Part shown: positions 1-33,906 of the stretch, piece after piece | How positions within the stretch are numbered: the first letter of the stretch is position 1 | Layout of the letters: every line of letters starts with the position of its first letter | Assembly (NCBI GenBank): GCA_900128565.1 | Contig: LT635953.1 | Location: 1 to 33,906 of the forward strand | DNA length: 33,906 nt | Direction: 5' to 3' | From: Stramenopiles sp. TOSAG23-6 | Lineage: Eukaryota | Notes under the pieces: generated by a model | Databases searched by the model: none | What the model saw: the letters and a program-made list of their open reading frames with translations, nothing else | What the model was told of the DNA's origin: nothing | Made by a program: the position numbers and the translations under genes

Positions 1-458
1 CATCTCTCTCGATCATTGCCCCAGTTACATATTGCTCCAATTTTGCCACCTTTTCCAGAAATGCTTCAAGAGTTTGCTTTATTCGGCACTAAAGGAGGTG
101 CAAATCATTTTGATTCTAAAATACGAACAATTCGTCCATTACCCATTAAATATCTTGCTTCCTCTGCAGAAGATCGTATGAACCAATTATTTGGTATTAA
201 AAAGAAATGGTCACTTGAAGAACTTCGACCTTTTATTAAAGATTTAACATGTACATTTTCATCATGAGTTTCAAATTGTTTTTTTTTCATAGAAAATTTT
301 GTACGTAACGAATTTTATAAAAAAAAAAAAAAATATTTTTTCACAATACACGTGGCGAAAATGATCTAACGGAGGGAAAACTTTTGTTGAAGTTTTGTCG
401 AAGTAGTACGTCAATTATTGACGGGAAAACAATTCGCTTATTTAATAAAAGATTTTGA
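1..458 (+). CDS. DSCC1: DCC1/DSCC1 (Ctf18-RFC subunit), 3' part; exons <1-250 and 352-458
   Basis: LASSAEDRMNQLFGIKKKWSLEELRPFIKDL resembles the DCC1 C-terminus (LP..ERF..LF..REKW..EDI.PYI.DL). Removing 251-351 continues as CGENDLTEGKLLLKFCRSSTSIIDGKTIRLFNKRF*, matching the 'LL.K..R.S' end of DCC1. Confidence 0.85.
251..351 (+). mobile_element. Introner-like intron copy 1 (GT...AC, 101 nt)
   Basis: Starts GTACAT, has internal AAATTTTGTACGTAAC and ends AAATATTTTTTCACAATACAC. Removal restores the DCC1 frame. Exact register is ambiguous by a few nt. Confidence 0.8.
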
Positions 459-666
459 TTTTGTGTTTTCAATTTGAAAATGAAATAAAATTTACATTTT
501 TTTTACTTTTTGTTCAAAAAAATTATTCAATTTCAAATTTCAAATTTCAATAATAAGATCAAAAACAGGTTTGTCCAAATGTTCACAGAACGTTAAATAA
601 CGGTTACTATACCAGAACACACAGAAACTTTCCCTACACAAACGTAGTTAATAAATAAACCTCACA

Positions 667-1374
667 ATGGCAGAATGTTCGTGACCCTCTACTCACATAG
701 TATTATCAACACTTCATTTATTTACATATTTATGACCTCTTTAGATTATTCCACTTTATATAAACGTTATCTCACATTTATTTTCAGAAATGATATACAA
801 CAAACTTACAGTGCACGTAACGGGGCAAATATCTGGTGGGTCTGACTTTGAAGCAAACAATGGTTTATATTTGAGGTGGAGACTTGTAGATGACCGTAGC
901 ATTACTGCAGTAGATAAAACAGAGGATGGTTGGCATTTGCTTCGTGGTTCAACATCAGGACAAACACAAGTGTCTACTCCCGACGACATAGATTCCTTTG
1001 CGCTGTGGCAACATCCAATTGATGTCCACTTCGCGTTGAGTTCCATAAGAGGCTGGCCTCGTTTGTACGTCGAAGTGTGGGCATTAGATGAATTTCGACG
1101 ACATGAATTAGCTGGGTATGGATTTGTACACGTTCCAACCGCAAGTGGTTGCTTTGACTTGGATATTGTCACTTGTGTACCGGAGTCAAAAGGTCCGATA
1201 GGACGTTTATCTGAAGATTTAGTTGGCGGTTTGCCAAAGTTAAAAGACCCCACAGTCTTACTTCGAAGTGGGAGTAGATTAGGTTTAAATACAAAAACGA
1301 CTGGTATTGTTCATGTTGAGTTGCAGTTACTTCACCGCGGATTCAATGGAACAAATATTAAATTTTCATCATAA
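667..1374 (+). CDS. B9D2: B9 domain-containing protein 2 (ciliary transition zone); exons 667-676 and 812-1374
   Basis: Splicing GTTCGT...TTACAG (677-811) gives MAELHVTGQISGGSDF. The motifs GQTQV, WQHPIDVHF, GWPRL, D.F.R.ELAGYGFVHVP and L.T.TTG.V.VEL are typical of B9D2. Confidence 0.92.
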
Positions 1375-1422
1375 AATTTGAAACTTTTTTAATTTTAATC
1401 ATAAATTTTTCGGAAATAATTT

Positions 1423-2367
1423 TTATCCAATATCAGTAGCATCAGAATCTGTAGACATCGACGTAGTAGTATTCCCAGAAAATTCAAGAAAGCGAGAATG
1501 AGATGGATTCTGCAAAATTGGTAAGTTTTGTAGTAAATCTCTGGCGTCTTCTATTTTTAAATGACTCAGTAAGTTTTCTATTTCAGATTGTATTTCACTG
1601 AGTTTCGTGTTTGTATTTGGTGAATACTTTGTAAGGGCAGCTATTGCTCGCCCTCCAGGAAAAAATTTAAAGAATGAAGATGATCTTCTTCGAGTTGGAG
1701 AAAACCTATGATGAGAGTTATGCTTAAAAGCAATGGTTGGAGTATCGCTTCCAGAAGGAGCTAGTTTCATATCTATAGAGGGAGAATTTTCCAGGCTATT
1801 CTGAGCTGGTGTTTCAGGTGTTGTTGGGATCATATTCTTTGTTATTTTCTGAGCAGCTTTATCACTTTGGAATTCTGAAATAAGATCTTGAAGTCGTTGT
1901 TTTTCTTCTTCAAGTTTCCTATTCTGTAATTTTTTTTCTATAAGTTCCTGTTTAGAAAAAATGTTCTCCTCTTCAACAACTTCTAAACGCTCCTGTAATC
2001 TAATCTCAGTTGACTTGGAAACACGTAAAGCAGTCTCCAGCTCATCATTTCTCTGTTCTAAATTTTGAACTTTATTCAAAGTAATTTTATATGAACTTTG
2101 GCATTCCTCCAATTTCCGCCGTACCCTAGATATATCAGTAACTAGTTTCGAAGCATCTAGCCGGGATGCGTGTAATAAATTCTCTAAACTAGCGATACGC
2201 TTCAATGACACTTGAGTTTTCTCCTCTGCTTTCGATAACAAAGTTTCTAGTTCATCCTCAACCTCCTTTGAAGTAGTCTCAAAATCTTCCCATTGTTCTT
2301 TTAAATTAACAAGTTCAGCTGTCTTTGCTTTTAACAAGCCTTGTAGTTTCAACAACTCACTTGACAT
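1423..2367 (-). CDS. NudE/NDEL1-like coiled-coil dynein regulator
   Basis: EQWEDFETTSKEVEDELE and KVQNLEQRNDELETALR resemble the NudE coiled coil (EF..SSRELE.ELE; RELEQ.NDDLE..R). First ATG is at 2367. Confidence 0.75.
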   Translation of the reverse strand: MSSELLKLQGLLKAKTAELVNLKEQWEDFETTSKEVEDELETLLSKAEEKTQVSLKRIASLENLLHASRLDASKLVTDISRVRRKLEECQSSYKITLNKVQNLEQRNDELETALRVSKSTEIRLQERLEVVEEENIFSKQELIEKKLQNRKLEEEKQRLQDLISEFQSDKAAQKITKNMIPTTPETPAQNSLENSPSIDMKLAPSGSDTPTIAFKHNSHHRFSPTRRRSSSFFKFFPGGRAIAALTKYSPNTNTKLSEIQSEIENLLSHLKIEDARDLLQNLPILQNPSHSRFLEFSGNTTTSMSTDSDATDIG

Positions 2368-2864
2368 TTTGGAAGTACCAACCACAATATTATCAAAAAG
2401 AAGTCTTAAACAAAATTTCCATACGACGTTAGAATTTGAACAAGTTTTATTATACTATGACTAGAAAGTATACTAATTCAATAATAGTATGGATCTAGAT
2501 CCAAAAATACAAAAAGGAAGGTCTCACACGAGCGAGTGGCTGTGTGTGTGACAACAGACAGTGTGTGGTTTTGGAAGAAAGATGAGACACGCGCGTCTTT
2601 TTTCTCTTTTTTTTTGAATTTGAAATTATTGGAAATTTTTTTGATGGTCAGAATTTTGGAAAAAAAATCGATCATCAGCATCATGAACAACAACACACAC
2701 AAGCTCTTACACACTCTTGAATAAATTGCATTTGGTGAGATTAGTTTTGATTTACCTCGACCAAGATACAGATGGTGTCATTTTTCAATTGTAGAAGAGT
2801 TAGGTAAGTTCAGTGGAGGACCTTTAAAGCGATATTGCTATTGTTTCACTGTAGTTGGGAAAAC

Positions 2865-4603
2865 ATGTCTTCTTTGTTTGTTATATTTTACGTGTACGTT
2901 TTACTTTTCAGTGGTTGGACAAATTCTTGGAAAGTTGCCTCCGAAGCCGAAAGAAGCTCTTTTTTAGCAGAATCTAATATTATGCAACGATTAAAAATTT
3001 GCGAAAGCGAAGGAATATATCCTATTTCATTGAGTATTCCAGCGGAATTTATTGTTTCTGAAGATCATGTTGACCTGGCATCTTTTTCTAGTCGCACACT
3101 ATTGTCAGAGATCTCACCAGTTGGATATGGAAAGATGATGGGTGATGCCAAAAGGTGGACTTTTTCGCCCACAAAAGAAGGAGAAACAGAATATCATTCA
3201 ACATACAGTAAATCTTTATTTGCTCTCACGATGAAGAAAGGTGGTTGGGACTGTTTATGTCTTCAAAATTGAATTCAAATTTATTTTGTTTGTACCAAAT
3301 TTCGTACCTAACGAATTTGAAATTTCAAGTTTTTGAATATTTTTTCACTCTACATTTACGCCACTATGAAATAATTGCAGCAGGCACAGTTCCTATATTC
3401 GTCGGTATTGAAGACGCCCCACCAGGTGTTTTATCTCTTGTACCTCGTGATTTATTTGTACGTGCTCGAAAGTTAACTTTATGGAATGATCAATCTAATT
3501 CTGGGTCACTTCCAATACTTGACTTTAGTGGCAATGATCAAAATTCAGAAACTCAAAAATACACTTCTGAATATTTAAATCTGCGAAAAGATTTTCTAAA
3601 AGTAGCACGACAAAAACTCACAACATTGTTTTCTGCTCAACGTTTACTGTCTATAATGGGATTTGATATCAATAATGAAAGTAAAAATAAAAAAATTTGC
3701 GCGGACAAACCACGAATAAATGAAAGTAAAAATAAAAAAATTTGCGCGGACAAACCACGAATACTATTTCTCACAGGTCGAGTTCAAGACCAGAATTATA
3801 TTCGGGAGCTCATGTACGTTTTCATTATGAATTTCAAATTTATTTTTTTTCATACGAAATTTCGTACCTAACAATTTGTTTTGACCAATTTCGAATGTCT
3901 ATTTTTTTTACAATACATATTTCATGGTTTGCGGAGCTTACTAGATGGAGAAAGTAGTCAAGATAAAATCAATCAAAATTCGTCGGAATCGCATACAAAT
4001 AATAGTGTACATGTCACTGATTTTCCAAAACTATCATTTATGTATGCTGAGTTAAACAGTGATGACTATTCGAAATCATCTGATAAAAGTTACGAATATG
4101 AAACAATTCATTTAAATAAAACTCGCGTGAAAAGACAAAGTCTATACGGATGGGGTTTTACTTACTCACATTTATTACCTGATTTGACAGTGAATAGATC
4201 TCCAAGGACTATTGAGAAGAATATTCGTAATATGGAGTATGATCTTGTAATCTATAGCCGCATGGATGGGATGTCATATAATCCGTTATCTCTCCGTATG
4301 TCGGATGGCACACTGTGGAGAGATGATAATAAAGGTGAGAAAGCAGCTGATGTTATGGGATATCCAGAAGATGTTGGGGAAAAACCATCGTGGGAGTATC
4401 CACCTTTTTGGCCCCTTGTACGGCAATATTATGCAGATCCATTTCCAAAAGGAGAGAAAAAAGTAGCATTTCTATTTGGAAGTGATTTATACGAACTTGA
4501 TGATGCAATGAAAATGGCTACACGATGGTCACAATTTGGCACAGTTTTTTTTCGCGAACTTGTTGATTGTCCAGAGGAAGTTCTCCAACGTTTCGAAAAA
4601 TAA
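2865..4603 (+). CDS. Putative glycosyltransferase-like protein with N-terminal signal/anchor; exons 2865-3254, 3356-3813, 3919-4603
   Basis: Hydrophobic N-terminus. Three ORFs join after removing two family introns to give YPISLSIP...SLFALTMKKGGWDCLRHYEIIAAGTVPIF...YIRELIFHGLRSLL. I recognise the KKGGWDCLRHYEI motif from uncharacterised GT-like proteins; the function is inferred. Confidence 0.7.
3255..3355 (+). mobile_element. Introner-like intron copy 2 (apparent TT...AT, 101 nt)
   Basis: Starts TTATGT (family GTATGT with G>T), has internal GTACCAAATTTCGTACCTAAC and ends TTGAATATTTTTTCACTCTACAT. Removal gives WDC|LRHYE. Confidence 0.75.
3674..3763 (+). repeat. Perfect 45-bp tandem duplication (NESKNKKICADKPRI x2)
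   Basis: Two identical 45-nt units in frame. Confidence 0.95.
3814..3918 (+). mobile_element. Introner-like intron copy 3 (GT...AT, 105 nt)
   Basis: GTACGT...TACGAAATTTCGTACCTAAC...CAATACAT. Contains an in-frame TAA and no AG. Removal gives RELIFHGLR. Confidence 0.82.
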
Positions 4604-4625
4604 TAAAATTACAAATATGGTTTAT

Positions 4626-6500
4626 TTATTGAAATGTTTTATTGGCATATTTCTCTATAATATGTATACTGCGTTTCTTTAGCTCTAACCTCGCAAATTT
4701 CACGTCTTGTTCTAGAACAGTATCATAATTATCGTTTTCATAAGAAATGTGATTATTATAACGATTTGTGACTGAATAATTAAGACCGAGATTTTGGTAA
4801 TCGGTTGAAGAATTTTTATTTTGTTCATCAGTTCCAAAGTCAATATGAGGTACGTCATATTCATGATTATTTGGTTTATTACTTTGTATGCTGATTGCGA
4901 CTTCGCTTTTGTACTCCGAACTTGTCAAAAATGTTGAAGATATGTTTCTTCGTTTGCTTCCAGATGTATCGCAACTGAATTTGATAGCACTAATATGATC
5001 TTTCTTGGAGAGGATCTCACCTGTCCGTTGATGAATGAAACGTAAATATTTCAATAATTTTTGACCCAAGTTTTGATATTTTCGAGTGTTTTCTTTTCCT
5101 TGAGATTCATCTTGGAATTTACTAGTGCATTTAATTTTGTTCTGAAGATTCATCATGACTTTAGTTTTACTAGATTTTGATTCATTTATGGAATTATCTA
5201 TCAATGTGATATCCATTGACTTGAAGCGCTCATATAGTGTTTCTATGACCATTTGTAATTGAGCTAGTTTACGTGATGCCTGCATAAAGTTTTGTCTGGC
5301 TAAAACAGCGGTTCGAATGACGCTTTCAACTTTGGCTTCATCGTAACCGTGAGTAATATCTCTAGCACTATGTTCCGAGGTATTTAGCGTTTCTTGAAAT
5401 TTCTGTAGCTCGATGCGCATATCTGCCAAATGTTGTTCTTCAAAAATTTCTTGTGCATGGATATTTGATATTGTTGCGTCAAGTTCTATTTGAATTTGAT
5501 TTTGTTTTGCGTAATAATTATGAATATCAGTTACATTATTGCATCCTGTCATTGCGTAAATCATATTAAATGATTCTCTACAAATATTTCGGCGGTTTTC
5601 TTGATGCTTCTTTTTTACATGTTGCGATGATATATTGAGAGCTTCTACTTCTAAATCATTGGCTTTTGTATTATCTTTTGAGTAAGTATCGGAACTTAGA
5701 GATTTCTGTCGCTGAAGCATCCCACGGAGTTCGTTTAGCGAACGGCGTGCTTCATTTAATTGATCTTCTCCCATTTTCTTTTGCTTTGTCATTTGTGCTT
5801 TCAAAGATTTAACTTCCTCGTTTGTTTTTGCATACAGTTGAGCAGCATCTCGCTCTTTATGTCTTACACGAATTAGCTGGGAATCCCAAGATTGAACCAA
5901 CTTTGTGAGCACTCTGATATTCTGTTTTAAATATGGAGCTTCATATTTATAACGCGATATCATATGTGCAAGTGAATTCCTGTACTGAACAGATGCTTGG
6001 AACTTAGACTTTAGTTCAAACTGCCTTTTTTTTCTTTCTTTAAACTTTTGTTTGACCGAAGAAATTGAAGCAGACTTCCTAGATTTACTCAAATTAAGCC
6101 TATTCATGGTTTCTTCGGTTTCTTTCATACCAACACTTGCTTTTATTAATTGAAAGTGCAAATCATTCTTTTCTGTGGATATTTCATCCAATTCTTTAGT
6201 CAGTTGTTCTTTTCGATCTTCGAGTTCAAAGAGGATATTTTTTCGTGTTTGTGACGCTTCCTTATCACCGACAATTACGTCATTGTGTGCTTGTGAAGTC
6301 TTTGTAATATTCTTTTTTGTCGAACCAGATGTATCTATAGTGTTTCTGCTCAAAGTGTAAGCTGCTGCATTTTCTAAAATATTTATTTTTGTGGGTATCC
6401 ATTTGCGCTGCTTAATTCTCCTCTTCCTATTTTTGGCAATTTGTATTTTTGTTTTTTGTGTGTCCTCCGAAATTCGTCGAACAACTGTAGCAAAATTCAT
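4626..6500 (-). CDS. Long coiled-coil protein, weakly like the outer dynein arm docking complex family (ODAD1/CCDC114, ODAD3/CCDC151)
   Basis: About 625 aa open frame with heptad-rich segments. ESFNMIYAMTGCNNVTDIHNYY resembles the 'F..I...TG..D..E....F' motif of the family. Start codon is uncertain. Confidence 0.5.
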   Translation of the reverse strand: MNFATVVRRISEDTQKTKIQIAKNRKRRIKQRKWIPTKINILENAAAYTLSRNTIDTSGSTKKNITKTSQAHNDVIVGDKEASQTRKNILFELEDRKEQLTKELDEISTEKNDLHFQLIKASVGMKETEETMNRLNLSKSRKSASISSVKQKFKERKKRQFELKSKFQASVQYRNSLAHMISRYKYEAPYLKQNIRVLTKLVQSWDSQLIRVRHKERDAAQLYAKTNEEVKSLKAQMTKQKKMGEDQLNEARRSLNELRGMLQRQKSLSSDTYSKDNTKANDLEVEALNISSQHVKKKHQENRRNICRESFNMIYAMTGCNNVTDIHNYYAKQNQIQIELDATISNIHAQEIFEEQHLADMRIELQKFQETLNTSEHSARDITHGYDEAKVESVIRTAVLARQNFMQASRKLAQLQMVIETLYERFKSMDITLIDNSINESKSSKTKVMMNLQNKIKCTSKFQDESQGKENTRKYQNLGQKLLKYLRFIHQRTGEILSKKDHISAIKFSCDTSGSKRRNISSTFLTSSEYKSEVAISIQSNKPNNHEYDVPHIDFGTDEQNKNSSTDYQNLGLNYSVTNRYNNHISYENDNYDTVLEQDVKFARLELKKRSIHIIEKYANKTFQ

Positions 6501-6862
6501 GAAAATGAAAGTGCAGTATTTAAATTCCACGTTTATGAGTTTCTCCTAATGGGCATTATTGTGGATATCCCTGTAATTATTCCTCGAATGCAACTTCACT
6601 TAGCTACTAGTAGCATTGTTGCTCAAAAAAGGGATCAGATCACGATTTAGATTCGACCGTTTCATAACCGTTAATTAATTTCCCCTCCTAGGACTACAAG
6701 TATTGCGTTATACGGTATTCGTATTCACACACGTCCTAGTGTGTTACCATTCAACAACGAATCGAAACCGTGCTATTAAGGACTAGTTATATGAGTATTC
6801 TACACAAGTAGTTTTGAACACGTGTAATAGTTCTTTATTAATAGAAACTAGCCGGAAGATAG

Positions 6863-9145
6863 ATGCGGAAAGTCCCCACAAAAAGAGATTCAATTGCAGA
6901 TAAGCAAGCAAGACTGCACACAAAGCGCGAAAAAGATAGAATAGACAAAATGCAATTCAGTAGAACTCTAAAGAAAGTGAAAATGCCGCAATTCGATGCA
7001 CCCAGAATATCAAGGAAATCAATACAGACTCATGATATAACTAATGCTAGTTTGAAAAGAGCGACACAAAAATCTAAGCAGGGATCAATAAAAATTCTTC
7101 GAAAGAAGAAAAGGCTTACTTCTCGGGTAGAGAGACCATTAAAAAAAATGGAGAAAAATAAACACAACAATTCCCATTTATTGTGGTCAGAATTTATGGA
7201 TTATGGCACGCGCAATTTGTTCTACATTCACAACAATACTGGGGAATCGAGCTGGGAAGCACCCAAAGGCTGGTATCGGACAAAGTCAAATTGTTCACTT
7301 ATTCCTTTGGATGATCTTAAGGATAAAAATTTTCCTATTAAAAATTGTACGTCAGCAAGAAATAGAGTTAAACCAAAGAAAAAACCAATATTGGTAACTA
7401 TTTCACCAAATAGAAAGAAAACCATGCGGCGATTTTATCCTGTGATATCAAAACCCACAAGAAAATCTTCGAACAGAAATGTTCACAATAGGGCTAAGAC
7501 ACATGGGAAGCAATCAACAGTAGGAACTTATAGAAAATATCGCTCACAAATTGTCTCCTACAGTAATGATCAGGGTCAGACTATCAAAGAATTTAATGGC
7601 CCGTCGAAGTCATTTTCTCAGATAAAAGCGTCAAAAGAAAAGGTGGCAAAATTGGAGCAATATGTAACTGGGGCAATGATCGAGAGAGATGAAGTAAAAA
7701 ACAATCTCAATAAAGTGAGTTTACTTTCTGCTGCACACTCTCAAGAGCTTGAAGATATTCGTAAGCCAAATTCAAAACATAATTTGTCACCCAATGCGAA
7801 TAATAGAAATAAGTTTGCAATAACAAAATCACTAGGGCATCAGAATGAATATATGCTTACTTTACTTAGTAAATCGGAGGCCACTAAAGATGATTTGAAG
7901 ACCAACATAAATATACTTCGCCGAGAAGCAAACATTTATAAATCTGCACAAGCACGGCTTAGAGATGGAGTTAATGTAAGTAAGTCAAGAGTTGCCGAGA
8001 GTAATATGAGAACAAATGAGTACTATAGATCCATAAAAGACGCGACAGATACATACCTTGAACAAAAATCACATTATATAGCTGAATGTAAAAATGTTCA
8101 AGACAAGCTATTAAAACTTCAACAACAAGCAAATAAGCTTACATTTCAAAACTCAGATGACATGGAAAATCTTAAAAACTGGGACAGTATTTCTGAAAGT
8201 TTTCAATCTGAAGTCTCAAAGAAATTTCTCGATGAAAATGTAGATAGATCAAAAAAAAAAGATTCAGAGCATAAATTCCACAAGCCACTGAGTAGCCGCA
8301 ACAAGATGCAGCATATTGCCCAATCGGAGTCATATTACAATAAACAGTGGACTGAACTATCTGCATTAACAGATGTTCAAAATATTAGTGATTTTGTGAA
8401 CATATGTATTAAATTTGAAAAAGAAAAGAAACGCAAGTTAGATAGAGTAAGCATTTATCTTGAAAACACACAGAAGATTAGACAACAACAACAAAGAATA
8501 AAGAACGAAATCATAAATATAAAATCTCGAATAACAGCAATTACAAATAATGGTAGTAAACAAGAAAGCTTAAGGGCATTTATGTCAGCCAAAGCATTCC
8601 AAGATAAAGCAGAGCAAGACGAAAAGAACATTTTGAAGAAAGAAAAGATTGTAGTTGATGCGATAATGAATGCAACTCAGTCACTATATCAATTATTGAG
8701 CAGTTCGCAAGTCTACCTTCACACAGATGTTGAGAGTATATCTGATTCTGTTGAAATTGTATCTACAAATACAAATGTAAAATCAAGAGTGAAATTATTA
8801 TTGAAAAACTTTTGTGTAATTGAAAGTATATTGAATCATATCCTAGAACCTTATATAATTTTCGAGGAGAACCAGGGTTGTATACCAAATAGAGCAAACT
8901 TTAATGTTGATGCCGAACGGAAAAAGCTTAACTCAATATTTTCAGACGTATTTAAGAAAGAAGATTGCTGGGTATCTAAAGTGTCTAAAATAATTGCTTC
9001 GAAAAGGGTTGCAAGTTTTGATACTGCTTCAAAAAACTCAAAAAGTAAACATTTAAGAACGAAAATAGAGGATACAACTTTACCAATTTTACACCATGAA
9101 GAGTTGTTACAATCAATGATAGGACGAAAACAGTATCTTCTGTAA
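6863..9145 (+). CDS. WW-domain coiled-coil protein, weakly ODAD1/CCDC114-like
   Basis: 760 aa. WW domain: WSEFMDYGTRNLFYIHNNTGESSWEAP. YNKQWTELSALTDVQNISDFVNICIKFE resembles the ODAD1-type motif. Confidence 0.55.
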   Translation: MRKVPTKRDSIADKQARLHTKREKDRIDKMQFSRTLKKVKMPQFDAPRISRKSIQTHDITNASLKRATQKSKQGSIKILRKKKRLTSRVERPLKKMEKNKHNNSHLLWSEFMDYGTRNLFYIHNNTGESSWEAPKGWYRTKSNCSLIPLDDLKDKNFPIKNCTSARNRVKPKKKPILVTISPNRKKTMRRFYPVISKPTRKSSNRNVHNRAKTHGKQSTVGTYRKYRSQIVSYSNDQGQTIKEFNGPSKSFSQIKASKEKVAKLEQYVTGAMIERDEVKNNLNKVSLLSAAHSQELEDIRKPNSKHNLSPNANNRNKFAITKSLGHQNEYMLTLLSKSEATKDDLKTNINILRREANIYKSAQARLRDGVNVSKSRVAESNMRTNEYYRSIKDATDTYLEQKSHYIAECKNVQDKLLKLQQQANKLTFQNSDDMENLKNWDSISESFQSEVSKKFLDENVDRSKKKDSEHKFHKPLSSRNKMQHIAQSESYYNKQWTELSALTDVQNISDFVNICIKFEKEKKRKLDRVSIYLENTQKIRQQQQRIKNEIINIKSRITAITNNGSKQESLRAFMSAKAFQDKAEQDEKNILKKEKIVVDAIMNATQSLYQLLSSSQVYLHTDVESISDSVEIVSTNTNVKSRVKLLLKNFCVIESILNHILEPYIIFEENQGCIPNRANFNVDAERKKLNSIFSDVFKKEDCWVSKVSKIIASKRVASFDTASKNSKSKHLRTKIEDTTLPILHHEELLQSMIGRKQYLL

Positions 9146-9165
9146 GTCAGGATAAATTAGATTTA

Positions 9166-9666
9166 TTAAGATTTTAATGCTACACCATGAACAAAAGTAT
9201 AACAAGCCAAGGAACCATTGGGCGAATGCCATTTCACTACAAAACTACCATCAGCAGCACCACCTAGAACAGAAGTTGAAGAATGAAACGCCGTATTCGC
9301 ATTTTCAATAATATTACTACTTACGAACAATTTAAATGGTTTCTGAAGAGCTTGCAACGCTTTTAGACAAGTAATACTAACCTTCTCAGTCAGCTCTTGG
9401 ACTGTTGATCTATGGAACTCCATATCGCGAAGTTCGGCTTTTAAAGTATCAGATACAACTGATTTAAAGAGCTCTTTGCACTGCGCAAAACCACTCACTT
9501 GTTGATTCATTGGAAATAACGATAGAAACTTGAGCAGCTCCTTGAACAAATTACTAAACAAATACACAGAATTTGATATATAGTGGACGTATTGAAACAC
9601 AGACCAGTTTTGAAACTTTTTTGAAGCGACCTGCGAGTCAAAAGAGTCAACGTCATCATGATTCAT
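9166..9666 (-). CDS. Dynein light chain, Tctex-1 family; probable in-frame intron 9630-9481
   Basis: CLKALQALQKPFKLFVSSNI...FHSSTS...DGSFVVKW...C.TFVHGVAL is the Tctex-1 pattern. A CAG|GTCGCT...TTTTGCGCAG intron of 150 nt leaves about 116 aa, a normal size for the family. Confidence 0.85.
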   Translation of the reverse strand: MNHDDVDSFDSQVASKKFQNWSVFQYVHYISNSVYLFSNLFKELLKFLSLFPMNQQVSGFAQCKELFKSVVSDTLKAELRDMEFHRSTVQELTEKVSITCLKALQALQKPFKLFVSSNIIENANTAFHSSTSVLGGAADGSFVVKWHSPNGSLACYTFVHGVALKS

Positions 9667-9874
9667 CAACGAAAAGTCAAGTCAAAAAGCCGGCCAACAA
9701 CGGCCAACCCAAAAACGGCCAATTTCAACGCGAACGATCTCACTCGTCCACGGGTAGTAAAAGTCCTGTATTCTATTCGTGCCGCATTTTACAACTCTAT
9801 AATATTATCATTGTTTCCCTAATATTCTCTGTGGGAGGATATTAGTACTACGTTAACCTGTGCATATAATCACT

Positions 9875-10402
9875 ATGAGCGATGTATATTATAGAAGAAC
9901 TCACCGAAATAAAGGTCATCTTTTCCCCGATGTTTCAGGGACAAATATTCCACCTTCAGTTGCTCAATATATGTGTCTAGCACCTCCAATAGGATTGTGG
10001 AATATTGAATACACTGAAAGCGACACCCCGCTTGAGCGTGTTTTATTTGACAGAGGAGAATATATAATCAATAGTAGTGAAAGTGAGGACGAACTTATTC
10101 CTCAAATAGTAATGTCAGATGAGTGGAAGAAACGCTTTCAGCGCACAGAGGCTACAAGAAGACGAAGAGCAAACGAGCGTAGAAAGGGACAACGCAAAGG
10201 AAATCCAAGGAAGCCAGCGTGGAAGCGTGATGACTCAAAAACGTATGATCCGCGTGATTTGTTACTTGATGCTATCAAAAGATATGGTAGTGAACCTATC
10301 GCTCGTAAGATTCTTTCAATGGAAGCGTCACTTCAATCAAATTTTGATCGTATGCGTAATGAAACAGGAGCGATGCCCTGGCCCTCAATGCCTCTAACAT
10401 GA
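9875..10402 (+). CDS. GEMIN8: Gemin8-like protein (SMN complex)
   Basis: C-terminal RYGSEPIARKILSMEASLQSNFDR...PWPSMPL matches the Gemin8 end (LYG..A.KI.AME.A.QL.FD....P..WP.IPL). MSDEWKKRFQRTEATRRRR matches the central helix. Confidence 0.7.
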   Translation: MSDVYYRRTHRNKGHLFPDVSGTNIPPSVAQYMCLAPPIGLWNIEYTESDTPLERVLFDRGEYIINSSESEDELIPQIVMSDEWKKRFQRTEATRRRRANERRKGQRKGNPRKPAWKRDDSKTYDPRDLLLDAIKRYGSEPIARKILSMEASLQSNFDRMRNETGAMPWPSMPLT

Positions 10403-10484
10403 AATTTGATATTGCTTTTATTATAATACCCAAACAATTTGATATTTCCTTTATTATAATACCCAAATTAAATATATATAATAG

Positions 10485-11858
10485 TTAAACTGTAATATTT
10501 CCAAGTACAAACCTTTTAAGTTTTGCGTCATCACCGCCAGTTGCCAAAGTATTCGACTGTCGCCAGTCAACACACAGAATTTTACCATCATGAACATCAC
10601 GAATAATATGAGAAGCACTAGCACGCGATATTTTCCCTTCTTCCTCTGATTTATTTTTGGGTGTCTTTTTGCCAATGGCACGCATGTCCCATAGGCACAT
10701 GCTTTTGTCATAAGAAACAGAAGCTAGAAATCTATCTACCTCCTGGCTTTCTGATTTATCGGCCGGTTGAAAGGATAGCGAAGAGACCCACCCATTATGC
10801 CCACCTCGTCTTAATGTGGCACGTGAAATAATATTTTCTGTCTCTGCCACGTCACGAGTATCCCACAGGCGGATAGCATGATCAGGATGGGCTGAAGCTA
10901 TAAGCCCGTTTTGACTTACTGCTAATGCAGTGACTACTTTACTACAATGAATTACACGAGTGCAACATAATTGATCTATATTCCATATTCTCAGGGAGTG
11001 ATCCCATGAACCACTCACTAAAGCACTTTTACAATCTTTGTTTGAAATTCCTTTGTTACCTTCAACCCATGCAATAGCTCCCACACACTGAGTATGGCCA
11101 GAGAGCAATGCAAAAGGGGCTAATTCAGAAGTAGTTGAAGCCTTACGAGCATCTCCTGTCTTTTGTCGTTTCGTTGATGGTCCATCTGAATCTTCAACAT
11201 CACTTTGAGTTGGCGTATTCCACAGACAAATTGTCCCGTCATAACATCCACTAGCAAACTTGTTTGATTCTTTTGACATTGCAATAGATTCTACACTATC
11301 AGTATGTCCACAGCATACAGCTACTACTGAGAGAGAATCTGAAGCAAACTGCCAAAGCACTACTGTTCTGTCCTTCGACGCACTTACAATATAGATTTCT
11401 CCATCCGAACCACGATGTGTTGCAATAGCCTTGATCGGTTGTGTATGATTGGTAGCAGTTGCTAGTGTTTGACCTTTGGTATCAAAAACACGAATAGTAC
11501 CGTCATAACAGCCAGTTACTAAATGTGTACCAAGCTGACCGTCGACACAACTTACCCAATCTGGATGTTCTTCAGCTCCATTTTGTTTTGGAGCTTCCGA
11601 ACGAATAAAGTATTCAAGTGTAAGAATTGACTCAGTAGATTTACCCACACTCATAAGATGTTCAGCAATTGTACTCTGCAATAGTAGCTCGTCCTCTATG
11701 CATAGAATTTGGAATTCCAGCTTTGACATACCGAGTAAATGGTTTAGGATTTCCGATAAACCTTCCCTAGTTAAAGTAGTAGGTACATCAATCGGGGTGG
11801 ACGGGACACGCATGTCCTGCATTTTTGTAACAAACTTCACACGGACAGTCTCCATCAT
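10485..11858 (-). CDS. WDR12: Ribosome biogenesis protein WDR12/YTM1
   Basis: N-terminal NLE/ubiquitin-like domain (VRVKFVT..., GLSEILNHLL, STESILTLEY), HPDWVSCV, and WD40 repeats (TGCYDG, GHTDSV, SGSWDHSLRIWN, GGDDAKL). Confidence 0.93.
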   Translation of the reverse strand: MMETVRVKFVTKMQDMRVPSTPIDVPTTLTREGLSEILNHLLGMSKLEFQILCIEDELLLQSTIAEHLMSVGKSTESILTLEYFIRSEAPKQNGAEEHPDWVSCVDGQLGTHLVTGCYDGTIRVFDTKGQTLATATNHTQPIKAIATHRGSDGEIYIVSASKDRTVVLWQFASDSLSVVAVCCGHTDSVESIAMSKESNKFASGCYDGTICLWNTPTQSDVEDSDGPSTKRQKTGDARKASTTSELAPFALLSGHTQCVGAIAWVEGNKGISNKDCKSALVSGSWDHSLRIWNIDQLCCTRVIHCSKVVTALAVSQNGLIASAHPDHAIRLWDTRDVAETENIISRATLRRGGHNGWVSSLSFQPADKSESQEVDRFLASVSYDKSMCLWDMRAIGKKTPKNKSEEEGKISRASASHIIRDVHDGKILCVDWRQSNTLATGGDDAKLKRFVLGNITV

Positions 11859-12087
11859 TTTATGTACTCTATGCTGATAATTTGCAAAACTAATCTCGTT
11901 TTGTTTGCAGAACTATTCTTCACACTTGGCACTACTGGCACTGACTCTTAGACATGATACCCGGTACCTCAATTGATTTTTTCGATTTTTTCTGACCATC
12001 GACCACTCGTATACTCGTCGACCTTTGACACTCTTGTCTTGAGATTCATTCTCTCGACTCTGTTATTTGATCCACAAACAATATACA

Positions 12088-12655
12088 ATGAAGCTAATCA
12101 TCGGCATTTTTGCTCTTATGGTCGCGTCTTGTTCGGCTTCTAACGCTGAAGGTCAAGCGTTCCTTGAAGAAAATGGGAAAAAGGAGGATGTAGTAGTGCT
12201 ACCATCGGGACTGCAGTATAAAATCTTAAAGTCAGGACCGTCACCAGGAAAATCACCAACAGCAGATTCTCCTTGCTCTTGCCACTACAAGGGCACCTTG
12301 ATTGACGGCACCAAGTTTGACTCCTCATACGACCGTGGACGCCCAACTACGTTTGCCCCAAACCAAGTCGTAAAAGGCTGGACGGAAGCTATGCAGGTAA
12401 GTTTCTTTGTCCTGTCGCTTTGAACTCTACCAATATTATGAGTACCTTTATATATTCTAACACATCACTTATTCTTTCGTATATTTATTTTAACAGCTCA
12501 TGAAAGAAGGCGATACTTGGGAACTCTACTTGCCTTCCGAGTTGGCTTATGGAGATCGCGGAGCCGGAGCCACCATAAAAGCTGGAGACGTTCTTGTGTT
12601 TACTCTTGAAATGATAGAAGTCAAGGGTGGTTCTAAGATGCTTACAGACAAGTGA
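12088..12655 (+). CDS. FKBP-type peptidyl-prolyl isomerase with signal peptide; exons 12088-12396 and 12497-12655
   Basis: Signal peptide MKLIIGIFALMVASCSA. Motifs LPSGLQYKIL, HYKGTLIDGTKFDSSYDRG, VVKGWTEAMQ|LMKEGDTWELYLPSELAYG. Canonical GTAAGT...TAACAG intron 12397-12496 with TTCTAAC. Confidence 0.95.
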
Positions 12656-12854
12656 ATGTGACTCATGTTTCATGTAGTTCAGTGTATATTCGAAGATTGT
12701 TTTAGAAAATTCTGATTTGTTACTACATGTAGAGTTGATTAAGTCTCCTCTCAACTATATAATTGTTGAAAAATTTAACGAAACATATATTGTTGAGAAA
12801 GTTAAGGTAGATGTTACTCAAGTAAATTCTTTTACACCTTCAATTATTTTTTAT

Positions 12855-13781
12855 TTATGAATCAATATCGCATATAAGATTTGAAATTGGATCTTCACTC
12901 GCAAAATCTGCTTCGTTTCGTAAGTCTAAATCTTCAATATTTAAATTGTCCTCGTCGAAAGATTTTAGGTCTGCTTCCAAAATAGTTTGACTGATAGTGT
13001 TAGAATCATCTTCAGATTCTTCCGACAAAAAAACCCACGGCGAAGAGTTCCGTATTGATTCTGTAGATTCTGTATCTGCTATTGCATTATTCATTTCGAC
13101 GTTGCTTAGACTGTAACACAAATCATTCATATTTTTCTGTCCAGTGCTTGAATCAGTAGAGTTTGTCTCAACGGCAGTTTTGAGTTTGTCATAGCTTTCC
13201 TCACAGATAATAGAAACATGATGAAAATAATTTTTCCAAAAGTTTTGTTCTTCAACGTACGAATTCATCCCAGTTTTGTTTGCCTTCAATGTAACAACTC
13301 GTTGGCTACGTACAAGACGAAACCTTACTTGACCAAGGCGAGAGTCAAACTTCAATAACATTTTTGCTTGTTCGATATGCAAAGAATCCATTGAAAAATT
13401 TACTGTGCTGTCAGTAGGCTGAAGGAAAATTTTGTCGCTTGTTGAAAGTTTTAGAATTTTCTCCTTGCAAACTTTACTTTCTCTGGCAATATTGGATGGC
13501 GCAAGGGCTTTACTAGAAGAGGGGGAAATATTTTCCCAGGATAGTCCTTTGAGAAATATATTTTTAGGTGAACATTCTACCTCTAAATTCTGTGCATTTA
13601 ATGTCACCTCTGTCTCTAAATTCTGTGCATTTAATGTCACCTCCGTATCGTTTTCTCTATCAGATGTTTGTGATCCGATATTTTCTTTTCCACAATGCTT
13701 CGACTGTTCTAGCAAAAAATCGTTGTGGGCTTCATGTATTTTTTCTAAAACTGCTGAAGACTGACGTAGTAACCAATCCAT
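12855..13781 (-). CDS. BSD-domain protein (SYAP1-like)
   Basis: AKMLLKFDSRLGQVRFRLV...VEEQNFWKNYFHHV is the BSD signature; acidic tail. Confidence 0.8.
   Translation of the reverse strand: MDWLLRQSSAVLEKIHEAHNDFLLEQSKHCGKENIGSQTSDRENDTEVTLNAQNLETEVTLNAQNLEVECSPKNIFLKGLSWENISPSSSKALAPSNIARESKVCKEKILKLSTSDKIFLQPTDSTVNFSMDSLHIEQAKMLLKFDSRLGQVRFRLVRSQRVVTLKANKTGMNSYVEEQNFWKNYFHHVSIICEESYDKLKTAVETNSTDSSTGQKNMNDLCYSLSNVEMNNAIADTESTESIRNSSPWVFLSEESEDDSNTISQTILEADLKSFDEDNLNIEDLDLRNEADFASEDPISNLICDIDS
13581..13646 (-). repeat. 33-bp tandem duplication (TEVTLNAQNLE x2)
   Basis: ctctaaattctgtgcatttaatgtcacctc occurs twice with a 33-nt period. Confidence 0.9.
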
Positions 13782-14187
13782 TTAGTCCAATTTCTAAGAA
13801 ATAAAACTTGAACTTTTGAAAACTGTATCGTACCAGTCAGTAGGAGTAGACTACTTTTATTTTACACATAAGTGCAATAATGAGAGATTTGAATCACTTA
13901 ATTTGTTTGTTGAATAGATTTCAAAATATAATGTTCACGTTATCGGAATTTCAATTGAAATGAATTTCAATTGAAATGAAATAGTCAAAAAATGAGCTCG
14001 AGAGATGGTTGAAAATATCGGCACCCAAATTAGCTAGGGTTAGGGGTTAGCTCTTAGATTCAGTCTTGAATCTCATATTTGACCCAGCAGCCAGTAAACT
14101 TTACTTATCAGATTCTGTCAAGACATTGACCAACGAAAGTCACCAACCACCACGAATTTATTCTTAATACAAACGTAAAATATAAGT

Positions 14188-15142
14188 ATGGCGAGCGATT
14201 CTACAACACCACAAGCATCTCATAAAAATCGTAGCAAGCTTGGTAAGAAGGCTAATTCTAAGAATGCAAAGAAAGCCAAGCAAAGTCGAAAGGTAAAAGT
14301 TAAGTCTAAGAAGACAACCCCAAGCACATCTGTCCCAACTGTGTCTCGAGTGAGCAAGGCTAAGCTTCTTGCAGCAAAGATATCAAGACAGGAACTTGCA
14401 GTTTTGAATAATCCATGTTTTGTATTGGTATCTAAGCGAGTACGTGCTGCGAAAAAGAAGCTTCAGCGAATAGTTGACTTGGAAAAGTCAAAGGCACAGG
14501 GCAAGGAGCTCGATGCTGCACAATTGCAGTCTCTAAAAGGAAAAAGTCTTGTTGAAACGAAATTGATTGAAGCGGAGAAATTAAAAGAGAACATGATGCA
14601 GGCCGCCAAACAACAGGTATTAGCATCAGAGGCTCAAATGGAAGATGCGATTTCTAAGTTAATCAAATTGTTTGTACTCGCACAACGTAGACCTGATGAC
14701 TCGTTGTTACAGACTGCTTTGGAGTCTATATTTCCGTCTCGGATAGTTTCAATTGAGAACGATGTCATGAAAGCAACTAGTCGTGCATTGATGTTCATTG
14801 AAAATTCAGAAGCGACTATTAATCGTCATAAAAAGATGGAAGAACATGTGACTTATAAAAGTATTTCTGAACATGTTTCCTCTGTTGCAAAAGAAGTACA
14901 AGAAGAGGAAGTGACAGCGGCAGAAGAACTTGTAAAGAAGGAAAAGGAGTCGAAGGAAAAGGAGACAATTGCGGTGAATAAATATGTTTCCGCTGATGAT
15001 GTCGAAGCTATCGAAAAGGATTCTCTTCCCATTAGCAAAGACTATATTCATGTAAATTCCACTGAAGTTAAGGCTCAAATGAATTTAAACTCTAAAACGA
15101 AATCTCAACGTCGTCAGGGAAAGCGACAGAATGAGCAAAAGC

Positions 15143-15186
<44 letters not shown>

Positions 15187-15741
15187 CTTAATTGGCAACA
15201 AATGCAACAACAGGAATTTGTAGAAGAAGTAAATGTTTCTCTTGTAACTGGAGAATTAGAAAATAATTATAATCATGAAACTTGTACTAACATTAATGAT
15301 ACGCAAGAAATTAATGCATCTACTGGTTGGAATGACGTTGTGACATTAGGTGGATGGGATGCTGCTCTACAATCAGAATGTGACGTGAATCAGAATATAT
15401 CTATTCCACCAAAGCCACATTCTAAAACCAAACTCAATGGAAAACAAAATGGAAAACAAAATGGAAAACAAAATTTTAAACAAAATTTTAAACAAAATGG
15501 AAAACAAAATGGAAAACAAAAACAAACAGGAAAACATTCTGCAAAACAACAGCCGCGGAATGCTTCTCAAAACGTATCCAAACAACGTGGTGCATCTCGA
15601 CGCGGAAATAGATCTTATGGGCGTGGAAAAGGTAAAGGTGATAATCGGCAAGGTGGAGAAAATGGTCAGTTGAATCACAAATTTCAAAAGAAAAACACCA
15701 ATAAGCGAACTTCATCACCTAAGAAGTCAACTAATGTATAG
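14188..15741 (+). CDS. Caprin-like RNA-granule protein (helical N-terminal domain, polyQ, RG-rich tail)
   Basis: VSKRVRAAKKKLQRIVDLEK...GKELDAAQ resembles the Caprin N-terminal helix (KK.RNL.KK...L..DQ). Low-complexity tail RGASRRGNRSYGRG. Confidence 0.55.
15142..15186 (+). repeat. (CAA)15 polyglutamine microsatellite
   Basis: Pure CAA run in frame. Confidence 0.97.
15436..15519 (+). repeat. 12-bp coding minisatellite (NGKQ/NFKQ x7)
   Basis: Units aatggaaaacaa and aattttaaacaa. Confidence 0.9.
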
Positions 15742-16258
15742 ATTATATGACCTTTACTTCATTGATCGCAGAAACTGATGCTATGCGAGGAAGTGTTAAT
15801 GAATATGCGTTTATTTGATAAATTAGTACTGCTATTATGTTTTACTATCTTGGAATTTATTTATATGTTAAAATTAAAAAATCCCAAATTATTATACTGT
15901 ATTCATTATGAATGTCTTTTCGATTATACACTTTCAAAACATATTTTTTAAAATTTATCGGCTCATAAAACCCCGTAGTAGAACATTGTATGTTATTAAT
16001 GTTAATGCTAAAGAATACAAGAGGAGGAACTGAAAGTCAGCTACAGTATAGGACTATTGTAGCAAATTCGGAATTTTTTAATAGTAGCAAAATTTGACGT
16101 CATCAAATTCAAAATGAGGTTTTCTTTCTGCATTGTCGTGACTCCAAGACTCATGGTCAGTCACTCACACATAAATTATTATTTTCATTCATCACCATGG
16201 GCAAGATTAAGCTTGCAAGTTAGCACACTTAAGCCAATTGTATTTTGTTACGAGGAAT

Positions 16259-19200
16259 ATGCCGTGTCAGACTACTTTGAATCATCAAAAAGGTGAAGAA
16301 ATTATATTCCCGTTTCCTTTCCCACCCTATGATATCCAGAAATCGCTGATGTCTAGTATATTTAAAAGACTTCAAACCGGTGGTGTTGGTATCTTTGAGA
16401 GTCCGACGGGTACAGGGAAGAGTTTAAGTATAATCAATAGCGCACTACTTTGGCTTAAATGTTACGCACCTCCAAACTATGACGTTCTTGCGGGAAATAG
16501 GAAATTTGAGCAAAATGGAAAAGCTATTGCAAAAGTTCCAGCTGTAGCTTCGTCTTTCAATTCGTCTGACGATGAAGAACCAGATTGGGCTACTCAATAT
16601 GAGTCCGCAGCAGTGAGATCTCTGCGAGAGCGTCATGAATTTGCAGAAAAACGATGGCAGGCTCGAATCTTGGCACTACTTCAAAATGCAGAAGGCTCCG
16701 ACAACTTAAACCGTAAACGTGGCCGTTGGTCTAGAGGCCACCACAAGGGTTCACGAGCAAGCACAAAATCTAAATTATCTAAAAAAGTACTTTCTGACAA
16801 CAAACAAGAGAATTCAACGATATGCGATGATGAAAATGACGATGAATTTCTTGTGGATGCATATGATAGCGATGATGGCGTTAAAGAGGCATGGTGTACC
16901 AGCAGTAGTAGTAGTGATGCGGATGGTTTTAATTCTGATGATGACGACACACCTCTTAGTGTTCGGAAAGTAATTTACTGTACTCGAACACATTCTCAGC
17001 TCTCACAGTTCATGAGTGAAGTTAGAGAAACGACATTTGGAAATCCCGTTGGTAAATCTCGTACAAAAGAAACATCATCGATGATAGAACATTCCGGTAC
17101 CAAAAGGAAACTCTCTTCTACTGATAGTTCTATTGAGCCATTATATGTGAGATGTATGTTTTATTTTTTTTAATTTATATTTGTTTTTCGTACGAAATTT
17201 TGTACCTAACGAATTTTATTTGAAATTTTTTTTGAAATATTTTTCCAAAATATATGTATTGCATTAGGATCTAGAAAGAATCTTTGTATAAACGAAAGTG
17301 TTAAAAAACGGGGAGGGACAAGCATAAACGAATCGTGTCTCGAAATGCAAAGAAATGCAAAATCCATTAGTAAAACATCTGATAAGAATATAAAGAAGGG
17401 AAGTTGTCCTCATTTTGATAAAGGTCCACAAAAATTGTTTGGAGACCATGCGACTGTCAAAGTTCGTGATATTGAAGATTTAGCAGCACTTGGTAAGAAT
17501 ATGGGATCTTGTCCATATTACGGAGCTCGAAAAGCTGTACCTTTAGCAGAATTGGTCACAGTTCCTTATAATATGATTCTTCATAGTGGAACACGAAATC
17601 GATTACAGTTGCCATTGAAGGGAAATATTGTAATATTTGACGAAGCACATAATATTATTGATGCAATTAATAATGCTTACAGTTGTTATGTAACTCATGA
17701 AATTCTAATTGCAGCTCATAGAGAACTTTCACAGTATCTTCAACGATATAAAAGTCGACTGAAAGGTCGAAATATTATTTTTATCAATCAATTATTATAC
17801 GTTTTACGGTCCATTGCCAAATTCATTGACAAGTCTAAAATATCTCCAATTTCAAATGTGAATGGGAAAAGTGTCAATGAAACATCCAATAATAATGTGT
17901 TTTCTCTTAGTGAGTTTGTAACAAAAGCTGGTATTGATCATATAAATATGTTCAAACTTGATAAATATATTGAACGTAGTAAAATAGGACGTAAAGTTCA
18001 AGGTTTTACAGAAAAGTATGTGAAACCTTTTGAAGTAGAGTCTGATGATAACCATAACCCTAATATCCAAACGCAAAAGAAATCTTCAGGCTCAGCACTA
18101 ATGCAGGTCAGGGAATTTCTCATGGCACTTACAACAGCAAATGGTGACGCAAGAGTTCTTATTACAATTGGAAGTGTAAAGATTGTAATGCTCAATGCCT
18201 CAGTACATTTCAGAGAAATTGTAAATGAAGCCCATGTACGTTTTTCAAATTGAATTTTGAGTTTTTTTTTTCATACGAAATTTTGTACCTAACAAGTTTT
18301 TGAAAAAAAAAATTGAAATATTTTTATACAATATATGCGGTGCTTCTTTTGGGCGGTACCATGCAGCCAATTCAAGATATCGTGAATCAATTATTTTGGC
18401 ATGTAGAATCTGATAAAATTACTACACTTTCTTGTAATCATGTTGTTCCTGATTCAAATATAATAGCTCTAACTGTTGATAAAGGACCTATGGGGAAATC
18501 TCTTAAGTTTACTTATAAAATACGAGAGCAAGTAGAGACACAAATTGAACTTGGCCGTCTGATTGCGAACTTATGTATATGTATGTTTTATTTTTTTTCA
18601 AATTCTAAATTTTTTTTCGTACGAAATTTTGTACCTAACAAATTTTAGGTTTTTTTTTTGAAATATTTTTCCAAAATTCATTAGTTCCTGGTGGAGTTGT
18701 CGTATTTTTACCATCTTTTCAATATTCAAAAACACTTCAAACAACATGGAACAAATCTGGTGGTATATTAAATAGAATTGCAAAAAAAAAGAAAATATTT
18801 TGGGAACCACGTAATGCTATTGATGTGGAATCCACATTATTGGATTATTCATTCGCTATAAAGAAATATAATATTTCAGAAAAGTGTAATCAAAATATAT
18901 CGCCCTTGGGCACTCAAAATCAGAATACTCAACAAGAAAAACAAAATAAAAATCTTACTGGTGCAATATTATTCAGTATTGTTGGTGCTAAAATGTCTGA
19001 AGGAATTGATTTTAAGGATGACTTGGCAAGATGTGTAATTATGGTAGGTTTACCTTTTCCGCCTCCTAATAGTCCTGAACTGAGAGAAAGGATGATCTGG
19101 TTAGATGAACAATCTAATAAAAGGACAATGGAGTTACAGCCACAAGATTCAAGAATTTGCTCAAAAGATATAAAAAATAANAACAAAAATAGCGCTGGTC

Positions 19201-19427
19201 AGGATTATTACGAAAATATATGTATGCGGGCAGTGAATCAGTCTATAGGTCGCGCAATTAGACATAAAAATGATTTTGCTTCAATTGTGTTGGTTGATAG
19301 TCGATACAAAGAAGAAAGAATAAAACGAAAACTTCCAGCATGGATACAAAGGCGTACGAAAGTAGCCGATTCATATGGACAAGTAGCAAAATGTTTAGGA
19401 AAGTTCTATCGATCACATAAAGTGTGA
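16259..19427 (+). CDS. DDX11: DDX11/CHL1 Fe-S DNA helicase; exons 16259-17153, 17256-18235, 18337-18580, 18682-19427
   Basis: [90 protein letters not shown]. The motifs are contiguous only after three family introns are removed. Start codon is uncertain. Confidence 0.93.
17154..17255 (+). mobile_element. Introner-like intron copy 4 (GT...AT, 102 nt)
   Basis: GTATGT...TTCGTACGAAATTTTGTACCTAAC...GAAATATTTTTCCAAAATATAT, with no internal AG. Removal gives [13 protein letters not shown]. Confidence 0.87.
18236..18336 (+). mobile_element. Introner-like intron copy 5 (GT...AT, 101 nt)
   Basis: GTACGT...TACGAAATTTTGTACCTAAC...GAAATATTTTTATACAATATAT. Removal gives [14 protein letters not shown]. Confidence 0.87.
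18581..18681 (+). mobile_element. Introner-like intron copy 6 (GT...AT, 101 nt)
   Basis: GTATGT...TTCGTACGAAATTTTGTACCTAAC...GAAATATTTTTCCAAAATTCAT. Removal gives NLCILVPGG. An in-frame AG lies 3 nt further downstream. Confidence 0.8.
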
Positions 19428-19539
19428 ATGTAAATTTAATATGAAATAAATATACTGTCGTAATTATTTCGTACCTTTGAAATTATAAAATACTTCCATC
19501 ATCTATCTTCCACATAAAATGTTCATAGCCATATAAAAG

Positions 19540-19998
19540 TTAGAATCCTAAATCAGACAACCAGCTCTTCACCCTCTTTGTGTGATTGCCCTTTGCTTCA
19601 ATTCTACCATTATATATTTTAACTTCACTTTCCAAACAAACCTTTTGCATCTCCGTAGCGAGGGCATGGACATCTCCTTCATACTTGCGCAATATTGTTA
19701 CAGTCTTTGAACGACCATTTTTATAGTCGATATACACTGGCAATTGCTTACCAATATCTGAACGGAAAATGTTAAACGGAACATTGCCTGCTTCTTTCAT
19801 ATCACGTGTGTAAACTAAAGGTCTAGGATTTTCTGACCACGCCACTTGGTGTTCACGGCGTTGCTTTTTTACCCAGAATGGAATCATACGCTTATTAATA
19901 ATACGATTTGAATGACTACCACTTCCCCCATGCTTGGTTGCGATTGAGCGGGTGAACATGACTATGGTGTGCTTTGTAGCGCTCATGTTGAAGTACAT
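19540..19998 (-). CDS. MRPL49: Mitochondrial ribosomal protein L49/Img2
   Basis: PFNIFRS...QLPVYIDYKNGRSKTVTILRKYEGD...G.IE.KGNH...VKSWL..LGF is the Img2 signature. Confidence 0.9.
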   Translation of the reverse strand: MYFNMSATKHTIVMFTRSIATKHGGSGSHSNRIINKRMIPFWVKKQRREHQVAWSENPRPLVYTRDMKEAGNVPFNIFRSDIGKQLPVYIDYKNGRSKTVTILRKYEGDVHALATEMQKVCLESEVKIYNGRIEAKGNHTKRVKSWLSDLGF

Positions 19999-20291
19999 CT
20001 TGTAGAAAAACTAATAATATTTCTACAGTAGTGTTTTAGTATAGGTTGGTACTGGTAAGTTCAGTAGACTTTGGCACGTGTTGCGTTGCTTTTTGACACG
20101 TGGCATCGGCATGCATGATTTTTTTGATTTTTTTGAATGACATCAGCAAATAACTCACGACGGACTCACGACCAAAAAAACTGAAAGAATTAATAATATT
20201 TTTAGAGTTTACTAAACTTGTTTCAACAAGAAGATTCTGGAAAAAGACTACAATCCCTATAATCACTACAGTGTAATATCAGACGCGGAAG

Positions 20292-22670
20292 ATGTCGAGC
20301 GATCCATGTTCTAGTACTGTATCAAATCTAGTCTGGCGTGAAAAAAAAAATTCAGTGAACATTGTGCCAATGGTCAAAACTTGGAATGCTAGAGCTACTA
20401 ACAGACGTTTACGCCCAAGCTTGTCACGCTATGTGATGAATCGTCAAATGGGTTGTGGCGGAGGACAACAATACTCACAGTCTACAACTGTACAGTGGAT
20501 GAAACGTCGGCTTATCGTTGGATGTAAAGCTTCATCCCTTGCAAATTCACGAATAAACGTTCTCATGTGTCGAAATGAGTTGGAGGAAGATGTACCACCG
20601 TTTTGTTCCTTTTTCTCCAGATATGCGCTTGGTGGACATGCACTATGTATATCAGACGAAGATGGATGGGTAGAAATCTTAGACTCGCGATTGCCATTGG
20701 ACATCATTGAAAATGCTGAAAGAAAACGTCACCGTTGGCTTGCTCACGCTAACGCAGTATTCGATTTAAAGTGGACGGACTACGACACCAAAATTATTAC
20801 AGCTTCAGGTGATCAAACGGCACGTTTATTTGATATAGAAACACGGAAATTATTGTTAACATTTGAATCTCATAATGGAAGTGTTAAATCTATTTCAACG
20901 CATCCATTAAACCCTCATGTGTACGCTACTGGTGCACGTGATGGCCATTTGATGCTTTGGGATTCTCGTATATCAATGAAAATAGCTGGTTCAAACAAGA
21001 GAAGAGATCGTGGTCGTAGTATTGGCGATACGACGGCAAATACAAATGACTGGATTGTCAATCCTTTCATAAAAGAATACAATGCACATACTCTTCAAAT
21101 GTTCAAACGAAAAAGAAGTCAAGGTTCTATTCCTGTCGACTCTTGTGCTGCTGTTACAACTGTTAACCTCATGAAGGATGGATTTTCATTAATAACTGGT
21201 GGTGCTGCATCAGGTTGTATGAAAGCATGGGATTTGCGACGTTTAAAAGGTAGAAAGAATAAACAAATTCAACATGTCGATGAATTTTGTCCTAGGCGAA
21301 GTCCGGGTAGACCATATGGAATTAGCTCAATTGATGTAGATGAAAGTGGAACAACACTCTTGGTAAACTTTACTAATAATATTATCAATCTCTTTCATTT
21401 TGGTATGTCTAATCCATGCTTCAAGAGTTATAGTGATATAACTGGTAAAGGCAAAGGAAAATGTTGTGATGGGAGGTCAGGTGGGTGTCTTAATCACACT
21501 TCTGGTTTCGTAAAACATCCGTATAATTATGTATCAGACACAAGAATGAGTGACTCTTTCTACGTAAAGGCATGTTTTTCTCCAGATGGTAGACACATAC
21601 TAGCAGGTTCTTGTGACAGTAAAGCATATATTTGGCCAGTACTATCATGTGGTAGTTCTTATGACTTTGATGGAATTTCTTCTTTTGCACCTGATGAAGT
21701 ATCTATACCAAAGGATGTAATATTAGAACGTCGTAGGCAACAAAAATATTCTTCCGAAGAAATTCATAATGTGAAACCTATACGAATTCTTTCTGATGCT
21801 CTTTCAGAAGTAACCTGTGTAGATTGGTGTAAAATTGACCCTCAAAGAATTGTTACTTGTTCAGATGATTCTATTGTTAGATGTTATCAATTGCCCAATG
21901 CATGTGACGAAGAAAAAACATATTTCAGTAATCCCTACCTAGTATATAAGACAATATTACCTGAATCTCAAAAAAATATACAAAATAATAACAATTCACA
22001 GACAAACACTCAAAATAAACCGAAAAAAATCCAATACACTCTTGCGAATAAAAGTATCAGATATTCTACTATAAAAAATAATATGATATCAGAGTCTATG
22101 GAAACCTCAGCTGGTAGATCTGTCAAAGATAAAATAAAATATAGTGAAAATATTGAAAAAAATAAATCATTTTTATGGCCAAATAAAGAAGTAAATTTAA
22201 AACAAAAAAAAGAAGCTCGTTTAATAGCAATAATGAGAGCAAAAATAAAAGCTGAAAAAATAAAAGAAAACAAAAGAATTAAAGACGAGGAAAATAAATT
22301 ACATAATGGGAATGGAGAAACTGATAAAACGGATATTCTATCCAAGATTTCACCTCTTAGTCGATATTTTCGAATCAAACCAAGAACAATTAGCAAATTA
22401 ACAGATACAGATGTTGTATCTGACAATAAAGAAAATGTATCACAGCATGATGATTCTTGCACAAAAAAGCAAAGTAAGACAAGTTTTAATAATTCTGATA
22501 GTAATTACCAAGCATGTATTATAAAGAAGGTATTAGATGACTCTAGAGAGAAAAACCAAATAAATACAAAAGAATCTGAAAAAGATCTATCGTGTAGTAG
22601 TAGTCCAGAGAAAAAACGACAGCGAACTATTTTAGACTTATGGGGGCTTAATAATATACTTAACTTATAA
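20292..22670 (+). CDS. DTL: CDT2/DTL (denticleless) WD40 substrate receptor of CRL4
   Basis: WLAHANAVFDLKW, TASGDQT, HNGSVKS, TGARDG, SFYVKACFSPDG, EVTCVDW, TCSDD; C-terminal PIP-like box QRTILDLW. Confidence 0.9.
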   Translation: MSSDPCSSTVSNLVWREKKNSVNIVPMVKTWNARATNRRLRPSLSRYVMNRQMGCGGGQQYSQSTTVQWMKRRLIVGCKASSLANSRINVLMCRNELEEDVPPFCSFFSRYALGGHALCISDEDGWVEILDSRLPLDIIENAERKRHRWLAHANAVFDLKWTDYDTKIITASGDQTARLFDIETRKLLLTFESHNGSVKSISTHPLNPHVYATGARDGHLMLWDSRISMKIAGSNKRRDRGRSIGDTTANTNDWIVNPFIKEYNAHTLQMFKRKRSQGSIPVDSCAAVTTVNLMKDGFSLITGGAASGCMKAWDLRRLKGRKNKQIQHVDEFCPRRSPGRPYGISSIDVDESGTTLLVNFTNNIINLFHFGMSNPCFKSYSDITGKGKGKCCDGRSGGCLNHTSGFVKHPYNYVSDTRMSDSFYVKACFSPDGRHILAGSCDSKAYIWPVLSCGSSYDFDGISSFAPDEVSIPKDVILERRRQQKYSSEEIHNVKPIRILSDALSEVTCVDWCKIDPQRIVTCSDDSIVRCYQLPNACDEEKTYFSNPYLVYKTILPESQKNIQNNNNSQTNTQNKPKKIQYTLANKSIRYSTIKNNMISESMETSAGRSVKDKIKYSENIEKNKSFLWPNKEVNLKQKKEARLIAIMRAKIKAEKIKENKRIKDEENKLHNGNGETDKTDILSKISPLSRYFRIKPRTISKLTDTDVVSDNKENVSQHDDSCTKKQSKTSFNNSDSNYQACIIKKVLDDSREKNQINTKESEKDLSCSSSPEKKRQRTILDLWGLNNILNL

Positions 22671-22712
22671 TTTATTATTAAAGAATGTTTTTATCATCAC
22701 ATTAAATGTCTT

Positions 22713-25700
22713 CTATGTTTCCCAAATTTTAGCGTTGTTCCATTCTGCGGAGTTTTCTCCGTAAACGCTTCGGAATTCCTCTTCGGTGTATGCGGTGCCA
22801 TCACTAGGATCAATCCGCTTTTCAACATAGTATAATGGCTGATTATCATCTGATTGGTATGCGTCATTATCAAAGTGATCTCCATCGGTATTATAACCAC
22901 CTTCATCAGTTTCGTATCCAAATTCGTCATTAAGAGCCTCCAACGAAGTCATATCATCAAGTATGCTATTTTGTGGATAATCTTGGTCTTGCTCTGCGTA
23001 GTTGATTTGATTAATTCCTGTGTCATCTTTCTTCTCGTCCGCATCCACCCCGGCTTCGTTGATGTTTTCGTCATCGTCACTATTATCACTATCACTTTCT
23101 TTGTTTTTGTCACTATCGTCAAAACCTCCTTCCGGTATCGGCGGTGGTGGGGGTCTTTCCTTTACTTTTTTCTTGAGAATATTCTTGAAACTAGAAACCT
23201 TTTTCTTTTCAATAACTTTTACGACGCCACCTTCGTCGTTTTTCTCGTTATCATCATCGCTATCATCATCGCTATCTTCATCGTCGCTACTACTACTTTT
23301 GCTGATTTGCTTGGTGTCCTTTACCTTTCTTTTTTTTCTACGTAAAAGACGTTTAAACTTCTTTGCCAAAGGAACGTCCGAATCTGAATCAGTGTCAGAA
23401 GAAAGTACAGCTGCCCGTTTCTTCTTAGGCTTTTCAAAAGGAACAATTCGAATATCGCCTTCTGGCATTTTCCAGCTAGTCTCACCAGATGCTCCGCAGA
23501 AATAGTATGTTCTTCCAGTTTTTTTGTCGTGCAACGAATTCCAAAGCATAATACTGTTGGTGTCCTTAATTTTCTTGACAAAGCCTCCCACAGTAGCGCG
23601 GACGTCTTCCTTTCCACGAATTGCTCTTCCTAAAAATGAAACTGCGTTTGCTAGGTCTTGTGCTTGCAATGATGTTGCTGCACTGACAAGGTTCGAAGAA
23701 ATCCTTGCGGCTTTTGTATCCATTGCGTTTTTATATGCATCTGTATCCTTTGCGACACCCCACAATTTTGAAAGAGCTTCCGCTGTTTCACTTTCACGAA
23801 TTTTCGTCATTGTACTTTCAGAACCAGGTGGGCCCTTCAACACCCCACCAATATCGATCCCTTTCTCTCTTACACCATCCGCGAGTCTTGCCGCGAACAA
23901 TGCTACTTTCGAATGTTTTGGCAACTTATAGCATTTGACTCCTTTTACTCTAGTGCAATTTCCCTGACTATCTAACTTCACATTCTTCGAAGGAACAGTT
24001 GCAAAATTTCCGAATCCGTCCCATTTTTCTACCAGCATTATTTGTAATACGGTCTCTATGCTCTCCTTCTGTTGTTGCTCTAAACGAATTTTATCAATTA
24101 GCCTTTGTGCTGGCGATTTCAATGAATCCATTAAAATTGCTGCGTCAGTTTTTTTATTGACAATCGCGTTACGTCTCTTCTTCTTCTTCGATTTTCTCCT
24201 CGCACGTTTAACTGTGAACTTGCGCCCAACAATGAGTATACGGTCGTTTTCTTTCAAAAGATCAGTGATATCAACTGTCGTGTGAAGCGTTCTCTTATCT
24301 CTTACCAAAGTAACGGTTCCCGGCAGTTCCTCACTGAATTTATCTTCCATTATAATAGAAGCAGCTGATCGACCAATATTTTTGAAACGAGTTGACGTCA
24401 ACTTTTGCCGATCTTGTTCTTGTCTAACCTTAATACTTTCAGCTCGCTCCCAAAGTCGCTGCTGTCTCATACGCTCACGCCCTGCGCGACGGATCATCTT
24501 TCCACGATACAATGCTTGAAATTTTGTAGCGGACTGATGCATCGCCATTAATTGGAACTGAGCTCGCAGTGCATCTCGTTCTGCTAGCTGTTCTGCTTCT
24601 ATACGAGCTCTTTCTTCTTGAATTTTCTTATTCCAAATATCAACTAGAAGCAAAGGTTCAGGTTTCGCATTGTGAAGCATCCTTTGGCCATGAGAGTGAA
24701 CTTTTTCAAAGCAAATTGTGCAATATGGTTCATCGCACTCAATACACCACCACTTAACTGCGTAGTCCTCACACTCTACACATGTTGCAACAATTGGTGT
24801 CCATGAGTGAGACTTTTTCATGTGTATATTTTCAAAGCAATTGTCACAAAGTTTAGCTTTCTTTGGAGTTTTCCTATGAGCAAGCTTACACGCTAAACAG
24901 TGGCGAGTTGCCACTTGATAACCACATTCCCCACAGATGTCAACAGGGAGTTTTGTGTGCTTCTTCCGTTTACCTGAACAGTGTGTGTCGTCATAACATG
25001 CACTACAAAATTGTGTCTCACATTCCCGACAGACAACTTCAACACGTTCTTCTTCACATTGCGAACATAGAACAACAAATTCACGCTCAGGAGTCGGAAG
25101 TGTAAAAATATTGTCAAGATCTTCCGCTTCAACCCAATAAGCTTGATCATTCGCATCATAATCCCAATAACCATCTCGTAGGCAAGCAGGTCGATGCCAA
25201 GACTTTTCATTTGTTCTTTTGTTGAAATAATACGGTTCTTTAGTTTCAGGGTCCATAAATTTTACAAATATATCATTGATAACAGCCCATCTACGAGCTT
25301 TAGCCTGGTATCTCCTGACCATTAATTGAATACGAATAACCCAACCACCCTTTCGCTTTGCTTCCAACCATGCTTCCTTTGCTATTCTAGAAAGTGCCAT
25401 GAGCTCCTTTCCCTTATACCTTCGCCAGGATGCAGCGCACACCCTTTGAGCCCATGTTAAATCATCTGTTACTTTCGACTCAAGTTTCTTTCTTGCGCTC
25501 TTGTTAAAAACTACCCCGTTGGAATATAATAAATGATTATGGATAACTAGTATTAATCTAATTTCACCTGGTGTCAATGGATTGAAAATTCCTCCCAAGC
25601 GACCAGGTGTTCTCGTGTTCGGAATCAATTTTCCAATTCTATGTTGTGCTCTTAGTTCGTTAAAATTTGTCGCTGCTGGATACTTAAGATTTGCTATATC

Positions 25701-28700
25701 TAAGAGAGCGTCGAGAAACTGTGAAAAGTTTAGGACACGCTCGTTCTTTTTTTTGTATTTAGCAAAGATAATATCGCACTTAGTAGCAGTTATTTTTGAT
25801 TTATCCAAAAGATTATGTGCTTGTGATATCATCTTTTTAAAAGAAGAATTGTCTATGGTTAATTGCTTTGAGGCTCCCTGCTCCTTTGCGAAGTTACAAA
25901 ATATACCGCCAAAGCCCCACACACCCAAAACTTCAGGGCNTATCCCCTTTTTCTTTTTTATACGTATAGTTCGTAGAGTAAGAACGTATTTCCAGTACTT
26001 TCTCGTATGAGCATATTCGGCACGCCCACACCACCCGACATCCTCAAGCCGACGCATTGAATCTCTCAAGTTTGAAGCCAATATACGTCCGTGATATCCA
26101 CGGACCATCGATTGAATTTTTGCCACAACACCCTGGTATCTTCTCATCCTATCTAATAGTGCTCGAAATTTTTTACGTTGCATTGATCCTTTCAAATATC
26201 TTTGAAGAACTATCGCCATTTTCTTCTTTCTTGCAGAGTTCCACTTGAGAAAGCGCCGCTGTATTTTCGAAGCAGCCGGTCCATATCTTTTCATCAGAAC
26301 TCTCTTTTTCATTAGATGTCCACGTATCCTACTCTGTACGAGAATGACAGCATTCATTCTTTTCTCTATTTTTGACTTAATTCTTGCTTTTTGCATTAGA
26401 TGGATTTTACACTTTACTTTTTTTCGACCAAGCTTCCCACGATAGCATTTTTGAACTAAAATTGCTGCTTTCTCAAGCTTTCGAGCTTTGTTAAATATAC
26501 CTAGTTTTACTGCCCGTCTTAGCTTGTGCTTGTTTTTCTTCAGAGCTTGCATATCAACGACAGTTTTAAACCTACCTCCAAAATACGATAGCTCTTGTAA
26601 GTCAGCCTCTCCTGCTTGTTTTTTTTTCTGTCTTCGTTGAGCGGTAATACGAATCTTTGACCAATATAAATCTTCCCGAATTTTTTTGCAAGCCTGCACC
26701 TGTAGAATCCGCCGCAAGTGATACTGAACTTTTTTCTTTGCAAGGAAACGTCTTCTTTCTTTGAATGTTCCAGTGATGTATCGCTGTACTCTCAGCGCCA
26801 TCTTGAATTTTCTAGCTTTTATTAAATTTCGAAGCTGCTTATATCGTTCTATACCACGCCACCATTCTTTAATATAATTAGCTGCCCCGTGTTTTCGAAA
26901 TAAAAGAAGACGTTCTGCCCGTTCCCTCTCACGTTGAACCTTGGCTCGTCGCATACGCCGCAAAGTCAAAAGAAGCTTAACATGCTTCCTATCTCTAAAA
27001 GCTCGAAAAATTCGCTGTGCATGAACTGCAAGACGTATTTTTGCTTCCTTCAGTATTTTTAGGAAAAACATCAATGCTTTTGAGTGGTGTATCCGGTAGT
27101 GCTGCTGCACTTTCTTACAGCTTTCTACCAACAGTTTGAATTTTTTTGTACTCTTTCTTGATTCGTAACCACGATAGAGTCTTTGTAAGTGAATCGTTCC
27201 TTGAATACGACGGAGAACTCTTTCACGAGAATCTTTCTGTGCTTCCCGTTCCTGATTCCGAATTCTACCCAACTTGTCCTGGATATCCTTCCAACCCCAA
27301 TATATCCTATAACGCCTTTGAATAATTGTTGCGTATTTTATTCGACTTGCTAAAATTTGTCGCTGTATTTCTTCTCTCCACCTATGCAAACCGAGCTCAA
27401 GGTATTTTATGATCATGTTGTTTAAAGATTTCTTAATCATGTTAACGAAACGTTTCATTCGGAACCCATAGACTTCATCGTTCATTGCTTTTGCGACTAA
27501 ATTCCGTGGTAACCTTTGCAACATCGCAGACATCATTCTCGTGCTTTGATATTTCATTTCATTTACTTGCAACCGTGATTCTTCGGCACTATGCTTCAAA
27601 ATATTGTGTCTTTGTTTTGTTGGAGGATCAATTGCCTGAGGAGTTTGTATTAAATTTGTACTTGTTAAACCAGTAGCTGATTTCAGGCAATGTGCTGACA
27701 GACCATGTAACACAAAACCTGGTTTTTTGACAGAGGTTGAATGCAGAGCTATTGGAGTCTTTTCTATATTTATAACTTTCGGATCTGTTTCTTGTTCTAC
27801 ATTTTCTGTTTCAGAAAACCCCTCATTATTTTCTGAATGTAAACAAATGTCTTTATTATTTTCTCTATCAAGTATGTTGTTCTCATGAATTTGTATATCT
27901 TTGCTTTTTGAANTTGAAGTCCTCACAACATCTTGATGTCTTGATATTTTCGTTTTTGTAGAATCTTTTTGTGAAACTTGTGGTTTTGTAAAATCTTTTT
28001 GTGAAACTTGTGGCAATGGTGTTGTTCCAATATAAGACGTTGGAAATTTATGTTTCCTAGCGAGTGTTTCATGTTGTTTCTTTCGAAGTTCATGAAATGG
28101 ATCCAAATGATCACTTTTCGTAAATTGTTTTTCAATCTGTTTAATTGCTTGCCTTACGGCAAAGTTGGGCGCAGGAATTTTATCTAGTTCTTTTGCCATA
28201 TGAGGTGAAATTGCACTGAGTATTGGTAATTTCGGTGGTGGTGTATATTCTATTGGTTTTTCATCTTTATTTAGGGATGATTTATATCCAGGTATAATAC
28301 CTCGTTTCTGTAAAATGTATTTTCTGTGTTGCTGTGCTGTTCTTTGTAAATGATATAATTTAACCTGAAAGTTTGTATCATTTTGCATTCGTTTGTATCG
28401 TATATTTTGCTCTAACGCCTTCGCTTCATCCTCAAGTTCTTTCGGTCGAGATAAAAACTCTTCAATTGTTAGTTGTGATTTCCTATCAGATAAATGCATC
28501 GGTTGTAGTGAATATTCCTCACGTCTATCTAATAACCCTAATCCTACAGTTGGATTACTTGTGACAGATTTTGATATTTTACGTCTAATTGTACTACTTC
28601 GTGGCTTATTTGCCACTGAGCGAACTGAAGATAAGGGGGGGACTACAAAGCTCCCACCTGGTCCAAATGAACCGTCTTCGGCATATCCCGATCCAATTAT

Positions 28701-29042
28701 ATCACCTATATTGTACGAACCAATACTTACTAAACTATTCATAGGACCAAGTTGGTCCTTTTTTTGATTCTCAGTCAGTCTCTCTTGACGATAACGCTTT
28801 CGACGGCGTCTTTTGATTTTAGATTCAGATATTTGGTTCTTTTTTGTGTAAGGAGATATACCAAACTGACTAGATATAATGTTACGTGAAACCTTTAGGG
28901 AGGAAGCGTTACCAGTTTCAATTTGCGATAGTAAGTCTTGAATGTCAGTCATATCCTGACCAACTGGCTCGTCATTGAAGTGATCTATAGGAGTAGAACT
29001 TTTCCGACGAGCACCTACTCTAAAGAATTTTTTGTCAGACAT
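22713..29042 (-). CDS. 2109-aa multidomain protein: IQ repeats, p25alpha/TPPP-like domain, two WW domains, B-box zinc fingers, acidic tail
   Basis: Many IQxxxRG motifs. IDNSSFKKM...LLDK.KIT.T..DIIFAK.K....R.LNF.QFLDAL is p25alpha-like. WW: DPETKEPYYFNKRTNEKSW and KTGRTYYFCGASGETSW. Repeated C..C...C..C...C..C...H arrays. Single open frame. Confidence 0.85.
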   Translation of the reverse strand: MSDKKFFRVGARRKSSTPIDHFNDEPVGQDMTDIQDLLSQIETGNASSLKVSRNIISSQFGISPYTKKNQISESKIKRRRRKRYRQERLTENQKKDQLGPMNSLVSIGSYNIGDIIGSGYAEDGSFGPGGSFVVPPLSSVRSVANKPRSSTIRRKISKSVTSNPTVGLGLLDRREEYSLQPMHLSDRKSQLTIEEFLSRPKELEDEAKALEQNIRYKRMQNDTNFQVKLYHLQRTAQQHRKYILQKRGIIPGYKSSLNKDEKPIEYTPPPKLPILSAISPHMAKELDKIPAPNFAVRQAIKQIEKQFTKSDHLDPFHELRKKQHETLARKHKFPTSYIGTTPLPQVSQKDFTKPQVSQKDSTKTKISRHQDVVRTSXSKSKDIQIHENNILDRENNKDICLHSENNEGFSETENVEQETDPKVINIEKTPIALHSTSVKKPGFVLHGLSAHCLKSATGLTSTNLIQTPQAIDPPTKQRHNILKHSAEESRLQVNEMKYQSTRMMSAMLQRLPRNLVAKAMNDEVYGFRMKRFVNMIKKSLNNMIIKYLELGLHRWREEIQRQILASRIKYATIIQRRYRIYWGWKDIQDKLGRIRNQEREAQKDSRERVLRRIQGTIHLQRLYRGYESRKSTKKFKLLVESCKKVQQHYRIHHSKALMFFLKILKEAKIRLAVHAQRIFRAFRDRKHVKLLLTLRRMRRAKVQRERERAERLLLFRKHGAANYIKEWWRGIERYKQLRNLIKARKFKMALRVQRYITGTFKERRRFLAKKKVQYHLRRILQVQACKKIREDLYWSKIRITAQRRQKKKQAGEADLQELSYFGGRFKTVVDMQALKKNKHKLRRAVKLGIFNKARKLEKAAILVQKCYRGKLGRKKVKCKIHLMQKARIKSKIEKRMNAVILVQSRIRGHLMKKRVLMKRYGPAASKIQRRFLKWNSARKKKMAIVLQRYLKGSMQRKKFRALLDRMRRYQGVVAKIQSMVRGYHGRILASNLRDSMRRLEDVGWCGRAEYAHTRKYWKYVLTLRTIRIKKKKGIXPEVLGVWGFGGIFCNFAKEQGASKQLTIDNSSFKKMISQAHNLLDKSKITATKCDIIFAKYKKKNERVLNFSQFLDALLDIANLKYPAATNFNELRAQHRIGKLIPNTRTPGRLGGIFNPLTPGEIRLILVIHNHLLYSNGVVFNKSARKKLESKVTDDLTWAQRVCAASWRRYKGKELMALSRIAKEAWLEAKRKGGWVIRIQLMVRRYQAKARRWAVINDIFVKFMDPETKEPYYFNKRTNEKSWHRPACLRDGYWDYDANDQAYWVEAEDLDNIFTLPTPEREFVVLCSQCEEERVEVVCRECETQFCSACYDDTHCSGKRKKHTKLPVDICGECGYQVATRHCLACKLAHRKTPKKAKLCDNCFENIHMKKSHSWTPIVATCVECEDYAVKWWCIECDEPYCTICFEKVHSHGQRMLHNAKPEPLLLVDIWNKKIQEERARIEAEQLAERDALRAQFQLMAMHQSATKFQALYRGKMIRRAGRERMRQQRLWERAESIKVRQEQDRQKLTSTRFKNIGRSAASIIMEDKFSEELPGTVTLVRDKRTLHTTVDITDLLKENDRILIVGRKFTVKRARRKSKKKKRRNAIVNKKTDAAILMDSLKSPAQRLIDKIRLEQQQKESIETVLQIMLVEKWDGFGNFATVPSKNVKLDSQGNCTRVKGVKCYKLPKHSKVALFAARLADGVREKGIDIGGVLKGPPGSESTMTKIRESETAEALSKLWGVAKDTDAYKNAMDTKAARISSNLVSAATSLQAQDLANAVSFLGRAIRGKEDVRATVGGFVKKIKDTNSIMLWNSLHDKKTGRTYYFCGASGETSWKMPEGDIRIVPFEKPKKKRAAVLSSDTDSDSDVPLAKKFKRLLRRKKRKVKDTKQISKSSSSDDEDSDDDSDDDNEKNDEGGVVKVIEKKKVSSFKNILKKKVKERPPPPPIPEGGFDDSDKNKESDSDNSDDDENINEAGVDADEKKDDTGINQINYAEQDQDYPQNSILDDMTSLEALNDEFGYETDEGGYNTDGDHFDNDAYQSDDNQPLYYVEKRIDPSDGTAYTEEEFRSVYGENSAEWNNAKIWET
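27954..28013 (-). repeat. 30-bp tandem duplication (PQVSQKD[F/S]TK x2)
   Basis: aatctttttgtgaaacttgtgg repeated with a 30-nt period. Confidence 0.85.
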
Positions 29043-29353
29043 ATCTAAATCTTTATTCTGGCATTTTCAGTGATTCCTTGGCCATGTGGCCGAAAACATG
29101 GCGTGGTGCTGATCAATCTTTCAATTTGTTTGTATGGGGGGGTACCAAGCATATTAGTAGTAGTGTCTCTCTCATGTCAGTTACATACAATTGTTGACTA
29201 CTAGTAGCAGCTGAATTTTAAAGATTTCGTGTAATCGCGCTGAGAGTCAGTTTAATTTTCACTCGAGGTTGAAGGAAGGAGTGCTACAAAGTACTTAGTT
29301 GTATATATCAGAGGCGCCCTCACATATAATATCGAGGTGCTCTTCCAGGGGCC

Positions 29354-32300
29354 ATGGCTACCGTTGGCTCTTTACAGAAGAGTACACCCAGTTCTATACC
29401 TGGTGCATATCCTCTAAATGCTTCTGAACATTTGAAGGAGCTAGTATCCCCTCATATAGAATCGTTCAACTATGTGATTCATGATGGTCTTGAAGCAGCT
29501 ATTAATAGCCTTGCAACTTATCCAACTGTTATTACAATGGATAATGCAAAGCAAAAGAAGAAGAAATCAAACATAAATACAAAGAAACACAATACCCGAG
29601 CAGATTCGTCTAGCTCTTCAGGATCATCTAGTTCTGATGATAGTGATTCGGAGTCTTCAGAGGAAGAACGTGACGGAGATGTTCTCCAGTTGTGGATTGA
29701 AGACGCTGAGATTGGCTACCCCACTAGGTCAGATGATTCCCTTGACTCTCGATGTTTTCCAGCAGAATGTAGACAACTTGGTACAACGTATGATGCGCCA
29801 CTTTGGTTGACTATTTGTCGACGTGTTAATAATGGTACAGTTATTCGTATGCAACAAAAAGTTGGAGATATTCCAATCATGGTTCGTTCTGACCGTTGTC
29901 ACCTGAATGGTTTGTCTCCAAAAGAACTTGTACGTCGTCATGAGGATGCGGATGAATTTGGTGGATATTTTGTATGTAATGGTATCGAACGTTGTATCCG
30001 TATGTTACAAATCCCACGGAGAAATATGGTACAATCTCTTGATCGTCCGTCTTTTGCAAATCGTGGTCCGAAGTATTCCTCTAAAGCAACTTCAATTCGA
30101 TCTGTGACTGCAGATCAATCTGGTACTACTGTAACTTGTCACTACCAAACTGATGGTAATGTTATGGTTAGATTTCTTGTGCGTAAACAAGAGTTTTTTG
30201 TTCCAGTAATTCTTTTAATGCGAGCACTAAAAGAAGTAACTGATCGTGAGATTTACGATCGTCTCGTTGGTACGGGGAATAATTCATCAACTGATAAGGT
30301 AAATAAGAGTTCTTCATTTGTTGCTGATCATGTAGAAGTTATTCTTAGAGATGGGCGTACATATGGTGATATGTATTCTCGTACACAGTGTTTAGCTTAC
30401 CTTGGTGCTCGATTCCGTGTTTTGTTGCAACAAGGACTATCGTGTGAATTAATGTCTGATGCACAGGTTGGCCGTGCTTTGTTGCATCGTCATATTTTTG
30501 TGCATCTTAGTCAGTCATCTAAGATTGTGAACGATAATGCGGATAGTGCAAAGTTTAGTCTTTTGTTATTTATGCTTCGCAAACTTTTCTCTTTTGTTGA
30601 AGGTACGAGTGTCGCTGATAATTCTGATGCTCTTTCATCACACGAAATCCTCACTTCTGGTCATTTGTACATTAAAATTCTTAAAGAAAAAATCGAAGAC
30701 TTCATGCTTAATGTAAAACAATTTATTCTTGCTGATCTACGCCGTGATAGCTCTCGTGTGTCATTCAACAGTGAAACATACATTAAACGATCGTTAGACC
30801 GCCAAAAAGATTTAGGTAAAGAATTATACTATTTTCTTGCTACTGGTAATTTGAGATCTACGTCAGGTCTTGATCTGATGCAGAATTCCGGATTTACTAT
30901 TATAGCAGAGAAATTGAATTGGTTGCGGTATATTGCTCATTTTCGATCAGTACGTTTTATTTTTTTTCAATTTTTTTATCTAATTTTTTTTCGTACGACA
31001 TTTCGTACCTAACAAATTTTAGTTTTTTTTTTGAAATATTTTTCCAAAATACATGTACATCGAGGTAGATTTTTTGCGGAAATGAAAACAACAACGGTAC
31101 GTAAACTGTTGCCGGAATCGTGGGGATTTTTATGCTGTGTTCATACTCCTGATGGTTCCCCATGTGGACTTCTTAGTCATTTATGTGCCGCTGCAAGGTA
31201 AGTTTTTTTGAACGAAACAAATTCTTTCTTTTTTGTTTTTCTTTCTTTGTTTTCTGTAACATTCTATTGTTTTTTGTATAACTAGTGAAATGATTACAAA
31301 TTATTGACATTTTTGTCAATGTGCCGCTCCAGACTTAAAGAAGCTTCAACGGGCGTCTTGTAGACAGCAGGCAAGCACCCCACCATTTTCTTGCCGGATG
31401 ATCACTATAATACAATCAATCAATTAGAATTTTCAATCAATATATTTTAATTATCAATGTCACAATCAATATCACAACCAACTCATTGTATACATTTTGT
31501 TTTATTAATTATACACAATAGAATTGTTCCACAAGCTCAGGATACTTCCAGACTTCCAAGTGTATTGGTTGCATTAGGAATGATTCCAGATGTTGAAGAT
31601 ACGAGATTGCTTCTACCTCGTTCTCAATCTGTTGATGGTGAAGGCAAGGGATATCTTCCAGTATTGCTTGATGGGCGCGTCATTGGTGCTGTTGCCGTTG
31701 GACGTGCAACTAAAATGGTGTCTGAATTACGTAGAATTAAAGTAACAGAGTTAGCATCTCGTGTAGCTGCTGGCAAGTGTAACAGTAGTTACCTTACACC
31801 AGTTTCAGAATGCTCAGATGTGAAATTAATCGGTAAAAATCGAGGCGTTCCTGTGGATCTAGAATGTGCATTAGTACTACCAATGTCTGCTGAAGGAGGT
31901 GGACCATTTCCTGGACTATATCTTGCAGCTGAAGCTGCCCGATTGGTTCGTCCAGTTCACCATCTTGGTGCAAATGCTCCCGAGTGGATAGGTACATTTG
32001 AGCAGATGTTTATGTCAATTGGTTGTCAGGATGCAGAAGCTGAAGACGCTACTCATCGTGAAATCGATCCTATGAATATTCTCTCTGTAGTTGCTAGTCT
32101 AACACCTTTTTCGGATATGAACCAAAGTCCGCGTAATATGTACCAGTGTCAGATGGGTAAACAAACAATGGGGACACCATGTCACAATTGGATTAATCGT
32201 CGTGATAATAAAATGTATCGCATTCAACATGCACAAGCGCCTATTGTTCAAAATAAAGCACAGGTTCACTATCGTATTGATGACCACAGTAATGGATGTA

Positions 32301-33553
32301 ATGCTGTTGTTGCTGTATTGAGTTATACTGGTTATGATATGGAAGATGCAATGATTATTGGTAAAGGGTCGTATGATCGTGGCTTTGGACATGCATCTGT
32401 GTACAAAGTGAAAACTGTTGACTTGTGCGAACGCGAAGCCAATCCAAAAGAACGTTTTGGAGTTGAAGTTCCGGTTGAAGGAAATGTAAGTGAATGTAAT
32501 GGAAATACCACACATGGCAAAGGACAACAACAAGGCGCAGAGAATATCGATTCGGATGGTCTTCCACGTGTCGGAACAAGACTTGTCAAAGGTGATGCTA
32601 TGTATTGTACTGTAGATAAGACTACGGGTATAGGTCACTACGGAGTATATAAAGATAATGAACCATGTGTTGTGGAAGATGTACAACTTCTTGGTCCTGG
32701 TATGGGCAAATCTGAATTTACCAAAATTAGTATGAAGCTACGATACAATCGTAATCCAGTAGTAGGAGATAAATTTTCAAGTCGTCATGGACAAAAAGGT
32801 GTATTATCCTTTCTATATCCGCAACAAGATATGCCATTTACTGAAAGTGGAATGTCGCCTGATATTATTATCAATCCACATGCTTTCCCTTCTCGTATGA
32901 CAATTGGTATGCTTGTTGAAAGCATGGCTGGTAAAGCTGGAGCTCTTCATGGTCATTTTCAAGATTCAACTCCTTTTCGCTTTGATGAAAATCACCGTGC
33001 TGTAGATTACATGGGTGAACAACTAAAAGCTGCAGGTTACAATTACTATGGTAGTGAACCTATGTACTCTGGAATTACAGGTGAAGAAATGCAAGCAGAT
33101 ATTTTCATTGGTTGTGTTTATTATCAAAGACTTCGACATATGGTCAGCGATAAATCTCAGGTAAGATCAACTGGACCAATGAATTCACTCACAATGCAAC
33201 CTGTAAAAGGCCGTAAACGAGGTGGTGGAATCCGTTTTGGTGAAATGGAACGCGATTCTCTCATTGCTCATGGAACATCTTTCCTCTTGCAAGATCGTCT
33301 TTGCAATAGTTCAGATAGACATAATGCATGGGTATGTTCTAGTTGTGGGTCAATGCTCGGATTCCAATATCACAGAAAAGGCGGCGCAGCAATTCCTGGA
33401 GGTAAAATCATGCACGAAACTGCCCAAAATGCTTTACAATGCCGCTCTTGTAATAGTAAAAACATAAAGCAAACATCGATGCCTTATGTTGTACGTTATT
33501 TAGCTAATGAACTTGCAGCTATGAATATCAGAATGGGTGTGGAAGTATCATAA
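29354..33553 (+). CDS. POLR1B: RNA polymerase I second-largest subunit; exons 29354-30949, 31055-31197, 31522-33553
   Basis: [90 protein letters not shown]. The second intron is canonical GTAAGT...AATAG (31198-31521). Confidence 0.97.
30950..31054 (+). mobile_element. Introner-like intron copy 7 (GT...AT, 105 nt)
   Basis: GTACGT...TTCGTACGACATTTCGTACCTAAC...GAAATATTTTTCCAAAATACAT. Removal restores HFRSVHRG. Confidence 0.9.
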
Positions 33554-33906
33554 ATTAAATGAGTCAAAGACAAGCTTAATAAGTTGGAAAAATAATGAAA
33601 ATAATCTATTCGAAAAAGAAAATAATGAATGGGTGTGGATATTCTTTACTAACTCCGATTTTTTTTACTATATTATGTCTATTTGTCGCGTGTGATGTGC
33701 ACTATGAATTTGATCACTATAAAAAACTTTAAAAAAGCGACTTTTAAAATATTTTGTTTTTTATATTTTGTTTTTTATTTTGTTTAAGCGCACGAAATCA
33801 AATATCACAAAAAATCAAATAATAAAATTTTTTGGAACAGGAGCGCGAAAGTTCAAAAAGTCACAAAACACAACAACTTGAAAATAACAACAACTTCTTC
33901 TTCTTT

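Follow-up and report, generated by a model that had tools for sequence, protein, structure and literature searches.

Can the short repeated insertions found at this locus be introns, removed exactly at a 3' end that is not AG? Few signals in eukaryotic gene expression are as constant as the 3' AG, and only a handful of natural systems, all of them messy, dispense with it. The second catalytic step normally requires a G as the last intron base, and GU...AY removal is mechanistically awkward for a standard spliceosome. We analysed the whole 33,906-nt stretch of DNA (the window) in which the initial annotation had described seven such insertions, and weighed the possible explanations against homologous proteins, the signals within the copies and the known classes of unusual intron. 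Judged from sequence, the reading that we favour, and consider rather probable, is that the insertions are an introner-type family, a short non-autonomous element that a U2-type spliceosome would remove exactly at GU...AY. The host is best read as a stramenopile-like organism.

A family of related insertions in sense orientation

The window contains seven related insertions of 101-105 nt, all on the plus strand and all inside plus-strand genes. Copy 1 (251-351, 101 nt, GTACAT...GTAAC...ACAC) lies in the C-terminal part of a Dcc1-like gene (Pfam Dcc1, E 1.7e-08). Copies 2 (3255-3355, 101 nt, TTATGT at its family-aligned start) and 3 (3814-3918, 105 nt, GTACGT...ACAT, with an in-frame TAA inside) share a gene (2865-4603) for which neither a homologue nor a Pfam family was found. 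The gene of a Chl1/DDX11-like helicase with DEAD_2 and Helicase_C_2 domains (16259-19427) holds copies 4 (17154-17255, 102 nt, GTATGT...ATAT), 5 (18236-18336, 101 nt, GTACGT...ATAT) and 6 (18581-18681, 101 nt, GTATGT...TCAT). Copy 7 (30950-31054, 105 nt, GTACGT...ACAT, again with an in-frame TAA) interrupts RPA2, the RNA polymerase I subunit 2 gene, within an ORF space of 29330-33553. From copy 1 to copy 7 the 3' ends are CAC, CAT, CAT, TAT, TAT, CAT and CAT. Coordinates, lengths and ends all agree with the initial annotation, and its description of four unrelated host genes is borne out by their sequences, which are mutually unrelated, and by their family assignments.

The copies can be aligned over their whole length, with a pairwise identity of 57-88% (mean 66%). 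A 16-nt core with up to three mismatches gives 10 matches against 1.5 expected, a number reached by none of 100 shuffles, and a 24-nt degenerate core gives seven matches in the window against 0.00 expected. Searching with nhmmer and a profile of the copies returned only these seven in the window, all on the plus strand (E 1e-13 to 1e-16); the next matches were partial minus-strand hits on the internal palindrome (E at least 0.31), and no antisense or intergenic copy was found there. An eighth family copy lies on an independent metagenome contig from a different assembly (L018), in a sense orientation compatible with the reading frame, and ends ...ATACAT|G, likewise without AG. All eight copies are sense-oriented and lie within ORFs (orientation alone gives p = 0.004).

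One alternative is that the copies are plain mobile-element insertions that are never removed, the genes being broken or the element excised or polymorphic at the DNA level; as ORF space takes up about 84% of the window, they would be expected to land in genes by chance. Two further observations speak for this explanation: to judge from run sizes, very little DNA apparently went into the assembly, and the left end of the window has a chimeric-looking inverted join. Against it stand the uniform sense orientation, the splice-like signals kept in the copies and the recurrence of the same ends in the sense-oriented, frame-compatible metagenome copy. Furthermore, the essential RPA2 and the triply interrupted helicase keep all their exons open and conserved, whereas the copies have diverged by 12-43%; had the genes been dead, they would have decayed equally. 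Unremoved insertions consequently seem improbable to us. The host genes are intact, conserved over all exons and 51-76% identical to the closest relative, and since this holds although the copies differ so widely, we argue that the genes are still correctly expressed. We propose that the copies are taken out at the RNA level.

Splice signals of the copies

Most of the features expected of a U2-type intron are present. In the sole register common to the copies, which is that of the initial annotation, seven of eight begin with GT. The 5' end reads GTAYGT in six, GTACAT in copy 1 and TTATGT in copy 2, which has a GT 2 nt upstream (3253). The branch motif [CG]TAAC occurs in all eight copies, its A 40-47 nt from the 3' end, and the branch site UACCUAAC is situated just 3' of a conserved 16-nt palindrome. 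The copies also have a U-tract, AUAUUUUU, followed by the YAY 3' end at a fixed distance of 11 nt; those of the window, seven in all, share a conserved ATATTTTT block that stops 11 nt short of this end. GUAYGU, CTAAC and the U-tract are among the best-conserved blocks of the copies. These counts support the earlier assignment of the 5' and branch signals to the U2 type; the GTAYGTTTT and CTAAC consensus proposed for the whole family describes most copies, but not the one at 251, with GTACAT and GTAAC, or the one at 3255, with TTATGT.

The missing element is the 3' AG. When the termini of the copies found in the window and on L018 were tabulated, the family-aligned end was YAY in eight of eight; the final dinucleotide was AT in six, AC in one and ambiguous in one. 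Conservation of the family's 3' block continues up to YAY and stops there. The boundaries of every copy can be slid by 2-6 nt owing to short repeats, and both junctions are mostly pyrimidine|purine. With respect to introners, similar intron-like sequences in unrelated genes and, judged from protein models, absence from the closest relative were both found, and canonical GY-AG sites were not.

It could be objected that errors of sequencing or assembly produced the non-AG ends, for instance through a consensus drawn from intron-plus and intron-minus molecules, given that the source data look small and amplified and that the window has one N besides the inverted join. Yet eight separate copies with different flanks, one of them from a different assembly, all end in YAY, and an error would need to strike each copy in the same column and yet leave the flanking codons exact. 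We regard an artefact as scarcely credible.

In U12-type introns the 3' terminal dinucleotide varies and can be AC or AT; their consensus is an RTATCCTT 5' site and a branch site, TCCTTAAC, about 10-15 nt from the 3' end. This class was rejected on the basis of the GTAYGTTTT 5' site of the copies and the distance of their branch motif from the end. A self-splicing group I or group II intron was likewise rejected: a search of the whole window against Rfam gave no match at the gathering score, and about 100 nt is too small for either group.

Exact removal and the position of the 3' end

The strongest constraint on the 3' ends comes from homologous proteins, which confirm the earlier claim that precise removal restores conserved motifs at four of the seven window copies (17154, 18236, 18581 and 30950). 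At copy 7, HF[RQ]S|VHRG is ungapped in six of six homologues and the window reads HFRS|VHRG; there are three in-frame GY-AG alternatives, each of which loses at least two residues of VHRG. The site of copy 4, with the junction YVRC|IALGSR, is crossed without a gap by the protein P0121 of a relative. In all seven homologues the motif [IV][AS]L[GA]SR begins one codon past this junction, and every one of the 10 in-frame GY-AG alternatives deletes part of it. Residues flanking copy 5 (NEAH|AVLLLGG) are contiguous, to within one residue, in seven of seven homologues, and all seven in-frame GY-AG alternatives delete all or most of the flanking conserved motif. Reading through the copies is blocked, by in-frame stops where the length is a multiple of three (copies 3, 4 and 7) and by a frameshift in all the others.

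These comparisons bear directly on the explanation that the copies are ordinary GT-AG introns, with nearby AGs as the true acceptors and proteins that diverge near the junctions. On paper, in-frame GY-AG solutions exist for all copies. For copy 6 the candidate acceptor is a TAG 3 nt downstream (18682-18684), which would alter the protein by one residue only; for copy 2 it is a good-looking AATTGCAG 25 nt beyond the copy, and for copy 3 an in-frame GCGGAG 18 nt beyond it. At copies 4, 5 and 7, however, (nearly) invariant residues would be lost, for example ALGSR and the G of VHRG, and these residues are still encoded intact directly after the YAY end. Three residues separate the Cys-equivalent from PGG in seven of seven homologues at the site of copy 6 (NLCI-LV-PGG), a spacing that fits the 101-nt removal (I-L-V) and not a 104-nt GT...TAG removal (I-F). 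The abrupt end of 3' block conservation at YAY is also unfavourable to nearby AGs, and there seems to be little chance that they are the real acceptors.

At the level of sequence, a non-AG 3' end is required at copies 4, 5 and 7, because the homologues demand the exact junction; it probably applies at copy 6 (18581) too, where the TAG alternative is disfavoured by residue spacing only. Exact excision is accordingly needed at three to four sites. The putative junctions of copies 1, 2 and 3 were placed by reading-frame logic. For copy 1 the junction falls outside every homologue alignment; exact removal leaves a 36-codon open tail, and three in-frame GY-AG alternatives each give a different C-terminal tail. 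Copy 2 can also be read as 3253-3353 (GT...AC, of the same length) or as 3253-3380 (GT...AG, 128 nt), and copy 3 as an in-frame GT...AG intron of 123 nt (3814-3936). The initial annotation had taken all seven copies to be GT-AT or GT-AC and never AG. The first part holds at 17154, 18236 and 30950, and probably at 18581, and does not extend to the copy at 3255, which starts with TT; the second holds for copies 4, 5 and 7, which have no AG solution, and is weakened by the in-frame GT...AG alternatives at 3255 and 3814.

In the closest relative, the proteins are ungapped at all four testable sites (P0001, 76% identity; P0121, 64%; both are gene models). Absence of the copies from these four sites in the relative, as modelled, fits a recent gain. 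A search for near-identical short proteins spanning helicase exon 3 found none.

Ordinary GT-AG introns in the same window

Two introns outside the family could be verified in the window, both on the plus strand. The first, in an FKBP gene (12397-12496), is 100 nt long and reads CAG|GTAAGT...TTCTAAC...TTAACAG|C, with TTCTAAC 36 nt from its AG; Pfam FKBP_C positions 3-53 end at the end of exon 1 and positions 55-93 start at residue 2 of exon 2. The second lies in RPA2, the host of copy 7 (31198-31521, 324 nt, AAG|GTAAGT...ACAATAG|A), where the pieces into which tblastn splits P0001 and P0002 meet at a single Arg. With an AG acceptor in both of these introns, there is no sign that recognition of AG has been lost in general. 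Family copies make up seven of the nine introns recognisable in 34 kb.

Folding of the copies

If the spliceosome does not remove the copies, a separate machinery or a structure-guided reaction might do so with equal precision, as has been proposed for the nonconventional introns of euglenids and diplonemids and for the introners of Amoebophrya, in which pairing of the intron ends would draw the exons together. The non-AG 3' ends would fit such a process. So would the pyrimidine|purine junctions, which correspond to the euglenid nonconventional consensus in the account cited (PMC11282704), and the 2-6 nt boundary repeats, which resemble those described from Amoebophrya (PMC7789003). In addition, the minimum-energy fold pairs both ends in three of eight copies (4, 7 and L018), with at most 5 of 200 shuffles folding as well.

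This pairing is not a property of the family. End-to-end duplex energy beats that of shuffles (p < 0.05) in one of eight copies and is worse than average in two, inverted ends of 7-11 bp are confined to copies 4 and L018, and the consensus fold retains only a 5-bp central hairpin. Terminal inverted repeats or hairpins as a family feature are thus not supported among the eight copies when pairing is compared with shuffles. The copies moreover carry a U1-complementary GUAYGU, CTAAC and a U-tract, all well conserved. A separate machinery is in our view unlikely, if somewhat less so than the other alternatives to spliceosomal removal.

Comparison with known introns

Whether such a family was undescribed had been left open. 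Repeat-derived introns without AG are in fact already described in Fritillaria borealis and Amoebophrya (PMC11282704, PMC7789003, PMC13326754), and these are the nearest counterparts of the present family. According to the sources cited, the AC- and AT-ending introns of F. borealis are excised by a modified U2 spliceosome that has U2AF paralogues, and an exonic TAC is given as the origin of their 3' site (PMC11282704, PMC13326754). We count this as a precedent for GU...AY removal. Its MITE-derived AG-AC and AG-AT introns resemble the present family in being repeat-derived, species-specific and terminated by AC or AT (PMC11282704, PMC13326754). In both systems, as far as those accounts go, the exon end before the intron tends to repeat the 3' end of the intron (TAC there, YAT here in six of eight copies), GT-AG introns coexist, and removal is of the U2 type, proposed in our case. 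The Fritillaria introns differ in starting with AG, about 95% of introns being reported as off-rule there, whereas the copies here have a strong GUAYGU and CTAAC and deviate in the last base alone. Terminal inverted repeats and target-site duplications are reported there and neither is demonstrated in our copies, and the host is an animal (a tunicate) rather than a stramenopile-like protist.

The introner elements of Amoebophrya likewise are repeated introns with non-GT-AG borders in a marine protist, with boundary direct repeats of 3-5 nt in the description cited, compared to 2-6 nt here, where they are not copy-specific (PMC7789003). Unlike our copies, they are described as having inverted end repeats of 8-20 nt that form a hairpin, highly variable splice motifs and an undetectable U1 snRNA (PMC7789003); here terminal pairing is unsupported in seven of eight copies, and one homogeneous family has a U1-type 5' site.

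Euglenid and diplonemid nonconventional introns, presumed to originate from MITEs, share non-GT-AG borders, a pyrimidine|purine tendency and boundary repeats with the family (PMC11282704, PMC12621601, PMC12501133). As portrayed in these sources, they differ from it in having no U1 complementarity or polypyrimidine tract, in needing CAG/CTG pairing and in leaving as circles. The euglenid signature is given as 5'-N3-CDG ... CHG-N5-6|R, with CAG at +4 to +6 and CTG at -8 to -6 in Euglena (PMC12501133). Our copies have YGT at +4 to +6 and AAA or CAA at -8 to -6, and with end pairing unsupported this class was rejected.

The canonical introners (those of Micromonas, Aureococcus and Pelagomonas, and the 548 families of Gozashti et al. 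2022) are described as families of similar short introns in unrelated genes, missing from the orthologues of relatives and found in marine protists including stramenopiles (PMC9860276, 10.1101/2021.10.25.465678), features that the present copies share. Introner surveys, as these accounts present them, start from annotated introns, and a 2025 survey is described as discarding families with unfamiliar splice sites that lacked transcript support (PMC12130899). With this design a YAY-ending family would be missed.

Proposed mechanism and significance

Under the spliceosomal reading, each copy would supply a yeast-like 5' splice site (GUAYGU), a branch site, a U-tract and a YAY end (CAU, UAU or CAC), and the major (U2-type) spliceosome would excise it from the pre-mRNA precisely at GU...AY. 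The position of the 3' site would depend on the conserved 3' block of the element itself rather than on an AG, and ordinary GT-AG introns would be processed alongside in the same organism. In the accounts cited, both ends of the intron are unusual in Fritillaria, Amoebophrya and the euglenozoans. The deviation proposed here is minimal and uniform: 5' site, branch site and U-tract are textbook, the last base alone differs, and normal GT-AG introns, one of them of the same size, occur within a few kilobases in the same window.

A broader scenario is possible, and we offer it tentatively, with less assurance than spliceosomal removal itself. In a free-living marine stramenopile lineage, the major spliceosome may take YAY for YAG when it is presented by one particular element. 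In this way a single introner family of about 100 nt, with a 3' AT possibly built on a fixed AT target, would have come to outnumber every other class of intron in a gene-dense genome that is otherwise poor in introns and in which GT-AG introns persist. This would be an independent and much 'cleaner' origin of AG-independent splicing than those of Fritillaria and Amoebophrya, with the last intron base alone changed.

If transcripts confirm the junctions, the family would offer a compact natural substrate for studying the second step and 3' site choice without a terminal G, and evidence that intron-creating elements can spread with non-AG acceptors in stramenopiles. It would also follow that gene prediction and introner surveys that assume AG break or mis-model such genes, here RPA2, the cohesion helicase and Dcc1.

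Mode of spread

No copy-specific target-site duplication was found among the eight copies: boundary repeats average 3.6 nt for matched and 3.2 nt for mismatched pairs of 5' and 3' boundaries (permutation p = 0.24). Two routes of spread can be envisaged. The family may have moved as a DNA element with a fixed AT target, the duplicate of which would supply the 3' AT, or it may have entered YAU|G sites by reverse splicing. The exon preceding the insertion ends in AT in six of eight copies (p = 1.7e-5), and in YAT also in six of eight.

Sequence family and boundaries

The seven related insertions reported in the initial annotation (251-351, 3255-3355, 3814-3918, 17154-17255, 18236-18336, 18581-18681 and 30950-31054; hereafter copies 1 to 7) were confirmed, and can be aligned with one another end to end. 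A nhmmer profile created from these copies and an eighth returned exactly seven matches in the window, all on the plus strand (E 1e-13 to 1e-16). The next-best matches were partial, lay on the minus strand at the internal palindrome, and had E values of at least 0.31. A degenerate 24-nt core likewise matched the window seven times and shuffled sequences not at all. Identity between pairs of copies ranges from 57 to 88% (mean 66%), with the copies at 17154, 18581 and 30950 forming a tighter subgroup (79-88%) and those at 251, 3255, 3814 and 18236 a looser one. The best-conserved blocks include the 5' GTAYGTTTT, a T-run and, after it, the 16-nt palindrome GTACGAAATTTCGTAC running into CTAAC, and ATATTTTT, exactly 11 nt beyond which lies the 3' end, ...AYAY. 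No Rfam family matched the insertions in the window.

The eighth copy, of 104 nt (GTATGT...ATACAT|G), comes from L018, a metagenome contig of 3.2 kb, and was the one true family member among 25 loci (L001-L025) recovered by scanning metagenomes with the 24-nt core. The other 24 represent an unrelated conserved stretch or chance; this stretch recurs in many contigs, several with human-gut metagenome titles, and gave only partial nhmmer matches (E 0.00075-0.063). No family member was found in the viral contigs scanned, or in prokaryote genome contigs scanned with a stricter 22-nt core. L018 also carries inverted CCCTAA/TTAGGG-like motifs and a threefold tandem repeat of ~46 nt (890-950 and 1200-1340 of its reverse complement).

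Owing to short repeats, the boundaries of each copy can slide by 2-6 nt. Only in the register originally proposed do the copies share a 5' dinucleotide, GT, in seven of eight cases; the 3' ends are then AT in six copies, AC in one and ambiguous in copy 2. In this register the description of the family as GT-AT/GT-AC does not extend to copy 2, which starts TTATGT at the family position. An alternative placement of copy 2 (3253-3353) has both a GT and an AC two bases upstream, with length and frame kept.

Junctions constrained by homology

To assess the 3' ends, all GT/GC...AG pairs that would leave the reading frame open were enumerated around each copy and compared with protein homology. For copy 7, in RPA2, the motif HF[RQ]S|VHRG[RQ]FF is ungapped in all six full-length homologues, and the window gene carries 35 additional codons, a stop among them, at precisely the S|V boundary. 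Copies 4 to 6 interrupt the Chl1/DDX11-like helicase. At copy 4 a 64%-identical relative is continuous across the site, and a motif begins one codon past the junction in 7/7 homologues; at copy 5 the flanking residues are consecutive, within one residue, in the same number. The in-frame GT/GC...AG alternatives (10 for copy 4, seven for copy 5 and three for copy 7) each lose conserved residues that are still intact directly past the YAY end. Since this applies to all of them, a non-AG junction is forced at these three sites. Three residues separate the Cys-equivalent from PGG at copy 6 in all seven homologues, a spacing that fits removal of 101 nt and not the 104-nt GT...TAG alternative, and a non-AG junction is favoured by this alignment. 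The internal TTTTAG of copies 6 and 7 was rejected as an acceptor, as copy 7 would keep 32 nt and its frame would be shifted. A search for proteins related to the helicase exon 3 ORF and similar to it in length gave two candidates, neither significant.

The earlier claim of non-AG 3' ends across the family thus holds firmly at three sites and as the favoured reading at copy 6. It is weaker at copies 1, 2 and 3, the last two of which have in-frame GT...AG alternatives (3253-3380 and 3814-3936). For the host gene of copies 2 and 3 (2865-4603), Pfam searches with the three exons gave nothing credible, a protein search for longer relatives of exon 2 returned 591 candidates with none significant, and a protein atlas offered only sub-threshold glycosyltransferase-like leads (scores 0.76-0.82). 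Exon 2 of this gene also holds a perfect 45-nt in-frame tandem duplication (15 codons) at 3674-3763. The junction of copy 1, in the Dcc1-like gene, falls within no homologue alignment in Pfam or PDB; the PDB search gave a weak DCC1 match (E 0.11-0.13) ending before the junction, and no match for the downstream exon. For the L018 copy, exact removal would be frame-compatible, and its junction is likewise among the weaker ones.

Potential mechanism of removal

Several indirect arguments suggest that the copies are probably removed from RNA. All eight lie in the sense orientation (p = 0.004), and no antisense or intergenic copies occur in the window. In the host genes, including the essential RPA2 gene and the helicase with its three copies, each exon is open and conserved, despite 12-43% divergence among the copies themselves. 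Read-through translation was rejected on the basis of in-frame stops and of lengths that, in five of the eight copies, are not multiples of three.

The major spliceosome, acting at GU...AY, is favoured as the agent of removal because the GUAYGU, CUAAC and U-tract of the family are U2-type intron signals. It would cut the copies out at GU...AY, with the 3' site set by the element's own conserved 3' block. A U12-type intron was rejected, as neither the signals nor the branch distance fit. Structure-guided removal, in which the copies would be excised in a euglenid- or Amoebophrya-like manner, is less likely: pairing between the ends beats shuffled controls (p < 0.05) in just one of eight copies, the consensus fold contains only a 5-bp central hairpin, and the Euglena CAG/CTG signature is absent from the copies. 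A conserved terminal hairpin in the family was rejected on the same consensus fold and shuffled pairing controls. No motifs matching bulge-helix-bulge structures, Ire1-type sites or translational bypassing were seen by eye.

The window also contains ordinary introns. The FKBP gene (12088-12652) is interrupted at 12397-12496 by a 100-nt intron, CAG|GTAAGT...TTCTAAC...TTAACAG|C, and the Pfam FKBP_C profile runs from 3 to 53 up to the end of exon 1 and resumes from 55 to 93 at the start of exon 2. RPA2 has a 324-nt intron at 31198-31521 (GTAAGT...AATAG). These two verified GT-AG introns indicate that the organism recognises AG acceptors normally. In the FKBP intron the CTAAC-type branch motif lies 36 nt from the 3' end, similar to the 40-47 nt of the family. 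The family makes up seven of the nine introns recognised in the window, where gene annotation is non-exhaustive. GTAAGT or GTATGT also occurs just upstream of three gene starts, at 2804, 20055 and 29188 (minus strand), and might mark 5'-UTR introns.

Possible spread of the family

The boundary repeats of matched 5'/3' pairs do not exceed those of mismatched pairs in length (3.6 versus 3.2 nt, p = 0.24), which argues against a variable TSD; copy-specific TSDs were rejected on this comparison. The earlier interpretation of a mobile intron family with non-AG 3' ends is partly supported: the family is real and has non-AG junctions at three to four sites, and its splicing, its mobility and an altered splicing machinery are putative. 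The exon end preceding a copy is AT in six of eight cases, where AT has a background frequency of 0.095 (p = 1.7e-5), and the exon that follows begins with G in five of eight. This pattern fits spread via a fixed AT target, the duplicate of which would supply the 3' AT, and it fits reverse splicing into YAU|G sites. Reverse splicing would also account for the strict sense, genic distribution. A fixed AT target would parallel Fritillaria, where, in the available text, an exonic TAC is said to form the 3' site (PMC11282704).

All seven window copies lie in plus-strand genes, and none falls in the ~12.6 kb of ORF space on the minus strand (p about 0.017, post hoc); this bias may reflect local, strand-linked spread or may be due to chance.

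Host lineage and contig

The window is AT-rich (GC 0.34-0.41), with ORF space covering ~84% of it. Its products are eukaryotic and ciliary: a B9 protein, p25-alpha, WD40 proteins, FKBP, RPA2, the Dcc1-like protein and the Chl1/DDX11-like helicase. A quick tree of RPA2 groups the window sequence with its closest relative (76-79% identical) and places the two inside a clade (support 99) in which every named member is a stramenopile. We therefore describe the host of the family, on sequence grounds, as stramenopile-like. In the relative, RPA2 is g4303.t1 and the helicase g4301.t1 of the same dataset, a numbering that suggests conserved gene order. The sequencing runs listed for the window DNA are labelled seawater or marine; three metatranscriptome runs have small shares (0.06-0.17) and DNA metagenome runs have shares of 0.32-0.57, figures that carry no weight as evidence of splicing.

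The reverse complement of window bases 1-55 recurs without mismatch at 7637-7691 (55 nt, 100%). This inverted match has the look of a chimeric join where the contig ends, and the Dcc1-like reading frame may consequently begin only past base 55. The Dcc1-like gene (1-455) and the helicase gene (16259-19427), 16 kb apart, both carry family copies; Dcc1 and Chl1/DDX11 are cohesion-establishment factors. The final exon of the helicase gene contains a single N, at 19182.

Relation to known intron families

The literature search found no GT-AT/AC introner family described in stramenopiles; the supplementary tables of introner surveys, outside that search, might list such a family. AG acceptors are retained in the introners reported to date, and two large surveys take annotated introns as the starting point (PMC9860276, PMC12130899); one, from 2025, states in its methods that families with unfamiliar splice sites were discarded when they lacked transcript support (PMC12130899). 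In the sections available, a study of single-cell genomes from uncultured stramenopiles mentions introns only in its methods (PMC5778133).

Within the accessible parts of the sources, three groups are known to have repeat-derived introns with non-AG ends. Fritillaria borealis has AG-AC/AG-AT introns, and U2AF paralogues recognise the non-canonical 3' ends (PMC11282704; PMC13326754). The non-AG introns of Amoebophrya have inverted and direct repeats with variable motifs (PMC7789003), and others occur in euglenids and diplonemids (PMC11282704; PMC12621601; PMC12501133). Unlike these, the present family combines a strong, canonical 5' site with a canonical branch site, the last base alone being deviant, and resides in a stramenopile-like host.

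Follow-up and report, generated by a model that had tools for sequence, protein, structure and literature searches.

Seven short introns on one contig

The window (the whole stretch of DNA analysed here, 33,906 nucleotides of contig LT635953.1 from Stramenopiles sp. TOSAG23-6) carries seven copies of a short repeated intron, all on the forward strand, three of which interrupt a DDX11/Chl1-like helicase gene (16259..19427, + strand). Once copies 4 to 6 are removed, this gene encodes 954 amino acids with no internal stop and, compared with 12 homologues, with no query gap at any of the three junctions. Copy 4 (17154..17255, +), a 102-nt GT...AT intron, is intron 1 of the helicase gene; its removal gives a gapless alignment to the closest homologue, with the same 14-residue stretch in both. 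Copies 5 (18236..18336, +) and 6 (18581..18681, +) are GT...AT introns of 101 nt each. For copy 5 the homologue test used an equivalent register slid by one base, and copy 6 has an in-frame AG 3 nt downstream of its end, the use of which would lose one residue that is kept in homologues. Copy 7 (30950..31054, +), a 105-nt GT...AT intron, lies in the gene for the second-largest subunit of RNA polymerase I, where its removal yields HFRSVHRG and solved homologues have HFRMVHR. The same gene holds a second, longer intron downstream of copy 7 (31198-31451), with the donor CAAG/GTAAGT. The remaining copies are copy 1 (251..351, +; 101 nt, GT...AC), copy 2 (3255..3355, +; 101 nt) and copy 3 (3814..3918, +; 105 nt, GT...AT). 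Copy 2 lacks a GT donor when read in the usual register, where the donor model failed, and admits two possible registers, TT...AT (3255-3355), giving WDCLRHYE, or GT...AC (3253-3353), giving WDYLRHYE; a homologue search with the surrounding gene found none. At the start of the contig, a perfect 55-nt inverted repeat links window positions 1-55 and 7637-7691.

The organization of the family is conveniently described on copy 4. Its upstream exon ends in AT (17152..17153, +), which can pair with nucleotides 9-10 of U1 snRNA and forms the left copy of a 2-nt target duplication; it is followed by the donor GTATGTTTT (17154..17162, +), whose GTAT doubles as the left terminus of the element proposed below. 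An imperfect 16-nt palindrome, GTACGAAATTTTGTAC (17190..17205, +), marks the putative dyad axis of this element and is weakly conserved in its 5' arm and strongly in its 3' arm. It is overlapped by a 10-nt palindrome, TTCGTACGAA (17187..17196, +), and by the extended branch-site motif GTACCTAAC (17202..17210, +), with A17209 as the putative branch point. Towards the end lies the TTGAAATATTT block (17232..17242, +), in which TTGAA is the mirror image of a TTCAA that many copies carry 16-19 nt in from their left end, and the terminal box TTTTTCCAAAATAT together with the duplicated AT (17240..17255, +) fixes the 3' end.

Much of what the original prediction described in these seven copies holds. 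The 10-nt palindrome is present in copies 4 and 6, and within the window in these only; CTAAC abuts the 16-nt palindrome directly, with the exception of copy 1, where the branch variant is GTAAC; and AGs lie between branch motif and end in copies 2, 5, 6 and 7. The distances from branch A to the 3' end recur exactly (43, 44, 47, 46, 44, 43 and 42 nt in copies 1 to 7) in a recheck in which six copies were placed by model and copy 2 by its 3' end. The predicted block near the end is found as AAATATTT at 17235-17242 in copy 4 and begins 20-21 nt before the end in 153 of the 209 copies sampled genome-wide (see below), and it is optional, 29 of the 209 having no AAATATTT match. The proposed consensus, a perfect 16-bp palindrome, proved wrong: it is missing from all seven window copies, and in the genome-wide sample just 9 of 209 copies carry it, compared with 59 that carry the G-U form GTACGAAATTTTGTAC. 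As for the variant said to keep its pairing through G-U, TTTTGTAC is indeed carried by four of the seven window copies, and copy 5 loses the outer pair as well.

The window copies are members of a very large family. In the assembly (21.1 Mb in 6,236 contigs, part duplicated), a 20-nt core with up to 2 mismatches has 10,264 matches, a count inflated by duplicated contigs, against 2 for the reversed control; within the window, the motif has 6 matches with up to 3 mismatches where 0.23 are expected. Near-duplicate or inverted parts are seen in contigs C13/C14 and C2, as expected of an amplified-genome assembly, and inflate copy counts. The sample studied comprises about 0.85 Mb including overlaps, in 128 records, and about 2% of the family. 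Models of the donor and of the end box were trained on core-anchored copies (306 cores, with both ends in 198, then in 166) and then run blind to the core, giving 214 hits and none in locally shuffled DNA. CCTAAC is matched at five or six of its six positions in 209 of these hits, the remaining five being dropped; the set of 209 is biased to good ends, and its donor and end-box conservation is inflated by motif-based picking. In this set 148 copies are GT-AT, 192 have G at +1, 167 end in AT and 200 end in something other than AG; about one sampled copy in eight starts other than with GT. The AG acceptor of U2-type introns is thus the exception, with 9 of 209 copies ending in AG and AG ends giving no restoration of the frame. 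Ordinary GT-AG introns without the core exist and look rare (for instance window 12397-12496, and others at loci L046 and L068).

The cut follows the terminal box

According to the original prediction, the 3' site is set by structure, a ruler or a dedicated binding factor rather than by AG scanning. Frame tests show that the cut follows the terminal box (consensus T5-6-CA(C/A)AATAY, with a fixed box-to-cut distance) and neither an AG nor a fixed branch distance. Among the 144 of 209 introns with clean coding flanks, the box-defined end restores the frame in 134, compared with 50 for the first AG past the branch, 46 for the first AG at least 10 nt past it and 47 for the next AG at or after the box; this test reads length modulo 3 only, and the box end failed in 10 of the 144. 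Where an intron contains an internal AG, the box end fits the frame in 24 of 26 cases and the AG in 6 of 26. Copies that do not start with GT also restore the frame, in 15 of 16 cases overall (AT-AT 6/7, GA-AT 4/4, AT-AC 3/3, TT-AT 2/2). The prediction is borne out in that AGs are not scanned (134 against 46-50 of 144) and that an end signal exists; its ruler and its hairpin, considered below, do not survive.

A ruler counting a fixed distance from branch A to the cut had been suggested by the near-fixed 42-47 nt of the window, in which all seven copies indeed fall (probability 0.0003 for seven random copies). A sharp floor at 32 nt, with 2 of 209 copies below it and at least one of these with a misplaced end, also speaks for some counting, as do three GT-AG candidates outside the family, drawn from a noisy search in which most of 32 candidates look false, that have CTAAY 35, 35 and 36 nt before their AG and so match, post hoc, the short class of the family. 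Genome-wide, however, the 42-47-nt range is a local effect, holding 67 of 209 copies against 85 in 32-37 nt. Distances run from 32 to 66 nt with modes at 34.6 +/- 1.3 and about 42-43 nt (BIC 1105 for two modes, at 34.6 and 42.3, versus 1161 for one), 75 copies lying at 33-36 nt, 30 at 37-40 and 77 at 41-45, and they are spread evenly over all three phases while box-defined ends keep the frame. A fixed ruler is already contradicted by this spread, and we hold it to be most improbable; a minimum-distance rule alone survives, in which the 32-nt floor would reflect the space that must separate branch site and box. Introns of one length class are clustered by locus (60% same-class pairs versus 50%, p 0.004 with the window loci excluded); within a locus the right spacer is slightly more alike, and subfamily is not clustered.

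The snRNAs offer a partial answer as to what reads these signals. Genes for U5, U2, U1 and U4 form one cluster on contig C1146 (9-645, with a duplicate on C6122), and U6 lies on C3740. The four clustered genes share one strand and a head-to-tail order, with gaps of 2-23 nt between them, an arrangement that suggests a single transcription unit. U2 (GUAGUA), the U5 loop and U6 (ACAGAGA box) are standard. The 5' end of the only U1 found, AAACGUACAUG, differs from the Rfam consensus AUACUUACCUG at three positions, which face donor +7 (T in 205/209), donor +4 (T in 126 and C in 74, G pairing with both) and exon -1 (T in 186); all three changes match the AT/GTAYGTTT donor, and over 11 positions the mean pairing is 10.0 with the genome's own U1 versus 7.3 with the Rfam consensus. 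By hand count, the GT-AG intron at 12397-12496 keeps 9 of 11 pairs with the variant U1. This U1 scores 54 bits in Rfam, under the 69.5-bit cut-off, and also departs from the consensus in its stem I and stem II loops. In a search for a second U1, the standard 5' 12-mer with at most one mismatch had 58 matches versus 68 for the control, and none of the five of these scanned with Rfam was a U1; the assembly may have missed a second U1.

The expected complementarity between snRNAs and the conserved blocks is therefore found for U1 and the donor and not for the core and the end box, where the longest helix with any snRNA reaches 6-8 nt including G-U pairs, against 11 for U1 and the donor in a comparison made without a shuffle control. 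As no snRNA helix with the box is comparable to that of U1 with the donor, the box is more likely read by a protein, for which a U2AF-like factor seems the best candidate. U2AF35 was found neither among 17 zf-CCCH matches nor by motif in this incomplete assembly, and U2AF65-like profile matches lie below the cut-off only. The METTL16 family (PF05971) was likewise not found in the incomplete genome; the available text of PMC10581693 reports that METTL16 loss in yeasts accompanies a preference for U at +4, a pattern with which the absence of PF05971 is only compatible.

An intron register of AT...AC, two bases to the left, would make these minor-spliceosome-like introns and, with AT at both ends, would give the same mRNA in 123 of 198 copies. 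Against it, the complementarity to U1 puts the cut before GT, and in copy 7 the slid register replaces the S of HFRSVHRG by Y, a weak point as homologues have M. U12-type introns are marked by an RTATCC donor and a short branch-to-end distance; the family has a GTAYGTTTT donor and distances of at least 32 nt, and a U12-type donor is absent. The AT...AC register can be given hardly any credence. Splicing, branch position and exact register are here deduced from sequence; three low-cover RNA runs (of which X1 and X2 are one sample) contain no join across copies 4-7 or any other intron, their contigs being 177-383 nt long with 0-3 differences and scattered cover, and more than 1,200 short contigs per run pile on repeat copies.

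The palindrome and a probable fold-back element

A hairpin formed by the palindrome in the RNA could display the branch site or place the acceptor. It is present in the predicted folds of copies 4, 6 and 7 (copy 7, like copy 3, having been folded one base off), its stem has a probability above 0.5 in 75 of 203 copies folded, and C/T variation facing G preserves the pair. Hairpins made of a copy's own arms are slightly more stable than chimeric ones (-2.09 versus -1.99 kcal/mol, reached by 0 of 100 shuffles), and pairs are slightly in excess in three of six stem columns (p 0.007-0.027); shared arm age, register shifts or weak selection could account for both. Yet the stem probability is below 0.1 in 104 of the 203 copies, all six pairs are kept in just 88 of 209, and the covariation named as a check in the original prediction does not show: of 279 changes in the 5' arm, 50 leave a pair where 55 would do so with no preference, and the stem pairs rank between 88 and 2576 of 3828 by mutual information. 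Per-site mismatch to the consensus is 0.22 in the 5' arm, 0.19 in an optional GAAATATTT block and 0.03 in the 3' arm, which puts decay in the 5' arm at about 8 times the rate of the 3' arm. Judging by its sequence, U2 is able to pair with CTAAC and also, if one C bulges out, with the preceding GTA, which would explain the conservation of the 3' arm alone; a stem would hide the very GTAC proposed to pair with U2. A selected hairpin is very unlikely on these grounds. A helix joining the two ends of the intron was also considered and rejected, its probability exceeding 0.5 in 34 of 203 copies with no covariation between +4 and -6.

At the DNA level the symmetry extends over the whole unit. Both arms start with GTAT when read inward, giving GTAT...ATAC ends; the perfect terminal inverted repeat is of 4 nt only and a decayed symmetry runs on over the arms, whose alignment to each other beats shuffled sequence in 182 of 209 copies and reversed sequence in 170. 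TTCAA occurs in 100 left arms, mostly at offset 16-19, and in 101 reverse-complemented right arms, 86 of them at offset 17 (n = 209). With the last two bases set aside, arm-length modes are 44-47 and 52-54 nt on the left and 43-46 and 51-54 nt on the right. The best reading of the palindrome is as the symmetry axis of a decayed MITE-like introner of fold-back type.

A site-by-site match of exon and intron ends is the test of target duplication described in the accessible part of PMC9860276. Exon -2 equals intron -2 in 164 of 209 copies versus 135.2 in shuffled pairs, exon -1 equals intron -1 in 181 versus 170.5, and the match is absent at -3 and -4. Intron ends other than AT repeat the exon end in 21 of 42 cases; where the exon end is not AT, the intron nonetheless ends in AT in 39 of 67. 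As to the flanks, 72 of 209 copies have C at exon -3 and 117 have G at exon +1.

The alternative offered by the original prediction, a binding site for a transposase or recombinase, fares better than the RNA hairpin in that a DNA-level feature of the element fits, the palindrome lying at the centre of symmetry of the entire unit. A transposase with fitting ends did not emerge: the search, limited to PF13359 (DDE_Tnp_4), returned two elements, neither of which fits. The transposon at C2432:503-3609 was rejected as a partner on account of its own GGCC ends and TAA/TTA flanks, the intron family being represented within it by a truncated remnant only. It is a complete element of PIF/Harbinger type, with a 508-aa Plant_tran transposase, a convergent 350-aa frame and 14-nt inverted ends; the remnant lies between its two genes, and the same element occurs on C2433, C2439 and C2440. 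The second, on C4153 (L128:389-1651 and 1913-2063), has no matching ends; it consists of a 420-aa DDE_Tnp_4 frame followed by long imperfect hairpins. Helitrons are characterized by a hairpin near the 3' end and the lack of a target duplication; a Helitron was rejected here, the palindrome being central and a duplication present.

A DNA-binding protein, whether transposase or chromatin factor, might still be maintaining the palindrome along with both arm lengths, in which case helical phasing would lie behind the step of about 9 nt. The same step is seen in both arms (with modes at 56 and 65 from donor to branch, and at 34.6 and 42-43 from branch to end), the steps of the two arms are weakly associated (odds ratio 2.2, p 0.011), the length class clusters by locus as described above where subfamily does not, and cores are found without intron ends too. 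The DNA helical turn, however, is 10.5 bp and the step of 8-9 nt is shorter; the decay of the 5' arm speaks against a symmetric site under selection, and slippage between short internal repeats could yield the same step. Maintenance by a DNA-binding protein is accordingly unlikely. Cores outside recognizable introns, without donor or end box, were noted at L045, L026 and L047. Some copies at L043 and L047 (contigs C18 and C27) have tandem duplicated cores, and several others carry CCCTAA telomere-type repeats just 3' of the donor, one of them inverted.

It might also be argued that the shared motifs are genome-wide signals of a remodelled spliceosome, on which introns of several origins have converged, with matching ends brought about by selection. 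The copies are well diverged (no identical copies among the 120 of 209 tested, with a median nearest-neighbour alignment score of 0.68 per base), their long spacers vary widely in sequence, U1 matches the donor, and introns end in AT despite a non-AT exon end in the 39 of 67 cases mentioned. Convergence would not account for the dyad symmetry of the whole unit, the mirrored TTCAA/TTGAA or a central palindrome that has no splicing rationale; the family comprises two subfamilies whose 5' and 3' markers are linked across 100 nt, which shows common descent, the 2-nt end match is site-specific, and ordinary GT-AG introns without the core exist. Convergence from several origins is therefore improbable. 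We put at about 0.68 the probability that the family consists of U2-type spliceosomal introns descended from a single old fold-back DNA transposon of the non-autonomous kind, that is, an introner.

As reconstructed from these sequences, a fold-back element with GTAT...ATAC ends, mirrored TTCAA/TTGAA and a 16-nt palindrome between two arms of about 45 (or about 54) nt entered NT sites, mostly AT, and duplicated the two bases. The element brought its own donor and branch site, both known as motifs, and the intron runs from its first base through the duplicated pair; since the right copy of the target duplication supplies the last two intron bases, removal restores the exon exactly, in agreement with the frame tests. 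U1 matches both donor and duplication, including the exon T at -1, and a putative box-binding factor would position the acceptor no less than 32 nt downstream of the branch. Drift is seen in the palindrome's 5' arm, which would be an inherited relic, once used at the DNA level and not needed as an RNA hairpin.

Precedents and significance

A literature search, with supplements (which possibly list the organism) outside its scope, found no published account of this intron system, although each of its parts has a precedent in introners, non-AG introns, coevolved U1 and symmetrical proliferating introns. The comparisons that follow reflect the available text of each source. The introners of Chrysochromulina (PMC9860276) are likewise a repeated intron family with an element-borne donor and a 3' end derived from the target duplication, so that mRNA length is unchanged; their duplication is of 4 nt rather than 2, and a non-AG acceptor or an snRNA change is not described in that text. 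By comparison, the present family is non-AG in 200 of 209 copies, dyad-symmetric, endowed with an internal branch site and well diverged between copies. The symmetrical sister (stw)introns of Hypoxylaceae (PMC8469720) have also proliferated and have inverted arms of 45-55 nt, but show no flanking duplication and canonical U2 ends, in contrast to the 2-nt duplication and non-AG ends seen here. In terms of target, ISL2EU transposons (PMC4482050) share a 2-nt AT duplication; their target is A/AT/T, whereas here exon -3 is C in 72/209, exon +1 is G in 117/209 and other NT duplications occur.

As for the splicing machinery, most introns of Fritillaria borealis and F. pellucida (PMC13326754) also lack AG, commonly have a 3' AT and use the U2 spliceosome, with YAY at the intron end and often also before the donor. 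Fritillaria differs in having AG as main donors, unchanged U1 5' ends, a duplicated U2AF and altered m6A; here the G at +1 is kept in 192 of 209 copies and the U1 sequence itself is changed. In Entamoeba and Mastigamoeba (bioRxiv 10.1101/2022.06.08.495308), the U1 5' end is altered, as here, to full pairing with an atypical donor; there, the lineage is intron-poor and the introns are not one mobile family, while here the U1 change includes the base facing exon -1, within the target duplication. The same preprint, in its accessible part, reports no U1 change in Thecamonas, five Mamiellales and 69 yeasts. Compared with these classes, the present family behaves as a U2 intron and as an introner, yet it fails the AG criterion of the former and its transposase partner was not found.

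Thousands of introns of about 100 bases, mostly AT-ended, thus seem to come from one element, and the splicing machine seems to have adapted to the invader. This raises the question as to whether a single invasion rewired the major spliceosome, with U1 recoded to recognize the element's end along with the duplicated bases, a box-reading acceptor factor in place, AG recognition of the U2AF35 type gone and no further need for the first intron base to pair with the last, this final point because AT-AT, GA-AT, TT-AT and AT-AC introns restore the frame (15 of 16). We regard so extensive a rewiring as a tentative and somewhat doubtful proposal; were it true, a new acceptor complex would have left its footprints in the 32-nt floor and in the step of about 9 nt. 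The system joins three things known apart, namely transposon-made introns, AG-less splicing and a U1 coevolved with its donor, and the element, the target duplication and the U1 changes align base by base; it is through this alignment that one can test, within a single genome, if mobile introns are able to remodel the core spliceosome. The system also constitutes a natural system for 3' splice-site choice without AG and, in practical terms, a genome in which gene prediction based on GT-AG fails at about one intron per 2 kb.

Outside this genome, two matches from a viral scan were set aside as chance, since they sit in a phage-like coding frame with neither donor nor palindrome. A separate record of the metagenome collection contains one true copy of the family, in which the palindrome is perfect, the ends are GT...AT and the distance is 40 nt.

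Follow-up and report, generated by a model that had tools for sequence, protein, structure and literature searches.

A high-copy family of ~100-nt introner-like insertions, probably with a non-AG acceptor, in RPA2 and other genes of a marine stramenopile

The RPA2 gene of the marine stramenopile TOSAG23-6 is interrupted by a 105-nt insert with GT...AT ends, which is probably a copy of a high-copy introner family of ~100-nt elements with a non-AG acceptor. The window analysed was the whole 33,906-nt stretch of contig LT635953.1. Exactly seven full-length copies were detected in it by nhmmer, all on the + strand and spread over four genes.

The insert in the RPA2 gene

The features of the RPA2 locus were as follows.

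29354-30949, + strand: RPA2 exon 1, with ATG at 29354 and 532 codons, ending ...HFRS; 75% identical to residues 5-532 of P0013
30950-31054, + strand: the insert, family copy c7, 105 nt with GT...AT ends (nhmmer E 5e-16)
30950-30955, + strand: donor GTACGT, holding a second GT at 30954
30992-31013, + strand: conserved core CGTACGACATTTCGTACCTAAC, containing a branch-like CTAAC and an in-frame TAA
31021-31022, + strand: AG 10 nt past the putative branch A, acceptor of a 69-nt canonical alternative
31052-31054, + strand: putative 3' end CAT; YAY in 8/8 copies
31055-31197, + strand: RPA2 exon 2, VHRG...LCAAA plus 2 bases of Arg; 48/48 identical to residues 533-580 of P0013
31063-31064, + strand: AG chosen by the public gene model, for a 111-nt intron from 30954 with loss of the H and G of VHRG
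31198-31521, + strand: RPA2 intron 2, canonical AG/GTAAGT...AATAG, 324 nt; exon 3 begins at P0013 residue 581
31522-33553, + strand: RPA2 exon 3, to the stop codon

The insert runs GTACGT...TACAT, with the in-frame TAA at 31010-31012. This stop is enclosed in the branch-like CTAAC at 31009-31013, whose putative branch A (31012) lies 42 nt 5' of the 3' end. Nearby AGs end at 31022, 31064 and 31068, and introns reaching them from GT 30950 (73, 115 and 119 nt) would all break the frame. A first-pass annotation of this DNA had reported the GT at 30950, the 105-nt length, the in-frame TAA and the three out-of-frame AGs, and all were found again. Also present, as it had stated, was a normal GT-AG intron 143 nt downstream (GTAAGT...AG, 31198-31521). 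A nested (twin) intron was rejected: removing 30950-31022 leaves no GT in 31023-31054, and no arrangement sets an AG before 31055.

The insert interrupts an invariant RPA2 motif at HFRS/VHRG. Exon 1 closes with cat ttt cga tca (HFRS), and exon 2 opens with gta cat cga ggt (VHRG). The last residue of exon 1 aligns to S. pombe 478, yeast 502 and human 471, the first residue of exon 2 to 479, 503 and 472, respectively, and the exon ends adjoin residue-for-residue in three solved Pol I structures. The joint was contiguous in 5/5 other homologs, the nearest relative being P0013. Among 109 fetched RPA2 homologs, 94 had H-x-R-x-[VI]HRG and 10 more a variant with [VI]HRG contiguous. The five homologs outside these 104 were three truncated fragments, one intron read-through and the organism's own public model. 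P0002, the RPA2 protein of a more distant relative, runs on into an intron at this position. The homologs and structures thus bore out the earlier view that a highly conserved Pol I motif is split here.

The ORFs of the rest of the gene are intact, as also claimed, and seven of the eight listed RPA2 differences from an independent metagenome (X3) were synonymous. For these two reasons RPA2 looks functional, and the gene looks to be under constraint. The comparisons support the view that the invariant motif is restored only by exact loss of 30950-31054. The first-pass annotation had argued that only a GT-AT junction, or a slid equivalent, rebuilds FRSVHRG. This part stood, but GT-AT is not the sole in-frame option, since two GT-AG introns that keep the frame can start at the second GT (30954). 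Both break the motif that is contiguous in 104/109 homologs.

The longer of the two (AG 31064, 111 nt) is in frame and stop-free, and both deposited models, P0016 and P0260, adopt it. Translation of such an mRNA would read HFRSV-RR-FFAEMK (SVRRFF at the joint), and the VHRG codons at 31055-31066 would be an unused relic from before the insertion, which need not yet have decayed if the insertion is recent. We consider this quite unlikely. It drops the motif's H and G, which no fetched natural homolog lacks, and its donor, GTTTTA, compares poorly with the GTACGT of the family. The public models are 988 and 1005 aa long, compared with about 1256 aa, and they also skip many other conserved pieces of the RPA2 ORF. 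According to the available text of the source paper, the pipeline behind them combines protein and transcript alignments with ab initio models (PMC5778133). P0260 carries the same junction as P0016 and is not an intron-free copy. Protein searches for own-species transcripts across the RPA2 joint returned nothing above 80% identity except these two models.

The shorter in-frame intron (AG 31022, 69 nt) would exonise the last 32 nt of the element and insert 12 residues into the motif, which is very unlikely. No homolog had an insertion at this site. Work in yeast suggests that an AG so near the branch A (10 nt) may not be usable. Copies c6 and c2 likewise have an in-frame AG soon after the branch, but in c6 the equivalent choice adds 11 residues where 12/12 homologs are ungapped, and four of the eight known copies lack any AG between branch and end. 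A precedent exists in Aureococcus, where introners contributing bases to the transcript are described in the accessible part of one study (PMC9860276).

Copies of the family and their shared features

The other six copies in the window were the following.

251-351, + strand: copy c1, GTACAT...CAC, within the 3' portion of a Dcc1-like gene
3259-3355, + strand: copy c2, with a diverged 5' end GTCTTC; out of frame under the family ends
3814-3918, + strand: copy c3, GTACGT...CAT, sharing its host gene with c2
17154-17255, + strand: copy c4, in a DDX11/Chl1-like helicase; P0110 identical across the joint
18236-18336, + strand: copy c5, in the DDX11/Chl1-like helicase; 12/12 homologs ungapped
18581-18681, + strand: copy c6, in the DDX11/Chl1-like helicase, joint NLCI/LVPGG; 12/12 homologs ungapped

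An eighth copy, also in sense orientation, was found on metagenome contig L036, the only locus recovered when metagenome contigs were scanned with a 20-nt core. A 16-nt core scan of viral contigs gave 35 loci, all of them chance matches to the seed (nhmmer E at least 0.03, with the seed alone aligned). Rfam gave no match on the window. The 22-nt 3' part of the RPA2 insert occurred three times in the window, against zero expected from 100 shuffles. The insert had been treated as a one-off in the first-pass annotation; it is instead a member of a repeated introner-like family. Since the other copies share the GT...AY ends, the claim of a GT-AT intron is strengthened and becomes one about an intron class.

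All eight copies start with GT. The donor was GTAYGT in six, GTACAT in c1 and GTCTTC in c2. A branch-like CTAAC (GTAAC in c1) was present in 7/8 copies at 40-47 nt from the end and was followed by a T-run. The terminal AG of a U2-type intron was absent: position -2 was A in 8/8 copies and position -1 was T in seven and C in one, so that seven end in AT and one in AC. The last 25 nt of the family read GAAATATTTTTYMMAAWAYAY, and register 0 alone gave identical end dinucleotides in c3-c7. A frameshift or homopolymer assembly error was rejected, the same end being common to seven independent copies. In the canonical FKBP intron of the window, CTAAC lies roughly 37 nt before the AG (hand count). 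Judged from sequence, the branch-to-end geometry of the family is normal. Canonical GT-AG introns coexist with the family, in the same RPA2 pre-mRNA and in a neighbouring gene.

Every copy was in sense orientation to its host (8/8), and all seven in the window lay inside + strand ORFs; the minus strand, with about as much coding sequence in the window, held none. For 7/8 copies, the longest ORF before the element and the longest one after it were joined in frame (chance expectation 1/3). The sole exception was c2, which comes into frame via AG 3329 or, by hand count, after ...TAC at 3353. Its host gene, shared with c3, had no Pfam match and no homologs were found. These observations weigh on a further explanation, in which a transposon insertion merely disrupts this allele or copy and function is supplied by another allele or locus, without any GT...AT splicing. 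The high copy number would fit it, but it is unlikely: both the strict sense orientation within ORFs and the maintenance of frame speak against it, as do four insertions in two conserved genes whose ORFs are otherwise intact.

The three helicase copies need the same GT...AT cut as the RPA2 insert. Homologs were ungapped at all three joints (12/12), making 4/4 homolog-testable joints ungapped with RPA2, and the nearest helicase relative, P0110, was identical across both the c4 and c5 joints. The predicted proteins of a syntenic relative (g4301.t1 and g4303.t1) were contiguous at all four joints; this comparison was of proteins only. The insertions at these joints therefore look like a lineage-specific gain. 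In-frame canonical GT-AG options were found for c2, c3, c4, c5, c6 and c7, and no in-frame GT/GC-AG alternative was found for c1. The logic of the 111-nt intron in RPA2 fails at three copies: c1 has no such option, and those of c4 and c5 delete ALGSR or GGTMQ (the latter in c5). In c6, a TAG 3 nt downstream would cost one residue. The family is repeated in unrelated genes and biased to the sense strand, and its exact removal would restore the ORF or protein, three of the features by which introners are recognised.

The elements have short inverted ends, (AT)GTA..TTTT and AAAA..TAC(AT). They can pair across the joint in 83% of cells, slide controls being only moderately lower, and the fold of c7 had z = -3.3. 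A test of the terminal stem across the copies showed no covariation. Such pairing would suit an explanation with the same boundaries and other machinery, either a U12-type spliceosome or an excision guided by structure and independent of the spliceosome, of the kind proposed for Amoebophrya and for the nonconventional introns of euglenids. U12-type donors have the consensus RTATCCTT, and the U12 branch box TCCTTAAC lies 10-20 nt from the 3' end. The family donor GTAYGTTTT mismatches this consensus at +5 and +6 in all copies, and no TCCTTAAC-like box was found 10-20 nt from the end, the sole branch-like motif lying 40-47 nt upstream. A U12-type intron was rejected on both donor and branch box. 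Donor and branch fit the U2-type, yeast-like consensus instead, and the pairing lacks covariation and stands out only moderately from its controls. Other machinery is thus improbable, even though GT-AT is a documented rare U12-type pair, with seven cases in human plus mouse in the accessible text of PMC1557818, and, in that of PMC7789003, the non-canonical borders of Amoebophrya introners carry both inverted and direct repeats.

RNA and DNA contigs over the region

DNA contigs of the 2024 metagenome X3 and RNA contigs of X6, X7 and X8 were mapped to positions 16000-33906 of the window. The RNA contigs were short exon pieces. At an identity of at least 99%, they covered parts of RPA2 exons 1 and 3 (X6 records 9, 10, 11, 13 and 15; X7 record 24; X8 records 28, 30 and 31). 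Among the joints and pieces listed, no RNA contig crossed 30949/31055, 17153/17256, 18235/18337 or 18580/18682, and the joints listed were cross-joins between family copies. The polyA run X8 had no depth over the bins bearing the family, X6 had none over 4/5 of them, and X7 had high depth there, an uncovered bin being no evidence.

The high copy number is reflected in X3, where 2201 of 7100 records at a likeness of at least 90% fit two places of the stretch. Both this multiplicity and the lack of an RNA joint among those listed would agree with a merely disruptive insertion. On the other side, the RPA2 differences from X3 are mostly synonymous, the depth of the RPA2 exons (7.7-10) is like that of the neighbouring genes (5.7-8.7), and the second public model, P0260, has the same junction.

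One X3 contig seems to continue from exon 1 into the first ~28 nt of the insert, its end being placed near 30977. No unique X3 contig spanned base 31054, the contigs breaking inside repeats, and no DNA joint skipping the RPA2 insert was present among the X3 joints listed. This bears on programmed DNA elimination, comparable to ciliate IES, in which the assembly would be the germline-like form. Short direct repeats, an AT directly preceding the GT and matched by the terminal AT in 6/8 copies, would be in keeping with it. However, the metagenome contig, which is independent, appears to hold the boundary of exon 1 and insert, no insert-skipping DNA joint was listed, and strong donor and branch motifs with a strict sense orientation would be needless. 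We know of no such process in stramenopiles and regard this explanation as highly improbable.

Proposed splicing and relation to known introns

From the restored reading frames and proteins, we infer that the RPA2 insert is removed by GT-AT splicing; the RNA level of the removal, the spliceosome as its agent and the mode of 3' site choice are inferred as well. The introner-like element would be a transposon-like sequence behaving as an intron. It carries a U2-type donor (GTAYGT), a branch site resembling that of yeast (TACCTAAC) and a T-run, and its last bases are YAT (YAC in one copy) in place of YAG. A functional RPA2 would require the pre-mRNA to shed exactly these 105 nt (GT...AT); the next intron of the transcript, at 31198-31521, is an ordinary GT-AG one. 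The major spliceosome most likely removes the element, accepting a non-AG acceptor 40-47 nt past the branch, and pairing of the inverted ends, (AU)GUA...UAC(AU), may help. In its fullest form the proposal is quite possible, though we put it forward tentatively: in a high-copy introner family of a marine stramenopile, apparently MAST-3, the 3' cut would be set by position at a YAT/YAC end, by the spliceosome or by guiding terminal pairing, even in essential genes like RPA2 and a Chl1/DDX11-type helicase and beside GT-AG introns.

A non-AG acceptor is mechanistically unusual for a U2-type intron, which counts against this reading. Also against it are the out-of-frame c2, the existence of in-frame GT-AG options and the adoption of one of them by the public annotation, the lack of covariation in the terminal pairing, the break of the X3 contigs before base 31054 could be covered by a unique one, and the failure of any listed RNA contig to cross a family joint.

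Introner elements of Micromonas, Aureococcus and many aquatic protists appear alike in several respects, as far as the accessible text of two studies goes (PMC9860276, PMC12130899). They are repeated short introns of unrelated genes, in sense orientation and high-copy, with their own splice signals and inverted-repeat-like ends; mRNA length is unchanged by the insertion, and a close relative lacks them at the corresponding sites, as would also hold here by the predicted proteins. The introners described there have GT/GC/GA (or AT) donors and AG (or AC) acceptors, whereas the present family ends in AT in 7/8 copies and in AC in 1/8. It also lacks a clear target-site duplication, with AT...AT in 6/8 copies and none in c7. 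According to the same text, the 2025 introner survey dropped families with unfamiliar ends unless they were RNA-confirmed.

The non-canonical introners of Amoebophrya, as described in the available part of PMC7789003, are likewise repeated marine-protist introns that break GT-AG. Inverted repeats join their ends, and 3-5 nt direct repeats overlap their borders. Their end dinucleotides follow no consistent pattern, and neither donor nor branch has a clear signature. Unlike them, the family described here keeps GTAYGT, CTAAC and A at -2, deviates in the last base alone and coexists with canonical introns in the same gene. The same terminal dinucleotides occur in animal GT-AT introns, namely the seven U12-type introns of human plus mouse and one conserved U2-type intron in DGCR2; in the accessible text, DGCR2-type cases have an optimal U2-type donor and a pyrimidine tract with a non-AG end (PMC1557818). 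Those are isolated single introns, while the present family consists of repeats, with thousands of metagenome contig pieces, and lacks U12 boxes.

Intron ends in Fritillaria are AG-AC and similar, and those of Euglena are structure-defined. Large populations of precisely removed introns outside GT/AG are reported from Fritillaria and other tunicates (PMC13326754), Euglena (PMC12501133) and diplonemids (PMC12621601). They follow different end rules, and the parts of these papers that were available describe neither a GT-AT class nor a stramenopile case. In the accessible text, the non-canonical splicing of tunicates is linked to altered U2AF and snRNA features (PMC13326754). A literature search returned no paper with both 'GT-AT' and 'introner'; the supplementary tables of the introner surveys, which lie outside that search, may list families from genomes of this kind. 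The MAST single-cell genome paper mentions introns in its methods only.

The intron-terminal AG is among the most conserved splicing signals. The exceptions known so far are either isolated rare introns (U12-type, DGCR2) or belong to entire lineages whose machinery has been remodelled (tunicates, euglenozoans, Amoebophrya). If the proposal is true, a transposon-like, AT-ending family with a textbook donor and branch, placed in essential genes beside normal introns, would be a clean natural system for second-step site choice, and introner surveys and gene finders limited to GT/GC-AG would overlook whole intron classes. The public RPA2 model is visibly damaged by this restriction, and the published gene sets of these uncultured grazers may hold systematic errors at family insertions.

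In the flanks of the elements, the AT...AT arrangement does not extend to c7, and 4-nt repeats (GTAC or GTAT) were present only in c7 and c4. The insertion target may be the source of the terminal AT, given AT...AT in 6/8 copies; if so, the transposon would impose its own splice-site code on the host.

The RPA2 joint and its canonical alternatives

The RPA2 gene, encoding the second-largest Pol I subunit, runs on the plus strand from an ATG at 29354 to a stop at 33553. Its frame is interrupted at 30950 by 105 nt (GTACGT...CCAAAATACAT) containing an in-frame TAA (31010-31012), and restarts at 31055 with gta cat cga ggt. Re-reading of the sequence confirmed all coordinates of the first-pass annotation, among them the AG ends at 31022, 31064 and 31068, as well as its normal GT-AG intron 143 nt downstream of the insert (AG|GTAAGT...AATAG, 31198-31521). 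The TAA, taken there as proof of the insert, is part of a branch-like CTAAC (31009-31013).

From the GT at 30950 the nearby AGs are all out of frame, as noted in the first pass, but one point needs correcting, since GT-AT is not the sole in-frame solution: a second GT at 30954, inside GTACGT, gives two in-frame GT-AG introns, of 69 nt (AG 31022) and 111 nt (AG 31064). The shorter adds 12 residues within the RPA2 motif, and the longer changes SVHRGRFF to SVRRFF. Both break the invariant FRSVHRG motif, and the related claim, that only the GT-AT cut or a slid equivalent rebuilds it, held. The two public models of this gene (P0016 and P0260, same 90% cluster) take the 111-nt option. They have 988 and 1005 residues versus ~1256 expected, with many other conserved open-frame stretches left out, and the assembly's gene sets may be damaged systematically at every site of the family. 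According to the methods in PMC5778133, the pipeline behind these models drew on alignments of proteins and of transcripts together with ab initio prediction.

In solved Pol I structures, the counterparts of the last exon 1 residue (S) are S. pombe 478, yeast 502 and human 471, and those of the first exon 2 residue (V) are 479, 503 and 472, respectively. Exons 1 and 2 abut without gap or overlap in five of five further homologs, and exon 2 matches the nearest relative, P0013, at 48 of 48 positions. The motif H-x-R-x-[VI]HRG was present in 94 of 109 fetched RPA2 homologs, and a variant with contiguous [VI]HRG in 10 more. Of the remaining five, three were fragments ending earlier and one was a fragment reading into an intron; the fifth was the window gene's own public model. 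No indel at the HFRS|VHRG point was found in natural homologs among the 109. Judged from these alignments, the predicted exon joint at 30949|31055 is exact.

The repeat family and its joints in other genes

The 3' part of the insert occurred three times in the window, versus 0 expected. Repeat search and an nhmmer profile put the number of full-length copies at exactly seven, each of them on the plus strand, so the RPA2 insert is not unique.

Full-length family copies in the window (copy, positions, strand, host gene)
c1, 251-351, +, Dcc1-like gene
c2, 3259-3355, +, gene without known family
c3, 3814-3918, +, same host gene as c2
c4, 17154-17255, +, DDX11/Chl1-like helicase (DEAD_2 and Helicase_C_2)
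c5, 18236-18336, +, same helicase as c4
c6, 18581-18681, +, same helicase as c4 and c5
c7, 30950-31054, +, RPA2

An eighth copy, the sole match of one metagenome scan, lies in sense within an ORF of contig L036. Every one of the eight lies within an ORF, in the same orientation as its host gene, and a comparable amount of minus-strand coding sequence in the window holds none. Copies are 97-105 nt long, with the donor GTAYGT in six of eight, and share an internal palindrome-like TTTCGTACGAAA, a branch-like TACCTAAC and a T-run. They end 40-47 nt past the branch A, in YAT (7/8) or YAC (1/8). Located at approximately 30989-31000, 17196-17207 and 18615-18626, the 12-nt palindrome TTTCGTACGAAA is perfect in the element but imperfect in c7, c3, c5, c1 and c2; it may serve for protein binding or as a dimer site. 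GTAC is repeated at the element's donor, core and branch.

With family-defined ends, seven of eight copies connect, in frame, the longest open frame upstream with the longest one downstream. At a chance of 1 in 3 per copy, at least seven of eight corresponds to p ~0.003 by our own arithmetic. Alignment of the helicase with 12 homologs left no gap at the c4, c5 or c6 joints, and its nearest relative, P0110, is identical to the joined sequence over the c4 and c5 joints. Canonical in-frame options at these joints would cost the protein ALGSR, its GGTMQ helicase motif or, at c6, a conserved V/I that precedes P. For c1, an in-frame GT/GC-AG option was searched for and none was found. In c3-c7 the end dinucleotides are uniform (GT, AT) at register 0 only; one base earlier they become TG-CA, TG-TA or AG-CA.

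The exception is c2, whose 5' end has diverged: cutting at the family ends does not keep the reading frame. The AG at 3329 does keep it, as does ...TAC| at 3353 according to a count by hand; the search for homologs of the c2/c3 host gene, which could choose between these ends, found none. The same ORF carries an exact 45-nt tandem duplication (two copies, 3674-3763) that repeats the peptide NESKNKKICADKPRI.

Proposed removal, ends and probable origin of the element

Introners are well described, and surveys, in the portions of the sources available, were built on annotated introns with familiar ends (PMC9860276, PMC12130899). The non-canonical introners of Amoebophrya differ in having, in the part of that report consulted, no consistent end rule (PMC7789003). 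GT-AT appears in the accessible part of PMC1557818 solely as rare single introns, and the available text of the single-cell MAST genome paper mentions introns in the methods only (PMC5778133). No paper joining "GT-AT" with "introner" was found among the main texts searched. The GT...AT family, of which eight copies were examined, would be a new variation on the described introners.

The family donor and branch agree with the major-spliceosome consensus, and only the final base breaks the rule. In the simplest reading, the major spliceosome would remove the element using a non-AG acceptor, with the 3' cut chosen at the element's end, perhaps aided by terminal pairing. A canonical intron of the window's FKBP gene has CTAAC ~37 nt before its AG (hand count), similar to the family's branch-to-end distance. 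The minor spliceosome tolerates GT-AT ends (PMC1557818), but the family lacks the U12 donor and branch boxes, and its branch lies at the wrong distance from the end for an intron of U12 type. Removal by that machinery and excision guided by structure and independent of the spliceosome, a route considered for Amoebophrya (PMC7789003), are improbable even when taken together. A nested-intron solution was rejected, as the insert sequence has no such arrangement. Apart from its ending, the 3' stretch of the canonical RPA2 intron 2 (31505-31521, ...TATACACAATAG) is similar to the tails ...CACAATACAC, ...ACAATACAT and ...ACAATATAT of the family.

The element ends are weakly inverted, (AT)GTA..TTTT versus AAAA..TAC(AT), with 83% of cells pairing compared to 25-65% in slid controls. 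No covariation in this pairing was found among the family copies. In the folded c7 pre-mRNA, both joints lie in one stem (z = -3.3). A role of the pairing is suggestive only. In six of eight copies AT directly precedes the GT and also forms the final two bases. The GT of c7 follows CA, and conservation of the Ser codon shows that AT was never present at that position. GTAC or GTAT is repeated at the intron start and directly past the end in c7 and c4. Taken together, these patterns leave a target-site duplication unproven.

P0013 (g4303.t1; 75-76% identical to RPA2) and P0110 (g4301.t1; 62% identical to the helicase) come from the same source, with gene numbers two apart, and the two genes appear linked as in the window. 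Both proteins are contiguous at all four joints, which fits a syntenic relative, known from predicted proteins, that lacks these introns, and hence a probable recent gain in the window's lineage. A more distant RPA2 relative, P0002 (257 aa, 54% identical in this region, JGI metagenome contig of 1704 nt), reads HFRSVRELF... and ends in ...LSHFRSVRELFTFCSTFF. It looks like a read-through into an intron starting GTnCG at the identical HFRS|V site, which could reflect either a parallel insertion event or an older intron common to both.

The window in environmental sequence data

The window is gene-dense and AT-rich (GC ~31-42%), and a sequencing-run look-up showed its sequence recurring in seawater metagenomes and metatranscriptomes. 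In X3, an independent DNA metagenome from 2024 compared as contigs over 16000-33906, depth over the RPA2 exons (7.7-10) was like that of neighbouring genes (5.7-8.7). Among at least eight RPA2 differences, seven of the eight listed were synonymous and one was L to I; 59 further differences were in the stretch. Judging from contig-end distances, one X3 contig apparently spans exon 1 to ~30977, ~28 nt into the insert, which, if so, places the insert in a population of another study and year. No unique independent DNA contig confirming base 31054 was found in X3. RNA contigs from three runs covered parts of RPA2 exons 1 and 3 at ≥99% identity, none extending to the joint, and none bridged a family joint among the joints and pieces listed.

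Summed X3 depth was 1369-12853 in copy-holding bins versus 5.7-10 elsewhere, and 2201 of 7100 X3 records matched two places of the stretch, both indicating that the family is high-copy in nature.

Single N bases occur at 19181, 25940 and 27913. Within the ORF at 14179-15741, positions 15118-15551 hold a run of CAA (poly-Q) and a repeat with a 12-nt period that codes for NGKQ units. On the minus strand, 22713-29066 is one unbroken 2117-codon ORF with zero family copies and, by eye, many IQ-like repeats, Cys-rich B-box-like segments and WW-like motifs; 21 of its 28 listed differences from X3 were synonymous.
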